Source of the DNA: Dehalococcoidia bacterium
Lineage (GTDB): Bacteria > Chloroflexota > Dehalococcoidia > Lucifugimonadales > JAGWBF01
Assembly (NCBI GenBank): GCA_965248905.1
Contig: CBDFKS010000004.1
Coordinates: 14,759-78,758, forward strand
Length of the DNA stretch: 64,000 nt
Reading direction: 5' to 3'
A program made the position numbers and the translations under genes. Shown one piece after another: positions 1-64,000 of this stretch. The notes beneath the pieces were generated by a model, which saw only the letters and a program-made list of their open reading frames with translations, made no database searches and was not told where the DNA came from. How positions within the stretch are numbered: the stretch's first letter is position 1; every line of letters begins with the position of its first letter.

Positions 1-27
1 AACCTTTATTATGGACGCTACGATGCG

Positions 28-1026
28 CTATCCGCTGGCCGCCGAGACCATAGCTTCAACGAGTGCCATGAGCACCCTAAGATCGTTAGCCATTGCTGTG
101 AATACCATGGAGCTAGGGGCGTTGCCCCAGTGCATATGATATATGGGCCCTCCCTTCCACTGCACCCAAGCGAGGTCACCCTCCCGTCCAGCAGCCAACA
201 CCTCCCAGTCTGAACCCTGGGCATAGAGGGCGACGAATTGACCGGCGTTGGTATCGGGCGGAAAGAAGCCCCCTTCGGCGAGGTCTTGGACGGTCACCGA
301 CGTCGCATTACCAGTCGTCTCTGGATCCTCTCCGTATATGGCTATGAGAAAGCCGGCGCCACGTCGCTCGAACGGTGCTCTGATCCTGTGTCCAGCGATC
401 TCTGAAGGTAATCTCTCGAACAAAGCCGAGCTCTCTTCGACATTGTTGGGCCAGGAGACAGTGCCAAGTACCGCGGGGGCTGAGGCCTCGGGCAACAGTT
501 CGAAAGACGGTTGGGGCTCCATGATTCCACAACCAACTAAGGCATCAAGCTCTTCGGGGGTTGGCGGGCGCTCCCCGGTTTTTTTCGCTTCACGTACTGC
601 CTGCTCCCCTATGGCCTCAACAAGACATGCCTCCTGCTCGGGTGTGAGTCCCTTCCCCTCCTCCACTGCCACTGGCTCGGGTGTGGGTCCATTCCCCTCT
701 CCCACTGCCACTGCGAGTCTGCAACCGGCGATAGCGTCAATCTCATGGGAGGTTGGCGGGCGCTGCCCGCTGGACACTTCACGTGCTGCCCGCTCCCCTA
801 TGGCCTCAGCAAGACATGCCTCCTGCTCGGGTGTGAGTCTACTCCTCTCCCTTACTACCACTGCTGGGGAGGGGGTTGGACTGGGTGCAGACGTGGCCGT
901 GGGGGAGGGGGTCGGACTGGGTGCAGACGTGGCGGTAGAAGAGGGGGTTGGCTTCGACTCTCCTCCGCATGCGACCAATATCACTAGCAATAGGGCTGCC
1001 ATCGGAACGATCAAACGCATGATCAA
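28..1026 (-). CDS. Secreted lipoprotein of unknown function with a Pro/Thr/Ser linker and a duplicated Cys-containing module
   Basis: The N-terminus MIMRLIVPMAALLLVILVACGG is a signal peptide plus lipobox (L-V-A-C). TATSAPSPTPSP occurs twice in tandem (36-bp DNA repeat at about 865-937). The module LTPEQEACL.EAIGE..RPPT..E.DA..GC occurs twice. Confidence 0.75.
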   Translation of the reverse strand: MIMRLIVPMAALLLVILVACGGESKPTPSSTATSAPSPTPSPTATSAPSPTPSPAVVVRERSRLTPEQEACLAEAIGERAAREVSSGQRPPTSHEIDAIAGCRLAVAVGEGNGPTPEPVAVEEGKGLTPEQEACLVEAIGEQAVREAKKTGERPPTPEELDALVGCGIMEPQPSFELLPEASAPAVLGTVSWPNNVEESSALFERLPSEIAGHRIRAPFERRGAGFLIAIYGEDPETTGNATSVTVQDLAEGGFFPPDTNAGQFVALYAQGSDWEVLAAGREGDLAWVQWKGGPIYHMHWGNAPSSMVFTAMANDLRVLMALVEAMVSAASG

Positions 1027-1091
1027 ACGGGCACCTCCTCATCTATCTGTGTCTTCGCTGCTGGCACTGGTGGCCGCTCGATGCAAAGCCA

Positions 1092-1919
1092 CTAGAGTTT
1101 AAAAACCTCGGCTGGTGTCCGGTAGTCCAAGGCCTGATGGGGTCTTTGGGTGTTGTAGAAGCGAAAGTAGGCGTCGAGCCCGGCCTTGGCCTCCCGTCCG
1201 TTCGAGTAAGCATTCAGGTAGACCTCTTCGTACTTCACTGTCCTCCACAGCCGCTCCACAAAGATGTTGTCAGTGTACCGCCCTTTCCCGTCCATGCTGA
1301 TTCTAACACCATCCCGCTCGACAAGCCCGGTAAAGGCCTCGCTGGTGAATTGGCTCCCTTGGTCGGTGTTGAAGACCTCCGGCTTTCCTTTGCTCAGCGC
1401 CTTCTCGAAGGCCTCGAGGCAGAAGTCGACATCCAGGGTGTTGGACAGGCTCCAGGCCACCGCGTAGCGGCTATACCAGTCCATGATGGCCACCAGGTAC
1501 AGGAAGCCTCTGGCCATAGGGATGTATGTAATGTCGGCTGCCCACACCTGGTTGGGTCGGGTGATCTCCATGCCACTCAGCAAGTAGGGATACACCTTGT
1601 GCCCTGGTGCCGGCCGGCTGGTCCGAGGCCGCCGGTAGATGGCTGTCAGCCCCATGGTCCGCATTAAGCGCTGGACCCGCTTCCGGCTCACCTGGTGGCC
1701 CTGCCTACTGAGCCAGACCCTTATGCGCCGCGATCCGTAGAAAGGCGTGACCAGGTATTGCTGGTCTATCAGCTTCATCAAGGCCAGGTCTCCAGGGAGT
1801 ACTCCCTTGGGCCGGTAATACAGGCTGGAGCGGCTGATGTCCAGCAAGGCGCACTGCCGGACCGTAGACAGGGCCGGATGCTGGCGGTCGACCATTCCAC
1901 GCCGCCGCTCCCGGCTCAT
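1092..1919 (-). CDS. IS3-family transposase OrfB (DDE / rve integrase core)
   Basis: DDE-type motifs are present: [23 protein letters not shown] and [16 protein letters not shown]. The C-terminal [10 protein letters not shown] is typical of the rve domain. Confidence 0.93.
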
Positions 1920-2200
1920 GGACCGGACCGTTCCTCCAAGAAATCCCGTTCCACCTTCAGTTGGCCGATCTGCTGGTAAAGCCGGGCCACGAGGGCTTCA
2001 TCGGCCTTTTGGCGTCTCTCGTGGTTGCCGCCGAAGATGCTGGCCGCTCCCCCAAGCAAGGCCTTCTTCCACGCCTGGATCTGGCTCGGATGGACCTCAT
2101 ACCGGGCGGCCAGCTGGGCTATCGTCTCCTCCCCCTTCACCGCCTCTAAGGCCACCCTGGCCTTGAACGACGCACTGTGTTTCCTTCGTCCTTGTGACAC
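1916..2200 (-). CDS. IS3-family transposase OrfA (HTH)
   Basis: The sequence MSQGRRKHSASFKARVALEAVKGEETIAQLAARYEVHPSQIQAWKK matches the IS3/IS911-type HTH_Tnp_1. Its stop overlaps the orfB start. Confidence 0.9.
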   Translation of the reverse strand: MSQGRRKHSASFKARVALEAVKGEETIAQLAARYEVHPSQIQAWKKALLGGAASIFGGNHERRQKADEALVARLYQQIGQLKVERDFLEERSGP

Positions 2201-2288
2201 GTCCCGCTCCTCCTTTACAACTGATCTGATTTTAGAAGCAGGACTCTCGCTTAGCTACCTGTCCAGTTTTCCGGGTCCACCTCACTCA

Positions 2289-3467
2289 TCGGCGAGCGCA
2301 ACATGCCTGAGTTTACAAAAAACGCTCTTAGAAAGAATCCGGTATGTCGAGGATCAGATACGGGTCGCCAGATCGGAGATCAAGAATGCGAAGGCGGTGT
2401 TCAGTCGATACGTTGGATCGGACACAGACAGAAATTACAAACGTGAGGCCAAGAGTGCTATCAAGTCTCAAAACAGCAAGCTGGAAGGATACAAGCGGGT
2501 ACTGCATATTCTGAAGGACGTCGGAGATGCGATCGCATTTACGTATATTGATAAGTACGACATCAAGCCCATGCGTTTCAAGGAGGCATCCGGCTTCGTA
2601 TCCGGAAAAGCAGGATTGCGAGAGGAATGGCGCCTACTGCGAAAGATTTTTGAACAAGGTGGCATTGGCATATTGAACGACCTTACCCATTGCCTTCGGT
2701 ACGGCGACATTATTGCTGGGCAAGGAAACAGACTGTTCGCAATTTTCGAAGTCAAGTCAGGAACGCATAGAAACCAGCGGGCAAAGAGACAGTTCGCTAG
2801 CATCAACAAACTTGCGGGCTACTTGAAGACCGACACGACACACGAGCTATATGGAATGCGCGGCAAGTTCCAACGAATCGCGGTGTGCGGCGAAGAGGCG
2901 CATAATAGGAAGCGACTGGACTCCATCATTAGACAGGCTAGGAAATGTGGCCTAAGCTGGGAAGAGGTGGAGCCGGGCCTTTTTTATGTTGTCATGTACG
3001 AGCCCAGGATGGATTGGATGACGTCGGTGCAACAAAGATGTATTGGTCAGCCAATGCTGGTGATTGTGAACGGATTCAAATGGAAGAATCTCGCCTACTA
3101 ACCGTTCACGCTGTCCATCCACGATCTGGATGCACTGTGGGAGTTCTATCTTGGTAAAATGCTTATTGCGATAGTCATTGACACCAACAAATTGGCTGAG
3201 CAATTCAATTCCCGAGGGTTGTCGCTGGAACTCCTGGATGACCAGAACTCGGCAATGATGATAAGTTATCTTGGTGATCCAATATCTGGGTCGGAGGAAA
3301 CCGAAACATGGGTCAGTCGTCATTTATTTGATAGGTTGTTCGCTGAGTTCTTAAGTTTAGAGTGGCATTGTTCTCAGATTGCCCGTTTAGCGAAAAACGC
3401 TGGCACGGACCGAATAGGCGACTTCAATGGTAAGGAACCGGTGCTTAATCCACTCTACCTCCACTGA
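2289..3467 (+). pseudogene. Decayed gene for a PD-(D/E)xK-like protein, 5'-truncated by the IS and carrying an in-frame TAA
   Basis: There is no in-frame canonical start between the IS end and 2571. The TAA at 3099-3101 is followed in the same frame by ORF 3159-3467 (..KWKNLAY*PFTLSIHDLDALWEFYLGKMLIAIV..). The pattern GDIIAGQGNRLFAIFEVKSG fits D-x14-E-x-K. Confidence 0.55.
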
Positions 3468-3508
3468 TCCAACGAAATTAGCGCGAAAGGACTCTCGCAG
3501 ACGTACGA

Positions 3509-4918
3509 TTAAGCGTTGGGCGGACGCATGGTGTGCCAGGGGGTGCTCTGCTCGTAGGCGTGGGCCACCTTCAGTATGGTCTCCTCACCGCCTAGACGGC
3601 CCCCTATTTGGAAACCGATGGGCAGGTTCTGGGAGGTGAATCCGCAGGGCACCGTGATGGCGGGGGCGCTGGCCAGGTTAAAGGTGGGGGTCAGTAGATA
3701 GCCCAGCCGCCGACCGGATTCCTTGCTAGTAACCGGCTTGTTGAAGTCCTCGACCTTTGGGGCCGGTTTGCCCAGGGTCGGTAACACCAGGACATCGTAT
3801 CGCTCCAGGGCATCATGGACCTGCCGTCGAAGAAGCTCTCTAAGCTTCTGGGCCTTGTAGTACGCCTGGGCAGGCAGGACACTGCCCGTAAGGAACCCCA
3901 CGCGAAGCCTGTCCCCGTATTCCTGAAGCCGCGTCTTTATCCACTCTCGATGGTTCAGGGCGGGTTCCACAAGCAATGGCAACGTGGTGATTAGCATTGC
4001 GTGTTTGGTAAGGGGGAGAGAGACTTCTTCCACCGACGCCCCAAGCTCTCCAAGCACCGATGAGGCCTTGACCACGGCTTCCCTGATGTCCGTATCTACT
4101 ACATCGTCGTTGACCAGCTCCGTGATTATGCCCACTTTCATGCTTTTTATATCGCCACCCAGGACTCGCCTGTAGTCGGGCACGGGCGTATTCCATGTAT
4201 AGGGGTCCTTGGCATCGTATCCGGCGATGGCCCCCAGGGTAATAGCCGCGTCCTCGACCGTGCGAGAGATGGGGCCGACGGCGTCCATGGACCAGACTCC
4301 ACGCAAAACACCGTAGCGGCTTACCCGGCCCCACGTGGGCCTAAGACCCACCAGACCACACCAGCCCGCTGGCATTCTTATGGACCCCCCTGTATCCTCA
4401 CCCAGGGAGGTTGCGCAGAGGAAAGCCGCCGTGGCAGCCCCCGAGCCGCTGCTGGAGGCCCCGGCATACAGGTCCAGGTTCCACGGGTTGCGGGGCACGC
4501 TGTAACGCTGAAATCCGCCCGCGACCGCGAACTCGGTGACATTGGTCTTGCCCAGGAGAATAGCTCCGTTCTTTTTGAGATTAGCAACTGCGGTGGCATC
4601 CTCGCCGGGCACGAAATCGATAAGCAGCCGGGAGCCACCGGTAGTGCGGACATCTTTGCTCCAGATCTGGTCCTTCACGCCCACCGGAATGCCGTGCATA
4701 GGCCCCAGGTAATTGCCCTGGCCGATGGACCGCTCCGCCTCCTGTGCAGCCTGAAGGGCTTGCTTGCGACATACCGTTAGATACGCGTTGAACTTGAAGT
4801 CCAGGTCGTCAATCCGGTCCAGGTAGGCCTCGGTGACCTCGACGGGAGAGACCTCTTTCTTCTCTATTAGCTTTGAGAGCTCCGAGACTGAAAGGTAGGG
4901 GATTTGTGCCTTGTCCAC
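3509..4918 (-). CDS. Amidase-signature (AS) family amidase, paralog 1
   Basis: AS motifs are present: GIPVGVKDQ (Lys), AGASSSGSGAATAA (cis-Ser region) and GEDTGGSIRMPA (nucleophile Ser). GTG start with GGAGG 5 nt upstream. Confidence 0.92.
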   Translation of the reverse strand: MDKAQIPYLSVSELSKLIEKKEVSPVEVTEAYLDRIDDLDFKFNAYLTVCRKQALQAAQEAERSIGQGNYLGPMHGIPVGVKDQIWSKDVRTTGGSRLLIDFVPGEDATAVANLKKNGAILLGKTNVTEFAVAGGFQRYSVPRNPWNLDLYAGASSSGSGAATAAFLCATSLGEDTGGSIRMPAGWCGLVGLRPTWGRVSRYGVLRGVWSMDAVGPISRTVEDAAITLGAIAGYDAKDPYTWNTPVPDYRRVLGGDIKSMKVGIITELVNDDVVDTDIREAVVKASSVLGELGASVEEVSLPLTKHAMLITTLPLLVEPALNHREWIKTRLQEYGDRLRVGFLTGSVLPAQAYYKAQKLRELLRRQVHDALERYDVLVLPTLGKPAPKVEDFNKPVTSKESGRRLGYLLTPTFNLASAPAITVPCGFTSQNLPIGFQIGGRLGGEETILKVAHAYEQSTPWHTMRPPNA

Positions 4919-4943
4919 GTTACCTCCTCTGTCATGCCTTCGA

Positions 4944-5042
4944 TGGGCAGCCTCCTCTCCCCTTGCGGGAGAGGATTGAGGTGAGGGGTATCACCCCCAT
5001 CCTGACCTTCCCCCATCGAGAGGGAAGGGAGTTCTCTCGACT
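4944..5042. repeat. REP-like nested-hairpin intergenic element (copy A)
   Basis: Hairpins ctctcccc-ttgc-gggagag, ggggt-atc-acccc and ccttccccc-atcga-gagggaagg. The same modules recur at 6530-6628, 49291-49445 and 61058-61189. Confidence 0.8.
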
Positions 5043-5082
5043 TAGGATAAACCAACCAACATCTTGCAGGATAAGTCTGACA

Positions 5083-6504
5083 TCATGCGTTTGGCGGCCT
5101 CATGGTGTGCCAGGGAGTCGCCTGCTCGTAGGCATGGGCAACCTTGAGTACAGTCTCCTCATCACCGGGACGGCCCCCTAGCTGAAGGCCTATGGGCAGC
5201 CCATCGGAGCTGAAGCCACATGGCACGGATATGGACGGATCACCCGCTGCACTAAAGATCTGGGTCATGAGATAGGGGGGCTGAAGCGCCGACTGCTTGC
5301 TAGTAAGGGGCAGGTCTGCCTCGAAGGGCCGAGCGGTCTGCCTGGTAGTGGGCAGAGCCAGGACATCGAACCTCTCGAGGGCCTGATGGACCTGCTGACG
5401 CATCATATTCTTGAGCTTCTGGGCTTTGTAATACGCCTGAGCCGGCAAAATGCTGCCGACAAGCAATATGGTCTTGATGTCGTTGCCGTAGTCCTTGAGC
5501 CGCTCCGGGAGGCGATCCCGATGGTGGGGGGCCGACTCCACACACATGTGTACCCGCTGAATAAGATTAGCCCATCGAAGGATGGAATGTCTGATTAATG
5601 GAAGGGTCACCTCTTCCACCGACGCCCCCAGCTCCTCCAACACTGTGGTAGCCTTAATGACTGCCTGCCTGACATCTTCGTCGACCAAGTCGGTGTAGAC
5701 CTGCTCCGCAAGTACTCCGACACGGAGACCCCTTATGTCGCCCGTCAAGGCTTTCTGAAAATCGGGCACGGCTACGTCCCAGGTGTACCTATCCTTGGAA
5801 TCATAGCCAGCGATGGCGCCCAAGGTGATGGCGGCGTCCTCTACCGTGCGAGAGATAGGGCCTACGGTGTCCATGGACCAGACCGCCCCCAGGACCCCAT
5901 ACCGGCTAACCCTGCCGTAGCTGGGCAGAAGGCCCACGATACCGCAGCAGGACGCCGGCGCTCGGATGGAGCCGCCCGTATCTTCTCCCAGGGAGCTGGC
6001 GCATAGATAGGCGGCCGTGGCTGCTCCGGAGCCGCTGCTTGAAGCGCCTGTCTCTCGGTCGAAACCCCATGGGTTGTGGGGTAGGCTGAACCGGTGAGCG
6101 AAGCGGGTCATGGCAAACTCGGTCATGTTGAGCTTACCCAAGAGTATGGCCCCGGCCTTCTTCAGGTTGGCCACAACTGTTGCATCTTCTTCGGGGACGA
6201 AGTCGGACAGGATGGGCGACCCACCGGTCGTCCTGATGCCTTTGCTCCAGAACTGGTCTTTCACGGCCACCGGGATGCCGTGCATGGGGCCCAGGTAATT
6301 GCCTCCGGCGATGTCACGCTCGGCCTTCTGGGCCGCTTCCAACGCTTCCTTCCGGGACACGGTCAGATAGGAGTTGAATTTGAAGTCTAGGTCGTCGATG
6401 CGCTCCAAGTAGGCTTCGGTGGCCTCGACGGGAGATACCTTTTCCCCCTCTATCAGCCTGGAGAGCTCGGTCGCGGAAAGATAAGGGATGTCTGGCTTGT
6501 CCAC
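5083..6504 (-). CDS. Amidase-signature family amidase, paralog 2 (start re-set to GTG at 6504)
   Basis: It has the same AS motifs (GASSSGSGAATAA, GEDTGGSIRAPA). aGGAGGtaacGTGGACAAG mirrors the paralog 1 start. The longer ORF-track start (6603) reads through the REP element (..GDTPHLNPLPQGERR..). Confidence 0.9.
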   Translation of the reverse strand: MDKPDIPYLSATELSRLIEGEKVSPVEATEAYLERIDDLDFKFNSYLTVSRKEALEAAQKAERDIAGGNYLGPMHGIPVAVKDQFWSKGIRTTGGSPILSDFVPEEDATVVANLKKAGAILLGKLNMTEFAMTRFAHRFSLPHNPWGFDRETGASSSGSGAATAAYLCASSLGEDTGGSIRAPASCCGIVGLLPSYGRVSRYGVLGAVWSMDTVGPISRTVEDAAITLGAIAGYDSKDRYTWDVAVPDFQKALTGDIRGLRVGVLAEQVYTDLVDEDVRQAVIKATTVLEELGASVEEVTLPLIRHSILRWANLIQRVHMCVESAPHHRDRLPERLKDYGNDIKTILLVGSILPAQAYYKAQKLKNMMRQQVHQALERFDVLALPTTRQTARPFEADLPLTSKQSALQPPYLMTQIFSAAGDPSISVPCGFSSDGLPIGLQLGGRPGDEETVLKVAHAYEQATPWHTMRPPNA

Positions 6505-6529
6505 GTTACCTCCTATGCACGCCTTTACG

Positions 6530-6628
6530 GGCAGCCTCCTCTCCCCTTGTGGGAGAGGATTTAGGTGAGGGGTATCACCCCCATCCCACCCTTCCCCCAT
6601 CAATGGGGAAGGAGTTTTTCTCGATCTT
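6530..6628. repeat. REP-like nested-hairpin intergenic element (copy B)
   Basis: It is near-identical to copy A (gcagcctcctctccccttgtgggagaggatttaggtgaggggtatcacccccatcc..cttcccccatcaatggggaagg). The whole spacer is homologous to spacer 4919-5082, so it was duplicated together with the amidase gene. Confidence 0.8.
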
Positions 6629-6661
6629 GGGCAAACTTACATTTTCTGGAAAAACCTGACA

Positions 6662-8065
6662 TCATACATTTGGTGGCCTCATTTTGTGCCAATCGGTGCT
6701 CTGCTCGTAGGCGTGGGACACCTTCAGAACAGTCTCTTCCCCACCGGGACGGCTGCCTATCTGGAATCCTATGGGCAAGCCCTGTGACGTAAAGCCACAG
6801 GGCACCGAGATAGCCGTAGCTCCAGCCAAATTGAACATGAATGTCAGCAGATAGTTCAGTCCTCGCATCGACCTTTCATTCTCTATGGGTCCCGCTTGCT
6901 CTATCGGGAGGGCCGGAGTGCCTGTAGTGGGCGACACCAACACGTCGTATTTATCCAGATCCTCGAGCATTTGCTGTCGCAACAGACTGCGTAGCTTTTG
7001 CGCCTTGTAATAAGCCTGAGCCGGTATGATGCTCCCAGTCAGTAGTCCGATCTGGTTGCTATGGCTGTATTCGTGCAAACGCTCTTTCACCCAATCCCGA
7101 TGCTTCAGCGACGCTTCCACGGCCAACATCACCCATGTGATCACAAGACCGTGTTTCGTTAGAGGAAGAGATACATCTTCGACTGATGCCCCAAGCTCCG
7201 CCAGTACTGAGATAGCCTTGGTGACTGCGTCCCGTACCTCCGGTTCCACCGCGTCGCTGTTAAGCTCCTCTACCATTACTCCAACGCGCATGCCCTTTAT
7301 GCTGCCGTTCAGCGACTTTCTGTAGTCGGGTACAGGGACCTTCCAGGTATAGGCGTCCTTGGGATCATAGCCCGCGATGGCTCCAAGGGTGATGGCCGCA
7401 TCCTCCACGGTCCGAGAAATAGGGCCGACTGTATCCATGGACCAAACCCCAGGCATTAATCCGTAGCGGCTCACTCGCCCCCACGTCGGCTGTAATCCCA
7501 CCACACCACTCCAGCTTGCGGGGAAGCGAACGGAGCCACCTGTGTCTTCGCCTAACGAGGTGGCGCACAGGAAAGCGGAGGTTGCCACTCCTGAGCCGCT
7601 GCTGGAGGTACCGGCAAGCCTGTCCAGGTCCCAAGGATTACGAGGAGTGCTAAACCGCTGGGGAATATCGATGGCAAACTCGCTCAAGTTCGTCTTGCCT
7701 AGCAGAATCGCCCCAGCCCTCTTGATATTCGCTATCACCGTGGCGTCCTCGTCAGGAATGAAGTCCGCGAGTATTCGAGAGCCACCCGTGGACCGAATTC
7801 CCTTACTCCAGAGCTGGTCCTTCACAGCCACGGGAACTCCGTGCATCGGCCCCAGATAGTTCCCTTGAGCTATGGCTTTCTCAGCCTGTTTAGCAGCCTG
7901 GATAGCTTCCCTTCGGCATACTGTTAGATAAGAATTGAACTTGAAGTCCAAGTCATCGATGCGGTCCAGGTAGGCCTCGGTGATCTCGACAGGGGAGATT
8001 TGCTTCGACTCAATTAATCGGGAGAGCTCGGTGGTGGATAGGAAGGGCAGTTCCGATTTACTCAT
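6662..8065 (-). CDS. Amidase-signature family amidase, paralog 3
   Basis: GVPVAVKDQ, GTSSSGSGVATSA and GEDTGGSVRFPA are present. By eye it is well over half identical to paralogs 1 and 2 across the N-terminal 240 aa. Confidence 0.92.
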   Translation of the reverse strand: MSKSELPFLSTTELSRLIESKQISPVEITEAYLDRIDDLDFKFNSYLTVCRREAIQAAKQAEKAIAQGNYLGPMHGVPVAVKDQLWSKGIRSTGGSRILADFIPDEDATVIANIKRAGAILLGKTNLSEFAIDIPQRFSTPRNPWDLDRLAGTSSSGSGVATSAFLCATSLGEDTGGSVRFPASWSGVVGLQPTWGRVSRYGLMPGVWSMDTVGPISRTVEDAAITLGAIAGYDPKDAYTWKVPVPDYRKSLNGSIKGMRVGVMVEELNSDAVEPEVRDAVTKAISVLAELGASVEDVSLPLTKHGLVITWVMLAVEASLKHRDWVKERLHEYSHSNQIGLLTGSIIPAQAYYKAQKLRSLLRQQMLEDLDKYDVLVSPTTGTPALPIEQAGPIENERSMRGLNYLLTFMFNLAGATAISVPCGFTSQGLPIGFQIGSRPGGEETVLKVSHAYEQSTDWHKMRPPNV

Positions 8066-8204
8066 GGCAACCCTCAGTCACAGCCTTTCCATCAATAAAC
8101 TTCTGCAGCAAACGAGGCCACCAACTTTTGCATCGGGAGAGAGGAACGGTGAAGAGACGGGCTCCTCAGCGCACGGTGTTCGGCTCGGGTAGGGTTATCA
8201 CTTT

Positions 8205-8387
8205 TTATTTGGGTGGGATGATGATGGGCAGGGGCTCTACGTTTTCAAGACCGGGAGGATTGATCTGGTCCAGAGCTTCCAGTATGGCGTTGATGCTATA
8301 CATAACCTCGGTCAACTCGGGGTCCTCGATCTCCAGACCCACTGCGTGGCCCATGGCTTTCACTTCATCCTTCGTCAAATCTACCAT
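8205..8387 (-). CDS. GatC-like / AtzG-like small protein (60 aa), probable amidase partner subunit
   Basis: LTKDEVKAMGHAVGLEIEDPELTEVMYSINAILEALDQINPPGLENVEPLP follows the GatC pattern (..E.V..IA.LA.L.L...E......L..IL.....L.....VEP). A strong AGGAGGAT SD lies upstream. It is the first gene of the minus-strand amidase operon. Confidence 0.7.
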   Translation of the reverse strand: MVDLTKDEVKAMGHAVGLEIEDPELTEVMYSINAILEALDQINPPGLENVEPLPIIIPPK

Positions 8388-8573
8388 ACCATCCTCCTCA
8401 TAACGTGCGACAGAATATCGGTGCTAACACCTATATGTTCGAGATTACCCTTATTCTCTTTAAAACTAAACCTCGTGTCAAGACGAGCACACCAAGCCTA
8501 GGCCGTACCTACACTCTCGATGATCATGAGCCTAACCGCGTCTGAAACTCTTCACAGAGTGAGTCCATGCGGC

Positions 8574-8602
8574 TTGACACTGCTAGCGCATACTTTTACC
8601 AT
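8574..8602 (+). promoter_or_regulatory. Candidate sigma70-type promoter (TTGACA-17 nt-TACCAT) for the regulator gene
   Basis: TTGACA at 8574-8579, a 17-nt spacer, then TACCAT at 8597-8602. This would give a near-leaderless mRNA for the ATG at 8612. The call rests on sequence pattern only. Confidence 0.3.
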
Positions 8603-8611
8603 ATTATTAGC

Positions 8612-9256
8612 ATGCGTTCGAAGAATGAACAACAGAGCTCTATGGACGACTCCGCATATCGAGAGCTACGTCTGTTATCGGAAATCCAGCATACGTCCGA
8701 GGCAACCCAGCGAGACCTCTCACGAAGTCTGGGCATTGCCCTCGGGCTTACCAACGTACTGTTACGCAACCTCGCTCAAAAGGGGTACATACGCGTCACA
8801 CATGCCCGCTGGAAGCGTTGGTTGTACGCTCTAACGCCATCGGGATTTTCACGCAAGATTCAGCTCACAGTTTCCTACGTGCACCGAGTCCTTGACCACT
8901 ACCAGAACGTGCGCCAGACGCTGCGCGACGAGCTGGAGCCCCTTCACCTAAACGAGGAGTCTCGAATTGCCATTTATGGGACCGGTGAGTTCGCAGAGCT
9001 CGTCTATCTGGGAGTGAAAGAGTACGGGATAGAAGAGATAGACATCTTCGGGTCCATTAATCCTGGCAACGGAAAGTTCCTGGGCATGAGCATAAAGGAG
9101 ATCGAATCCCTTTCGCCCGAGAACTACGACAGAGTAATCATCGCCTCTTTGCAAGAAGTCCAAAACAAACGTGAGGATCTGGCCCTTCGGGGAGTCTATC
9201 AAGAAAACATCGTGACTTTTCTGCCGGAAGCTACAGGGGGTAATAATGGCTTTTGA
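8612..9256 (+). CDS. Winged-helix (MarR/EPS-associated-like) transcriptional regulator with a C-terminal Rossmann-like domain
   Basis: The wHTH segment is SEATQRDLSRSLGIALGLTNVLLRNLAQKGYIRV. The C-terminal part contains IAIYGTGEFAELVYLG. The start is ambiguous: 8567 (ORF track), 8612 or 8642. Confidence 0.75.
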   Translation: MRSKNEQQSSMDDSAYRELRLLSEIQHTSEATQRDLSRSLGIALGLTNVLLRNLAQKGYIRVTHARWKRWLYALTPSGFSRKIQLTVSYVHRVLDHYQNVRQTLRDELEPLHLNEESRIAIYGTGEFAELVYLGVKEYGIEEIDIFGSINPGNGKFLGMSIKEIESLSPENYDRVIIASLQEVQNKREDLALRGVYQENIVTFLPEATGGNNGF

Positions 9257-9815
9257 ATGGTTCGTGGCAAAAGTAAAGCGGGATCAATCCAGCCTGGCGG
9301 AGCACCATCTGGAGTTCGCGGGACTGAAGGTTTATAACCCTCGTATCGCCGTGTTAAAGAGCAAGACAAGAAAGTGGGAAGACCTGTTCCCAGGCTACCT
9401 GTTTTGCCGGGTAGACACCAACAGCTCCAGACCCTGGCCCGGGCTACTATGGACCCCCGGTATACGCTACTTCCTACCGTCTCAAGGAACCCCCGCACCT
9501 ATTAATGAAGGGGCGGTGGAAGAGATCCAGCAGAGAGTGGAAAACTGGAACGAAGGCGGTTACCTGTGGGTATTCAAGAAGGGTGACCAATTACGGGTCA
9601 AGTCAGGCCCTCTAAAGGGCCTGGATGCCATATTCGAAAGATATTTGCCGGCCCGTGAGCGTTGCGAGGTGTTCTTGAATTGGCTCGCCAGGGGACTACT
9701 CACAGTAATGAACCCTGCTGACCTTGAGATAGCTACGAAACCAGGCTCACCCGGCCCGTGGGTCAAAGAGTATGAGCGGATCGAAAGTACCCGTCCACAG
9801 GTCGGCGCACGCTAG
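9246..9815 (+). CDS. NusG/RfaH-family specialised paralog (NGN + KOW)
   Basis: The NGN-like N-terminus is WFVAKVKRDQSSLAEHHLEFAGLKVYNPRI...LFPGYLFCRVD. The KOW motif is KKGDQLRVKSGPLKGLDAIFE. It sits at the head of a long co-directional glycan cluster. Confidence 0.85.
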   Translation: MAFEWFVAKVKRDQSSLAEHHLEFAGLKVYNPRIAVLKSKTRKWEDLFPGYLFCRVDTNSSRPWPGLLWTPGIRYFLPSQGTPAPINEGAVEEIQQRVENWNEGGYLWVFKKGDQLRVKSGPLKGLDAIFERYLPARERCEVFLNWLARGLLTVMNPADLEIATKPGSPGPWVKEYERIESTRPQVGAR

Positions 9816-10010
9816 GTGCTTTTAACAAGCACTTAATGGAAAGCTCCAAAAGAGCACGGGCCACACAGGCCAAATCGCTCCTCACATGAACCTACCGATA
9901 CGGAGGTTGGTGAGAACCCTAACAGGCGGCTCTCCGAAGAGAAAGTAGGGGAGGGCGTCAGGGGGGAACCCTACGCCAAAATACCGCACCGGCAAGTCTA
10001 ACACCCACAA

Positions 10011-10751
10011 ATGTCAGCTATCGTAGCCATACCTGCTCGGTTGAAATCAACCAGGTTCCCTCGCAAGGTCCTTGCAGACATCAATGGCAAACCCATGCTC
10101 TGGCACGTCTGCCAGGGCGTGGCCAAAGCGGAGCAGGTCTCGGCGGTGTGGGTGCTCACCGACAGCTCAGAGGTATATGAGGCGGCTTCGTCCTGGGGCA
10201 TGAAGGCCATGATGACCGCCGAGGAATGTCCATCGGGAACGGCTCGCATAGCCTCGGTGATAGATGTCATAGATGCCGACATAGTGGTCAACGTACAGGC
10301 AGATGAGCCTCTTATCTCGGGTAGTGTAGTTGATGGTGTGGTAGCCGCGCTGGAGGATTCCGATGCCGTGGTGGCCACGCCGGTATATTCCATCAACAAC
10401 ATCGCAGATGTTACGAGTCCCAATGTGGTGAAAGTGGCCCGGGCCTCCGATGGGCGAGCGCTCTACTTCTCCCGCAGTCCGATACCGTACGTAAGGGACT
10501 TCGAGGTAAAGGACTGGCTTGATCAGGCCCCATATTGGGGCCATGTCGGGGTATATGCTTACCGGCGGCAAGTCTTGATTGATTATCTCCACCTACCCGA
10601 GGGCCAGATGGAACGGGCCGAGAAATTGGAGCAGCTTCGCCTCTTGGAAGCAGGACGAGACATACTTACGGTGGAGATCGATTACAGGCCTCACGGAGTG
10701 GACGTGCCTTCGGACCTAGACCTGGTGAAGGGGCTGCTCCAGTCTTCCTGA
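10011..10751 (+). CDS. kdsB: 3-deoxy-manno-octulosonate cytidylyltransferase (CMP-Kdo synthetase)
   Basis: IVAIPARLKSTRFPRKVLADINGKPML, VVNVQADEPLI, ALYFSRSPIPY and EQLRLLEAG align along the whole length with E. coli KdsB. Confidence 0.93.
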   Translation: MSAIVAIPARLKSTRFPRKVLADINGKPMLWHVCQGVAKAEQVSAVWVLTDSSEVYEAASSWGMKAMMTAEECPSGTARIASVIDVIDADIVVNVQADEPLISGSVVDGVVAALEDSDAVVATPVYSINNIADVTSPNVVKVARASDGRALYFSRSPIPYVRDFEVKDWLDQAPYWGHVGVYAYRRQVLIDYLHLPEGQMERAEKLEQLRLLEAGRDILTVEIDYRPHGVDVPSDLDLVKGLLQSS

Positions 10752-10781
10752 ATACATTTGGTCTCCACCTGAAAGCAAAAC

Positions 10782-11663
10782 ATGACAGTCAACGGAGATA
10801 AATCATGGGATAACGCTCTAGAGCCATTTGGGCCGCTGGAGCGAGTGGTAGAGGTAGGCCCATTGCGTATCGGCGATGGCTCCCTGGCCCTTATCGCCGG
10901 CCCATGCGCCATCGAGTCCGAGAACCTTTGTCTCTCCGTAGCCGAGCATCTAGCCTCCATTTGTGCAGAGCTAGGCATACCGTACGTTTTCAAAGCCTCC
11001 TTCGACAAAGCAAATCGCACCTCTCTGAACTCCTTCCGAGGACACGGATTAAACAACGGTGTATCCGTTCTCGCCAAGGTAAAGGAGCAGATTGGAGTTC
11101 CGGTGCTGACAGACGTACATGAGACTGAACAGGTCCAGCCGCTAGCAGATGTGGTGGACATTCTGCAGATACCAGCCTTCCTCAGCCGCCAGACGGACTT
11201 GCTGGTGGAGTGTGGCAGATTGGGACGGGCTGTGAATATCAAAAAGGGCCAGTTTCTACCGCCTGAGGACATGCAATACTCCGCCGAGAAGGTGGCCAAC
11301 TCCGGAACGAAAAACATCCTTCTGACGGAGCGGGGAGCCTTATTCGGATATAGAGATTTGGTAGTGGACATGAGGGGCCTGGTGATCATGAGGTCACTGG
11401 GATACCCGGTAGTGTTCGACGCCACCCACAGCGTACAGCAAATGGGCGGTAGGGGAGGCTCGTCAGGTGGCAGGCCTCATTTCATTCCAGCCCAGATTAG
11501 AGCAGCAGCGGCAGTGGGAATCGATGCCCTATTTATCGAGACTCACCCAGACCCTGACAGCGCCTTGTCCGATGGAGCAACCATGGTACCCTTGGCAAAC
11601 ATCAGGGCTGTGTTAGAGATGGCTTTAGCCATACATTCTACCCACCAAAGGCGCCTGAGCTGA
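10782..11663 (+). CDS. kdsA: 3-deoxy-8-phosphooctulonate (Kdo8P) synthase
   Basis: GIPYVFKASFDKANRTS..SFRG, DVVDILQIPAFLSRQTDL, VVFDATHSVQ and LFIETHPDP are canonical KdsA blocks. Confidence 0.95.
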   Translation: MTVNGDKSWDNALEPFGPLERVVEVGPLRIGDGSLALIAGPCAIESENLCLSVAEHLASICAELGIPYVFKASFDKANRTSLNSFRGHGLNNGVSVLAKVKEQIGVPVLTDVHETEQVQPLADVVDILQIPAFLSRQTDLLVECGRLGRAVNIKKGQFLPPEDMQYSAEKVANSGTKNILLTERGALFGYRDLVVDMRGLVIMRSLGYPVVFDATHSVQQMGGRGGSSGGRPHFIPAQIRAAAAVGIDALFIETHPDPDSALSDGATMVPLANIRAVLEMALAIHSTHQRRLS

Positions 11664-12223
11664 CCACAGGACACGACCGGTCGGAGGCTCGAGAGCTTGC
11701 GAAAGGGTTACAAGTACTCCTTCTGGATGTCGATGGAGTCTTGACCGATGGAGGGATCATACTGTTCGGCACAGAAGGAGAAGCCAAACGTTTCGATGTG
11801 CAGGACGGGATGGGAATCAACCTAGCCAGGGCAGCCGGGCTCAAGGTGGGAATCATCACCTCTAGGACCTCCGATGTCGTACAGCGTCGCGCCGAAGAGT
11901 TGAGCATCGATGAGCTTTTTCAGGGTACCAAACGCAAGGTAGACGCCCTCGACGTCGTTCTCGATAAATATCACATCGAAGCATCCCAAGCAGGCTATAT
12001 AGGCGATGACCTTCAGGACATTCCGATTATGGAACGAGTGGGAATCCCCATCGCGGTCCAAAACGCCGCCGAGCCTGTAAAGGCATGCAGCATGTATGTG
12101 ACCATGGCAGGTGGCGGGCATGGCGCGGTGCGTGAAGCCATCGAATGGCTCCTGGAGCTCCGGGGCGACAGGGATAAGGCATACAAGTCTATTACACACC
12201 GCACCCAATGGACTAGCTCGTAG
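11660..12223 (+). CDS. kdsC: Kdo8P phosphatase (HAD-IIIA); 5' end uncertain, possible CTG start
   Basis: LLLDVDGVLTDG (nucleophile DxD), GIITSR, KRKVDAL and YIGDDLQDIPIM are present. The first canonical start (TTG at 11741) lies after the DVDG motif. The frame is open upstream, and CTG at 11660 overlaps the kdsA stop. Confidence 0.8.
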   Translation: MTTGHDRSEARELAKGLQVLLLDVDGVLTDGGIILFGTEGEAKRFDVQDGMGINLARAAGLKVGIITSRTSDVVQRRAEELSIDELFQGTKRKVDALDVVLDKYHIEASQAGYIGDDLQDIPIMERVGIPIAVQNAAEPVKACSMYVTMAGGGHGAVREAIEWLLELRGDRDKAYKSITHRTQWTSS

Positions 12224-12277
12224 ATACGACCTCCACAGTACGTTTTAGCGCTAAGGATAACGGAGGGCAGCCGCAGT

Positions 12278-13252
12278 ATGGCATTGGACATTAAAGACAA
12301 GACTTTCTTGATAACTGGAGGTACAGGCTCATTCGGCCAAAAATGTACCGAACTTCTTCTCAAGGAAGGCCCTCCCCGGCGACTGGTTATATTTAGCCGG
12401 GACGAGCTAAAGCAGTACGAGATGGAGAAGCGATTCAATCATCCATCCCTACGCTTCTTCATCGGCGACGTCAGGGATAAGGATAGGCTGTATCGGGCTA
12501 TGAACGGCGTGGATTACGTCATCCACGCTGCAGCTTTAAAACAGGTACCAGCCTGCGAGTACAACCCTTTTGAGGCGGTGAAGACCAACATCCTTGGCGC
12601 TGTAAATGTGATAGACGCCTCTATTGATAACCAGGTGGAAAAAGTAATTGCCATCAGCACCGACAAGGCCGTGAACCCGGTTAACCTGTATGGCGCAACC
12701 AAACTGTGCGCTGAAAAACTCTTCGTACAGGGCAACGCATACTCGGGGGGTCGAGCCCGGTTCTCTTGTGCCCGATATGGGAACGTGGTCGGCAGCCGAG
12801 GAAGTGTAATCCCCCTGTTTTTGCAGCAAAAATCTACTGGGAAGGTAACCGTTACGGACAAGCGTATGACTCGTTTCTGGATTACCTTGGAACAGGGCGT
12901 CAGGTTCGTTCTCAGCTGCCTGGAGACCATGGTTGGCGGCGAGATTTTCGTGCCCAAGATCCCGAGCATGAATATCATGGACCTGGTTTCGGCTATTGTG
13001 CCCGAATGTGAAGTAAACTTAACCGGCATACGGCCAGGAGAGAAGATCCACGAGCTACTTATGTCCCCCGACGAGGCACGCCAAGCGTTAGAACGCCCTG
13101 ATATGTACATCATTCAGCCTGCTCACTCATGGTGGCAGATACAGGACTCCGACGGAAGTACCCCTGTACCCGATGAGTTTATCTACAGCAGTGACAACAA
13201 CCCCCATTGGCTCACGGTTGAAGAGATTCAAGGAATGGCTGCGTCCATATGA
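12278..13252 (+). CDS. pseB: UDP-GlcNAc 4,6-dehydratase (inverting), PseB/FlaA1 type
   Basis: LITGGTGSFG, SRDELKQYEM, FFIGDVRD, HAAALKQVP..EYNP, STDKAVNPVNLYGATKL, RYGNVVGSRGSV, RMTRFWIT and GEIFVPKIPS are near-collinear with Helicobacter FlaA1. Confidence 0.9.
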   Translation: MALDIKDKTFLITGGTGSFGQKCTELLLKEGPPRRLVIFSRDELKQYEMEKRFNHPSLRFFIGDVRDKDRLYRAMNGVDYVIHAAALKQVPACEYNPFEAVKTNILGAVNVIDASIDNQVEKVIAISTDKAVNPVNLYGATKLCAEKLFVQGNAYSGGRARFSCARYGNVVGSRGSVIPLFLQQKSTGKVTVTDKRMTRFWITLEQGVRFVLSCLETMVGGEIFVPKIPSMNIMDLVSAIVPECEVNLTGIRPGEKIHELLMSPDEARQALERPDMYIIQPAHSWWQIQDSDGSTPVPDEFIYSSDNNPHWLTVEEIQGMAASI

Positions 13253-13334
13253 CATCCCATTCCAATGTCATTTCACAAACCGGATCATTGGTCTTAATAT
13301 CCCAATACCTCACCAGGTAACCGAAACTCTCAAA

Positions 13335-14180
13335 ATGGAAGAGATCAGCGTTAAAGAACTGTCCCGATACACGCCTTGGGTTGCGAGGTTGGCTGGCGTC
13401 GAGCCCTTCTCAAAGCCGACGAGGAACATCCAGAAAATAGATGCGGAATACGACAAGGATAAGTATGCCGAGCTCTTGAAGTACTTCAAACACAATCCCG
13501 ATGCCGAGCCGAGACAGGTCAAGATCTACGAGTCGGGCAACGGCGCCGATACCGAGGTGTGCATTTCCAAAGGCGGGAAACTGTTATTAACCTCCCATCT
13601 CGAAGCACAGTGCCTGGAAGAAGAGACCCTTGTCAACTGCATAGGAGATGTTATCGGCCAGGCTCCTGTTGTAATCGAGTTAGGGTGTGGATACGGTTAC
13701 AATCTCTTCACACTATCGAAGGCCTATCCCGGCCGTAACTGGATAGGCGGAGAGTACTCCCACAACGCGGTAATTCTTTCTGAGCTCCTATACTCCGATT
13801 GCTCCAACATCAAAATACAGCCATTTAACTGGTATGACGACACCTGGGACATTTTCGAGTCATTGGAGTCAGAAGCTGTCGTATTTACCAGGCATTCCAT
13901 CGAACAGTTGCCCCAGGCGAAATCTGCTCTGCAGACGATGGCCAAATATAAAGCACAGATCAAAAGAGTAGTTCATCTAGAACCCATATATGAACTGTTC
14001 ACACAGCAATCCTCCACACTGGCACAGATGCGGCAGGCTTATATTCTCATGAATGACTATAATACGGACCTCCTGGCCACCCTAACGAACATGAACGTAA
14101 AGATTGAATTGATTCAGGATGACCTGATCGGCGGCAACCCCCTGAATCCTACCTGCGTCGTTCAGTGGACTTTCAGCTGA
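13335..14180 (+). CDS. Class I SAM-dependent methyltransferase
   Basis: Motif I is VVIELGCGYGYNLFTL. The start is set to ATG 13335, after the pseB stop. The ORF-track start at 13173 overlaps pseB. Confidence 0.7.
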   Translation: MEEISVKELSRYTPWVARLAGVEPFSKPTRNIQKIDAEYDKDKYAELLKYFKHNPDAEPRQVKIYESGNGADTEVCISKGGKLLLTSHLEAQCLEEETLVNCIGDVIGQAPVVIELGCGYGYNLFTLSKAYPGRNWIGGEYSHNAVILSELLYSDCSNIKIQPFNWYDDTWDIFESLESEAVVFTRHSIEQLPQAKSALQTMAKYKAQIKRVVHLEPIYELFTQQSSTLAQMRQAYILMNDYNTDLLATLTNMNVKIELIQDDLIGGNPLNPTCVVQWTFS

Positions 14181-15202
14181 ACAATCTGGAGGCAACCAGC
14201 TTCCTGGTCGTAGGCTGTGGATCGATAGGACGTCGTCACCTCCGTAACCTGAAGTCCCTGGGTATATCCAAATTAATGGCCTTAGATGTACAACCTGAGC
14301 GGGCCGAAGCGGTGGCGGAAGAGCTTGGCATATCGACATTTACGAGTTTGTCTCAAGCACTAGAATCATCGCCCGATGTGGTATTCATTAACACTTCAAC
14401 CAGCTTCCATGTGCCTTTGGCCTTGGACGCCGCCAACAACGGCTGCCACATTTTTATCGAAAAGCCCCTTTCGCACAACCTTGATGGCGTGGATGATCTG
14501 ATCGCCCTGGTACAAGCTAAGGAGCTGGTAACGTTGGTGGGTTGCAACATGCGCTTCCATCCGGGGCTAGCCTTAATCAAAAGACTCTTGGACGATGGAG
14601 CAGTTGGGAGGGTACTGGCTGCCAGGGTGCAGGTAGGGCAGTGGCTTCCCGACTGGCACCCCTGGGAGGACTATCGCCACGGTTACAGCGCTCGAAAGGA
14701 GCTGGGTGGCGGTGTCATCCTAGACGCCATCCACGAGCTGGACTACATAGGCTGGTTGCTGGGAGGCCCAGTGCATCAAGTTGTATGCTTTGCCGGCAAC
14801 ACAAGCAGTTTAGAGATCGACACGGAAGACACCGCTGCCATCATGTTGCGCTTCGCCGACGGCGCCATAGGTGAAGTGCACATGGACTATGTGCAGAGGG
14901 CTTACAGCCGCTCCTGCCATATAATAGGCGATATGGGTACTATCCACTGGGACTACACTGATGGTCAGGTCAGGCTGTATTCGGCATCGGAAGAAAGCTG
15001 GCACACCTACTGTAATCCCACCGGATGGGAACCGAATCAGATGTACATCGACGAGATGTGTCATTTCTTACGCTGCCTTTCCGGAGAAGAGGAGCCGGTA
15101 TTGAACGTGACTGAGGGCAAACGAGTACTGGAGCTTGCCCTTGCGGCCAAGCAATCGGCGGATATCGGGGAGGTGGTTGCCATAGGGGAGAACCCTAAGT
15201 GA
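14165..15202 (+). CDS. Gfo/Idh/MocA-family NAD(P) oxidoreductase
   Basis: The N-terminal Rossmann segment is FLVVGCGSIGRRHLRNL. IEKPL and a C-terminal GFO_IDH_MocA_C-like region are also present. Confidence 0.85.
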   Translation: MDFQLNNLEATSFLVVGCGSIGRRHLRNLKSLGISKLMALDVQPERAEAVAEELGISTFTSLSQALESSPDVVFINTSTSFHVPLALDAANNGCHIFIEKPLSHNLDGVDDLIALVQAKELVTLVGCNMRFHPGLALIKRLLDDGAVGRVLAARVQVGQWLPDWHPWEDYRHGYSARKELGGGVILDAIHELDYIGWLLGGPVHQVVCFAGNTSSLEIDTEDTAAIMLRFADGAIGEVHMDYVQRAYSRSCHIIGDMGTIHWDYTDGQVRLYSASEESWHTYCNPTGWEPNQMYIDEMCHFLRCLSGEEEPVLNVTEGKRVLELALAAKQSADIGEVVAIGENPK

Positions 15203-17253
15203 GCCATAACATCGCGGCCATTATTCAGGCCCGGATGGGCTCTAGCAGATTGCCCGGAAAAACTCTGGCGCAAGTCGGCGACAAACCCCTTCTTCAGCAC
15301 CTTATTGATGCGATCAAAGCCTCAGGCTTTGTAAAAGAGATAATCATCTCCACGACGCACAAGGCCCAGGACCAGGTGTTGGTGGAGTTCGCTGAAAAGA
15401 TGGAGTTGAAACACTTTCAGGGAAGTGAAGAGGATGTTCTGGACAGGGTATATCAGTCAGCACGCCACTATCAGGTAGAACACGTGGTGCGAGTCACTCC
15501 TGATTGCCCATTTCTGGACCACAAAGTCATGGATAAGGTTGTCGAGGCCTACCTGTCCGGTCAGTACGATTACGTCAGCAATACCCTTCTTTATACCTAC
15601 CCCGATGGCCTGGACGTAGAAGTATTCTCCTTTACGGCTCTGGAGCGAGCTTGGAAGGAGGCACAGCTCCCATCGGAACGAGAGCACGTAACTCCTTACA
15701 TTCGTAACTCCGGCCACTTCAAGCTTTTCAACGTGGAAAACTCGGTGGACCTTTCACATTTCAAGTGGTCTGTCGATACCGAAGATGACCTGAATTTCGC
15801 CAAGTCAGTTTTCGAAAAGCTCAATGACAACGGGGCTGCGTCAAGTCTGGACGAGGTGCTCACGGTTCTCCAAGACCACCCGGAGCTCCTCTACATAAAT
15901 CAGCAAAGTGTCGTGAATGCCGGCTATTACAAGTCCCTTGTCGACGACCCTCCCGTACCCGCCCGCACAATTCTGACCGGCCGGTCGGAGGCCATGAAAG
16001 ACAAGGCGCAATCCTTAATCCCTTCTTCTACCCAGACCTTCAGCAAGGGCCCCACCCAGCTCGTACAAGGGGTAGCGCCCGTGTTCCTCGCCAGGGGCCA
16101 GGGAAGCCACGTCTGGGACGTGGATGACAACGAGTATATCGACTACCCTATGGCCTTGGGCCCCGTCATCCTTGGCCACAACTACGGCCCCGTGACTGAA
16201 GCGGTGATACGCCAGATGCAGGAAGGGGTGTCTTTCTCCCTACCCCATCCCTTAGAGATAGAGCTGGCAGAAATTTTGGTGGACACACTTCCCTGTGCGG
16301 AGATGGTGCGCTTCGGCAAAAACGGCTCCGACGCCACCTCGGGAGCGGTCCGCGCCGCTCGGGCGTACACGGGAAGAGATATTATCGCTTGCTGCGGGTA
16401 TCACGGCTGGCAGGACTGGTACGTAGGGACTACGACTCGGAACAAGGGTGTGCCGGAAGCGGTCCGACGCCTAACCGTTCCCTTCGAGTACAACAATATC
16501 GAGAGTCTGGAAGAGATTTTCGCCCAGCATTCCGGCCAGGTAGCAGCCGTGATTATGGAACCAATCGGGCTGGTGGAGCCCCGGGACGGGTTCCTGCAAA
16601 AGGTGAAGGAGCTAGCCCATCGCGAAGGTGCTCTGCTGGTCTTCGACGAGATAATCACAGGCTTTAGGCTGTCCTTAGGTGGAGCTCAGGAGTATCTCGG
16701 AGTGGAACCGGACATGGCGGCCTTCGGAAAGGCCATGGCTAACGGCTTTCCGCTGTCCGCGGTGGTGGGTCGCCGGGATGTCATGGAGATTTTCGATGAG
16801 GTCTTTTTCTCGTTCACCTTTGGGGGAGAGGCCATCTCTCTGGCAGCATCTATCGCAACGATCAAAGAAATGCAGAACAAAGGTGTCATATCCCACCTGT
16901 GGGCCCAGGGTCGAAAGCTAAAAGACGGCTACAACGTCATGGCCAAGGAGTTCGGGATCGAACAATACACGGAGTGCGTGGGGTTACCTCCCAGGACAGT
17001 TGCCTTGTTCCGGGATGAAAACGGCGCCGAATCGCTGGTGTTGAAGAGTCTGTTCCAGCAAGAGTGTCTCAGACGTGGTGTCCTATTCTCGGTGGGTCAC
17101 AACATCTGCTACAGCCATAGCGACGAGGATATCGATCATACTCTCCGGGTTTATCGAACGGCTTTGGATATTTTGGCACAGGCTATTCGAGAGGGCGATG
17201 TCCTTGAAAGGCTAGACGGCAAGCCGGTCGAGCCCGTGTTTCGCAAAGCGTAA
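15199..17253 (+). CDS. Fusion protein: SpsF-type nonulosonate/sugar cytidylyltransferase (N) + class-III PLP aminotransferase, GSA-aminomutase-like (C)
   Basis: The N-terminal part is IAAIIQARMGSSRLPGKTL...VRVTPDCPF...HVTPYI (CTP_transf_3/SpsF-like). The C-terminal part is GSHVWDVDDNEYIDY..., GSDATSGAVRAARAYTG, VFDEIITGFR and AAFGKAMANG (Lys). Confidence 0.88.
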   Translation: MSHNIAAIIQARMGSSRLPGKTLAQVGDKPLLQHLIDAIKASGFVKEIIISTTHKAQDQVLVEFAEKMELKHFQGSEEDVLDRVYQSARHYQVEHVVRVTPDCPFLDHKVMDKVVEAYLSGQYDYVSNTLLYTYPDGLDVEVFSFTALERAWKEAQLPSEREHVTPYIRNSGHFKLFNVENSVDLSHFKWSVDTEDDLNFAKSVFEKLNDNGAASSLDEVLTVLQDHPELLYINQQSVVNAGYYKSLVDDPPVPARTILTGRSEAMKDKAQSLIPSSTQTFSKGPTQLVQGVAPVFLARGQGSHVWDVDDNEYIDYPMALGPVILGHNYGPVTEAVIRQMQEGVSFSLPHPLEIELAEILVDTLPCAEMVRFGKNGSDATSGAVRAARAYTGRDIIACCGYHGWQDWYVGTTTRNKGVPEAVRRLTVPFEYNNIESLEEIFAQHSGQVAAVIMEPIGLVEPRDGFLQKVKELAHREGALLVFDEIITGFRLSLGGAQEYLGVEPDMAAFGKAMANGFPLSAVVGRRDVMEIFDEVFFSFTFGGEAISLAASIATIKEMQNKGVISHLWAQGRKLKDGYNVMAKEFGIEQYTECVGLPPRTVALFRDENGAESLVLKSLFQQECLRRGVLFSVGHNICYSHSDEDIDHTLRVYRTALDILAQAIREGDVLERLDGKPVEPVFRKA

Positions 17254-17272
17254 CCTTGAGGAGTTGGTGTTT

Positions 17273-18331
17273 ATGGCGACAAAGATAGAAATCGCAGATT
17301 GCTCAATCGGCGATGGGGAGCCGTGCTTCATCATTGCCGAGGCTGGCTCCAACCACAACGGTAACTTCGAGCAGGCGCTACGCCTTATAGATGTAGCGGT
17401 GGACGCCGGCGCGGACGCGGTAAAATTTCAGCTCTTTCGAGCGAGCAAGCTTTACCCCAAAACCGCAGGGCGAAGCGATTATCTGAAGCTCGACCGCTCC
17501 ATCTACGATATCATCGCCGACATGGAGATGCCCTACGAGTGGTTGCCAAAGCTGGCAAACTATTGTCAAGAAAAGAAGATCATCTTCTTGTCTTCGGTCT
17601 TTGACGAGGAGTCAGTTGACATACTGGACCCCTATGTACCGGCTTACAAAATCGCTTCCTATGAAATGACCCATCTCCCCCTTGTCCGCCACATTGCTAA
17701 GAAAGGCAAGCCGGTCATAATCTCCACAGGCACCGCCAACCTGGAAGAGGTGGATGAGACTGTCGAAGCCTTCTTCGCGACCGAGAACAAGGACTTGATG
17801 TTGATGCAGTGCACTGCGTCGTATCCCGCACCCGTAGAGTCTCTGAACCTTCGGGCAATAACAACCATGAAAGAGTCATTCAAGGTGCCGGTCGGTCTTT
17901 CCGACCACTCCCGGGACCCCTTCGTGGGGCCCATGGCGGCCGTGGCCATGGGAGCGAATCTGGTAGAGAAACACTACACATTAAGCAACCGTCTGCCTGG
18001 GCCGGATCATGCCTATGCTGTCGAGCCTCCAGAGCTTCGCGAGATGGTCCGGAAGATACGGAGCGTATCCGAAAGCTTGGGTACAGGTGAGAAGACTGTG
18101 CACTCGGTAGAGGACGAACTGAGGAGCTTCGCCAGGCGCAGCATCTTCGCCACCAGACACATCGCAGATGGGGAGGTTATCACTTCGGACAACGTCGCTG
18201 TTCTCAGGTGTGGAAAGCTGTCGGCTGGTCTGGAGCCTAGGTATTACGACGAGATATTGGGTAGTAGAGCCCAAAGAGATATCGAGGTAGATTCAGCGAT
18301 CCATGGTGGGGACTATCGGGTGAGGAGTTAG
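17273..18331 (+). CDS. Nonulosonic acid synthase (NeuB/PseI/LegI family) with a C-terminal SAF domain
   Basis: CFIIAEAGSNHNG, DAVKFQLF and SDHS are present. GAGGAG lies 9 nt before ATG 17273. Specificity (Pse, Leg or Neu) cannot be told from the sequence by eye. Confidence 0.9.
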   Translation: MATKIEIADCSIGDGEPCFIIAEAGSNHNGNFEQALRLIDVAVDAGADAVKFQLFRASKLYPKTAGRSDYLKLDRSIYDIIADMEMPYEWLPKLANYCQEKKIIFLSSVFDEESVDILDPYVPAYKIASYEMTHLPLVRHIAKKGKPVIISTGTANLEEVDETVEAFFATENKDLMLMQCTASYPAPVESLNLRAITTMKESFKVPVGLSDHSRDPFVGPMAAVAMGANLVEKHYTLSNRLPGPDHAYAVEPPELREMVRKIRSVSESLGTGEKTVHSVEDELRSFARRSIFATRHIADGEVITSDNVAVLRCGKLSAGLEPRYYDEILGSRAQRDIEVDSAIHGGDYRVRS

Positions 18332-18856
18332 ATGAAGATAGCCTTCATGGGCGGCAAGCAGGCGGGTTGCCTGGGCTTGCTTACGGTTTACGCTGCAGGT
18401 CATCAGCCCACTGCCCTGGTGGCCTACGATGATCTAGTCCAGCAGTTGGCGGATTCCCTGTCATTACCCTGCTATTCGTCTATACGCGACTCAGGTTTCC
18501 AAGATGCTTTGGCACACAATGACCTTTTACTCAGCGTCCATGGGAGGGAGATCGTTCCCAACAGGTTACTAGCGGTTCCACCATTGGGAGGAATTAACGT
18601 CCACCCCTGCCTATATCGGTACAAAGGTGCCGATCCGATCGGCAGGTTTCTTCAGGATGGAATTTCCAAGGCCAGCGTTGGGATCCATTGCATGACCGAC
18701 AAGGTTGATGAAGGTGAAGTGTTAGTGGAGGAGTTTGTTGAAGTCGAAGGCAAGGAGACCGTTGATGGGGTATATAACGCTTTGTACCCCTACTACACCA
18801 CCGCATTGATTAAAGCTCTGAAGATCTTACAAAGTAGACTTCCCGTTAATCCATGA
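18332..18856 (+). CDS. Stand-alone formyltransferase catalytic domain (Fmt N-terminal-domain-like)
   Basis: GGINVHPCL supplies the N-x-H and HCMTDKVDEGEVL supplies the Asp of the N/H/D triad. It is 174 aa with no Fmt C-terminal domain. Confidence 0.75.
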   Translation: MKIAFMGGKQAGCLGLLTVYAAGHQPTALVAYDDLVQQLADSLSLPCYSSIRDSGFQDALAHNDLLLSVHGREIVPNRLLAVPPLGGINVHPCLYRYKGADPIGRFLQDGISKASVGIHCMTDKVDEGEVLVEEFVEVEGKETVDGVYNALYPYYTTALIKALKILQSRLPVNP

Positions 18857-19881
18857 CAAGGGTGCTCTTTCGCGTGGATGCCGGGCTTCACATCGGACTC
18901 GGCCATCTTCAACGATGTCTGTCTCTGGCCACCGCATTAAAGACCTCCTCCGCGGAGAGTAGCTTCCTCGTGAATGAAGACCATAGCAGCGGTGAGCGGG
19001 TAGAGCGATGGGGGTACACGTCTCAGACCCTTCGTGAGGTCCCATCCTGGACTACTGAGGACGCGAAGGTGACAATAGAGACGGCATCGCGATTAGGCTG
19101 TGACAGAGTGGTGGTCGATTCCCACGAAGTGCCTGCAGATTACCTGGCTATGCTTACGGACTCTGAGCTATTTATAATAGCCAGAGATGACCTTGCTCAG
19201 TACACCTTTCCCTGCCAGATGGTATTTAACGGGAACGCGGATGCCCGCCTGTTGCCCTATCATTCCACTAACGGTGATGCGGTGTTTCTTCTGGGTCCAG
19301 AATACGCAGTGTTGGGCCCGCAGTATCAGGAAACAACAGCCCGTAAGGTAAACGCCTCCGTGCAGAACCTCCTGATAACCATGGGCGGTGAAGACCGCTA
19401 TAACCTGGTCCCCGATATCCTCAGCTTGCTGGACTGGATGCCAGGAGATTTTAGCGTCACTGCTGTGATAGGACCATACTCTAGGAACGTCGCAGAGGTG
19501 GAATCAGCTGCAGGAAAATCAAAGAGGACCGTCAAGTTGGTCTACAGTCCATACTCATTGCGAGACGTGATGGTGGAGGCCGACATGGCCATATCAGCCG
19601 CCGGACAGACTCTCTACGATTTGGCCTGTACGGGATGTCCGACCGTGGCGATCAAGGTTGCCGAAAACCAGGTCGGGCAAATGAGGGCTTTCGAAGATGC
19701 AGGATTCCTTCGAGTAGGTGGGAACGCCGAGAAGGACGATGTCCTCTCTCCTCTAAGAGAGATTATCTCATCCTTGCTCTCTGATCCTGAGGCGCGGGCT
19801 GCCATGAGCAAGGTCGGCCGGAGGTTGGTCGACGGTCAAGGAGCCAAGCGAGTCGCCAAGGAGATCTTGGCGCATGTTTAG
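18853..19881 (+). CDS. pseG: UDP-2,4-diacetamido-2,4,6-trideoxy-beta-L-altropyranose hydrolase-like (PseG/SpsG family)
   Basis: VLFRVDAGLHIGLGHLQRCLSLATAL is the typical PseG N-terminus. The C-terminal half is GT-B/GT28-like (ADMAISAAGQTLYDLACTGCP). Confidence 0.85.
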   Translation: MTRVLFRVDAGLHIGLGHLQRCLSLATALKTSSAESSFLVNEDHSSGERVERWGYTSQTLREVPSWTTEDAKVTIETASRLGCDRVVVDSHEVPADYLAMLTDSELFIIARDDLAQYTFPCQMVFNGNADARLLPYHSTNGDAVFLLGPEYAVLGPQYQETTARKVNASVQNLLITMGGEDRYNLVPDILSLLDWMPGDFSVTAVIGPYSRNVAEVESAAGKSKRTVKLVYSPYSLRDVMVEADMAISAAGQTLYDLACTGCPTVAIKVAENQVGQMRAFEDAGFLRVGGNAEKDDVLSPLREIISSLLSDPEARAAMSKVGRRLVDGQGAKRVAKEILAHV

Positions 19882-19930
19882 TCTTTAGCCGGTCGAACAC
19901 TCGGACCCTTTGTAGCAATGCCGCACAGTT

Positions 19931-21838
19931 ATGACGCTGCTGGTCTCAGAAATTCATCCCTTCAACCTGTGTATCTTCTGGTTTCTTTCCTTTTTTCTGC
20001 GAATAGAAGCATATAGGATCAACCCGATGTGTCCTGGCTTACTTACCGGAAGGATAAGGGCGGTGGACATCTCCCAACATCTTTCCTGGATCAATACCCA
20101 TTGCTTTCGTTCCGGCGTAGTTCAGCAATGGGAAGAGCTCCTGACCAAGTTTCCAGAAAAGGACTGGAGTCTCCGTTATCGAGGCATGACCCTGGATTTC
20201 TCTACCAAAGCCAAACAGGAGCTAATATCATATTTCGACCAGCTTATGTTGTTACGGATGATTCAACAGCAACGAAGTCAAGGCTCTAAGATTTACATCG
20301 TGGACTCCCCTCAGTTCAGATACTTAAGAAACATGGACCGGTCGGCAGGGGTCTACAAATACCCTGCATTCCCCGTGTTTTCTACGATCAGCATGATGCT
20401 CGATCTGCTGTTTATGTATTTCTCGGTTGCTCAGCGCATGCTCTCGCTGATTGGCGCCATGGTGTATGGGATCGTGCGGCGAGATTCACGCAACCCGCTC
20501 CGAGCAAGAACCGTACCTTACATCTGGGACTCCATCAACTCAAACGAGCTCAGTGTTGATCCCCAGAGGCGCTATTTCCCCTGGATAGTGGACGGCCATC
20601 AGATTCCTATGGAGGAGGTACTGTTCATTGTCCCAAGGGGCGCGGACAAGAATGCCCGGCCGGACCTCCACAATGCCGGCTACCAGGCACATACCCTCCT
20701 GGAGCTGTATCGAATCATTCCGGTCACGGTCCTGCTGGGATGTATTGCCGCCATGATAGCGATGATAGCCAAACAGACGCTGCGATGGCATGGGAATATG
20801 GTATCGATCCAAAAGGCTGCTTACTTCGTCAGGATGATGAGATTGGCGCCGATTACTCAGAGCTTCAAACCCAACTGCTACGTCACCAACATTAGCATGA
20901 TGGGTAATGAAGAGCCGGCCACGGTGTTCTTCAACTCACTGGGCCTTCAGAGCATCATGTACAGCTACAGCTCCAATGCCTATCTGTTCGGAGACGAAAG
21001 CTGCACCTGCGATTATAGGGCCCCGACCTTCGCCCATATTCTGGCTTCTCACCTTCTGGTGTGGCATCGGGATTTCCAGGACTTTATCCAGCAACATCCT
21101 CAGGGAAACACCATTGTTGAAGCTGTTGGCCCGTTGATGTCTGGAGACGAAAGTGTTATGGAGCTGCCACCACATCAGCTTCGAACGGCTCTGGGAATAA
21201 AGTCTGCGAACTGGCAGGATGGTCTAAGCTACGTTTCGTTCTTTGACGTGGCGCCCCCTGTTGATGCTTTGAAGATAGCCAGAAATAGATATCCAGAGCC
21301 TTCCACGGAAGAATACAACGTGGCTTTCCTGGATGATATGATGCGGTTGCTGGAAGACTGCGATAATCTGGCTCTGATCTACAAACCTCAGCGAAGTCTG
21401 GTGGGGCCCAAGTTTTCTTACTCCGAAGGGTTTCGTGGTCTGTTGGACAGGCTGGAATCCAGTGGTCGCGGGTTCATTTTGGACGATACCATCAATCCCT
21501 GGGTCCCCATTGGAATCGCCGACCTGTGTATAAGCATGCCTTTTACTCCTCCTTCCCTTGCCGCGATGCACTACGGCATACCGGGTCTCTTTCACGATCC
21601 GACCGGCATGGCATTGCGCCACCGCTATCAACCCATATCCCATTTCATTACCCACGATTATGACGAGTTAAGGTCAAAGGTTAGAACGTTGCTTTCCAAT
21701 GGCTCACGTTACAATAGAGACAAAGAGATAATATGGTCAGAGGCACGTAGCTTTATCGGTGACCGCCCAGGCATAAACTCCAGCGAGAGATTCCGGAACA
21801 TGCTATGGAAGTTCCATAAAAAGGAGGACCAGACATGA
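19931..21838 (+). CDS. Large uncharacterised membrane-associated protein with a GT-B-like C-terminal module (KP variant of the HP motif)
   Basis: Hydrophobic segments are FSTISMMLDLLFMYFSVAQRMLSLIGAMVYGIV and IIPVTVLLGCIAAMIAMIA. The C-terminus LALIYKPQRS...IADLCISMPFTPPSLAAMHYGIPGLF parallels ORFs 27661 and 33446. The start is uncertain. Confidence 0.6.
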   Translation: MTLLVSEIHPFNLCIFWFLSFFLRIEAYRINPMCPGLLTGRIRAVDISQHLSWINTHCFRSGVVQQWEELLTKFPEKDWSLRYRGMTLDFSTKAKQELISYFDQLMLLRMIQQQRSQGSKIYIVDSPQFRYLRNMDRSAGVYKYPAFPVFSTISMMLDLLFMYFSVAQRMLSLIGAMVYGIVRRDSRNPLRARTVPYIWDSINSNELSVDPQRRYFPWIVDGHQIPMEEVLFIVPRGADKNARPDLHNAGYQAHTLLELYRIIPVTVLLGCIAAMIAMIAKQTLRWHGNMVSIQKAAYFVRMMRLAPITQSFKPNCYVTNISMMGNEEPATVFFNSLGLQSIMYSYSSNAYLFGDESCTCDYRAPTFAHILASHLLVWHRDFQDFIQQHPQGNTIVEAVGPLMSGDESVMELPPHQLRTALGIKSANWQDGLSYVSFFDVAPPVDALKIARNRYPEPSTEEYNVAFLDDMMRLLEDCDNLALIYKPQRSLVGPKFSYSEGFRGLLDRLESSGRGFILDDTINPWVPIGIADLCISMPFTPPSLAAMHYGIPGLFHDPTGMALRHRYQPISHFITHDYDELRSKVRTLLSNGSRYNRDKEIIWSEARSFIGDRPGINSSERFRNMLWKFHKKEDQT

Positions 21839-22545
21839 CTCAAGTGGACAAGGACATTCAAGCCGAAAACGCCGGTTGGACCTTCGAGAATATTGCCGAT
21901 AGCTTCGATGACCACGTTCGCAAATCGGTGCCTCTCTACGATGAAGGCCACGACCTGGTCTGCAAACTCAGCGATTTCTTTCTGCCCGAGGGTGGGGCTG
22001 TGGTGGAGCTGGGTACCTCGACAGGAGTCCTGGCCGGGAAGTTCCTAAAACATAACGAGAGACGTCATGATCTTAGCTACATCGGCATCGATCGCGTCGA
22101 CAGCATGTTGGAGCGGGCGAGGGAGCGATGCGTCCAGGATGGCCGGGCCCTGTTCATCAACGACGATGTAGTCACCTGCCCACTCCCCAAGAGCAACATG
22201 ATCATTTCTTACTACACCATGCAGTTCATCCACCCACGTTGGAGGCAGACCGTCTTCGACAAGATATATGAAGCCCTTGAGTGGGGTGGAGCCTTCGTTC
22301 TATTCGAAAAGGTACGGGCCCCAGATGCCAGGTTCCAGGATATAGCAGCCCAGCTCTACATCGAGTTCAAGCTAGACCAGGCCTTCGATGAGATTGAAAT
22401 CCTCGGAAAGCAACGCAGTCTCAAGGGAGTGCTAGAGCCCTTCTCAACGCAGGGTAACCTGGACTTGATGAAAAGGGCAGGATTCGTGGATATGATGACC
22501 ATTATGAAATCCATCTGCTTCGAGGGATTCCTAGCGATTAAATAA
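21835..22545 (+). CDS. CmoA-like class I SAM-dependent methyltransferase
   Basis: WTFENIADSFDDHVRKSVPLYDEGHDLV resembles the CmoA N-terminal block (F.....FD.H...SVP.Y). Motif I is VVELGTSTGVL. Confidence 0.75.
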   Translation: MTQVDKDIQAENAGWTFENIADSFDDHVRKSVPLYDEGHDLVCKLSDFFLPEGGAVVELGTSTGVLAGKFLKHNERRHDLSYIGIDRVDSMLERARERCVQDGRALFINDDVVTCPLPKSNMIISYYTMQFIHPRWRQTVFDKIYEALEWGGAFVLFEKVRAPDARFQDIAAQLYIEFKLDQAFDEIEILGKQRSLKGVLEPFSTQGNLDLMKRAGFVDMMTIMKSICFEGFLAIK

Positions 22546-22576
22546 GCTTGATTCCAAGTTTGATGAGAATACTCGA

Positions 22577-23647
22577 ATGGTGAAGGAAGACACGTCCAGG
22601 TTATCAACAAGCTCGGAAGCTGACTTATTCAACATCGTTGAGCAAGAGCTAGAGTCTTACGTAGACCTGGCGCTGTTGTCGGCCAATTCAAACGACCTGA
22701 CGAGCGTGTGGCAGAATAGGCTGAACAACGAGCCTCAACGCTTCATCAAGGACGGCTGTTCACTGAACCGGGAGGCCCTTCGTAACTTTCGCCGCATGCA
22801 GATCCTTGTCACTGACAACCCCAGAAACGATTTAAACCCGTTAAACCCTGTAAATATTTTGAGTGGCGGCCGCCGGGGCGAAAGGAAGATGCTCCAAGAG
22901 TGTCTGGCCGTGCTACAGGAACAGGGCTACGGCGAGCTGCTTCGCAAATATCCATGTCACGAGGCGGGCAATCCACACGCCTTCCGCTCCAAAGGGTTCT
23001 CATTTACACTTCGGTGGTTCAAACACATATGCTTCGTGGGCCTGCTGAACAAGGTCCTTGGAAGTCGGTTAGCGAATGAGTTTATTGGTCTGGATATAGG
23101 AAGTAGCTATGGAATATTCGCGAGCCTCGTAAAAAGGGAATATCCAAAATCCCGCCACATTCTGGTAGACTTCCCAGAGCAGCTGATCCTGGCCAAATAT
23201 TTCCTTGCCGCCTGCTTTCCCGAGGCCAGAATCGCAGGCGTCAAGGAGGTCTCCAAGCACGAATCGCTATCCCGGGACTTCATTGAGGACTACGACTTCG
23301 TTCTGGTCCCATCCTCGCTGTATGATCGCTTAACATCGGGCAGTGCCGATCTCGTAACCAACTTCGCCTCATTCGGGGAGATGACACGATATTGGTACGA
23401 GTACTACACGAAATCACCGGCATTCCAGACGGCAAGCTATCTATTCACGGCAAACAGAATTCAGTCGTACCCGACTTACGACACCGACGTGACTATACTC
23501 GACTACCCTGTTTGGGACCCTGAGAAAAGGCTTCATTTCGGTATCTCCCCAGCTTTCTCCGGCTACTATCGCTATCTCAGGCGCCACCTCTTCTTCTCCG
23601 ACAAACGGGGATACCCTCCTTATTTCGAGTATATCGGCGAACTTTAG
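22577..23647 (+). CDS. Putative sugar O-methyltransferase-like protein (class I MTase fold)
   Basis: The motif I-like segment is FIGLDIGSSYGIFASLV, followed by ILVDFPEQL. Its size and context fit the sugar O-methyltransferases of glycan clusters. Confidence 0.6.
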   Translation: MVKEDTSRLSTSSEADLFNIVEQELESYVDLALLSANSNDLTSVWQNRLNNEPQRFIKDGCSLNREALRNFRRMQILVTDNPRNDLNPLNPVNILSGGRRGERKMLQECLAVLQEQGYGELLRKYPCHEAGNPHAFRSKGFSFTLRWFKHICFVGLLNKVLGSRLANEFIGLDIGSSYGIFASLVKREYPKSRHILVDFPEQLILAKYFLAACFPEARIAGVKEVSKHESLSRDFIEDYDFVLVPSSLYDRLTSGSADLVTNFASFGEMTRYWYEYYTKSPAFQTASYLFTANRIQSYPTYDTDVTILDYPVWDPEKRLHFGISPAFSGYYRYLRRHLFFSDKRGYPPYFEYIGEL

Positions 23648-23650
23648 TTC

Positions 23651-25420
23651 ATGAGTTACCAGGTAGTTTTTCATTTTTTGCGCCAATACAGGCTCCTTTA
23701 CGGCGGGATATTGGTCGTCACACTTATCGCCTCCGCCCTGGAGAGCTTGAGCCTAGCAGCATTCTTCCCGGTGTTCACCTCCGTGCTCGATGACTCGACA
23801 GAAGGAGTGGGAGGGATATTAGGCGTCATTACCAGCATAGCGGAGAGGTTTCCCTTCGACGATCCTATAATATCGGCATCCGTTCTGCTAGTCAGCTTGT
23901 TCGTAGCTAAAACGATCTTCACAATGGCGCGCGAAGGCTTGATTGCCTATAGTAGCGGCAAAGTGTTGTACGACACCAAAAACCGAATAATGGAAAAGTA
24001 TGCCGGCTCCGACTATCAATTTTTCTTGGACAACAAACAAGGGTCCATGATTTATAGCGGCTTACAGGCTCCTCATCACATGGCCCATGTACTGCTTCGG
24101 TTTTCCCAGATGGTTGGCGAGCTGTTCCGGACAATCGCCATTATTATCGTTTTGCTATTCGTGTCACCCTTCGCGACCATAGCTCTTGCGATCCTGGCCC
24201 TGGGCTACTCCGGAGTCATCCACGATCTTTCAAAGAGGATGTCATACCGTTTCGGCCAGAGAAGGGCCAGTGCCTTGGCAGAGCAGACCGTCATCGCCAA
24301 CGAGTTCTTCACCGGAATCCGGCAGATCATCGCTTATTGCTCCGGGGGATCGTGGTTAGAGAGGTTTCGCAAAGAAAACCGCGTCTCCAGTGAAATGTAC
24401 GCGAAAGACCTGGCGTGGGTCGCCATGCCCAAAAGCATAATGGAGCTTGCTGGTGTAGCGCTTATGATGGGCCTTGTCCTGCTGTTATGGTTCGTTACGG
24501 CGGATACCTTTGCAGATGCCCTGCCCAGGCTTGGGGTCTTCGCCGTGGCCTTGATCCAGCTACTTCCTTCGATTACCAACTTCGGGCGAATGAGGATGCA
24601 GATAATGGGCGCGATGCCAGATACTGAGCTGGTGTACAATACTCTCACCGGCCCGGCACCGACCCGTGTGGACGGCAATAAGAACGTGGACTCCTTCGAG
24701 AAGGCCATCGCATTCGAAGATGTATCATTCGCATACAAAGGTAGGGATACCTTATTGGATCGAGTCGACATGGTCTTTGAAAAGGGGAAGACTACTGCCT
24801 TGGTGGGCCCTTCGGGTGCAGGCAAGACCACCATCATCAACCTCATTCTAGGGCTGTTCGAGCCTACTAACGGACGCATAACACTGGACGGTGTGTCCCT
24901 CGGGGAATACAAGCTGGCAAGCTGGCTCGGGAAAATCGGCTTCGTGAGCCAGGAGCCCTTCATATACAACTCCACTGTGGCCGCCAACATTACCTTCACC
25001 AGAAACGGCCACTCTATGGAGTCGATCATAACTGCGGCTAGCATCGCCAACGCCCACGGACTCATCTCCGATCTTCCCCAGGGATACGATACGATCGTCG
25101 GGGATAGGGGCATGAAGCTCTCAGGCGGCCAACAGCAACGCATCGCCATAGCTAGGGCAGTGCTGGACCAGCCCGAACTACTGATATTCGACGAAGCTAC
25201 AAGCTCCCTGGACACCCTCTCGGAGAAGCTGGTGCAAGAGGCCATCGAGAACGTCTCCAAAGATCGCACAGTGATCATAATCGCCCATCGGCTCTCGACG
25301 ATAAGATACGCTGACAAAATAATCGTTATGGACAGCGGTCGAGTAATCGAGGAAGGAACCCATGACGAACTGTTAAGTCAGCAGGGCCATTATTCCCGTC
25401 TGGTGGCTTCATCCACGTAA
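23651..25420 (+). CDS. ABC exporter, fused TMD-NBD (MsbA/PglK-like)
   Basis: The N-terminal half has six hydrophobic spans. Walker A is GPSGAGKTT, the signature is LSGGQQQRIAIARA and Walker B is LLIFDEATS. Confidence 0.93.
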   Translation: MSYQVVFHFLRQYRLLYGGILVVTLIASALESLSLAAFFPVFTSVLDDSTEGVGGILGVITSIAERFPFDDPIISASVLLVSLFVAKTIFTMAREGLIAYSSGKVLYDTKNRIMEKYAGSDYQFFLDNKQGSMIYSGLQAPHHMAHVLLRFSQMVGELFRTIAIIIVLLFVSPFATIALAILALGYSGVIHDLSKRMSYRFGQRRASALAEQTVIANEFFTGIRQIIAYCSGGSWLERFRKENRVSSEMYAKDLAWVAMPKSIMELAGVALMMGLVLLLWFVTADTFADALPRLGVFAVALIQLLPSITNFGRMRMQIMGAMPDTELVYNTLTGPAPTRVDGNKNVDSFEKAIAFEDVSFAYKGRDTLLDRVDMVFEKGKTTALVGPSGAGKTTIINLILGLFEPTNGRITLDGVSLGEYKLASWLGKIGFVSQEPFIYNSTVAANITFTRNGHSMESIITAASIANAHGLISDLPQGYDTIVGDRGMKLSGGQQQRIAIARAVLDQPELLIFDEATSSLDTLSEKLVQEAIENVSKDRTVIIIAHRLSTIRYADKIIVMDSGRVIEEGTHDELLSQQGHYSRLVASST

Positions 25421-25535
25421 TTAGGAGTTCTCGAAGCAGAATTGACTTTCAGGATCTAGAGCTACATCCGGTCGACAGAACACATCGAGGGCCGAGAGAA
25501 AGTTTAATATACTAATCCTAGAAAGGAGCCACAGT

Positions 25536-25805
25536 ATGATCCTTCTCAAAAGTAAACTCAATCGAGCATATCGCTTCGCACTCAGACGTACGTTCCATAA
25601 AGAGCCTCACTTACGACCTCCCCAGGAGAGGAAAGAGCATTTTCGACATTTCCTTGGAAAGATCCAAGGAAATCCCCTTGTCTGTGTCATAGGAGGCCAT
25701 GATCAAGAGCCCCTTGGTAGGGACGTGAGATATCGATACGCTAGCTTTGATATCGCAAGCCATGAGAACATCACTCCTAAAAAAGGGTGCAACCTTAGAC
25801 ACTGA
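25536..25805 (+). CDS. Small ORF (89 aa), probably the detached 5' part of the following gene
   Basis: There is a good SD (AAAGGAG 8 nt upstream). The last 33 nt before its divergent tail are repeated exactly 68 nt downstream, in frame with the ATG of ORF 25841. Confidence 0.5.
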   Translation: MILLKSKLNRAYRFALRRTFHKEPHLRPPQERKEHFRHFLGKIQGNPLVCVIGGHDQEPLGRDVRYRYASFDIASHENITPKKGCNLRH

Positions 25806-25841
25806 GTACTAGCTTTGATATCGCAAGCCATGAGAACATCA
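25741..25841 (+). repeat. Perfect 33-nt direct repeat (25741-25773 and 25809-25841), period 68 nt
   Basis: ctagctttgatatcgcaagccatgagaacatca occurs twice, separated by a 35-nt unique spacer. Confidence 0.95.
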
Positions 25842-27610
25842 TGGACATAGTAAACGAGACTAGGATTGACGCTTTCTATATCAATCGCGGCTCACCACGA
25901 GATTTGGTGAATCTCGTGAATTTCCTCGACGTCTATCATATCGATATCCCTGTCCTGATGGGAGACCAGTTTCGATGTCACAGTGTGATTGGCTACGTTC
26001 CTGTGATGCCTGGAGAGACGGTCTCTACATCAATTAGCGTACACAACTATTTTGGCAGGAATTACAGAATCAGTGATGCAATGCTGTATCAGGGGTATCT
26101 ATATCAGGGTAAAAACCTGATAGATTGCCATCAATTCCTTATGAAACCGGAGGAAACAAAGGTCATTGAGCTCCAAAAAGAACTGCACATGGAAAACGTA
26201 GGATCCGGTGTATATTACATGGAGATATTCCATCCCCAGCTCCCAACATCGAACAGTGAGTGCAGATATTATGGACTTTACCGTGATGAATCTTCGGACT
26301 CTATGGCAGGAATCCATTCTCTTCCATTGAAGGGTTGGTATAACTTCGGAAAGGAAGGCCGTACCCTTTCCAGAACGTTCTTTCCAAACCTAGACGACAT
26401 CTCAGTCAGGTATGTAATTCCGGGCTGGTCTCTGCAAGAGGAAAGGTTTGAGGTCAAGGCCCAAACCACCCTGGGCAATGAATTGCTGTTTACAGCTTCC
26501 AAGGGAAGGAGTTCTATCCAGGCGGTAGTTCCACGCCCGGATTCCCTGAAACCCCGTTCAGGACTCGAGTTCGACCGAATTGCACCAGGAATACCGATTT
26601 GGGGGGGACAGGGGTTTCAGACCTTGTGGATGGAGGGGAAAAGCCTTGCGGTTTGGCACGACGGGGCTTCGGTTAGGGATTTTCGAAAAAGGCGTAAGAC
26701 GGCCACTGTCAATGAAAAGGCCGCAAGGGTGAGCGCTGATAAAAACCAGAAGATGGCCGGTGTCTTGTATGAGGAACAACAGGAGTCGAGAGAAATCTCT
26801 GGGAACTTGATGGACCTTTTCAAAAGTAGGGTAAAATATTTTGGGACTTCGTTTCCTTTCCTGGGTCATTCGTACCCAGACCTACACCTTGTGATCGATC
26901 GCGAGCAGTGGGCCGGCAATATCCTGAACTTCAACATAGGTCTTTACACAAACAGTGGGACTCTTATAGATACTCAGCCCTGTCGCTTTAATGGATCAAT
27001 CCAAACTGTCAACCTCAATGTTCTCTTTGCCGAACAGCTTCAGGAAATCAGCCAAGGCTACTTCATGGTTACCGCCGACCCCCGTGACCAGGGTGATGAA
27101 CAGGAACCTGGCGACTTGCAATATCCAAGTGATTCTATGCTCTTCGCATTTTGGAGTGATGGGGTAAGAGTGTACGACTCGGTACACTCCCTAGACTCCT
27201 GGAATCTGGTCGCATTCGACCTGGGCGACTCTCCACGAGGGAAGTCGGAGATGGCTAAGGCGACAAAGAGAATAGTTTCCCGCACTAAAAAATTTGCACC
27301 CTTTGTGGCTAGCGATAAACAGAGATCATGGTACTGGATTTGTAATGCAGGTATGTCGGAGGAACAGATAGACACCGATGTCAAATTTAGGCTTTACGGC
27401 CCTGATGGTTTGGAGGAAATAGTTTCCTTTAACTTGCCTTCCAACTGCGCCCGAATCGTGTCAGCACATGAAATTTTGAGAGAATGCAACGCCACTTGTC
27501 CCTGGGGTACTCTCTGGGTAGAATCAAACGATTGCAATCTAGGCGCATTGTGGTTTATGGACACAGGTGATGGTAAGGGCTTTGCTACTGACCATTTCAC
27601 CGGAGGATAA
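25841..27610 (+). CDS. Orphan protein (589 aa), no family recognised; possible internal duplication
   Basis: It is a long open frame in an AT-richer segment (40-45% GC in sampled lines). There is no SD before ATG 25841. The halves are weakly similar (GVYYMEIFHP...GIHSLPLKGW versus QGYFMVTADP...SVHSLDSWN). Confidence 0.6.
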   Translation: MDIVNETRIDAFYINRGSPRDLVNLVNFLDVYHIDIPVLMGDQFRCHSVIGYVPVMPGETVSTSISVHNYFGRNYRISDAMLYQGYLYQGKNLIDCHQFLMKPEETKVIELQKELHMENVGSGVYYMEIFHPQLPTSNSECRYYGLYRDESSDSMAGIHSLPLKGWYNFGKEGRTLSRTFFPNLDDISVRYVIPGWSLQEERFEVKAQTTLGNELLFTASKGRSSIQAVVPRPDSLKPRSGLEFDRIAPGIPIWGGQGFQTLWMEGKSLAVWHDGASVRDFRKRRKTATVNEKAARVSADKNQKMAGVLYEEQQESREISGNLMDLFKSRVKYFGTSFPFLGHSYPDLHLVIDREQWAGNILNFNIGLYTNSGTLIDTQPCRFNGSIQTVNLNVLFAEQLQEISQGYFMVTADPRDQGDEQEPGDLQYPSDSMLFAFWSDGVRVYDSVHSLDSWNLVAFDLGDSPRGKSEMAKATKRIVSRTKKFAPFVASDKQRSWYWICNAGMSEEQIDTDVKFRLYGPDGLEEIVSFNLPSNCARIVSAHEILRECNATCPWGTLWVESNDCNLGALWFMDTGDGKGFATDHFTGG

Positions 27611-27660
27611 ACGAATCTTTGTAGTTAAAACGGAACTTCCCACAAACACCAGGCAACTAA

Positions 27661-28746
27661 ATGACTGATTCCTTGGCGCCCTTCCTTTTTGCTGCTGTTC
27701 ATAAGGGGCCATACCTATCGATAGAACCTCTGGAGGCCGAGCTGGGAACAGACAGAATACGATACCTGGTCGAAGGCGTATCTAAGAACGAACGATCGCA
27801 AAAAGGTTTGCCGTACGTAGATATGGAGGTAGTGGAAAGTTGGTGGGGAAGTCTTGAAAGGTTCTTGATCGATACAGGAGTAAAGGCGGTTATCCGAAGC
27901 TCATCAGAGGATGTGGCGGAGCGAAACGTCGAGGAGCTATCCTCGATAGCCGCCGGAAAAGCCGACATACCCGTGTTCGTAATCGAGGACTTTCCCGGCA
28001 ACTACTGGCCGAAGCCAGATGAGCGAATCGATGGCCTCTTCGTGGAGGATGACTCCATGAATGAGCTGTACCGGTCCCGCGGAGTCGATTCCCAAATCAT
28101 TTACGCCTCTGGGAATCTCCGATACAATGCGCTGGTCGGACTCGACCGAATGAGTCGAAGAGCAGAGACCAGAAAATCGCTCGGTTTGAGCGATGAACCA
28201 ACGGTACTATGGGCAGGACAGCCCGACGGCGACAACTCCTATCGAGCTCTTGACCGACTACTACAACATTTCGATGGGACAGGGACTTCCTTGCTTTTCC
28301 GGGCCCATCCAAGGGATGAGGCTTATAATGCCGGGGCATACAGCGAGTTGCAGGCCAACACATCAATGAAGGTGGTAGACACATCCTCGTACCCGAATGT
28401 GCTTGACCTATACTGCGCGTCCGACTTGGTTGTTACCCAGTTTTCTTCCGCAGGAGTGGAAGCGAGCTACCTTGGAGTTCCAGCGCTTTTCGTCCTCTTC
28501 AAAGACCTGGGCAAAGAGTACCTGAGGACCTCTAAAGGCTACGACAGTTTGCCCTGGTGCAGCAACGGTTGTGCTTTTCTAATCGAGTCAGAAATGGATA
28601 TAAAGAGCGTAATGGAGCAGGCTCTGTTAGACGCCGATGCCAGGGACCAAGTACGCTCCAACTTCCAGCGACGTTTCGTGGCTAGAGCAGACGGCGCTCG
28701 CATCATCGCGGACCGGATCCGGGAGGCAATAGGTGGAGACGCTTAA
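27661..28746 (+). CDS. Uncharacterised GT-B-like protein with an HP motif (candidate CMP-ulosonate transferase)
   Basis: SLLFRAHPRDEAYN is followed about 30 aa later by ASDLVVTQFSSAGVEASYLGVPALF. No other family was recognised. Confidence 0.6.
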   Translation: MTDSLAPFLFAAVHKGPYLSIEPLEAELGTDRIRYLVEGVSKNERSQKGLPYVDMEVVESWWGSLERFLIDTGVKAVIRSSSEDVAERNVEELSSIAAGKADIPVFVIEDFPGNYWPKPDERIDGLFVEDDSMNELYRSRGVDSQIIYASGNLRYNALVGLDRMSRRAETRKSLGLSDEPTVLWAGQPDGDNSYRALDRLLQHFDGTGTSLLFRAHPRDEAYNAGAYSELQANTSMKVVDTSSYPNVLDLYCASDLVVTQFSSAGVEASYLGVPALFVLFKDLGKEYLRTSKGYDSLPWCSNGCAFLIESEMDIKSVMEQALLDADARDQVRSNFQRRFVARADGARIIADRIREAIGGDA

Positions 28747-28838
28747 AAAGGCGGGGCCTGCACCTTACAGGATGCGGCCAAAGCAGGTGTATAATCACGA
28801 TAGAGATTGGGCCACAAGGAGACGAGGGAGAGTTATCT

Positions 28839-29999
28839 ATGGCTGATCTACAACTGAAGGTGAAGAAGAGCTATGACCAGGAGTCTTTGCTCAATGACAA
28901 GAGCATGAACTGGAAAGGGTTCGACAGGGATGCTCTGATGGCCAAGATCCGAGAGGAGCAGCAAGAGGGGCCAATCACCCGTCTCCGACATCCAGAGGTC
29001 CGATACGAGACCACGGACCATTGCAACGCCGAATGCATCATGTGTCCTAGAGATGTGCACAAGTTCGGCCGACCCCACGGCATCATGAACTTGGAGAAGT
29101 ATAAAAGGAGCATCGACGAGGTGGTGGAGCTCGGATGCAAGCAAGTCGTGCTCACAGGCTTCGGAGAGCCCCTGATAGACAAGAAGCTGGAACAGAAGGT
29201 CGCGTACGCTAGGGATAAGGGCCTTCGGACGTACATCATCAGCAACGCTTCTCTCCTTACACGAAAACGGGCCGAAGGCTTAATTCAGGCTGGACTGGAT
29301 GAGTTGAGACTCAGCTATTATGGCATGAGAAAAGAAAGCTACGAAGCGGTGATGGTAGGCCTTAATTTCGAAGTAACTATGTCAAATCTGCTGGGCTTTC
29401 TGGAGCTTCGTGATGAGCTAGGCTCCAAGAAGCCTCGGCTGGAGATCAACTGGCTGGTGCTGCCGGAGAACGAAGAGGATACGGACCACTTCAGGGAGTT
29501 CTGGGAGCCCAGGGCCGACGCCATCGAAATCTGGAAGCCTCATAACTTCGGCGATGGACGCGACTATCGCCAGCGCTATGAAGAAGTGGCTATGAAGACC
29601 ACCTGCGGCCGCCCCGAGAATGGTCCTCTACAGATCCAGTGGGATGGCGAGGTGATCCCTTGCTGCTACGACTATAACAATCAGATAGTGCTGGGAAACG
29701 CGTTTGAGCAGCCCGTGCTCGAAGTCCTAAATGGGGAGAAATACCGTCTGCTACGCTTCGCCCACCGGGACAAGAAGTTCAATCTCTTTCCATATTGTGA
29801 CCAATGTGACCAGCTCCTACCCCATGCCGACGCTCTGGTCTACACCAACCGCCACAACCTGCCCAAAGAGGTGGCGGTCAAGATGTCCAACACCGATCTG
29901 TACAATCTGGTGGACGACGAGTCATTCGATCCCAAGAACTTCAATGAGAAGTACGCAGATGGACTCGTTGAAGTCGAGTACAAGCAGGCAGGTCAATAG
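28839..29999 (+). CDS. Radical SAM enzyme with a SPASM/twitch-like C-terminal Cys cluster
   Basis: The CX3CX2C motif is in TTDHCNAECIMCPRD, followed by GFGEPL. C-terminal cysteines are TTCGRP, VIPCCYDYN and PYCDQCDQ. Confidence 0.88.
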   Translation: MADLQLKVKKSYDQESLLNDKSMNWKGFDRDALMAKIREEQQEGPITRLRHPEVRYETTDHCNAECIMCPRDVHKFGRPHGIMNLEKYKRSIDEVVELGCKQVVLTGFGEPLIDKKLEQKVAYARDKGLRTYIISNASLLTRKRAEGLIQAGLDELRLSYYGMRKESYEAVMVGLNFEVTMSNLLGFLELRDELGSKKPRLEINWLVLPENEEDTDHFREFWEPRADAIEIWKPHNFGDGRDYRQRYEEVAMKTTCGRPENGPLQIQWDGEVIPCCYDYNNQIVLGNAFEQPVLEVLNGEKYRLLRFAHRDKKFNLFPYCDQCDQLLPHADALVYTNRHNLPKEVAVKMSNTDLYNLVDDESFDPKNFNEKYADGLVEVEYKQAGQ

Positions 30000-30005
30000 T
30001 CCAGT

Positions 30006-30848
30006 ATGGCATCCCCTCCTTCTAGAGGAGCGAAAAACGATCTGTACGAAGCGTGGATGCAACGGGAGCATTCTACCCAGTTCAGCGGTTGGGACAGATA
30101 CTCGACTGCAAAGCTCATCAGATTTTGCGACCAGTTCAACGAGTGCCAGCTATTCCGTGAGATAGCAAGGAACCCCACATCTCGGACTCTTTCCGATATC
30201 GGTTGCGCCACAGGGCGATTCTACAGATATTTCCGCAAAGTATGGCCCTCACTGGAATACAAAGGCTTCGATATCTCCCCGGTTGCCATCGACCATGCGA
30301 AAAGTTTGTACCACCAGGCTGATTTCAGGGTATTCGACGGCAACCTAAAGTCCGACCCTCAAATTAAGTCGGACCTGATCTTCTGCAGAGATGTGGTTTT
30401 ACACCAACCCGATCCCCATGAATTTCTTTCTGATCTCTACAATGTTACAGGTAGCCACGCCATTCTCCGTCTCAGAACGAGGGAGATGGGTGCAACGGTA
30501 TTCGACGTGTCCCAGTCCTGCCAGTATTCGACCTCGGGACGTTGGGTCCCCTACATCGTGTTCAACACCACCGAGTTGGTCGATTTAATTCGCTCTTTCA
30601 GACCGTCCCCAGCCAGGATCGTTCTAAGAAGGCATCCCGTAGTGCTTGGGGGCTACAACAGACGCTATCTGCCCAAAGAGCTCTACTATCCTGAGACGGG
30701 CACCGCTGAGACGGCGCTCCTGATCGAGAAGGGGAGCGACGACAGCGACAAAGAACCTTCTGTGACCATAGAGACCTGTCCGGAGACGCGGCAACAGCCA
30801 CGGTGGACCAGGTTGGTGAAACATATTGGGCGTCGGTGGGGCCTGTGA
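30006..30848 (+). CDS. Class I SAM-dependent methyltransferase
   Basis: Motif I is TLSDIGCATGRFYRYF, with a post-I acidic residue in KGFDIS. Confidence 0.75.
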   Translation: MASPPSRGAKNDLYEAWMQREHSTQFSGWDRYSTAKLIRFCDQFNECQLFREIARNPTSRTLSDIGCATGRFYRYFRKVWPSLEYKGFDISPVAIDHAKSLYHQADFRVFDGNLKSDPQIKSDLIFCRDVVLHQPDPHEFLSDLYNVTGSHAILRLRTREMGATVFDVSQSCQYSTSGRWVPYIVFNTTELVDLIRSFRPSPARIVLRRHPVVLGGYNRRYLPKELYYPETGTAETALLIEKGSDDSDKEPSVTIETCPETRQQPRWTRLVKHIGRRWGL

Positions 30849-30868
30849 CTGAACCGGGGACAAGGCCG

Positions 30869-31684
30869 ATGGACATCTTCGGTGACATGGAATCCTCCAA
30901 GAAATCTTCTTTCTCTCACAGGGTCTACTCGAGACTTCGCTACCGATGGCCGTTTTCGTGGGTTTGGTTCCTTCTGTACCTGGTTACAGGCAAAGTTAGG
31001 CGAGTACCTGTGAACTCCCTGACCAACCTGGGCGCCTTCTCATATTCACAGAGTGGTTGGCATCCCTTCACCGCTGCTCTGAAGCAATTGGATAGTGACC
31101 CTGATATTTGTCCCAGGGACAGCATATTAACGCAGTTTTACGACCGTTTTAACCGGAATACTCAAGATGGTTATTTGCCGGCCCATTCAGAAGATGGTTG
31201 GCAATCAACCAAAACCTGCTACCTGCCCCCATGGCACGGGGGGAAGAACGTCAATTTTGACGATACCTTTGAACATTGGACGGGGCCGAAATCGGAAGAA
31301 GCCGTAGCATTCCTGTTCAATCGTCTCAAAGCCGTGTACCACAGGCTAAGATCAGAAGGATATCGCCCTCTGTCCTATCCTGATGGATTTATCCGTGTGT
31401 GTGTTCTCGAAAGGTCCAAGGGGGACCGCAGATGCCTTGTGGTGGGTGGGCAAAATCGCGCGGCAATAATCAGTCACTTGAGACATGATGAAACGTGGGT
31501 GCGGATTCAGCAACCCAGTGCAGTCTACCCAGGCAATATGCCCAGCATGATCAAACTTAGCGAAACAGACAGGTGGGAACGAGTCGTACAGGGAGAGTTT
31601 ACCACCGAGAACGCTTCCAGATTCTTCGATGCCTACTTTAAGTACGACGGGAAGGCCCAGGCCATCGCATTGGGGCTACTGTAG
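30869..31684 (+). CDS. Hypothetical protein (possible ParB/Srx-like fold)
   Basis: The open frame has cluster-typical codon usage. CLVVGGQNRAAIISHL loosely resembles the ParB-like DGxHR motif. The start is set to ATG 30869, after the preceding stop. Confidence 0.5.
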   Translation: MDIFGDMESSKKSSFSHRVYSRLRYRWPFSWVWFLLYLVTGKVRRVPVNSLTNLGAFSYSQSGWHPFTAALKQLDSDPDICPRDSILTQFYDRFNRNTQDGYLPAHSEDGWQSTKTCYLPPWHGGKNVNFDDTFEHWTGPKSEEAVAFLFNRLKAVYHRLRSEGYRPLSYPDGFIRVCVLERSKGDRRCLVVGGQNRAAIISHLRHDETWVRIQQPSAVYPGNMPSMIKLSETDRWERVVQGEFTTENASRFFDAYFKYDGKAQAIALGLL

Positions 31685-31707
31685 CTCCGTACCGAATGCC
31701 AGGTTAG

Positions 31708-32484
31708 ATGATCACCCTAGCACGTAAATACACATCAGCCAAACGTAGGGCCTATGGCGCGTTGTCGAGAATTGCCTTCGGCATCTACAGCAAGGCCCAC
31801 GAGCTTGAACTCCGCAACTCCCATCTTTATTTGCCCTGTTACTATTTCGAGAGCGCCAGCACCCTCAGGTCCGGGTCTACGGTGGATAAGTATGGACAGA
31901 TACGGGAGACCCTTCGACAAACGTTGGGGGAAGAGCCCGAGTCAAGTGTGTTGGATTTGGGCTGTAATGAAGGCTATTTCGCCCTAAGACTGGCGTCCGA
32001 GGGGTACTGGGTCACCGGCATCGACGCAGATGCGGGCTATCTTCGAGTAGCAAAGTTCCTTCAGCAGAGGTACCTGGTAAACAGAGCCTCCTTCTATCAG
32101 CTAACGGCCAACAAGGAAGACCTTCTGAGCTTACCCACATTCGACGTAGTGATTTTCATGTCCGTATTCCAGAAATGGTGCTCTCAATACGAGTTCGGAG
32201 AAGCGTTCGATATGTTAAGGGTACTCTGGCAGAAAACAAATCGGATCATGTTTTTCGAGATGCCGGACTCACTTGAAAGTGAGGAGTTCTTCAAGGACTC
32301 CATGCCAAGCATGGGGGAAACCAAGGAGGAGTGCCGGGAGTATATCAAAAATATGCTGGAATCAATCGGCTCCTGCTCGGTAACCTGGATTGCCGACAAC
32401 CCCATGGACTATAGGCCGGAACAACGAAGCCTCTTTGCCGTCACTAGGATCTTTGAGGATCAAAAGGATGGCAACTCACCATGA
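31708..32484 (+). CDS. Class I SAM-dependent methyltransferase
   Basis: Motif I is SVLDLGCNEGYFALRLA, with an acidic residue in VTGIDAD. Confidence 0.78.
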   Translation: MITLARKYTSAKRRAYGALSRIAFGIYSKAHELELRNSHLYLPCYYFESASTLRSGSTVDKYGQIRETLRQTLGEEPESSVLDLGCNEGYFALRLASEGYWVTGIDADAGYLRVAKFLQQRYLVNRASFYQLTANKEDLLSLPTFDVVIFMSVFQKWCSQYEFGEAFDMLRVLWQKTNRIMFFEMPDSLESEEFFKDSMPSMGETKEECREYIKNMLESIGSCSVTWIADNPMDYRPEQRSLFAVTRIFEDQKDGNSP

Positions 32485-33449
32485 GCATTCTGGAAGAGCT
32501 AGACAGGGTGTTCAAGCTTGAGATAGACACACTCATGAAGCTTAGAGACAGCCTTGACGGTTCCTATACGAAGGCGACGGAGTTGCTTTTCCAGTGTTCG
32601 GGTAAAGTCGTGGTCACAGGCATGGGGAAATCGGGCCTCATCGCTCAGAAGATCTCCGCCACCATGGTGTCCACAGGAACACCTGCGGTGTTTCTTCATC
32701 CCAGCGACGGTCTGCACGGCGACGTGGGCATCATTCGAGAAGGAGACGTCGTGCTGGCCATCAGCAAATCCGGAGAAACAGAAGAGCTGCTTGGCATACT
32801 GCTATATATCAAAAAAGTCGGGATACCGGTGATCTCTATCACCGCAGACCCAGAGTCCACGCTGGCAAAAAGCTCCGACGTCGTGTTGTTCACACAGGTG
32901 AACGAAGAGGCCTGCCCTCTGAATCTGGCTCCCACGTCCAGCACCACCGCCGCACTGGTGCTGGGGGATGCCTTGGCCATGGCTCTGATGAAGATGCGGG
33001 GCTTCGAGCCAGAGCAGTTCGCCATTCTCCACCCCGGCGGCCAGTTGGGGAAAAGGCTTCTGCTCACTGTAGAGGATATCATGCGGGGCGGCGAGAGAAA
33101 CCCCGTGGTCAATATCAAGGACACCGTAAGCAACATGCTTTCAGAGATCACAAGCAATTTGAGCGGAGCAGTCTCAGTAGTGGACGATGAGGGCAAGCTC
33201 CTTGGGCTGGTGACCGACTACGACATTCGCAAGATTCTGGAGCAAGGCAAGAATATCTATACACTGAGCATTCCAGAAATCATGAACACAAATCCCACCT
33301 ATATCTGCTCGGACGAGAAGGCTGCTGTGGCCTTAGACCTCATGGAAAACCGGGAAAAGCCCTTTCTGGTGTTGCCGGTATTGGAAAGGACCAGCAGAAA
33401 AGCGGTGGGCATTATACATCTCCACGATCTGATAGCCAAAGGTCTATGA
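32481..33449 (+). CDS. kpsF: Arabinose-5-phosphate isomerase (SIS + tandem CBS), KpsF/KdsD type
   Basis: The SIS block is VVVTGMGKSGLIAQKISATMVSTGTPAVFLHPSDGLHGDVG. A C-terminal CBS pair is present (VSVVDDEGKLLGLVTDYDI, GIIHLHDL). Confidence 0.92.
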   Translation: MSILEELDRVFKLEIDTLMKLRDSLDGSYTKATELLFQCSGKVVVTGMGKSGLIAQKISATMVSTGTPAVFLHPSDGLHGDVGIIREGDVVLAISKSGETEELLGILLYIKKVGIPVISITADPESTLAKSSDVVLFTQVNEEACPLNLAPTSSTTAALVLGDALAMALMKMRGFEPEQFAILHPGGQLGKRLLLTVEDIMRGGERNPVVNIKDTVSNMLSEITSNLSGAVSVVDDEGKLLGLVTDYDIRKILEQGKNIYTLSIPEIMNTNPTYICSDEKAAVALDLMENREKPFLVLPVLERTSRKAVGIIHLHDLIAKGL

Positions 33450-35263
33450 GCAACGTCATTCTCTGCGATCGATTGAGCTCGTTGAAGACTGCCCTGAAAG
33501 GCATATCGGGCCCCTTCCGCTACATAAGTTTGATAGAGACACAGGAGAGCTTTCAGATCCGTAGCTACCTACAGCAGCACCCGGATGCTCGGGAGCTTCC
33601 ACGGGCTCAGCTATTTCGGGAGCGTAGCGACAAGTTCAGGAAAAGCTACATCGAGACGATGGGTCAAATCAATGGGCGAAACCATTCGCTGGAGTGGTGG
33701 GCCATGCCCTTCACCAACAAGAACCCGTTGGCCACCCAGCTTTGTCGCCAAACCTTCCAGTTCCTCCTGATAGTAGAGCTACTCCGCAGCAGCCAAGAGG
33801 CTCTGGTGGTTGTCACCGACGACGCTGACCTCGTTGCTCAGGTGAAAGCCTGGGGAGACACACACGGAGTGCCTGTTGTCAGCACAGTTAAAGGGCAGAA
33901 GGGTTGGAAGTCCTTTGTTCAGAGGTTCACACCGGGAAATGTGCTGTACGCCTTTGTCAGGACCCTGTGGCTGTGGCTCCAGACTCGGCGTTTACGTATC
34001 CGCAGTGAGACCGGCACTGAATACACGGTGGTGGCGAGCCTATTTCACCCCCAGTCCCTGTCTGAGCCTGGAAAATACCGCGACGTGTACTTCGGCAGAC
34101 TTGTGGATGATCTTGAGGCCCAGCAGAAAAACGCCGTCGTGTTTGGACTACTCCAAGAGCCATGGCGAGGCCAGGTTTCCAAGCTGAAGGCGTTGAATGG
34201 CAGAGTCAAGGTTATCCCGGCTGAGGCTTACCTCTCCCTTTCGGACCTGATGTTGTGTGGCCTCAAGTCCCTGAAGGCCTATTTCAGCCGCTCACGAATT
34301 TCTGGCCCCGCAGAGTGTGACGGCATCGACATAGGAATCCTATTAAAAGGAGCCATCCGACAGGCCCGCCGCTCCGGTAATTTTCTCCGAGCACTGAGAG
34401 TATATTACTGCGCCAGACGACTGGCTCAGGAGGTACATGTGGAGCGGTGCATGTATCCCTATGAAAACAGAGCGTGGGAAAGGATGCTGATCCGCGGAAT
34501 CCGAGATGCCTCACCCAAAACCCGCATAGTAGGATACCAGCACGCCTCGGTGACCCTCGGCCACACCAATTTTATACTCGGCCAAGAAGAGCCCCAGATC
34601 GTTCCTTTACCCGATGCCATCGTTACCACAGGACCCTTGGTCAAGGAGTGGCTCGAAATGGAGGGCAACTATCCTCCTGGAATGTTGAAGACCGGCTGTG
34701 CGCTACGCCAATCTTCACCAAACGGCACAGTACAAGCCAGAAACAAGTCAGATCGAATCACCAACGTTCTGGTAGTCCTGGCCACCAGCCTAGACGAATA
34801 TGTAAACACATTGGTGTTCCTCGAAAAGGCGTTTTCAGGATCAACTGGGTACGAGGTTCGCATTCGCCCTCACCCTACCATTCCCCTGGAGTCAGCGGTT
34901 AAGATTGCGCCGTTGAGCCGCACTGAGTTCTATTCGCCAAGCACCGGCCCCTTGATGGACGCTCTCCAATGGGCCGATGTGGTCCTATACGCATCCTCCA
35001 CAGTTGGGATGGAGGCAGTCTCATTGGGAATCCCAGCTATTTACCTTGACCTGGGAAACTTCCTCGATACCGACCCCATGTTTGGCTGGAGTGAGTTCAA
35101 GTGGTCGGTTAGAGAGCCCGCAGAGCTAATTGATGCTATGCGAAAGATCGAAGCCGTACCTCCCAGCACCTTTAGTGAGCTACAGCTAAAAAGCCGGGAG
35201 TATGTATCCACTTATCTGAGTCCGGCGACGGCCGCCAGCGTGCACACTTTTCTCGAAGCCTAA
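33446..35263 (+). CDS. Large uncharacterised GT-B-like protein with an HP motif (candidate CMP-ulosonate transferase / surface carbohydrate biosynthesis protein)
   Basis: YEVRIRPHPTIPLESA is followed about 30 aa later by WADVVLYASSTVGMEAVSLGIPAIYLD. It is translationally coupled to kpsF (ATGA overlap). Confidence 0.65.
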   Translation: MSNVILCDRLSSLKTALKGISGPFRYISLIETQESFQIRSYLQQHPDARELPRAQLFRERSDKFRKSYIETMGQINGRNHSLEWWAMPFTNKNPLATQLCRQTFQFLLIVELLRSSQEALVVVTDDADLVAQVKAWGDTHGVPVVSTVKGQKGWKSFVQRFTPGNVLYAFVRTLWLWLQTRRLRIRSETGTEYTVVASLFHPQSLSEPGKYRDVYFGRLVDDLEAQQKNAVVFGLLQEPWRGQVSKLKALNGRVKVIPAEAYLSLSDLMLCGLKSLKAYFSRSRISGPAECDGIDIGILLKGAIRQARRSGNFLRALRVYYCARRLAQEVHVERCMYPYENRAWERMLIRGIRDASPKTRIVGYQHASVTLGHTNFILGQEEPQIVPLPDAIVTTGPLVKEWLEMEGNYPPGMLKTGCALRQSSPNGTVQARNKSDRITNVLVVLATSLDEYVNTLVFLEKAFSGSTGYEVRIRPHPTIPLESAVKIAPLSRTEFYSPSTGPLMDALQWADVVLYASSTVGMEAVSLGIPAIYLDLGNFLDTDPMFGWSEFKWSVREPAELIDAMRKIEAVPPSTFSELQLKSREYVSTYLSPATAASVHTFLEA

Positions 35264-35272
35264 ACCTCTCAC

Positions 35273-36217
35273 ATGAAGATATTCATCACGGGAATCAGTG
35301 GACTGCTAGGCCTGAACCTGGCCCTCCAGCTACGAGACAAACACGAAATAAGCGGCTGTTATCACACTCATCCCGTACAGTTGGACAGCGTAAATGCTCT
35401 ACAACTTGATCTGCTTGACATCGAACATACCAACAAATTATTGCACCAGCTACGACCCGATGTGGTTATCCATACTGTGGGCTTGACAAGCGTAGAGGGG
35501 TGCGAATCGGACCCAGTGCTGGCCCACAAGCTAAATGTAGAAGCTACCCAACACATCGCCGAGGCGTCCCGCACCATGAAGTTCAAGCTGGTGCACATTT
35601 CCACCGACCATCTGTTTGATGGCGCCTCGGCCTGGAGACGGGAAGAGGATACGCCGAATCCTCTCAATGTCTATGCCAGGACCAAGTTAAAGGCAGAGGA
35701 AACGGTCCTTGAGAGCTCGGATGATGCCTTGGTGATACGGACTAACTTCTATGGTTGGGGCACCAGCGTTCGATCCTCATTTAGCGATTGGATATATCAG
35801 TCCCTCGAAAAGGGCCAACAGCTCAGAATGTTCTCCGACGTGTTCTTCACTCCCATATTGATTAACGATCTGTCTAATCTGATCCTGCAGCTAGTCAACA
35901 AGGGAGCTGCGGGGATTTACAACGTTGCGGGAAGAGAGCGGCTCTCCAAATACGACTTCGCTGTCAAGTTAGCCGACGCGTTCAACTGCCCTTCTGAAAA
36001 CATTCACTCCATAAGCGTGAAAGAGTTCCCTTTCAAGGCACAAAGGCCCAAAGATATGTCCCTGTGCAGCGAAAAGGCGGCTAACTTCCTGGGAACCCAA
36101 ATGCCAGACATCTACGAAGGATTGAACCGGTTGAACAAGCTGAATTCAAGAGGATATCCAGAGACAGTGGAGCAAGCCATTCAGAGCAGTCGCCCTCGTC
36201 GAGCTTCTTACACCTGA
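35273..36217 (+). CDS. SDR-family sugar-nucleotide reductase (RmlD substrate-binding-domain type)
   Basis: MKIFITGISGLLG is the NAD-binding segment. YARTKLKAEE carries YxxxK. The length and layout are RmlD-like. Confidence 0.8.
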   Translation: MKIFITGISGLLGLNLALQLRDKHEISGCYHTHPVQLDSVNALQLDLLDIEHTNKLLHQLRPDVVIHTVGLTSVEGCESDPVLAHKLNVEATQHIAEASRTMKFKLVHISTDHLFDGASAWRREEDTPNPLNVYARTKLKAEETVLESSDDALVIRTNFYGWGTSVRSSFSDWIYQSLEKGQQLRMFSDVFFTPILINDLSNLILQLVNKGAAGIYNVAGRERLSKYDFAVKLADAFNCPSENIHSISVKEFPFKAQRPKDMSLCSEKAANFLGTQMPDIYEGLNRLNKLNSRGYPETVEQAIQSSRPRRASYT

Positions 36218-36230
36218 AAGCCTCGATATC

Positions 36231-37151
36231 ATGGCATTCAAGAACAAAGTAGCCATAGTGGTCCCTACCCGAAACAGACCCTCAGACCTGCGCCGCATGC
36301 TAGGCAGTGTCGCCGGCCAATCTTGCCTGCCCGACCAGATGATTATTGTGGACGGTGGAGAGCAGACGGTTGAGGAAGTGGCAAACGCCTTTCCCAACCT
36401 GAACGTTCGCTACCTCCGCGTTTATCCGCCTTCTCTCTCCAAGCAGCGAAACGCCGGTATGGAGACCGTTGATCCCTCGATAACTCTCGCTGGATATATG
36501 GACGACGACCTGGTCCTGGAACCGGGTTCCATGGAAGCCATGCTAAACTTTTGGGAAACCGCATCTGGCGATGTAGGTGGGGCTAGATTCAACATCGTAA
36601 ATGAGCAGCCTCCCAGGTCAGTTTGGATCAAGTCCCTGTTCCTCGCGAGCCGTCCGGAGAAAGGTACAGTCCTTCCCTCCGGCTATACCACTCCCATCGG
36701 CCCGATCAATGAGAATCTACAAGTCCGTTGGCTATCGGGAGGTGTGACCCTATGGCGGAGTGAGGTAATCAAAGAGTTCGGCTACGATGAGTGGTTCGAG
36801 GGCACCGGATACCTGGAGGACCTAGATTATAGCTACAACGTCGGAAAGAAGTACAAACTTGTAGCGGTGGCTGATGCCCGGGTTCAGCACCTCAGCTATC
36901 CCATACGCAAGAACATGAACTATTTGCTGGGTAAGTGGCAGGTGACCAATCGGATGTACTTTGTGAAAAAGTATCCCGACCTCTCCGTGTCCCTATGTTA
37001 CTTCGCTGTATGCGGTCAGATGGTGTTTAACCTGGCCAAGAGTGCCGCCGAGCGAGATAGTGTGGGCCTGCGACGCGCCCTCGGCAATCTCGTTGGCCTC
37101 TTCAGGGTCAGCACAGGGAAGATCGACAGGATGGGCGGTATCCTTAAATGA
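36231..37151 (+). CDS. Glycosyltransferase family 2
   Basis: VAIVVPTRNRPSDLRRMLGSVAGQS..IIVDGG and a DDD-type acidic motif (YMDDDLVL) are present. Confidence 0.88.
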   Translation: MAFKNKVAIVVPTRNRPSDLRRMLGSVAGQSCLPDQMIIVDGGEQTVEEVANAFPNLNVRYLRVYPPSLSKQRNAGMETVDPSITLAGYMDDDLVLEPGSMEAMLNFWETASGDVGGARFNIVNEQPPRSVWIKSLFLASRPEKGTVLPSGYTTPIGPINENLQVRWLSGGVTLWRSEVIKEFGYDEWFEGTGYLEDLDYSYNVGKKYKLVAVADARVQHLSYPIRKNMNYLLGKWQVTNRMYFVKKYPDLSVSLCYFAVCGQMVFNLAKSAAERDSVGLRRALGNLVGLFRVSTGKIDRMGGILK

Positions 37152-37228
37152 AGTATCGGCCTTTCCGTGTCAATCGTCGACAAAGGGCTAAGAATGGTAG
37201 TTCAAGAGTATATGAGGTACGACATTAG

Positions 37229-38112
37229 TTGAGAGATGAGCAGTTGAAATCCGCTAGTCGCGATGTGAATCTGGTACAGCTACTGGAAAGCCTTGCTCCT
37301 AATTTCAGCCATGACCACCTGGAGCAGATATTTCCCAAGAGCGTTCAAAAGCAGCAGAAGGCCATCAAAACGTGTCTGCAACTGTTGGGCGTCGATATGC
37401 AAAAGGACTCCATCGACGCCGGTGCCGTTCAAGCTACCGGCCCAGCAAGAACCTTAGACATCGGGCCTGGAATGGGTCTTCTGGCCATTGCTCTCAAGAA
37501 GTTAGGGTTCAACGCCGATTGCCTGTTTGCACCCCACGACTATCCCACACCCCCCCAATTCGAGCGCAATGAGGTTGGCATTCACTATTGCGACACCTAC
37601 ACCGAGCCCTTTCCGCAACCGGACAACACATACGATCTCATAACAATGCAAGAGGTTATAGAGCACTTCCACCACTCTCCCAAGAACTGCCTGCTGGAGA
37701 TGTATCGGGTGCTGAAACCTGGAGGCTGGGGCATTATCGAGACACCGAACTCAGTCAACCTCCGGGACAGGGTCAGGGTATTAATCGGCAAAGTAACTGG
37801 CCAGACGTAAAGCTCGTCTATAACTGGGGTGGCCCGTTCACCGGTCACGTCCGAGAGTACACCAAAGACGAGCTGGAATGGACTATCAAAGAAGCGGAGT
37901 TTAGCGACGTCAAGGTCTCGGCCATTAATCGCGTGGTCTGGCAATCGGAGTACAAAGGCCGGGATTCCACAGGGCGCATGGTCACGAAGTACCGAAACCG
38001 TTTCAGAGTCAACTCGCCTTACGCAATCGCTCGACTGATCTATTTCCTGCCTGTGCTGGCGGTGCCTAACTTGCGTGATACCTTGCTGGCTACTTTCAGA
38101 AAGCCCACCTGA
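37229..38112 (+). pseudogene. Class I SAM methyltransferase interrupted by a +1/-1 frameshift near 37788-37795
   Basis: Frame A (37229-37810) gives TLDIGPGMGLL...EVIEHF...LKPGGWGIIETPN...VLIGK then a stop. Frame B continues NWPDVKLVYNWGGPFTGHVREYTKDELEWTI to 38112. One extra A in ggcAAAgta would join the two frames. Confidence 0.7.
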
Positions 38113-38115
38113 GTA

Positions 38116-39288
38116 ATGGATAGCCCTATTCGGGTACTCAACGTTATCGCCGATGACCGGGTCGGCGGCCCTCAACTGAGAATCCTTAGAGTATCCAAGG
38201 CCCTAAAGAAGCTGGGAATCGAGACCACAGTCGCAATCCCAACAGGTGATGGAGGTTTTGGAGACCTGCTGGGAGAGGCAGATATCCCCTTCCATAGGCT
38301 TCCTGGTCTCTTGAGAATCCGTGGCACCCCAAACCCTCTAGCTCACCTGGACTGGTTCATTGGGCTTTGGGACTCCATTGGCCGTCTAATGACGATCATA
38401 AAGAGAGAGAGAATCGACATCGTTCATCAGAACGATGTCACCCATATTCAAGGAGCCATTGCCGGTCGGCTGGCGGGCCGGAAGGTTGTCTGGCACATCA
38501 ATGGCATGACCTACCCCCTTGTTTTCAAAAGCTTCAAACCTCTCCTTTACTTTATGCCCCACATGCTTGTGGCATCCTCTCAGGCCGTAGGCAGTGAGTA
38601 TCTTGGGGGAAAGGGGGATCTTTTCGCCCGTCCTTTCCAGGTACTCTATCCACCAGTGGATTGTCCAGACGACGATAAAAGCACCGATCAGGACTCGCTT
38701 AGAGATGAGTTCGACATCCCACATTCGAGTCCGTTGATAGGGATGGTGGGTAACGTCTATCCTTCGAAAGGCCACGTCTATTTCATCAGGGCGGCGGCGC
38801 TGATCAAAAAGCAGTACCCAGACGCTCGGTTTTTGATAGTAGGCCAACGCTTCGAGACCCGAAAGCAGTATTCAGCCGAGCTGGATAGAGAAGCTGAAAG
38901 GTTGGGCCTATCCGAGGCGCTTATATACACTGGATTCCGCCGCGACATGAACGATGTGCTAAACGCCCTGGATGTTCTCGTACATCCCAGCCTGTCCGAG
39001 TCCTTCGGAATGGCGCTGGCGGAGGGGCTGGCAGCGGGCAAACCGGTGGTAGCCTCCGATGTTGGCGGGGTTAAGGAGGTCGTGTTACACAATGAGACCG
39101 GCATTCTGGTGCCCCCGACAGATTCAGAAGCTATAGCCAAGTCTGTCATGTCTTTGCTGTGCGACCCGGAGTATGCGCATTCCATGGCGGTCAAGGGGAG
39201 GGAGAGGGTGAGGCAACTGTTCTCCACCGAAAGGTGTGCCTCTGAACATGAGAAAGTCTATCGACGAGTCTTGAATGGCAGGGTTTAG
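38116..39288 (+). CDS. Glycosyltransferase family 4 (GT-B, retaining type)
   Basis: VHPSLSESFGMALAEGLAAGKPVVASDVGGVKEVV is the EX7E region. Confidence 0.9.
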   Translation: MDSPIRVLNVIADDRVGGPQLRILRVSKALKKLGIETTVAIPTGDGGFGDLLGEADIPFHRLPGLLRIRGTPNPLAHLDWFIGLWDSIGRLMTIIKRERIDIVHQNDVTHIQGAIAGRLAGRKVVWHINGMTYPLVFKSFKPLLYFMPHMLVASSQAVGSEYLGGKGDLFARPFQVLYPPVDCPDDDKSTDQDSLRDEFDIPHSSPLIGMVGNVYPSKGHVYFIRAAALIKKQYPDARFLIVGQRFETRKQYSAELDREAERLGLSEALIYTGFRRDMNDVLNALDVLVHPSLSESFGMALAEGLAAGKPVVASDVGGVKEVVLHNETGILVPPTDSEAIAKSVMSLLCDPEYAHSMAVKGRERVRQLFSTERCASEHEKVYRRVLNGRV

Positions 39289-39300
39289 ACGTTCCCCAAG

Positions 39301-40569
39301 ATGAAAGCACTGCTACTAACCCAGTACTATCCGCCCGAGCCCGGCACGGCATCCCTGAAGATGTCGGACCTGGCGGAGCATCTGCAAAGGCAGGGCCACC
39401 AGGTAACGGTGGTCACAGGCTTCCCCAACTATCCCGATGGCGTCCTTTACGAGGGATATAAGAGGAAACTGTACCACGAGGAGACGGTAAATGGCGTTAA
39501 GGTCATCAGGACCTACCTTCTCATCACCACGGAGCGCCGTAGCTTTGGGCCCCGGATGAAGAATCATCTGTCGTTCATGGTCTCCTCGATTTTCGGGTCT
39601 CTGAGGGCCGGCCATCACGACCTGGTTTACGTATATTCCCCACCCTTGTTTTCGGCGGTGTCAGCATATCTGTTAAGCCGGCTGTGGCGCGCACCCTTCG
39701 TGCTGGACGTTCACGATCTTTGGCCTAAAGGACCCATTCATCTGGGCGTACTCAAGGGACGTACCAAGATCAGAATGGCAGAGCAGCTTGAGAAATTCGC
39801 CTATTCCAAAGCCCACCACCTGTTCTTCTATTCCGACCGTATGCGCCAAGACGTGGTTGCAACGGGCGTACCGGACTCCAAAACCGAGGTACATCCCCTT
39901 TGGGTAGACACGGAGTTCTTTCGACCGGCGCCACAAGAAGAGGCCGCCAAGATTCGCCAAGATTATGTCATGTCCGACAAGCTGGTGGTGATGTACACCG
40001 GCAACCTCGGTCTCCCCCAAGGGCTAGATACGGCCATCAAATGCGCACAGCTCATGCAGGAGCGAGGCTACGACCAAATCTTATTCGTCTTCGTGGGAGG
40101 TGGTGCGGATCGGGACAGGCTCCAACGGCTAAGTCAAGAGTATGGCCTGCGGAACGTGCTGTTTATTCCGCCTCAACCTGTGAGTGTCATGCCGGCCTTC
40201 ATGTCAGCCAGCGATATTCTGCTGGTGCATCTGGACAAGGCGCCTTTCCGGATGGGGACCGTGCCTGGCAAGCTGCTGACCTACATGAGCACGGGCCGTC
40301 CAGTGCTGGCCGGACTTGAAGGGGAATCCGCCGACATCGTAGAACGGAATCGGTGTGGCGTGCTAATAGAGCCCCAGAATGCTGAGGCCATGGCAGGGGC
40401 AATTCTGAAACTAGAAGATCCAGACACGCGGAGGCAGATGGGGGAAGCTGGACGGAGGGCTGCGGTTGCCCAGTACAATCGCGAAACCCTACTCGATGAG
40501 GTTGAGGACCGATTACAGCAGATCGTCACGGGACGTCGCGGACGGGCCGCCACGGCCAAGTCCTCATGA
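39301..40569 (+). CDS. Glycosyltransferase family 4, WcaI-like
   Basis: MKALLLTQYYPPEPGTAS...VTVVTGFPNYPDG is the WcaI-type N-terminus, followed by a GT-B C-terminal domain. Confidence 0.88.
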   Translation: MKALLLTQYYPPEPGTASLKMSDLAEHLQRQGHQVTVVTGFPNYPDGVLYEGYKRKLYHEETVNGVKVIRTYLLITTERRSFGPRMKNHLSFMVSSIFGSLRAGHHDLVYVYSPPLFSAVSAYLLSRLWRAPFVLDVHDLWPKGPIHLGVLKGRTKIRMAEQLEKFAYSKAHHLFFYSDRMRQDVVATGVPDSKTEVHPLWVDTEFFRPAPQEEAAKIRQDYVMSDKLVVMYTGNLGLPQGLDTAIKCAQLMQERGYDQILFVFVGGGADRDRLQRLSQEYGLRNVLFIPPQPVSVMPAFMSASDILLVHLDKAPFRMGTVPGKLLTYMSTGRPVLAGLEGESADIVERNRCGVLIEPQNAEAMAGAILKLEDPDTRRQMGEAGRRAAVAQYNRETLLDEVEDRLQQIVTGRRGRAATAKSS

Positions 40570-41606
40570 GCGACCAAGACCTCCGGTTAGTTCACATGGG
40601 TCGCTATCCGGGTAGAAGGGTACTGACCTGGCACAATGGAGAGCTGTATTTCTCACGAAAATATTCGTTGTGGAGAGGAAACCCCGTAGAGAACCGATGG
40701 GAGCACGTAGCTCGATACCGGCCTGACTGGACGAGGAGGCTTAGCAGTATCACCCGACTGGGAGGCAGGCTCCGCCGGGATGGATTCCACTCCCTGGGCA
40801 TATTGCCTAACGGAGGGATGGTGGCTGTTATGCCCAAGGTCATCGCTATCTGCCCGCCGGGCGAGAAAGAGTTTCAGGTTACCTGGCACATCAAAAGGGG
40901 GACCCGTCCCCTGGCATTGACCGTATCTCCGGACGGCGCCATTTATTGGGGGGAGTATTTCAACAACCCTACACGAGATGAAGTACACGTCTACGCATCT
41001 ACAGACCAAGGACGGACATGGAATGTAGCATACACCTTCACACAGGGTTCCATTCGACACGTTCACAGCATCACATACGATCCCTACAGAGACCACTTAT
41101 GGATGTGCACCGGCGACTACGGCGCAGAGTGCCGCATTATGCGGGTGAGCAACGACTGGCAGGTGATTGAGACTGTGCTTGAAGGGAACCAACAGGTCCG
41201 CACCGTTCGTCCAATTCCAGCGGCCGACGGCCTTTACTTCACCACGGACTCGGAGCTGGAGCAGAATTACGTCTATCGGCTGAACACTGAAGACCAGCTT
41301 GAACAGCTTCACCCAATCAACGGCCCAGGCATGTGGAGCTGCCAGGTAGGTGATGCACTGTTTTTCTCCAGCGACATAGAGCCCAGCAAAGTCAATCTTG
41401 ATCCTCTGGCGAGTGTCTACGGCAGTCCCGACGGAACATCCTGGTCCAGGCTGGTGGCTTGGCGCAAAGACCTGTGGCACAAACGCTTTTTTCAGTACGG
41501 GAATATCGTGCTTCCCCGAGGGCCGAATAGCTCCAACATTTTTGCAGCCTCGGGAATGGCGGTGCAGAAAGAAGACGACGTTATGCATGTCTGGAGAGTC
41601 CAGTGA
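40566..41606 (+). CDS. Asp-box (BNR) repeat beta-propeller-like protein, sialidase-fold candidate
   Basis: STDQGRTW is an exact S-x-D-x-G-x-T-W Asp-box and SPDGTSW is a degenerate second one. No signal peptide is obvious. Confidence 0.6.
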   Translation: MSDQDLRLVHMGRYPGRRVLTWHNGELYFSRKYSLWRGNPVENRWEHVARYRPDWTRRLSSITRLGGRLRRDGFHSLGILPNGGMVAVMPKVIAICPPGEKEFQVTWHIKRGTRPLALTVSPDGAIYWGEYFNNPTRDEVHVYASTDQGRTWNVAYTFTQGSIRHVHSITYDPYRDHLWMCTGDYGAECRIMRVSNDWQVIETVLEGNQQVRTVRPIPAADGLYFTTDSELEQNYVYRLNTEDQLEQLHPINGPGMWSCQVGDALFFSSDIEPSKVNLDPLASVYGSPDGTSWSRLVAWRKDLWHKRFFQYGNIVLPRGPNSSNIFAASGMAVQKEDDVMHVWRVQ

Positions 41607-42700
41607 CAGAGGCCCAGACAAGCGTTGTCTCAACGGTAAGGGAAAGTACCGCCTCAGATAAGACCGGAATATTCAAACTTCGAGAGGCGGTCTATGGCAA
41701 GCCCTTCGGCCAGGAGGAGTGGCACTGGAAATTCGAGAAACACTCCGGCATTCCAGCTAAAATCTATGTGGCAGAGGCTCAAGACTCGCTCGTGGGTCTC
41801 AGGGCCTTCATCGTCGAGAGACTGAAAGTTCATGAGAAGGTGTGGCTGGCTGGCCTCGGCGTGGACATCATGGTCCATCCTGAGTTCAGGAGATACGGCA
41901 TCGCCTCCCAGGTCGCCAACGAAGCCTCCGAAGCCATGGAAGCGGCGGACATCCCCATATTGACCGGGTTCCCCAACGAAGCCGCGTTCAAGGTCTACAA
42001 TCGTAGGCGCTCCAACTGGAGGCACGTCTGCTCGATTCCTCTACTGGTAAAGCCATTAAACTTTGATGCCATCCTGGGTAAGTACGTCAAGAATTCCCTA
42101 CTCCGATGGTCATTAAGGGTACCGCTACAGGTTCTGTGGAGAGTATTCTTCGGCGGAAAAACCCGTAAAGCCCAGGACATCACCGTGAAAAAGGGCGACG
42201 CCTTCGACGAGCGGTTTGACCAGCTATGGGAGTCGGTCAATAAGCAGCACGAAATTCTGCTGGTGCGAGACCGGGCCTTTCTTGATTGGCGATTCAAGGA
42301 GAATCCGGATGTAGCTTGCGTGGTTTGCACGGCCGAACGAGATGGCAAACTACTGGGCTATGCCGTTCTGTGGGAAGGCCAGATGTTCGATCTCAAAGTG
42401 GGGTTTATACTCGATATTCTAGCGGAAGACGCGAATGCGACCGATGCCCTGATATCCGATGCCGTCGACTATTTCAAGGGGAGGGGTGTGGAGGCTGCAG
42501 GATGTCTGATGCTTAAACACACGTCATACTTCAAGGAGCTGAGAAGGGCCGGGTTTGTTGTGGCACCAAAACGGGCTATCCATAAAGAGTTCTACTTTGG
42601 AGTTCAGGTGAAGCCGTCCATCATCCCCGACGAAGTTATGAACAAACGCGAAAGCTGGTATTTGACCTTTGCCGACCTGGACCGGGAGCTGCCTATATGA
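41603..42700 (+). CDS. GNAT-family N-acetyltransferase (two-lobed, about 365 aa)
   Basis: The acetyl-CoA-binding-like block is VHPEFRRYGIASQVANEA. The GTG start overlaps the upstream stop (GTGA). Confidence 0.75.
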   Translation: MTEAQTSVVSTVRESTASDKTGIFKLREAVYGKPFGQEEWHWKFEKHSGIPAKIYVAEAQDSLVGLRAFIVERLKVHEKVWLAGLGVDIMVHPEFRRYGIASQVANEASEAMEAADIPILTGFPNEAAFKVYNRRRSNWRHVCSIPLLVKPLNFDAILGKYVKNSLLRWSLRVPLQVLWRVFFGGKTRKAQDITVKKGDAFDERFDQLWESVNKQHEILLVRDRAFLDWRFKENPDVACVVCTAERDGKLLGYAVLWEGQMFDLKVGFILDILAEDANATDALISDAVDYFKGRGVEAAGCLMLKHTSYFKELRRAGFVVAPKRAIHKEFYFGVQVKPSIIPDEVMNKRESWYLTFADLDRELPI

Positions 42701-43517
42701 CCTCGCTGATGGTCGTCGGCTGGTACCCCCAGGACAATACCGTGTCCAGAAAGCGGCGTAGCAGCTCGATGTTCTGTATTCCAATGGAGCGCCGGTGCCT
42801 GCTGGGTAGAGCGGCCGGGAGCTCTTGCTGGTCAGGAGCAACAAACTCCCAGGGATGGCAATAGAAGTTCAGCATGTATCCCCGGTTGAATACCCGCCTG
42901 GCTGCCCACAAGGTCAAGGTGGGCCCCAGAAGTCTTAGCGCGGTCATGCTGACAGGGAATACGAAGGAGGAGGGCGGTACCTCCAGGATGGGGCTCGAGC
43001 CCTGCTTTCCCAGGCTATGAGGGTCTGGATGGTAGGGCCGGAGAGGTGACAGGAAGTAGCCCAGGTTGTTGACCATGCCCAAACCGGCGTCGAAGCGGCG
43101 AACGGGCACAGAAGAATCTACGCGATAGTTCATCTCTTCCAGGACTTTTAACATGGTGTCACTGACCTGCAAAAATGGAGCCCTGAACACCGATGGCCTG
43201 GCATGGATGACCTTCTCAATGGCTTCAGTCCCTCGTTCGAGCCATTCCCGTTGCTTCTCGTAAGGAGTCGTGGCAAAGTTTTCCTCGAAATCCAGCACGT
43301 GAGCCCAGCCGTGGGCTCCAATCTCATGTCCGGCGTCGGCAGCCTCAGCGATGAGGCTCGGATAGGCGTTTACGAACTGGCCAGCCACAAATATCGTTGA
43401 GCGGGCGTTGTACTCGTCACAGAGCTTGAGCACCGCCTCCAGTCCAGGCGCCGATCGAGGTACCCAATCGCCATCAACGGTCAATAGGAGCTTGTTCTGC
43501 TGCGAGGGTTTTTCCAA
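42693..43517 (-). CDS. Polysaccharide deacetylase (CE4 / NodB-homology) family protein
   Basis: LLLTVDGDW corresponds to the Asp motif and GAHGWAH is H-x4-H. It is the only minus-strand gene inside the island. Confidence 0.8.
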   Translation of the reverse strand: MEKPSQQNKLLLTVDGDWVPRSAPGLEAVLKLCDEYNARSTIFVAGQFVNAYPSLIAEAADAGHEIGAHGWAHVLDFEENFATTPYEKQREWLERGTEAIEKVIHARPSVFRAPFLQVSDTMLKVLEEMNYRVDSSVPVRRFDAGLGMVNNLGYFLSPLRPYHPDPHSLGKQGSSPILEVPPSSFVFPVSMTALRLLGPTLTLWAARRVFNRGYMLNFYCHPWEFVAPDQQELPAALPSRHRRSIGIQNIELLRRFLDTVLSWGYQPTTISEVI

Positions 43518-43617
43518 TCTTCCACATCCATACTTGGAATAACGGGGCTAACGGTAGCATAGGGTGTGGCATAATTCAAGCATGGCCATTATCTAGCCGG
43601 ATGTCTCCCAACTCGAA

Positions 43618-45816
43618 ATGAAGCAAGTATCACAAAACTATAAGACCGGAGAGCTGAGCCTCACCGAAGTGCCTGTAGGTATGGCCAGAAGGGGCCAATT
43701 GCTCGTCCAGACGGCAGCGTCACTGGTCAGCGCCGGCACCGAAAAATCCATGATCGAGCTGGCCCGCAAGTCCCTGATAGGAAAGGCGCTGGCCCGGCCC
43801 GACCTGGTGCGCCAGGTCATCGCCAAGGCCCAGTCCGACGGCATTCTGGAGGCCTGGAAGCAGGCCATGGGGCGGCTGGATACACCGATGCCCCTGGGAT
43901 ACTCCTCAGCTGGAGTGGTTATCGATGTGGGGGCAGGCGTAGAGGGTTTCACCTCGGGAGACCGCGTCGCTTGCACCGGCCAGGGCTACGCCGGGCACTC
44001 CGAAGTTGTTTCGGTCCCTGCCAACCTGTGCGTTAAGATTCCGGATGCAGTTGGAGTTGAGGCAGCAGCCTTCGTGGCTCTGGGAGGTATAGCCCTCGAA
44101 GCAGTCCGCATGGCGCGAATATCGCTGGGTGAGACAGTGGCTGTAATAGGTCTCGGGCTTCTGGGACAGATCGCGGTGCAGGTGGCTAAAGCCGCCGGTT
44201 GCCATGTCATCGGCATGGACATCGACCCCCAGAAGAGCCAGATGGCTGATCAGCGCGGTGCGGAAGCGGTCGCAACCAGCTATGACCAACTGGCCACCCT
44301 TTGCCGCCAAACGACCAACGGCTCCGGAGCCGATGCGGTCCTCATCCTGGCTACGGCCACGAGTAACGAACCCCTGGAGCAAGCCGCCGAGCTATGCCGA
44401 GAGAGGGGCCGGGTAGTAATCACCGGTCAGGTCGGCCTAGACGTCCCTAGAAAGCCCTTCTATGACAAGGAGCTGGAGCTAGTGGTCTCCCGCGCCTGGG
44501 GCCCGGGAATCTACGACTCCAACTACGCCGAGAAGGGTCTGGACTATCCCATCGGATATGCCAGGTGGACGGCAAATCGAAACATGGAAGAGTTCCTGAA
44601 GTTACTGGACCAAGGAGCGGTGCAGGTAGACGATCTCATTACCCATCGCTTTCCCCTTGAGCGTGCCAAAGAAGCATATCAGCTCATCCTGGAAGGAGAG
44701 GAGCCTTATATTGGCGTCCTGCTGACCTATCCTGAAGGTGCCATTCAGAGCACCAGACCTCGAATGGTAGAATTGCCTGTCCATGTCCCCAGCTCCAAGC
44801 AGCAGGACCGGCATATCAGTATAGGGGTAATAGGAGCAGGGCTGTTCGCCAGAGCCACCTTGCTGCCCACCATAAAACAGGTAGGAGGCTTTCGCTTCAA
44901 GGGCGTGGCTACCGCAACCGGGCTTAGCGCCAAGCACATCGCCAACAAATACAGGTTCCAGTACTGCGTCACCGACCACAGCGAGGTATTAAACGATCCC
45001 GACATCGACCTAGTGCTAATCCTCACCCGCCATGGTTCCCACGCGGGTCTTATCTCCGAGGCCTTAAGGGCCCAAAAGCACGTTTTCGTGGAAAAGCCTC
45101 TCGCGTTGAATCCGGAACAGCTTCAACAGGTCATTCAAGCCTTCAACGATTCCGGCAATGACCAGGTTCGTAGGCCATCGCTCACCGTCGGCTTCAACCG
45201 TCGTTACTCTCCATTCGCCAAATGGATCAAGGAGCGCTTCAGCAACGTATCTGAGCCGCTGGCTGTGCACTGTACCGTCAATGCCGGCGCTCTCCCCCCT
45301 GACAACTGGACTTACGACCCGGAGGAGGGCGGAGGACGGATCATAGGTGAGGTCTGCCACTTCATAGACCTCGTCCAGTACTTTACCGGCTCTTTGCCGG
45401 TCCGCGTGTACGCCGAGTCTTTGGTATCCAATGGATACGCACCCAGCGACAACGTGACGGTCTCCGTCAAGATGGCCAATGGCGCCATCGGGTCTGTGAC
45501 CTACGTGGCGGGCGGAGATAAACGATTTCCAAGGGAGCGGGTGGAGGTGTTCGGCGGCGGAGCGGTTGGGGTCATAGACAACTTCAAGGCTGCCAGCTTC
45601 ACCCAGAAGGGACGCAGGCGTAGTCGCCGAAGCTGGCTAAGCGTCGACCGGGGCTATCATGGAGAGATCGATAGCCTGCGCTCAGCGATAAACCAGGACG
45701 GCTTTCGACAAGAGGCGTTCCAGGAACATGTCTACACCACCCTCGCAACCTTTGCCGCCGAGGAATCCCTGAAGCAGGGCAGGCCCATAGACGTAGATTG
45801 GCCAAGTCCACTGTGA
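43618..45816 (+). CDS. Bi-domain oxidoreductase: MDR/zinc-ADH-like (N) + Gfo/Idh/MocA (C)
   Basis: The N-terminal part is GYSSAGVV.., GETVAVIGLGLLG. The C-terminal part is ISIGVIGAGLFA and VEKPLAL. Confidence 0.85.
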   Translation: MKQVSQNYKTGELSLTEVPVGMARRGQLLVQTAASLVSAGTEKSMIELARKSLIGKALARPDLVRQVIAKAQSDGILEAWKQAMGRLDTPMPLGYSSAGVVIDVGAGVEGFTSGDRVACTGQGYAGHSEVVSVPANLCVKIPDAVGVEAAAFVALGGIALEAVRMARISLGETVAVIGLGLLGQIAVQVAKAAGCHVIGMDIDPQKSQMADQRGAEAVATSYDQLATLCRQTTNGSGADAVLILATATSNEPLEQAAELCRERGRVVITGQVGLDVPRKPFYDKELELVVSRAWGPGIYDSNYAEKGLDYPIGYARWTANRNMEEFLKLLDQGAVQVDDLITHRFPLERAKEAYQLILEGEEPYIGVLLTYPEGAIQSTRPRMVELPVHVPSSKQQDRHISIGVIGAGLFARATLLPTIKQVGGFRFKGVATATGLSAKHIANKYRFQYCVTDHSEVLNDPDIDLVLILTRHGSHAGLISEALRAQKHVFVEKPLALNPEQLQQVIQAFNDSGNDQVRRPSLTVGFNRRYSPFAKWIKERFSNVSEPLAVHCTVNAGALPPDNWTYDPEEGGGRIIGEVCHFIDLVQYFTGSLPVRVYAESLVSNGYAPSDNVTVSVKMANGAIGSVTYVAGGDKRFPRERVEVFGGGAVGVIDNFKAASFTQKGRRRSRRSWLSVDRGYHGEIDSLRSAINQDGFRQEAFQEHVYTTLATFAAEESLKQGRPIDVDWPSPL

Positions 45817-46841
45817 CCGATTATCGCCAACATTACCGTGATAAGACCGTGCTGGTCACGGGAGGTGCTGGGGCCATTGGTTCCAACCTGTGTAGCAATC
45901 TGGCCCAGCTCGGTGCGCGAATCATCTGTCTAGACGACCTTTCCGCCTCAATGTCATGGAATGTCCCTTCGTCCTCCTCCATCACCTTTGTCCAGGGGGA
46001 CATTCTGAACGAGACTACACTTAAAGAGGCCTTTTCAAAGCGTCCACAGATCGTATTCCACCTGGCAGCCTTCTTCGCTAATCAAAACTCTGTAGACCAC
46101 CCCGAGCGGGACCTGATGGTCAACGGCCTGGGCACTCTTCGTCTGCTGCAATGCTCGGTCGCAGCGGAGATAGAGCGGTTCGTCTACGCATCTTCCAGCT
46201 CGATTTATGGCGGTGAGGCGCCGTTGCCAATCAGGGAAGAGAGCATCTCAGTGAACTTGAGCACCCCTTATCAGATTACTAAACTCCTTGGCGAGCTGTA
46301 CTGCAATTACTATCACAGCCATTACGGTCTCAAAGTGGTCAAGCCCCGTCTCTTCAACTCTTACGGACCCGGAGAGCTTCCGGGACAGTATCGCAACGTA
46401 ATACCAAACTTCATATATCAAGCGATGAAGGGTGGTCCCTTGACCATCACAGGCACCGGAGAAGAGACCCGGGACTTCACCTACATCAACTATATAGTAG
46501 ATGGGCTTCTACGTTTGGGCTACTTTGAGGGGGCCGTCGGGCAAGAGATTAACCTGGGATCCGGCAAAGAGACCTCTATTAGAGAGCTGGCTGAGACAAT
46601 CAACACATTGACAAATAACAAGGCTGACCTCAAGTTCGTGGAACCCCGCCGGTGGGACACCAGAAGTCGCCGGCTGGCCGATATTGGGAGGGCTCGGACT
46701 CTTGCGGGCTACGACCCCACTATATCTCTCCACGAAGGGTTGAGCCTGACAGTCGCCTGGTTCCGGACGAATTGGGAGAGCATCATCGGGGCTGCTCGGT
46801 TCGAGCCAGAGACATCGATAGCCGCTCCGAAGCATGGATAA
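45798..46841 (+). CDS. NAD-dependent sugar-nucleotide epimerase/dehydratase (extended SDR)
   Basis: TVLVTGGAGAIGSNL and YQITKLLGE (YxxxK) are present. Confidence 0.88.
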   Translation: MAKSTVTDYRQHYRDKTVLVTGGAGAIGSNLCSNLAQLGARIICLDDLSASMSWNVPSSSSITFVQGDILNETTLKEAFSKRPQIVFHLAAFFANQNSVDHPERDLMVNGLGTLRLLQCSVAAEIERFVYASSSSIYGGEAPLPIREESISVNLSTPYQITKLLGELYCNYYHSHYGLKVVKPRLFNSYGPGELPGQYRNVIPNFIYQAMKGGPLTITGTGEETRDFTYINYIVDGLLRLGYFEGAVGQEINLGSGKETSIRELAETINTLTNNKADLKFVEPRRWDTRSRRLADIGRARTLAGYDPTISLHEGLSLTVAWFRTNWESIIGAARFEPETSIAAPKHG

Positions 46842-48150
46842 ACTCTGTGTCCAGGGTCTGGGCTACATCGGCCTGCCGACGGCAGCGATGTTCGCCAGTC
46901 ATGGATTACAGGTCTTGGGAGTAGATGTTAATCCTGCGGTGCTTAAGGTGCTCCAAAAGGGAGGTACTCACATTGAGGAACCGGGTATCTCCCAGTTGGT
47001 GGACACAGTCATTGGCTCAGGCCGATTAACCTTCAGCAGCCAGCCCGAAGCCGCCAACGCATTCATCATCTCCGTACCCACTCCCATCAACGCCGACAAA
47101 CGGGCCGATATGAGCTATGTAGAATCGGCCGCTCGAGCAACGATGACCTGCCTCCGTCCCGGCAATCTCGTTGTTCTGGAGTCCACTGTTCCACCGGGCA
47201 CAACACGAGACGTCGTGAAACCGATCCTTGAAGAGTCCGGCCTGAAAGCGGGATCGGATTTTTTGTTGGCTTACTCTCCTGAACGAGTCATGCCGGGCCG
47301 TATCCTGGACGAGATCGTAAATAACTCCCGGGTTGTCGGAGGCGTAGACGAGGCATCCGCCAAGGCTGCCCAAGCCCTATATGGGACCTTCGTAAAGGGC
47401 GACATTGTTTTGACCGACTGCTCAACCGCCGAAATGGTCAAGCTGATGGAGAACACCTCACGGGACGTGGCTATCGCATTGGCCAACGAATACGCCCGAC
47501 TGGCCGATGAGTTTGGTGTGGATGTGTGGGAGGCCATCGACATCGCCAACAAACATCCACGAGTAAGTATCTTGAGCCCAGGACCGGGGGTTGGCGGCCA
47601 CTGCATTAGCGTTGACCCCTGGTTCCTTGTGGAAGCCGCTCCCTACCTTACCCCGTTGATTCATCAGGCTAGACGAATCAACGACGAACAACCTGAATAT
47701 GTCGCCCGTATGGTTGAAGAAGCACTCTCTCGTCTGCACAATGACAGAGAATCACCCGCTCCTCCGTCGGATGCAATAATCGGGTGTCTCGGTCTCAGCT
47801 ATAAGGGAGACGTTGGGGATATCCGGGAAAGTCCAGCCATAGCGGTGGTTAAGGCTCTACGAAGTAGAGGGTACACGATAAAAGCCTTCGATCCATTTGT
47901 CGAATCTCTTCCCGAGATGGCTGACGTGGTTACCGGGTCCCTGGAAGAAGCTGTAGCCGGGACCGATTGCCTACTCCTGCTAGTCGACCATACGGCGTTT
48001 CAACAACTGGACATCGAACATTTGGCGTCCGTTGTGCGTCGGCGGCTGGTCATAGACACCCGAACGATGGCGGACCAGGACCGGTGGTCCGCTCATGGAT
48101 TTAAGGTGATACGCCTCGGTGATGGAAGACACAGAGATTTTGATCCATGA
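46834..48150 (+). CDS. wecC: UDP-N-acetyl-D-mannosamine dehydrogenase family (nucleotide-sugar dehydrogenase)
   Basis: LCVQGLGYIGLPTAAMFASHG..VLGVDVN, YSPERVMPG and GPGVGGHCISVDP (catalytic Cys) are present. Confidence 0.85.
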   Translation: MDKLCVQGLGYIGLPTAAMFASHGLQVLGVDVNPAVLKVLQKGGTHIEEPGISQLVDTVIGSGRLTFSSQPEAANAFIISVPTPINADKRADMSYVESAARATMTCLRPGNLVVLESTVPPGTTRDVVKPILEESGLKAGSDFLLAYSPERVMPGRILDEIVNNSRVVGGVDEASAKAAQALYGTFVKGDIVLTDCSTAEMVKLMENTSRDVAIALANEYARLADEFGVDVWEAIDIANKHPRVSILSPGPGVGGHCISVDPWFLVEAAPYLTPLIHQARRINDEQPEYVARMVEEALSRLHNDRESPAPPSDAIIGCLGLSYKGDVGDIRESPAIAVVKALRSRGYTIKAFDPFVESLPEMADVVTGSLEEAVAGTDCLLLLVDHTAFQQLDIEHLASVVRRRLVIDTRTMADQDRWSAHGFKVIRLGDGRHRDFDP

Positions 48151-49286
48151 TCAAGGTGCTCTCCGTTTTCGGCACACGCCCCGAGGCTATAAAGATGGCG
48201 CCAGTCATCAAAGAGCTGGAACGGCGGCGAGACAAATTTATTTCGGTGGTCTGCGTGACCGCTCAGCATCGCCAGATGTTGGACCAAGTGTTGGACATCT
48301 TCGGCATCACTGCAGACCACGACCTGGACATCATGAAGAGCGGTCAGGACCTCTTCCACATCACATCCCGGTCCCTGGAAGGACTCAAGCCGGTGCTGGA
48401 GGAGGAGAAGCCGGACATCGTTCTAGTCCAGGGCGATACCACCACCGTATTCATGGCCACACTTGCCGCCTATTATATGCGAATCCCCATAGGTCACGTG
48501 GAGGCGGGCCTCAGGACCCATGACAAGTATAGCCCCTTCCCCGAAGAGGTAAACCGTCGCCTGACGGACGTCCTGGCCGATTTCTGCTTCGCACCCACCG
48601 AGCACAACCGTGAGAACCTCCTCAGGGAAGGTGTCCAGGATGACCGTATCTTCGTGACCGGAAACACGGTCATCGACTCCCTCCAAGAGACCGTAGAAAC
48701 GTTGGGCTCCCTAGCCTCCGGTCCTTCCCTACCGCCCGAGCTCTCGTCCATACCAACCACCCAGAAGATTATCGCCGTTACGGCTCACCGCCGTGAGAGT
48801 TTCGGCCAGGAGATGGAGAATATCTGTTGGGGACTCCGAAAGCTGGTCGAGCGTAACGACGATCTGTGCATCGTATATCCCGTGCACATGAATCCCAACG
48901 TTCAGAAGCCTGTCCATCGCATCTTGGGCGACGTACCAGGCATCATACTTACTGAGCCATTGGAGTACGTTCCATTCGTATGGCTATTGAATCGTTGCCA
49001 CTTCACACTCACAGACTCGGGAGGCATACAAGAAGAGGCCCCAGCGCTGGGCAAGCCGGTGCTGGTCATGCGCAAAAAGACCGAACGCCCAGAAGGAGTG
49101 GAAGCTGGAGTTGCCCGCGTAATCGGGACAGACAGTGAGTCGATCTATGGGGAAGCACAGCGACTGCTGCATGACCCCGACGCCTATCAACAGATGGCCC
49201 AGGCCGTAAATCCCTACGGAGACGGCCATGCCTCTCGATACATAGTCGACATACTGGAGCAAAAGCTAGTAGTCAGTCGACTTTAA
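48147..49286 (+). CDS. wecB: UDP-N-acetylglucosamine 2-epimerase (non-hydrolysing)
   Basis: KVLSVFGTRPEAIKMAPV, VQGDTTT, HVEAGLRT and TDSGGIQEEAPALGKPVLVMR are present. Confidence 0.93.
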   Translation: MIKVLSVFGTRPEAIKMAPVIKELERRRDKFISVVCVTAQHRQMLDQVLDIFGITADHDLDIMKSGQDLFHITSRSLEGLKPVLEEEKPDIVLVQGDTTTVFMATLAAYYMRIPIGHVEAGLRTHDKYSPFPEEVNRRLTDVLADFCFAPTEHNRENLLREGVQDDRIFVTGNTVIDSLQETVETLGSLASGPSLPPELSSIPTTQKIIAVTAHRRESFGQEMENICWGLRKLVERNDDLCIVYPVHMNPNVQKPVHRILGDVPGIILTEPLEYVPFVWLLNRCHFTLTDSGGIQEEAPALGKPVLVMRKKTERPEGVEAGVARVIGTDSESIYGEAQRLLHDPDAYQQMAQAVNPYGDGHASRYIVDILEQKLVVSRL

Positions 49287-49290
49287 AATT

Positions 49291-49445
49291 GAAGCATCGT
49301 TTCACTCCCATCCCTTCGGCAGGCTCAGGACAGGCTCTAGTCTTCCCCCATCGAGGGAGAAGGAACTTGTTCTCTCCCCATTGAAGGGGGAGAGTTAGAG
49401 CGGCAGTGAAAGACACCTATCAAATCTTGGTTGAGTAAGTACTAG
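49291..49445. repeat. REP-like nested-hairpin element (copy C) with a conserved 32-nt tail
   Basis: Hairpins tcttccccc-atcga-gggagaagg and ctctcccc-attgaa-gggggagag lie inside an outer stem ttcactcccatcc.../...cagtgaaa. The tail is cacctatcaaatcttggttgagtaagtactag. Confidence 0.8.
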
Positions 49446-49861
49446 TCCTTTTTCCAGATCTGCCAGCCCCTCTTTTGGGGCTGGTTTTCTTCATGGGCAG
49501 TCTGGGCTGAGGTCCCCTCTGCTTGCGAGGCCGCTTCTCCGGACGTAGCTACCTGGCTGGGGGTTTCAGCCTCGGAAGCCGACGTTGCAGCCGGATCGGA
49601 CTGCACCTCAGGCTCCACCTCCATCTCCCAATCGCCCCCAAATATCTCCCATGGATGGAAGGACTCCACGAACTCTTTGGCCTCCTCCATCGTGGCGAAG
49701 CCCTTCTGCGCGCGGCCTGGGTCGTAGGTGTTGGTCTTGGCCAGAGCATCGAATCCTCTGGGAGTTTGCCGTACCGCCCCAACTTCGACCTCGGTCTCAT
49801 CATCTCCACTAAGGATCAGCCGCTGTCCCGATCTGCGTTCCTGCCAGAATACCTTCGTCAT
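49442..49861 (-). CDS. Hypothetical protein with an acidic low-complexity C-terminus
   Basis: It is a 139-aa open frame with no motif recognised. Its stop overlaps the tail of repeat C. Confidence 0.5.
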   Translation of the reverse strand: MTKVFWQERRSGQRLILSGDDETEVEVGAVRQTPRGFDALAKTNTYDPGRAQKGFATMEEAKEFVESFHPWEIFGGDWEMEVEPEVQSDPAATSASEAETPSQVATSGEAASQAEGTSAQTAHEENQPQKRGWQIWKKD

Positions 49862-49942
49862 GTTTCGCCCCCCAATGTTTAATCCGGTTGAAAAGTTCTC
49901 TGAGTGAGACTCGACCCGTGCGGTAGGAAATCCACGCTGACT

Positions 49943-50725
49943 CTATTGAGTCAACTCGAGCTTCTGACGCGCCAAAATATCAGCTTGGTCAGTTACCACC
50001 GCGTCCAGACCAAGCTTCATGAGGCCGTTGGTATGACCGGAAGCGTCAATGTCCCAGGCGGCCACCAGGTTTCCCCTGGAATGGAGCTTGGCAAGCAGCT
50101 TTGGGGTGAAGGAGCTCCGGTCCGGAGCGTACCACCGGGGCTGGGCCATCGGACTTAGCCAGCGGGCTCTCATGGGTAGGGGATGGTTTGCTGACCAGAT
50201 GTAACCTCTGATTATTCTGGGTTCAGCGAACCTCAGCATTATCAGCGCTATGGGATTGAAGCTGGCGACCATGGTGCTTTCCCATCGTTGATGTCGCCGA
50301 ATAACCTCGATAACCCGTGACGCCAAAGCCCACGCGCCATGCCCGCGGACCTTCATCTCCACGTACACCAGCGTGTCATTAGGGAACGCTTGAAACACCT
50401 CATCCAGGGTAGGTACCTGCTCACCGCTAAACTGGGAACCGTACCAGGAGCCTGCGTCCAGAGACTTCAGCTCCTTTAGGGTATGAGTTCCCACCGGGCC
50501 CCTACCGGTGGTCGTGCGATCCACCATTCTATCGTGGATGACAGCTACTTCCCCATCCTTGGTAAGCCTCACATCCATCTCTAGTCCGTCCGCGCCCACT
50601 TCCAGCGCCTTCCTGAAGGCACTCAGGGTATTCTCAGGCGCGAGATTGTTGGCACCCCGGTGAGCTAGCACTAAAGGATAACTCAGTGACCCTGCTGGAA
50701 TTTTCCAGCTAACAATGCGCTTCAT
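49943..50725 (-). CDS. Glycerophosphodiester phosphodiesterase (GDPD family)
   Basis: VLAHRGANNLAPENTLSAFRKALEVGADGLEMDVRLTKDGEVAVIHD is present. The start is re-set to MKRIV (ATG 50725). The longer ORF-track N-terminus overlaps the divergent gene. Confidence 0.88.
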   Translation of the reverse strand: MKRIVSWKIPAGSLSYPLVLAHRGANNLAPENTLSAFRKALEVGADGLEMDVRLTKDGEVAVIHDRMVDRTTTGRGPVGTHTLKELKSLDAGSWYGSQFSGEQVPTLDEVFQAFPNDTLVYVEMKVRGHGAWALASRVIEVIRRHQRWESTMVASFNPIALIMLRFAEPRIIRGYIWSANHPLPMRARWLSPMAQPRWYAPDRSSFTPKLLAKLHSRGNLVAAWDIDASGHTNGLMKLGLDAVVTDQADILARQKLELTQ

Positions 50726-50873
50726 CTTCACCTGTAGTATGCCATCCCACCAACCCGTGGGCAATCCCCAGAGTCCTAAAGATTTGGTACATGCCGGGCT
50801 GACGCGCCATTGATAAATACAGATTCTTGCGCCAGGGTTCCTATAAATGTAAAATCTCGTGGGAGGTGAACTT

Positions 50874-52547
50874 ATGGCTGTTATGAGCGGTGCCCGATTT
50901 CTTGCGGAGACCATGAAAGGATACGGCATGACCCATGCGTTCTTCGTGCCTACTATAGTCAGAAAAGCGCTGGTGGAGATGGAGAGGGTGGGTATACGCC
51001 GAATCGTGACCCACGGTGAGAAGGCGGCCGCATACATGGCCGATGGCTACTCGCGGGCCTCTCACCGACCCAGCATATGCATGGCCCAAGCAGTAGGGGC
51101 GGCCAACCTCGCAGCCGGTCTGCAGGACGCCTACCTGGGCTTGTCTCCCGTCATTGCCATCACAGGGCATAGGCCACTGCTTCAACAGTACAGGAACTCC
51201 TATCAAGAGATCGAGCACGTCCTTCCCTTCAACTCGGTCACCAAGTACAACGTAAACGTCGAGAGCGTGGAGCAGCTACCCTATCTGCTTCGACAGGCCT
51301 TGCGCGAGGTCACTTCCGGAGCGCCGGGCCCCGCACACCTGGACTTCCAGGGAAGTCAGGGAGAAGTGATCGTGGAATCCGAGGCAGATCTAGAGGTGAT
51401 TATAGAGGACACCTTTACCCAATTCCCCGCCTTTCGACCAGAGCCAGAGACGGAGCGGGTCCGAGAGGCGGCCAGAGTATTGTCCGAGGCCCGCCGGCCC
51501 GTGATCGTAGCAGGTGGAGGAGTGACGGCCTCTCGGGCGAAGGGAGAGGTTGTAGAGCTGGCGGAGATGCTAAATATCCCAATCGCCACGTCCCTCAACG
51601 CAAAGGAGACTATCACCGACGATCATCCTCTCTCGGTGGGAGTGGTGGGCTCCTACTCCCGATGGTGCGCCAACCGAGTGGTGGCCGAGGCCGACCTCGT
51701 GGTGTTCATCGGAAGCCACACGGGAAGCCAGGTCACCAACGACTGGAAGATCCCCGCGATCGGCACGCCTGTCATCCAAATAGATATAGACCCGGCCGAG
51801 CTGGGCAGAAGCTACCCCACGAAGGTGGCCCTACAGGGCGACGCCAAGGTGACGGTGCGCAAGCTGATTGAAGCATTGGAACCCATGGGACCTCGACGGG
51901 AATGGACCGAGAGGGTAAGCCAGCTAGTGCTAGATTGGCGGTCCGAGGCGGAGCCGTTACTGAACTCCGATGCCTCTCCTATTCGTCCGGAGCGCATCTG
52001 CAAAGCGATCTCCGACTGGCTGCCCGACGACGCCCTTGTAGTGTCCGACACAGGCCACTCAGGCATATGGTCGGGCACTATGTTGGACCTAAAGTCGCCG
52101 GAGCAGAGCTACATACGCTGCGCCGGATCTCTGGGCTGGGGATTTTCAGCGGCACTAGGAGCCAAGTGTGCCGTGGGCGACAGCAGGCCGGTACTGTGCT
52201 TCACCGGAGACGGGGGTTTCTGGTATCACATCGGCGAGCTGGAGACCGCCGCCCGCTACGGCATCAACACAGTAACGGTCATCAACAACAATCACTCCCT
52301 CAATCAGGAAAAGAGGGGCGACGAGCGGGCGTACGCCGGACAGCCCGGCAACTCTGACGAGCTTTGGCACTTCCTGGACATAGACCTGGCCAGAGTGGCC
52401 CGGGACATCGGCTGTTTCGGCATTCGAGTCGAGAAGCCCAGCGAGCTTCAGCCGGCCTTGGAGCAGGCCTTCGCCTCGGGTAGGCCGGCGATAGTTGACG
52501 TTGTCGGCGATATCGATGGCATCGCGCCACCGCCGTGGGAGGGGTAA
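50874..52547 (+). CDS. Thiamine-diphosphate-dependent enzyme (acetolactate-synthase-like fold)
   Basis: The ThDP motif is FTGDGGFWYHIGELETAARYGINTVTVINNN. GGAGGTGA lies 5 nt before ATG 50874. Confidence 0.88.
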   Translation: MAVMSGARFLAETMKGYGMTHAFFVPTIVRKALVEMERVGIRRIVTHGEKAAAYMADGYSRASHRPSICMAQAVGAANLAAGLQDAYLGLSPVIAITGHRPLLQQYRNSYQEIEHVLPFNSVTKYNVNVESVEQLPYLLRQALREVTSGAPGPAHLDFQGSQGEVIVESEADLEVIIEDTFTQFPAFRPEPETERVREAARVLSEARRPVIVAGGGVTASRAKGEVVELAEMLNIPIATSLNAKETITDDHPLSVGVVGSYSRWCANRVVAEADLVVFIGSHTGSQVTNDWKIPAIGTPVIQIDIDPAELGRSYPTKVALQGDAKVTVRKLIEALEPMGPRREWTERVSQLVLDWRSEAEPLLNSDASPIRPERICKAISDWLPDDALVVSDTGHSGIWSGTMLDLKSPEQSYIRCAGSLGWGFSAALGAKCAVGDSRPVLCFTGDGGFWYHIGELETAARYGINTVTVINNNHSLNQEKRGDERAYAGQPGNSDELWHFLDIDLARVARDIGCFGIRVEKPSELQPALEQAFASGRPAIVDVVGDIDGIAPPPWEG

Positions 52548-52569
52548 GTCAATAACGGAGGTCTAGCCT

Positions 52570-52597
52570 GTAGGAGCCAGACATGTCTGGCTCCTAC
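52570..52597. terminator. Perfect 13-bp-stem hairpin between convergent genes
   Basis: gtaggagccagac-at-gtctggctcctac is followed on the plus strand by ttcttt. It overlaps the stop of the minus-strand aminotransferase. Confidence 0.65.
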
Positions 52598-53772
52598 TTC
52601 TTTCGCGCCTTTGCCACAAAGTCTCCAAGCCTGTCTAGGGCCTTCTTTAGGTTCTCTTGGGAGTTAGCGTAGGAGAGACGCAGGCAACCCTTGCCGAAGC
52701 TGCCAAAAGCCTCCCCTGATAGTAGAGCCACACCCGCTTCGTTCAGTGCTCTATCCTGGAACTCCTGACTGGAGATGCCGGTGCCCTCGATGTTGGGGAA
52801 GGCATAGAAAGCGCCCTCGGGCTTGGGGCACTCGATACCGGGAATCGCCTGAAGCCCGCTGGAGATTATCTCCCGCCTCTGTCTAAACTCCGCAACCATA
52901 TCTTTCACCGCGTCCTGGGGCCCTTCCAACGCCTTTATGGCAGCTCGCTGGCTGAAAGAGGCGGCGCAAGAGACGCTGTTTGCCGCCAGCTTTACGATGT
53001 GGGGCAGCAGCTGTTCCGGGAACACGCCGTATCCCAACCGCCACCCGGTCATCGCGTAGCTCTTGGAGAAGCCGTCCAGAATAGCGGTCCGATCAAGCAT
53101 GTCTGGGAAGGAGGCTATGCTGTGGTGCTCACCCTGGTAGATGATATCCTTGTATATCTCATCGGAGAGCACATATATGTCGTCCCTGCCCCTCACCATG
53201 TCGGCTATCGCCGCCAGCTCATCTCGAGACAGCACCGAGCCGGTGGGGTTTTGTGGCGAGTTCAGGATGATGAGCCGGGTCCGGGAATTTATCTTGGAGG
53301 CCAGGTCATCCAGGTCGGGGTGATATCCCTTTCCTGGGATGGGACGGATAGGTACGGCCTTGGCTCCACAGAAGTGGATCATGGACTCGAAGATGGGAAA
53401 TCCGGGGTTGGGATAAATTATCTCCACGCCCCTCTGAGCGATGGCCATGATGGTGAAGAACATGATGGGCTTGGCGCCCGGCGTCACCACTATGCTGTCT
53501 GGCTCCACAGTAATGCCCCTGGTCTCCCCAACGTTTCGTGCGATGGCCTCACGAAGCTCCGGCAGCCCGGAAGTAGGGCCGTAGTGGGTGTACCCCTGCC
53601 GCAAGGCCTCCACTCCTTCCTCCACTATGTGGCTCGGGGTATCGAAGTCGGGCTCCCCGATCTCCAGGTGTATTATCTCCCGTCCCTGGGCCTCCAGCGC
53701 TCGGGCCTTGGCCAGCATCTCGAAGGCCGACTCTGTGCCCAGGTTCGCCATTTTTCTAGCAACAGTCACCAT
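52594..53772 (-). CDS. PLP-dependent aminotransferase, class I/II (aspartate aminotransferase-like)
   Basis: NPQNPTG and LDGFSKSYAMTGWRLGY (PLP Lys) are present. Confidence 0.9.
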   Translation of the reverse strand: MVTVARKMANLGTESAFEMLAKARALEAQGREIIHLEIGEPDFDTPSHIVEEGVEALRQGYTHYGPTSGLPELREAIARNVGETRGITVEPDSIVVTPGAKPIMFFTIMAIAQRGVEIIYPNPGFPIFESMIHFCGAKAVPIRPIPGKGYHPDLDDLASKINSRTRLIILNSPQNPTGSVLSRDELAAIADMVRGRDDIYVLSDEIYKDIIYQGEHHSIASFPDMLDRTAILDGFSKSYAMTGWRLGYGVFPEQLLPHIVKLAANSVSCAASFSQRAAIKALEGPQDAVKDMVAEFRQRREIISSGLQAIPGIECPKPEGAFYAFPNIEGTGISSQEFQDRALNEAGVALLSGEAFGSFGKGCLRLSYANSQENLKKALDRLGDFVAKARKK

Positions 53773-53817
53773 TTACCTCCAGTGTCTTCTACTGTTCGCA
53801 TGCCCGATCGGGTGGCA

Positions 53818-53927
53818 GGGTCTTTTAGTTCTCCCCTACGGTCATTGCGAGCGGAGCGAAGCAATCTCTTTTCGCAGAGGGAGATTGCTTCAGGGCTTTG
53901 CCCTTCGCAATGACAATTAAAAGACCC
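53818..53927. repeat. About 110-nt long imperfect hairpin element (cattgcgag..gaagcaatctc type)
   Basis: The outer arms are gggtcttttagtt / aattaaaagaccc. The inner arms are gtcattgcgagcggagcgaagcaatctc / gagattgcttcagggctttgcccttcgcaatgac. Confidence 0.75.
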
Positions 53928-53998
53928 TTACCGGGCGGCGGTTTAAGTTTATCGGAGAATAGGCTAACATTACACAGACAAGATGTAGGGAGTATATC

Positions 53999-55123
53999 AT
54001 GGCTGAGAAGACCGATGTAGTAGTGGTGGGCGGAGGCATAGTCGGCTGTGCTACCGCCTATTTCCTGGCCCAAAAGGGAATCAAGACCACCCTTATCGAG
54101 AAGGAATCAATAGGATGGGGCGCATCCGGCTTCGCCGCTGGACTATTGAACCCATTGCATGGCCTGGGCATTCCAGGGCCACTGGAAGGGTTAGCACGGG
54201 AAAGCTTTCGCATTCACCTCAGCCTGGCTGGGGAAGTCAGGGCTGAGTCAGGAATCGACCCTCAGCTCCGCGGTTCTCCCTGCATTTACCTGGCCTTCAA
54301 CGACGGTGAACGGGAGGAAAGCCTGGAGCACTTACATCTGGCCGAGAGAGCGAAAGGATTCTCAGCCAGATGGTTGGAGTACCGGGATTTGAACTCCCTC
54401 GAGTCCAGAATATCCTCTCAGGCAATTGGCGGCGTGTGCGTTGAGGGAACCCGGCAGGTTGACGCCTATCAATATACCCAGGCTCTAACGAAGGCTGCCG
54501 AGGGACGCGGTGCTACGGTCCGCGTGGACACTGTGAGAGGGCTTTCTCGCGATAGTGGCCGTGTATCAGGAGTCGTGCTTGGAGATGGAGATATACAGTG
54601 TGACAAAGTGGTATTGGCAATGGGACCCTGGACGGGCGAGGTGGAAGCCTGGCTGGGTGTTCCCGTACCCATTGGGCCATTGAAAGGCCAGATCCTACGT
54701 TTGGAGCTGACTGGACGTCCCCTGAAACACGCCCTGTACCGAAGTGGAGGAGGATACGTCACCTCCAAGTCTGATGGCTTGATATGGGTCGGCACCACCG
54801 AAGAACGCGTTGGATTCGACAACGAGCCCACTGAGGAAGCACGAGCTTCCATCATGAAGGAGGCTCTGGAGATCATGCCTGCCCTGTCCGATTCCAGACT
54901 GGTGCTGCAGACCGCATGTCTCCGCCCTGTGTCGGAGGACGGGCTGCCCATAATAGACCAGGTGCCCGGCTGGGACGGCGTGTATCTGGCCACCGGAGCT
55001 GGACGTAAAGGGATTCTTCTGGGTCCAGGCATGGCCAGAGCCGCTGCCGACATGGTCACCAACGGTTACACCGACCTGCCAGTGGAACCCTTTTCCCTGG
55101 GAAGGTTCGCTCGAGCAGCGTGA
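53999..55123 (+). CDS. FAD-dependent oxidoreductase (DAO family; glycine/D-amino-acid oxidase-like)
   Basis: DVVVVGGGIVGCATAYFLAQKG is the GxGxxG dinucleotide fold, and the length is DAO-like. Confidence 0.88.
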   Translation: MAEKTDVVVVGGGIVGCATAYFLAQKGIKTTLIEKESIGWGASGFAAGLLNPLHGLGIPGPLEGLARESFRIHLSLAGEVRAESGIDPQLRGSPCIYLAFNDGEREESLEHLHLAERAKGFSARWLEYRDLNSLESRISSQAIGGVCVEGTRQVDAYQYTQALTKAAEGRGATVRVDTVRGLSRDSGRVSGVVLGDGDIQCDKVVLAMGPWTGEVEAWLGVPVPIGPLKGQILRLELTGRPLKHALYRSGGGYVTSKSDGLIWVGTTEERVGFDNEPTEEARASIMKEALEIMPALSDSRLVLQTACLRPVSEDGLPIIDQVPGWDGVYLATGAGRKGILLGPGMARAAADMVTNGYTDLPVEPFSLGRFARAA

Positions 55124-55134
55124 ATTGATGTGAT

Positions 55135-55596
55135 ATGACTACCCCCGCGGGCTCTAAACTAAAGCCCCTTCGTCCAAGCTGGCTGAGGAGCCGACTTGCC
55201 AAGTGGGCGCTGATCGTTTACACGTTGGGCCTGGGGGCCTTGGTCGGCAAGAAAGTCCTGATCCTTACCACCAGAGGGGAAGTAAGCGGCAAGAGGTGGC
55301 GAACTCCGCTTTGGTACCTTCGCGACAACGAGGCTATATACTGCATATCGGGTTGGGGGCCATCCAGCCACTGGCTGAAAAACGTGCAAGCGAACCCCGA
55401 TGTGCTCATCCAGATAGGAAATGACAAGAAGACGGGTAGAGGAACTCTAATAAAAGAGCCCTCGGAGCTCGAACGGGTGCTGCAGAGGTTTCAGAACAAG
55501 TACGGCCGCCGTATGGTGAATATCTTCTACCACATGGACCGGCTGGTTCTGGTTGCTTTTACCATGGAGGAAACCGCTGCCCAAAAAGCGATGTAA
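55135..55596 (+). CDS. Deazaflavin (F420)-dependent nitroreductase-family protein (DDN / PNPOx-like)
   Basis: LTTRGEVSGKRWRTPLWYLRDNEAIYCISGWGPSSHWLKNVQANPDVLIQ matches the DDN-domain pattern. Confidence 0.8.
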   Translation: MTTPAGSKLKPLRPSWLRSRLAKWALIVYTLGLGALVGKKVLILTTRGEVSGKRWRTPLWYLRDNEAIYCISGWGPSSHWLKNVQANPDVLIQIGNDKKTGRGTLIKEPSELERVLQRFQNKYGRRMVNIFYHMDRLVLVAFTMEETAAQKAM

Positions 55597-55613
55597 GAAG
55601 TGGCTAAACTAGT

Positions 55614-56855
55614 TCACTCCTTGAACTCCGGTAGTATTTCGTTGGCGAACGTCTCCAGCTGCCACTGGGCCTCGTCCCAGGTCAAGAACCCTTGGGGGAA
55701 TCCCCAGCTGAACCATTCCAACTCCCCTTTGCCGTAGCACGTTGATATGGACTCTATCTTACGCTTCACGTCGTCCACGGTGCCACAGAGAGCGAAGTCA
55801 TGTTCCACCATACGCTGGTATATCTCTTCCGGAGTGTCCATAGTTAAGGGCGCTGGAGACTCCTCGCCTGGGTTACGGAACGCCTCGAAGAAGCCGAAAT
55901 TAGCGAAATAAGCGTGATATCCAACACCGGTAGTCCGTACACCTAGCGCAAAAGCCTCTTCATAGGTCTTGCCTATGGAGATGGATCGAGCTGCCCCGAC
56001 GCTCTGTCCCAGTCCCAGCTGGCGTCCAGCGGCGGATGCCTCTTCTTGATACCCCTCACATAGCTTAACGAAGGTTTCGGGATATGAGATAAGTATCCAG
56101 GGCATGATGCTCTCTCTGGCGCACCACCGGATGGTGGATTCGCTCACGGAAAAGGGCTGCCAAAGGGGAGGATGGGGCTGCTGGTACGGTTTGGGAATAA
56201 CACTGACTCTCCGTATAACACCCTCTTCGTCAAGCTCTCCGGGAGCTCCATATTTGCGGGTCCACTCCCTGGCCGGCCAACGTGTTATCCCCTCTTCGTA
56301 AGGCTGAGGGATTGAATAATATTTACTATTGTATTCAATAGTTTCTTGAGTCCAGGCCATCTTGATAATCTTAAAAACCTCTTCGAACACCTCCCGGTTG
56401 TGCTTGTCTACCTCAGAACCATCCATGGGGGCGCCAGTCACATGGTAATGCTGTCCTAAAATGTTGGTCCAGCGGTCTTGATAGCCCCGGGCGAACCCAA
56501 CCATCAGCCGGCCTTTGGTCAGGTGGTCCAGGATAGCCAGCTCTTCGGCACAGCGGATGGGGTCCCAAGAGGGTAGCACCAGACCCAGAGGCGCGAACTT
56601 GATACGTTTTGTCCTGGCCGCCAGGTCCGTATACAGCAGCAGTGGAGCCACAGACGCTTCGAACCCCTCCGAGTGGAAGTGGTGCTCAGTGGTGGAGAAG
56701 GCGTCGATTCCCATTTCATCGGCCAGGATTGCGATCTTGCGAAGCTCGTCCAGCATCTGCTGGTATCGTTCGTTGTTGCGCCCTATCGGGCGAAGAGCAG
56801 CCCGGTCCTCCAGCGTACCTGGAATCGTAGGCAGCGGGAATATATCGAACTTCAT
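55614..56855 (-). CDS. LLM-class (luciferase-like) flavin/F420-dependent oxidoreductase
   Basis: MKFDIF..., GIDAFSTTEHHF and a TIM-barrel LLM layout are present. GAGGAG lies 7 nt before ATG 56855. Confidence 0.85.
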   Translation of the reverse strand: MKFDIFPLPTIPGTLEDRAALRPIGRNNERYQQMLDELRKIAILADEMGIDAFSTTEHHFHSEGFEASVAPLLLYTDLAARTKRIKFAPLGLVLPSWDPIRCAEELAILDHLTKGRLMVGFARGYQDRWTNILGQHYHVTGAPMDGSEVDKHNREVFEEVFKIIKMAWTQETIEYNSKYYSIPQPYEEGITRWPAREWTRKYGAPGELDEEGVIRRVSVIPKPYQQPHPPLWQPFSVSESTIRWCARESIMPWILISYPETFVKLCEGYQEEASAAGRQLGLGQSVGAARSISIGKTYEEAFALGVRTTGVGYHAYFANFGFFEAFRNPGEESPAPLTMDTPEEIYQRMVEHDFALCGTVDDVKRKIESISTCYGKGELEWFSWGFPQGFLTWDEAQWQLETFANEILPEFKE

Positions 56856-56920
56856 GACGCTTCTCCTCACATAATGTTCGGCCCATTGATTCCAATAGGC
56901 AGATATCTACTAAGTGGACC

Positions 56921-56944
56921 TTGCCTTGATCAAGGCAAATTATA
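56921..56944 (-). promoter_or_regulatory. TATAAT -10 box directly abutting a perfect 18-bp palindrome (candidate operator)
   Basis: The minus strand reads TATAAT (56944-56939) and then TTGCCTTGATCAAGGCAA (56938-56921). This lies 66-89 nt upstream of the LLM start codon. Confidence 0.45.
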
Positions 56945-57030
56945 CATCTAAAAAGTTAGGCCCAACAAGGGAAACTCTAAAAGGACCAAGTGGTGACAAA
57001 CCTACTTAACTCGATGTGCGGGTTCTTCAT

Positions 57031-57124
57031 GTCACCCTGAGGGAAGTGAAGGGTCTGGGGAGGGGTTACATCGCTTAGAGATGGTCTCCCTACCCCAGAT
57101 TCTTCGGCTACGCCTCAGAATGAC
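57031..57124. repeat. About 95-nt long imperfect hairpin element (gtca..ctgagg / cctcagaatgac type)
   Basis: The arm gtcaccctgagggaagtgaagggtctgggg pairs with the reverse complement of ccccagattcttcggctacgcctcagaatgac. Confidence 0.7.
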
Positions 57125-57194
57125 ATTTTTGTCGAAAAACTTGCACATCAGGTTACTTAGGAAAGCCAAAATATTTTTTACATCATGCAAAGCA

Positions 57195-57223
57195 AGAGGG
57201 GAGACCTCAGCGGTCTCCCCTCT
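57195..57223 (-). terminator. Hairpin terminator downstream of amidohydrolase paralog 1
   Basis: agaggggagacc-tcagc-ggtctcccctct is a 12-bp stem. The U tract on the minus strand is modest. Confidence 0.6.
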
Positions 57224-57248
57224 ATTGTGTCGGCCTATCGATGGTGGA

Positions 57249-58973
57249 TTATTTGACCATGTCGTAGCTGCGTAGCAGCTTGCCTGGTAGTGCACCGGTT
57301 CCCTCGTTGCCCTCGAAGGTGACTGTACCGTTCACCAAGGTGTAGCGAAAGCCGGTGGGCTTCTGGATGAAACGCCGCTCGTCACCAGGGAAGTCGTTGA
57401 CGAAGGTGGGTTTGGGGTATAGATAGCCCAGCTCATCCAGGTTGTAGACGATAACGTCGGCCGCCAGCCCGATCTGGAGCCTGCCTCGATCGTTGAAGCT
57501 GGCTATCCATGCCGGCAGGTTGCTTATCTTGTAGTGGGCTTGCTCTAAGCTCATCACTTCGTGGTCGCGGACCCAGTTTGCCAGGAAGCGAACGGGCCAG
57601 TCAGCGGTAGTCTGGTATCGGACGTGGGCACCGCCGTCGGAGATAGAGACGTGTCCATATGGCCCTCGGATGCGTTCTGCCAACTCCTCGGTGAATGGGT
57701 CTTCCGGCGTCTGGGGTACGCTAAACTCGGTCTGGAGCTTTTCGCTCATCGCAAAGTCCAAGAATGCGTCCACAGGGTCTTTGCCAGTCTGTTCGGCGAT
57801 CTGCTTAATCGTCATACCCTCGTACTTCTTGTTCTCCGGGTAGGCGACCTCCCAAACCTTCATCCGGCTCCAGTCTGTTCGATACAGCTCGGGGCTAACG
57901 CTGGTGATAGTCCGCTCGCGCCACGCCTTCTCCACGTCAGCCTTCATGGCCTCTCGAACGCCGGTTGCCTGCAGCTTGGCCAGTCGCTCCTCGGCATCAC
58001 CTATCAAGGGCTGAACCCAGCTGGGGAATATGTCGAAGAGGTTGTACTCGGCCAGCTTGAAGGTGCTATCGCCAGTGGTGACCGCCACCTGCTCGCATAC
58101 CGGATATCCCTTGGCGCGGGCCTCATTCATCCACTGGAAGCTCTCCACGCCTCCGAGGATAAGCTGCATGGGACGTCCACAGGCATCCATCATTTTCTCT
58201 AGCAGAGCGTGCTGCTGGGGTCGGTCGTCGAACATGGGCACGTTGCCTATGTCCCATCCTAGATGTCCGACATTGAAATCTCCCAGCACTTCCATCAGCC
58301 CTAACCACTCTTCGTCAGATGCGATGTGGCTGGGCAGATATCCGCCATCCTCAGGATGGTCCTCTGCACTGCGGTTGCCTGCTATTCCGAAGGCTCCCAC
58401 TTCCATTCCCTCACGGAAAAGCTTCTTCATCTCGTTGATCTCTGCCTCTGTCGCAGTCTTCCGAGTCCTCGCCTCCATCATTCCCATCACATATCCACGC
58501 AACGGGGAGAAGGGGACCAACGCTCCTATGTTCAGTCCCAACCCTTGTCGGTCAAGGCTTTCCATGTACTCCGGGAAGGTCTCCCAGTCCCAGCGCAGAC
58601 CCTGACGCATGGACTCCAGAGGAATGGCCTCTATGCGGTTCATCATTCGCATGTTCAGGTCTCGGTCTTCGGGTCTAGTGGGCGCGAACCCGAACCCGCA
58701 TTGCCCGATGGTCAAAGATGTCACTCCAAACCAACCTGAAGGCGTGCAGTAGGGGTCCCAGTTTAGCTGACCATCATAGTGAGTGTGCAAGTCTATGGCG
58801 CCAGGCGCTACTATGCAACCGCTAGCGTCCAGTTCCTTCGCTCCTGCGCCTCGGATCCGACCGCCTATGTTGGCAATTTTCCCATCTTTGATTGCCAAAT
58901 CGGACTTGTACCTTGGTATACCCGTACCATCTATTACTGTACCGCCTCGAATTACCAGATCGTACTCGGCCAT
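57249..58973 (-). CDS. D-aminoacylase-like metallo-amidohydrolase (N-acyl-D-amino-acid deacylase family), paralog 1
   Basis: MAEYDLVIRGGTVIDGTGIPRYKSDLAIKDGKIANIG...VAPGAIDLHTHYD is present. The start is re-set to ATG 58973 (574 aa, equal to paralog 2). Confidence 0.88.
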   Translation of the reverse strand: MAEYDLVIRGGTVIDGTGIPRYKSDLAIKDGKIANIGGRIRGAGAKELDASGCIVAPGAIDLHTHYDGQLNWDPYCTPSGWFGVTSLTIGQCGFGFAPTRPEDRDLNMRMMNRIEAIPLESMRQGLRWDWETFPEYMESLDRQGLGLNIGALVPFSPLRGYVMGMMEARTRKTATEAEINEMKKLFREGMEVGAFGIAGNRSAEDHPEDGGYLPSHIASDEEWLGLMEVLGDFNVGHLGWDIGNVPMFDDRPQQHALLEKMMDACGRPMQLILGGVESFQWMNEARAKGYPVCEQVAVTTGDSTFKLAEYNLFDIFPSWVQPLIGDAEERLAKLQATGVREAMKADVEKAWRERTITSVSPELYRTDWSRMKVWEVAYPENKKYEGMTIKQIAEQTGKDPVDAFLDFAMSEKLQTEFSVPQTPEDPFTEELAERIRGPYGHVSISDGGAHVRYQTTADWPVRFLANWVRDHEVMSLEQAHYKISNLPAWIASFNDRGRLQIGLAADVIVYNLDELGYLYPKPTFVNDFPGDERRFIQKPTGFRYTLVNGTVTFEGNEGTGALPGKLLRSYDMVK

Positions 58974-59030
58974 GAACAATCCTCCTAAATTTCGCCAGTG
59001 CGGCATTTCGGCCACATCATCGACCGCAAC

Positions 59031-59039
59031 ATTATACCA
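59031..59039 (-). promoter_or_regulatory. Extended -10 promoter TGGTATAAT for paralog 1
   Basis: The reverse complement of attatacca is TGGTATAAT, 58-66 nt upstream of the ATG. The same motif occurs upstream of paralogs 2 and 3. Confidence 0.55.
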
Positions 59040-59150
59040 CCACATGCAATATCTGCCTACACTTGTTTTTAAGGCTTTATTGCTTGTCCTAGGCACAGTT
59101 TACCTCCACGGCCCTCGAGTTATGGGCTCTCGTCAGCCATACGAAAAAGA

Positions 59151-59180
59151 GAAGAGACCCGCCTGTTGGCGGGTCTCTTC
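59151..59180 (-). terminator. Rho-independent terminator of amidohydrolase paralog 2
   Basis: gaagagacccgcc-tgtt-ggcgggtctcttc is a 13-bp GC-rich stem, followed on the minus strand by TCTTTTTCGT. Confidence 0.85.
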
Positions 59181-59204
59181 TTGGTTGGGATGGCCGTAAA
59201 GTTG

Positions 59205-60929
59205 TTAACCAATCATGTCATAGCTACGAAGCAGCTTGCCGGGCAGGGCCTCAGTGCACTCGTTATCTTTGAACGTCAATGTGCCGTTGACCAAAGTATA
59301 ACGTAATCCCTTGGGCTTCTGGATGAACCGAGACTCGTTACCGGGTAGGTCGGTGACTACCACCGGGTCATCATACAGAAAGCCCAATTCGTCGAAGTTG
59401 TACACCATTACATCGGCGGCCAACCCGATCTGCAATTTACCACGATCGTTGAAGCCGGCTAGCCAGGCAGGCAACGTACTCATCTTGTGGTGGGCCTGCT
59501 CAAGGCTCATTATTTCTTTCTCCCTGATGAAGCGGGTCAGCATCATGACGGGCCACTCAGCAGCAGTTTGGTAGCGCATGTGAGCCCCTCCGTCGGAGAG
59601 CGACACATGTCCATAGGGACCTCGTATCCGCTCTATTAGCTGCTGCATCTGGTCTTCAGGTGGGTCCTGCGGGTAGGTAAACCTGGTTTCCAACTGCTCG
59701 TCTATAGCCAGGTCAAAGTACGCGTCCAGCGGGTCCTTGCCCATTGCCTCACCCAGCTGGTTTATGCTCATCCCCTCGTATTTGCCGTTGCGCTCGTACG
59801 CCACCTCTCTTACCCTCAACCTATCCCAGTCCACACGGTACAGCTCCGGGGTCACCGTGTCTCTGCGCCGCTCCTCCCTAGCCTTTTCTACATCTGCTTT
59901 CATGGCAGCACGGTTGGCGGGGTCCTTCAGCTTGAGCATCCGCTCTTCCCGAGTCCCTAGCAGCGGTTGGACCCAGCTGGCGAAGATATCGTAGAGGTTG
60001 TACTCAGCGAGGTTGAAGGTGCTTCGCTGCTTGGTAACCGGTACTTGCTCATAGATCGGGTACCCCTTCGCTCTCATCTGGACCATCCAGTCGTAGCTCT
60101 CAATCCCACCCAGGATCATCTGCATGGGACGACCGCTGATCTCCAACATCTTCTCCAACAATACATGCTGGACCTCCCGGTCGTTGAACATGGGAACGTT
60201 ACCTATGTCCCAGCCCATGTGGCCTACGTTGAACTCTCCCATAACCTCCGCCATGGCCAGCCACTCTTCGTCCGAGGCGACGTGGCTGGGTAAATAGCCC
60301 CCATCTTCGGGATGGTCCTCTGCACTCCGGTTACCCGAAATGCCAAAGGCTCCGACCGTCATGGCCTCGTGAAAGAGCTGCTTCATCTGGTTCAGCTCAC
60401 TCTCCGTCACAGTCGTCCTATTCCTCGCTTCCATCATCCCCATAACATATCCCCTCATTGGCGAGAAGGGGAGCAGAGCGCCTATGTTCAGACCCAACCC
60501 CTGTCGCTCCAGGCTCTCCATGTACTCAGGAAAGGTCTCCCAGTCCCATCGTATACCCTCCCTCATGCACTCCAACGGCATCGCCTCTATCCGGTTCATC
60601 ATGCGCATGTTCAGGTCCCGGTCCTCAGGCTTTGTGGGTGCAAACCCGAATCCACACTGGCCTATCGTCAGCGACGTCACCCCGAACCACCCCGAGGGCG
60701 TGCAATAGGGATCCCAGTTAAGCTGCCCATCATAGTGGGTGTGCAGGTCGACGGCTCCAGGCGCTACTATGCACCCGCCGGCATCCAACTCCTTGGCGCC
60801 GCCTACCCGGATATTTCCGCCGATGTTCGCTATCTTTCCGTTCTTAATAGCCAGGTCGGACTTGTATCTGGGAATTCCTGTTCCATCTACGATCGTACCG
60901 CCACGGATTACCATATCGTACTCAGCCAT
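59205..60929 (-). CDS. D-aminoacylase-like metallo-amidohydrolase, paralog 2
   Basis: MAEYDMVIRGGTIVDGTGIPRYKSDLAIKNGKIANIG...DLHTHYD is present. It is very similar to paralog 1 throughout. Confidence 0.9.
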   Translation of the reverse strand: MAEYDMVIRGGTIVDGTGIPRYKSDLAIKNGKIANIGGNIRVGGAKELDAGGCIVAPGAVDLHTHYDGQLNWDPYCTPSGWFGVTSLTIGQCGFGFAPTKPEDRDLNMRMMNRIEAMPLECMREGIRWDWETFPEYMESLERQGLGLNIGALLPFSPMRGYVMGMMEARNRTTVTESELNQMKQLFHEAMTVGAFGISGNRSAEDHPEDGGYLPSHVASDEEWLAMAEVMGEFNVGHMGWDIGNVPMFNDREVQHVLLEKMLEISGRPMQMILGGIESYDWMVQMRAKGYPIYEQVPVTKQRSTFNLAEYNLYDIFASWVQPLLGTREERMLKLKDPANRAAMKADVEKAREERRRDTVTPELYRVDWDRLRVREVAYERNGKYEGMSINQLGEAMGKDPLDAYFDLAIDEQLETRFTYPQDPPEDQMQQLIERIRGPYGHVSLSDGGAHMRYQTAAEWPVMMLTRFIREKEIMSLEQAHHKMSTLPAWLAGFNDRGKLQIGLAADVMVYNFDELGFLYDDPVVVTDLPGNESRFIQKPKGLRYTLVNGTLTFKDNECTEALPGKLLRSYDMIG

Positions 60930-60989
60930 GACACATCCTCCTGAAAATATACGTCACTGTGTCTACTGTGCCGTTATACCGACTGGAAA

Positions 60990-60998
60990 ATTATACCA
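60990..60998 (-). promoter_or_regulatory. Extended -10 promoter TGGTATAAT for paralog 2
   Basis: The reverse complement of attatacca lies 61-69 nt upstream of ATG 60929. Confidence 0.55.
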
Positions 60999-61057
60999 TT
61001 CGCAGGCAACCGGTGCTGACTGCCGTCGCAGAGCCCTAGTGATTAGTCAACTTAGAT

Positions 61058-61189
61058 TTGATGCATCTTTCACCCCCACTCTAACTCTCCCCCATCAAGG
61101 GGGAGAGAACAAGTCCCTTCCCTCTCGATGGGGGAAGGCTAGGATGGGGGTGAAGGGCACCTATCAAATCTTGCTTCACTGAGTACTAG
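61058..61189. repeat. REP-like nested-hairpin element (copy D), core inverted relative to copy C, same 32-nt tail
   Basis: The core tttcacccccactctaactctcccccatcaagggggagagaacaagtcccttccctctcgatgggggaaggctaggatgggggtgaa is the reverse complement of the copy C core. The tail cacctatcaaatcttgcttcactgagtactag matches the C tail at 28 of 32 positions in the same orientation. Confidence 0.8.
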
Positions 61190-61228
61190 TTCTATTACCG
61201 CAACTCCGTTAGCGCACACCAAATTGGC

Positions 61229-62906
61229 TCAACCAATCATGTCGTAACTACGGAGCAGCTTGCCAGGCAGGGCCTCAGTGCACTTGTTCTCTTCAAAGGT
61301 AACAGTGCCATTTACCACTGTATATCGCAAACCGGTTGGCTTTTGAACCAGGCGGCGTTCTCCTCCGGGGAAGTCAGTGTGGAACACCGGTTTTTCGTAG
61401 AGAAAGCCCAACTCCTCCTGATTATAGACCATGACGTCAGCCCAGGCTCCGATACGAAGTGTGCCCCGGTCCTTAAGGTCCGCGACCCAAGCCGGGAGAG
61501 CACTAATCTTGTAATGGGCCTGCTCCAAACTTATCACCTCCCTGTCGCGGACCCAGTAGGCCAGGAGGTGCACGGGCCATACACTGTTAGTGAGAAACCT
61601 GGTATGGGCACCCCCGTCTGAGACGGAGACATGAACGTGGGGGCTCTTGATTCGAGGCTCGATGGTCTCGTCATCCTGAGTTCCCGCCGAATGGCTAAAC
61701 TGGGTCTCCAGATCTTCGTCCAGGGCAAGATCAAGGAAGACGTCCAAGGGGTCTTTACCGTCCGTCGCGGCAATGTCCTCGATGGTCATGCCCTCGTACT
61801 TGTAATTGCGGTCATGTACCGCTTCCAGGACCTTCATCTTGCTCCAGTCTGTACGAGGGTGAGGTCTGGCGAGCACATCTAGCTTCATGGCCTCCCTGAC
61901 ACCCGGTTCGCGTAGTTTAGCGGCCCTCTCCTCAGGGTCACCCACCCAAGGGCTGTACCCAACTGGGCATATAGTCGAACATGTTATATTCGGCAAGTTT
62001 GAACTCGGCATACGTATTGATGGGGGTTTGTTGGGCAACGACGGGGAGTCCCTGGGCACGCGATGACTGCACCCATTCAAAACCCTCTTCGTCGCCAGGG
62101 ATCACATGAAGGGGCCGACCACTAATTTTCATCATCTCCGTCAGCATCGCTCTCTGCTCTTCTTTGTCATCGGAGATTCCTATGGTCCATCCTATGTGTC
62201 CTACACCGAACTGGCCCAACACCTCCGCCAGCCCCAAAAACTCTTCACTGGACGCCACATGGCTGGGCAGCCAGCTACCATCCTCGGGCCGGTCCTCCTG
62301 GTTCTTATCAGCCGAAAATCCGAAGGCGCCAGCCACCATCCCCTGGTAGAACAACTCCTTCATCCTATTGAGCTCGGCCTCTGTCACTGAGGTACGCTCC
62401 CTCGCAGGTATCATACCGAGCACGTACCCTCGCAAAGGCGAGAAGGGAAATACCGCACCTACGTTCACGCCCAACCCCTGGCGGTCCAGGCTGTCCATAA
62501 ATTCTGGGAAGGTCTCCCAGTCCCAGCGCATGCCCTGCCTCATGGACTCCAAAGGAATGGCCTCTATTCGGTTCATCATTCGCATATTCAGGTCCCGGTC
62601 CTCTGGCCTGGTCGGCGCAAACCCAAATCCGCACTGCCCTATGGTCAGCGAAGTCACACCAAACCACCCGGACAGAGAGCAGTACGGGTCCCAGTTGAGC
62701 TGGGCGTCGTAGTGGGTGTGCAGGTCTATTGCTCCTGGAGCCACGATGCAGCCGCTGGCATCCAGCTCTCTGGAACCACCCGCACATATCTTGCCACTGA
62801 TCATAGCCACCCGGCCATTCTTAACAGCCAAGTCGGCTTTGTATCGGGGGACGCCGGTGCCATCTACGATGGTGCCGCCACGGATAACCAGGTCATACTC
62901 AGCCAT
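61229..62906 (-). pseudogene. D-aminoacylase-like amidohydrolase, paralog 3, interrupted by a 1-nt frameshift near 61941-61952
   Basis: The N-terminal part (to ..PSWVQPLGG*) and the C-terminal part (..VGDPEERAAKLREPGVREAMK..) are in different frames. Paralog 1 reads PSWVQPLIGDAEERLAKL. One extra G in cccttGGGtgggtgac explains the shift. Confidence 0.75.
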
Positions 62907-62959
62907 TACCTTTACCTCCTTGGCCACTTCTGCACTCATAAGATGGACTGCGATGGCTT

Positions 62960-62968
62960 AGTATACCA
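62960..62968 (-). promoter_or_regulatory. Extended -10 promoter TGGTATACT for paralog 3
   Basis: The reverse complement of agtatacca lies 54-62 nt upstream of ATG 62906, immediately downstream of the paralog 4 terminator. Confidence 0.5.
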
Positions 62969-62973
62969 AAAAG

Positions 62974-63007
62974 GAGAGAGGAGACCATAGCAATGGTCTC
63001 CTCTCTC
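62974..63007 (-). terminator. Rho-independent terminator of amidohydrolase paralog 4
   Basis: gagagaggagaccat-agca-atggtctcctctctc is a 15-bp stem, followed on the minus strand by CTTTTTGG. Confidence 0.85.
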
Positions 63008-63027
63008 AAACTCGCTGCTGCTCTGGA

Positions 63028-64000
63028 TTATTTGACCATGTCGTAGCTTCGGAGCAGTTTGCCGGGTAGAGCGCCCGTGCACTCGTTCCCCTCGAAAGTG
63101 ACTGTGCCGTTCACCAAGGTGTAGCGCAGTCCCGTGGGCTTCTGAATGTAGCGCCGCTCTTCGCCCGGAAAGTCGTTGGTATAGACGGGCCGTTCGTAGA
63201 GCATGCCAATCTCGTTCAGATCGTAGACCATAATGTCTGCCGCTAGACCAATCTGCAGCTTGCCACGGTCATGGAAGCTAGCGATCCAGGCAGGCAGGGT
63301 GCTGATCTTATAATGGGCCTGCTCCAGGCTCATTACCTCGTGGTCCCTCACCCAGTCGGACAGGAAGAAAATCGGCCAGTGGGCGCCGGTCTGATACCTG
63401 ACATGGGCGCCGCCGTCGGACAGGGAGACGTGGCTAAAGGGACTGCTGACACGGCTCGCCAGCTCCTCGGCAAAGGGGTCCTCGGGTCCTTGGGGCACGG
63501 AAAACTCGGTCTGCAGCTTCTCATCGATGGCAAGATCGAGGAAGGTGTCCACAGGGTGCTTGCCGAGCTGATCTGCCACCTCTTGAACGCTCAGTCCCTC
63601 GTATTTCTGATTCCGATCTTCTGTCGTCGTGAAGATAATCATCCGACTGAAATCGGTGCGATAGAGCTCGGGACTTACGCTGAGGGATATGCGATCGCGT
63701 AACTGCTGCCACTCCGCCTTCATGGCCTCCCTATTCTCCGGGTTCTGGAGCTTGGCCAGTCGCTCTTCCGCATCCCCTACCAACGGCTGAATCCAGCTGG
63801 CCATGATGTCGAAGAGGTTGTATTCTGCCAGCTTGAAGGTGCTTTGAGCCCTGACTACCTGGACCTGCTCGGTCACCGGATAACCCTGTGCTCGAACATC
63901 TTCCATCCACTGGTAGCTCTCCGGGCCGCCCAGAATCAACTGCAGGGGTCGGCCACAGACATCCATCATCTTGATCAGCAGGTCGTGCTGCTCAGGCCGG
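63028..64000 (-). CDS. D-aminoacylase-like amidohydrolase, paralog 4 (5' part beyond the window edge)
   Basis: The frame stays open to position 64000 (..RPEQHDLLIKMMDVCGRPLQLILGG aligns with ..RPQQHALLEKMMDACGRPMQLILGG of paralog 1). The C-terminal 320 aa are collinear with the other paralogs. Confidence 0.88.
   Translation of the reverse strand, partial: RPEQHDLLIKMMDVCGRPLQLILGGPESYQWMEDVRAQGYPVTEQVQVVRAQSTFKLAEYNLFDIMASWIQPLVGDAEERLAKLQNPENREAMKAEWQQLRDRISLSVSPELYRTDFSRMIIFTTTEDRNQKYEGLSVQEVADQLGKHPVDTFLDLAIDEKLQTEFSVPQGPEDPFAEELASRVSSPFSHVSLSDGGAHVRYQTGAHWPIFFLSDWVRDHEVMSLEQAHYKISTLPAWIASFHDRGKLQIGLAADIMVYDLNEIGMLYERPVYTNDFPGEERRYIQKPTGLRYTLVNGTVTFEGNECTGALPGKLLRSYDMVK

Follow-up and report, generated by a model that had tools for sequence, protein, structure and literature searches.

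Characterised CMP-ulosonate transferases are spread over several glycosyltransferase families, including the sialyltransferases of GT38, GT52, and GT80, the alpha-Kdo transferase WaaA (GT30), and the beta-Kdo and Pse transferases WbbB (GT99), KpsC and KpsS (GT107), KpsS1 (GT118), and KrkA (GT140). They have GT-B-derived folds, their genes lie beside CMP-sugar synthesis genes, and beta-Kdo transferases, like the bacterial sialyltransferases, carry a His-Pro (HP) motif. In the bacterial sialyltransferases this conserved motif is reported to be important for CMP-Neu5Ac binding (PMC5420450). In the retaining beta-Kdo enzymes the GT-B fold is heavily remodelled, with a helical sub-domain added and Asp as the nucleophile, and families new to the CMP-ulosonate transferase class are still being established from structure where similarity in sequence is negligible (PMC12887879).

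Tested relatives of the three protein families described below are limited to the CDP-polyol phosphotransferases TagB/TagF/TarL and to genetically implicated enzymes of Tannerella. In TarL, H433 contacts the alpha-phosphate and has been suggested as the proton donor for the leaving CMP (PMC10901376). The Tannerella forsythia transferases for Pse/Leg derivatives (Tanf_01245, TFUB4_00887, and BFO_1060; NF046086) are TagB-like proteins of the GT-B type that carry an HP motif as well as an acidic motif of the D/E-D/E-G type. Their genes adjoin nonulosonate genes, and knock-outs lose the terminal nonulosonate, the evidence reported there being genetic only, with no in vitro activity or structure (PMC5420450). 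SpsB, a TagB-domain protein of B. subtilis with HP motifs, was found to be dispensable for legionaminic acid transfer (PMC7439481), which counts against a CMP-ulosonate role for such proteins. The "surface carbohydrate biosynthesis proteins" TIGR04326 (LIC13510-type) and TIGR04396, as well as TIGR04417/PF27878, owe their names solely to their location in surface-glycan clusters; as no reaction is assigned to any of them, belonging to one says nothing about function.

The stretch of DNA analysed here (the window, 64,000 nucleotides of a Dehalococcoidia bacterium) contains a surface-glycan island at about 8.5–49.3 kb, and all genes positioned below lie on its forward strand. The CMP-Kdo synthesis genes for KdsB, KdsA, and KdsC (10011–12223; NCBIfam matches above cutoff) are followed by a variant nonulosonate cassette (12278–19881) encoding PseB, an unknown protein, a GFO/IDH oxidoreductase, a CTP_transf_3::Aminotran_3 fusion, NeuB/PseI, a formyltransferase, and PseG. 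Directly downstream lies P1 (19931–21838; 635 aa), a PFTS-motif polysaccharide biosynthesis protein. Its stop is overlapped by 4 bp by a CmoA-like methyltransferase gene, which precedes a gene for a NanM-type sugar O-methyltransferase (both within 21835–23647). P2 (27661–28746; 361 aa) is a minimal GT-B protein of the TagB/TagF (Glyphos_transf) superfamily, and is followed by a radical-SAM/SPASM enzyme gene (28839–29999). The start of P3 (33446–35263; 605 aa) overlaps by 4 bp the stop of kpsF, encoding a KpsF/KdsD arabinose-5-phosphate isomerase (32481–33449; TIGR00393, 280 bits vs. cutoff 204), and genes for an RmlD-like reductase and a GT2 glycosyltransferase lie 3' of it (35273–37151). The three reading frames, which an earlier note had picked out from the sequence, are real, contain the strings quoted there, and are full length compared to their homologues. 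The coupling of one protein to kpsF claimed in that note was likewise found, for P3, and the two genes are also neighbours in relatives from Dehalococcoidia and Nitrospira (conserved in loci L001, L004, L005, L006, L009, and L017). So were both routes to the two CMP-sugars that it ascribed to the island: KdsB/KdsA/KdsC/KpsF, and the CTP_transf_3 fusion with NeuB and PseG. The only cytidylyltransferases of the island are of the KdsB (CMP-Kdo) and CTP_transf_3 fusion (CMP-nonulosonate) types. A glycerophosphodiester phosphodiesterase gene is located just outside the island.

P2 and P3 share 28% identity over 130 aa (BLASTP, E=1e-5), spanning the His-Pro and the SS-G-EA-LG-PA stretch, and P1 has no BLASTP match to either of them. 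Family profiles of the C-terminal modules score 39.7 for P1–P2 (E=1e-5), 38.1 for P2–P3 (E=2e-5), and 31.5 for P1–P3 (E=2e-4), with reversed-alignment decoys at 13.3 or below, which bears out the collinear C-terminal module that had been proposed for all three. The module spans residues ~467–590 in P1 (21329–21700; profile alignments to P2 and P3), ~194–290 in P2 (28240–28530; conservation and TarL alignment), and ~443–545 in P3 (34772–35080; aligned to P2 by BLASTP and hhalign). Full-length profiles score 39.6 for P1–P2 and 33.1 for P1–P3, while controls with reversed decoys and with 10 island families unrelated to them put the upper limit of noise at about 24. The similarity of P1 to P2/P3 covers both Rossmann halves (264 columns), above every control. 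The module is the nucleotide-binding half of the GT-B fold, the C-terminal Rossmann domain common to P1, P2, and P3. It is not exclusive to them, as P2 (44.6) and P3 (48.4) match the PseG encoded in the island, itself a GT-B hydrolase, about as well as they match each other.

P2 passes Pfam PF04464 (31 bits vs. cutoff 22.1), the match being confined to the C-terminal portion of that model (positions 223–356 of 367). Its sequence supports a GT-B fold, the best solved relatives in PDB profile searches being TarL (E=3.7e-7), TagF (1.4e-4), Cps3D, and UDP-sugar 2-epimerases (7e-4). The module reads F-R214-A-H216-P-R218-D ... D255-L-V-V-T-Q-F-S262-S263-A-G-V-E267-A ... G-V-P274-A-L-F, in which H216, R218, D255, T259–S263, E267, and P274 are invariant (38/38). 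Aligned to TarL, H216 corresponds to H433, S262/S263 to S474/S475, and E267 to E479. No invariant His is present between residues 18 and 216, where an invariant E109-D110-F-P-G113 stretch (E-D-F-P-G-N) is found instead; P2 thus lacks the N-subdomain His that acts as catalytic base in TagF-type enzymes, and the stretch in its place recalls the D/E-D/E-G motif of sialyltransferases.

P3 matches TIGR04326 (E=1e-21) at 76.6 bits vs. a cutoff of 250, and is therefore placed in a sister clade of this family and not among its members; the model is matched below cutoff by 35/35 P3 family members. This was one of the surface carbohydrate models that the earlier note had singled out for comparison. TIGR04396 is weakly matched by P2 and P3 relatives. 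The P3 module reads R474-P-H476-P ... A-D511-V-V-L-Y-A-S517-S518-T-V-G-M-E523-A ... G-I-P530-A-I-Y-L-D, with H476 and E523 conserved in 35/35 members, R474 and P477 in 33/35, and S518 in 31/35, so that the HP His is invariant in two of the three proteins. The AlphaFold2 model of P3 (pLDDT 91.4, pTM 0.90) predicts a GT-B fold: Foldseek gave 289 PDB matches at E≤1e-3, and the best 50 of these are all GT-B fold proteins. The earlier note had set a fold other than GT-B against its own reading, and GT-B was obtained for P3 by this model and for P2 by sequence. Among the 50 matches listed (best 50 of 289) are the TagF-like Cps3D and, near the top, NeuC and 2-epimerases; no sialyltransferase, WbbB, KpsC, or KrkA occurs among them, and the only Kdo transferase is WaaA at rank 35. 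In contrast to the modified fold of the beta-Kdo enzymes, the best structural matches of P3, among those listed, are canonical GT-B enzymes. Pfam models of characterised sialyl-/Kdo-transferase families, a search proposed in the earlier note, gave no match at E≤1 for P1, P2, or P3. Its view that the proteins had no recognisable family and were possibly a new one is superseded by TIGR04417/PF27878 for P1, PF04464 for P2, and the TIGR04326 sister clade for P3.

For the three proteins together, the chances appear about even that they are distantly related GT-B-type nucleotide-dependent transferases of the TagB/TagF-like group serving one surface-glycan island, P2 and P3 with CMP-ulosonate donors and P1 as a nonulosonate candidate. 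P2 and P3 have the GT-B architecture of TagB/TagF/TarL and the same succession of R/K-x-H-P His, Ser-Ser loop, and Glu, and CMP is the expected leaving group in both cases. It is possible, if unlikely, that P2 and/or P3 are themselves TagF-type phosphotransferases, which would move a phospho-linked group (polyol phosphate, sugar phosphate, or other) from a CDP donor and produce a teichoic-acid-like phosphodiester polymer or decoration, not an ulosonate glycoside. The PF04464 match and the solved relatives of P2, including the capsule polymerase Cps3D, agree with such an activity; P2 relatives also match TarB (38/38) and TarF (27/38), but all TarB/TarF/TarL scores of the family are far under cutoff, the fit to PF04464 is partial, and the TagF-base site has no invariant His. 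PF04464 is not matched at all by P1 or P3. P3 has a second near-invariant His, H366 (33/35), and keeping it together with H476 is a TagF-like hallmark (PMC10901376) that speaks against CMP-ulosonate donors; its about 190 extra N-terminal residues are likewise reminiscent of TagF-like polymerases. Other CDP donors, e.g., CDP-threonine, have been proposed for TagF-like enzymes (PMC10714395), and the phosphodiesterase gene next to the island would fit a phosphodiester product. However, CDP-polyol synthesis genes (TagD/TarI/TarJ-type) were not identified near P1–P3 among the island genes scanned, and since both cytidylyltransferases are of CMP-ulosonate types, P2 and P3 most likely transfer CMP-ulosonic acids.

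The gene neighbourhoods fit CMP-ulosonate donors for P1, P2, and P3, but do not prove them. P2 loci contain the radical-SAM gene in 10/10 cases and P3 in 9/10. Around P3 the steadiest partner is also the radical-SAM gene (25/36 loci) and not kpsF, the other neighbours being GT2 (22/36), NeuB (10/36), KpsF (only 9/36, which counts against the CMP-ulosonate reading), and RmlD-like genes (7/36). This radical-SAM partner, of the sugar type, is 62–87% identical across phyla, and its nearest solved relatives are BtrN (8e-12), BlsE (2.6e-6), and DesII (8.6e-6). Its constant association with P2 would also suit a nucleotide-sugar-processing GT-B enzyme (PseG/NeuC-like hydrolase or WecB-like epimerase) acting with the radical-SAM enzyme on an unusual sugar precursor, and P2, possibly also P3, might be of this kind rather than polymer-building transferases, which we regard as improbable. 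P2 and P3 resemble PseG and the UDP-sugar 2-epimerases WecB/NeuC, of the same GT-B fold, about as much as each other: the P2 profile aligns to PseG, a GT28-like UDP-sugar hydrolase, over 290 columns, nearly full length (E=3e-5), P2 matches Epimerase_2 and solved 2-epimerases (E about 7e-4 to 6e-3), NeuC and 2-epimerases rank high for P3, and a PseG-like gene adjoins P3 in loci without P2 (L011, L013, and L023). Against this, PF04464 beats Epimerase_2 on P2 by 15 bits, PseG has no His-Pro at the position where it is invariant in P2, P3, and TagF-like enzymes, and the island has a bona fide PseG as well as a WecB-type epimerase besides P2 and P3. In addition, the nonulosonate transferase family of BFO_1060 (NF046086) is matched by 20/38 P2 relatives, by P2 itself (E=1.6e-3), and by one P3 relative (3.8e-8), though this similarity is weak and sub-cutoff.

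P1 matches TIGR04417 (E=4e-46, 158 bits vs. cutoff 100), which is PF27878 (PFTS_polysacc), and has 1,132 homologues at E≤1e-3. Its module reads K485-P-Q487-R488 ... D531 ... P537-F-T-P540-P ... G-I-P-G-L-F-H-D556-P, and lacks the catalytic-type His. In the alignment, K485 falls on the Arg that stands two positions ahead of the His (R214 in P2, R474 in P3), and Q487 takes the His position. The earlier note had read this as KP in place of HP, perhaps an inactive enzyme, but K485 is conserved in 83/83 relatives and is a family hallmark, not decay. R488 (76/83), D531 and D556 (78/83 each), and G400-x-x-M403-x-G405 are conserved as well, which in a family of >1,000 members argues for a conserved active site. 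Two hallmark residues of the family are replaced in this P1, which has Gln at 487 (Lys in 69/83) and Pro at 540 (Ser in 77/83). It appears to be GT-B-like and remotely related to P2 and P3; that it is instead a membrane-associated accessory protein in the assembly of the nonulosonate glycan (polymerase co-factor, scaffold, or other enzyme), with its GT-B likeness an evolutionary remnant, is a doubtful alternative, as the missing His, the Q487 and P540 deviations, the strongly hydrophobic segment 255–284, the poor AlphaFold2 model (pLDDT 58; no Foldseek match at E≤1e-3), and the lack of a match in the Pfam library searched or of a solved relative by sequence search are set against profile similarity above every control, the conserved residues, and best, non-significant structural matches that are all GT-B enzymes.

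In the mechanism proposed, the most likely role of P2 and P3 would be to add ulosonic acids from CMP donors to the glycan as it grows, with release of CMP. P3 may handle Kdo or a radical-SAM-modified Kdo-type sugar, because of the kpsF overlap and because of locus L040, where KdsB-KdsA-KdsC-rSAM-KpsF is followed by a second rSAM, a GFO_IDH gene, and then a P3-family gene. As P2 is always accompanied by the radical-SAM gene, it would belong to this sub-pathway too. P1, placed after the nonulosonate cassette and before two methyltransferases, is the best candidate nonulosonate transferase, in which Lys/Arg (K485, R488) would stand in place of the His and residues 255–284 would probably form a membrane anchor. 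NeuB is found near P1 homologues in 10/12 loci, the cassette also precedes them in L002, L040, L041, and L042, and the P1-CmoA-NanM trio is kept in L002, L024, L038, and L042. Judged by their sequences, P1–P3 fall in, or for P3 next to, already catalogued families. The Tannerella enzymes are a functional precedent for CMP-nonulosonate transfer by such proteins, and P1–P3 are reasonable, if unproven, candidates for attaching the unusual acidic sugars of the island, with donors suggested by motif logic and gene neighbourhood.

Three forward-strand open reading frames, P1 (19931–21838, 635 aa), P2 (27661–28746, 361 aa) and P3 (33446–35263, 605 aa), are full length by comparison with their homologues, and both they and the peptides quoted for them in the earlier note are present in the window sequence. 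They belong to a single surface-glycan island of about 8.5–49.3 kb (8567–49286) that is flanked by ordinary metabolic genes and has Dehalococcoidia metagenome-assembled genomes as nearest relatives. The island starts with a MarR-EPS regulator and an RfaH-like protein, followed by KdsB, KdsA and KdsC (10011–12223), PseB, an unknown protein, a GFO/IDH oxidoreductase, a CTP_transf_3 cytidylyltransferase (residues 6–180) fused to a class-III aminotransferase (15199–17253), NeuB/PseI, a formyltransferase (18332–18856), PseG and P1. A CmoA-like methyltransferase, a NanM-type sugar O-methyltransferase, an MsbA/PglK-like ABC transporter (23651–25420) and an orphan 589-aa protein (25841–27610) separate P1 from P2, and a radical-SAM/SPASM enzyme (28839–29999), methyltransferases and KpsF (32481–33449) separate P2 from P3. 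P3 is followed by an RmlD-like reductase, a GT2, a methyltransferase, two GT4s, a 346-aa unknown protein, a GNAT protein, a polysaccharide deacetylase on the opposite strand and, at the island end, a fused dehydrogenase/GFO-IDH oxidoreductase, a LegB/GalE-like epimerase/dehydratase, a UDP-sugar dehydrogenase and a WecB-type epimerase. No priming phosphoglycosyltransferase, Wzx/Wzy or O-antigen ligase is recognisable in 8567–49286, and the ABC transporter is the only assembly- or export-type gene to set against this missing set.

The three proteins had been described as having no recognisable family and possibly forming a new one. This description has to be given up, since by profile comparison P1, P2 and P3 fall in or beside catalogued families. 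P1 scores 158 bits against NCBIfam TIGR04417 (cutoff 100) and is by this measure a bona fide member; TIGR04417 corresponds to PF27878 (PFTS_polysacc) in current Pfam, which is also annotated on P1 homologues, and no paper came up for the PFTS motif or the TIGRFAM accessions in literature searches. P2 matches PF04464 (Glyphos_transf, the TagB/TagF family) over model positions 223–356 of 367 with 31 bits, above the Pfam gathering threshold of 22.1; neither P1 nor P3 matches PF04464. P3 has no Pfam family and reaches 76.6 bits against TIGR04326 (cutoff 250). Because all 35 P3 relatives match this model (best E 9e-30) and all stay well below the cutoff, P3 represents a sister clade of TIGR04326. 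Scores against NF046086, the BFO_1060 family of nonulosonate transferases (cutoff 200), are below threshold for both P2 (17.7 bits) and P3 (10.5 bits).

A GT-B fold is predicted for P2 from its profile matches to TarL (3.7e-7), TagF (1.4e-4) and UDP-sugar 2-epimerases, the TagF-like capsule polymerase Cps3D being a further solved structure matched. For P3, the fold comparison proposed in the earlier note came out in favour of GT-B. Its AlphaFold2 model (pLDDT 91.4, pTM 0.90) has 289 Foldseek matches in the PDB at E ≤ 1e-3, and the 50 matches listed are GT-B fold proteins, including GT1 and GT4 enzymes, MurG, NeuC and 2-epimerases, with Cps3D at rank 20 and WaaA at rank 35. The model thus shows P3 as a canonical GT-B protein that is extended at its N-terminus by about 190 residues.

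TagF-like enzymes use two essential histidines: one in the N-subdomain acts as base (TagF H444, TarL H300), and one in the C-subdomain (TagF H584, TarL H433) is in contact with the alpha-phosphate and has been proposed as proton donor to CMP as it leaves (PMC10901376). Counted through the alignment, P2 H216 corresponds to TarL H433, S262/S263 to S474/S475 and E267 to E479. This leaving-group-type His is invariant in the P2 family (38/38) and aligns with P3 H476, which is equally invariant (35/35), as is P3 E523; P1 has Q487 at the position. No invariant N-subdomain base His occurs between residues 18 and 216 among the 38 P2 relatives, where the invariant residues are E91, E109, D110, G113 and N114, four of them in the motif E109-D110-F-P-G113-N114. 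In P3, the near-invariant H366 (33/35) might be equivalent to the TagF base. Both P2 and P3 carry the HP motif, and the E-D-F-P-G of P2 is only an approximate D/E-D/E-G. P2 and P3 are very probably nucleotide-dependent GT-B enzymes.

One use of such an active site would be TagF-type phosphotransfer from a CDP donor by P2 and/or P3. The PF04464 match of P2 and the two histidines of P3 agree with it, and CD0244, proposed as a CDP-threonine transferase, offers a precedent (PMC10714395). Against it, P2 has no base His and no CDP-polyol genes (TagD/TarI/TarJ-type) were identified among the window genes scanned, in which the cytidylyltransferases found are KdsB and CTP_transf_3. The only cytidine-activated donors of the island would then be CMP-Kdo and a CMP-nonulosonate. 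Because of this donor set, and because P2 combines the missing base His with an acidic motif, transfer of CMP-ulosonic acids is favoured.

The common C-terminal pattern of the three proteins, first noticed by eye, proves to exceed chance. Pairwise BLASTP connects P2 with P3 (E = 1e-5, 28% identity over 130 aa, spanning the His-Pro and the SS-G-EA-LG-PA stretch) and gives no match of P1 to either. Alignments of 83 P1-family sequences (an exhaustive search found 1,132 relatives), 38 of P2 and 35 of P3 were compared profile to profile. Reversed alignments served as controls, as did ten island families unrelated to the three and compiled from the fetched loci; aligning the P1 profile with individual island proteins by hhalign was powerless, a reversed decoy (23.6) scoring above P3 (22.9). 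All three pairs exceed all controls: full-length scores are 39.6 for P1–P2, 33.1 for P1–P3 and 38.9–45 for P2–P3, and the noise ceiling of controls and decoys is about 24. The C-terminal module alone gives 39.7 (E = 1e-5) for P1–P2, 38.1 (E = 2e-5) for P2–P3 and 31.5 (E = 2e-4) for P1–P3, with reversed decoys at 13.3 or less. Homology of P1 and P3 over the N-terminal ~190 residues was considered and dropped, the profile score of 17.6 being within noise; the two have parallel predicted secondary structures there and an F-S/T-x-K near residue 90.

The island PseG profile scores 44.6 with P2 and 48.4 with P3. The module is the general GT-B nucleotide-binding domain, and P2 and P3 are no more similar to one another than to PseG. 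These equally strong matches, together with the obligate pairing of P2 with a radical-SAM gene, would also suit a nucleotide-sugar-processing role like that of PseG, NeuC or WecB. Such a role is opposed by the His-Pro of P2 and P3, which PseG does not have at the equivalent position, and by the genuine PseG and WecB genes already in the island.

P1 differs from the other two around the His position. The hallmarks of its family are K485 (83/83), R488, D531, the PFTS motif and D556, together with a G-P-L-M-x-G-D stretch in register with the G-x-P-R-x-D position of the TagF family. K485 had been read as the first residue of a KP replacing HP. The register was wrong: K485 corresponds to a conserved Arg located two positions ahead of the His (P2 R214, P3 R474), the His position is taken by Q487 and the Pro position by R488. 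Residue 487 (21389–21391) is Gln here and Lys in 69/83 relatives, and the PFTS motif reads P-F-T-P, with Pro at residue 540 (21548–21550) in place of the Ser found in 77/83; both changes are common to some of the closest relatives. The accompanying suggestion that P1 is an inactivated HP enzyme was rejected, with K485 kept in 83/83 members of a large family under conservation. The P1 AlphaFold2 model is poor (pLDDT 58) because only 10 homologues went in; with this model Foldseek gives no match at E ≤ 1e-3, and the top matches (best E 0.017, not significant) are all GT-B proteins. Among PDB sequences, profile searches with P1 and P3 gave no meaningful match. That P1 is a non-catalytic or otherwise different membrane protein is a further alternative, to be weighed between the strongly hydrophobic residues 255–284 and the family-wide conservation of K485. 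A metagenome scan for P1 relatives yielded only three loci; the 83-sequence alignment is too diverse for deriving search patterns.

None of the three proteins matches, at E ≤ 1, the Pfam models of characterised sialyl- and Kdo-transferases (among them Capsule_synth, Glyco_transf_52 and Glycos_transf_N), behind which stand the sialyltransferases of GT38/GT52/GT80 and the Kdo transferases of GT30/GT99/GT107. The 35 P3 relatives gave no match to the same models at this threshold either, and one of the 38 P2 relatives reached E = 0.12 with a Kdo-transferase model, which is noise. In the retaining beta-Kdo/Pse enzymes of GT99, GT107, GT118 and GT140, the GT-B fold is heavily remodelled (PMC12887879), whereas the best matches of P3 are canonical GT-B enzymes. 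The HP motif is conserved in bacterial sialyltransferases, and it is carried by Tannerella TagB-like enzymes with a genetic link to Pse/Leg transfer (PMC5420450). SpsB of B. subtilis, a TagB-domain protein with HP motifs, is dispensable for legionaminic acid transfer (PMC7439481), an analogy that advises caution on all readings of P1, P2 and P3. The original nomination of the three as candidate CMP-ulosonate transferases was sensible and now stands on firmer ground. TagB-like nonulosonate transferases are, as an idea, already published.

Gene neighbourhoods were compared in 42 related loci, using tblastn with the window proteins and precomputed annotations, and partners were counted within 10 kb. 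P1 has NeuB nearby in 10/12 loci. Its relatives are directly preceded by the variant nonulosonate cassette also present in the window (GFO_IDH, a CTP_transf_3::Aminotran_3 fusion, NeuB, an acyl-/formyltransferase and a PseG-like gene), and CmoA-like and NanM-like methyltransferases often follow. P2 is accompanied by the radical-SAM gene in 10/10 loci and by P3 in nine, the tenth locus ending at kpsF. The partners of P3 are radical-SAM (25/36), GT2 (22/36), GT4 (13/36), NeuB (10/36), KpsF and P2 (9/36 each) and P1 (7/36). The radical-SAM protein is 62–87% identical between loci vs 24–68% for P2/P3; all of its closest relatives with a solved structure are sugar-modifying enzymes (BtrN dehydrogenase, 8e-12; BlsE decarboxylase; DesII). 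Exact-sequence look-ups named none of these proteins, the one label being a generic radical-SAM entry on a cluster-mate of the radical-SAM enzyme. Literature searches joining radical-SAM and nonulosonic acid had no mention of nonulosonic acids among the top results.

The P2–radical-SAM/SPASM–P3 cassette (27661–35263 in the window; related loci L001, L005, L006, L027, L030–L033, L035, L040 and L042) is conserved from Dehalococcoidia to Nitrospira, Elusimicrobia and Proteobacteria, with Betaproteobacteria, Methylophaga and Mariprofundaceae represented; in several Proteobacteria no other gene lies between the three. Locus L040 has the order KdsB-KdsA-KdsC-rSAM-KpsF-rSAM-GFO-P3-like, which sets the radical-SAM gene (rSAM) between KdsC and KpsF, inside a Kdo operon; because of this placement the enzyme may remodel Kdo or a precursor. 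The RmlD-like reductase after P3 could pair with it.

The island holds three remote GT-B relatives, two of which carry the His that assists the departure of CMP in relatives that have been studied. The proposal is that they transfer CMP-ulosonic acids: P3 would act on Kdo or a radical-SAM-modified derivative, P2 in the same sub-pathway, and P1 on the nonulosonate with Lys/Arg in place of His. Taken as a whole, this proposal has about an even chance of being right, and the donors are much less certain than the GT-B assignment of P2 and P3. A wider and rather doubtful extension takes P2, rSAM, P3 and GT2, in some lineages with KpsF and Kds, as a widespread cassette for making and installing a radical-SAM-modified ulosonic acid. 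A BtrN/BlsE/DesII-like enzyme would then remodel a Kdo- or nonulosonate-type sugar into an undescribed sugar, P3 and P2 would install it, and P1, through the PFTS family with its >1,000 members, would add a third family of ulosonate transferases, one that lacks the His.

Several observations concern the sugar genes themselves. The fusion of the CTP_transf_3 cytidylyltransferase, which is of CMP-ulosonate type, to a class-III aminotransferase (15199–17253) stands beside GFO/IDH and NeuB in every P1 context examined, and together they look like a non-canonical nonulosonate pathway. In the 84%-identical relative L042 (1158–4257), PseB is separated from the gene after it by a DegT (PseC-type) aminotransferase; tblastn found none anywhere in the window (compare 12278–14180). 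The open reading frame listed at 13173–14180 probably starts at ~13335, since its homologue has 281 aa. The window formyltransferase (18332–18856) replaces a GNAT acetyltransferase of L042 (8449–8877), which suggests an N-formyl instead of an N-acetyl nonulosonate and a small cassette swap between near-identical islands. For the orphan frame (25841–27610), Pfam, NCBIfam and PDB all gave no match, and none of the fetched loci has a homologue. With a 420-bp gap it fills 25421–27660, where the ABC transporter and P2 genes adjoin in L042, and because of this adjacency and its low GC (0.46–0.48 vs ~0.52 for the island) the region looks like an insertion. An IS element (HTH_Tnp_1 and rve integrase) lies between the CmoA-like and NanM-like genes of L042 (12753–13927) and is absent from the window.

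Few known transferases attach bacterial nonulosonic acids or Kdo outside LPS, and structure alone still serves as the basis for founding new families, as with GT118 (2024) and GT140 (2026). As it stands, the present result is a tidy reclassification with a ranked candidate set and not a discovery. The three families are large, span many phyla and lie reliably beside CMP-ulosonate genes. Should even one prove to use CMP-Kdo or a CMP-nonulosonate as donor, this would annotate hundreds to thousands of genes and add tools for the enzymatic synthesis of glycosides of these sugars. A complete Kdo pathway (KdsA, KdsB, KdsC and KpsF; 10011–12223 and 32481–33449) is present in this probable Dehalococcoidia genome. 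Since this lineage is not known to make lipopolysaccharide, the Kdo of the island would serve another surface glycan. Were the cassette proposal true, new glycosyltransferase families for CMP-ulosonates would be founded, and probable Dehalococcoidia would make Kdo-containing surface glycans.
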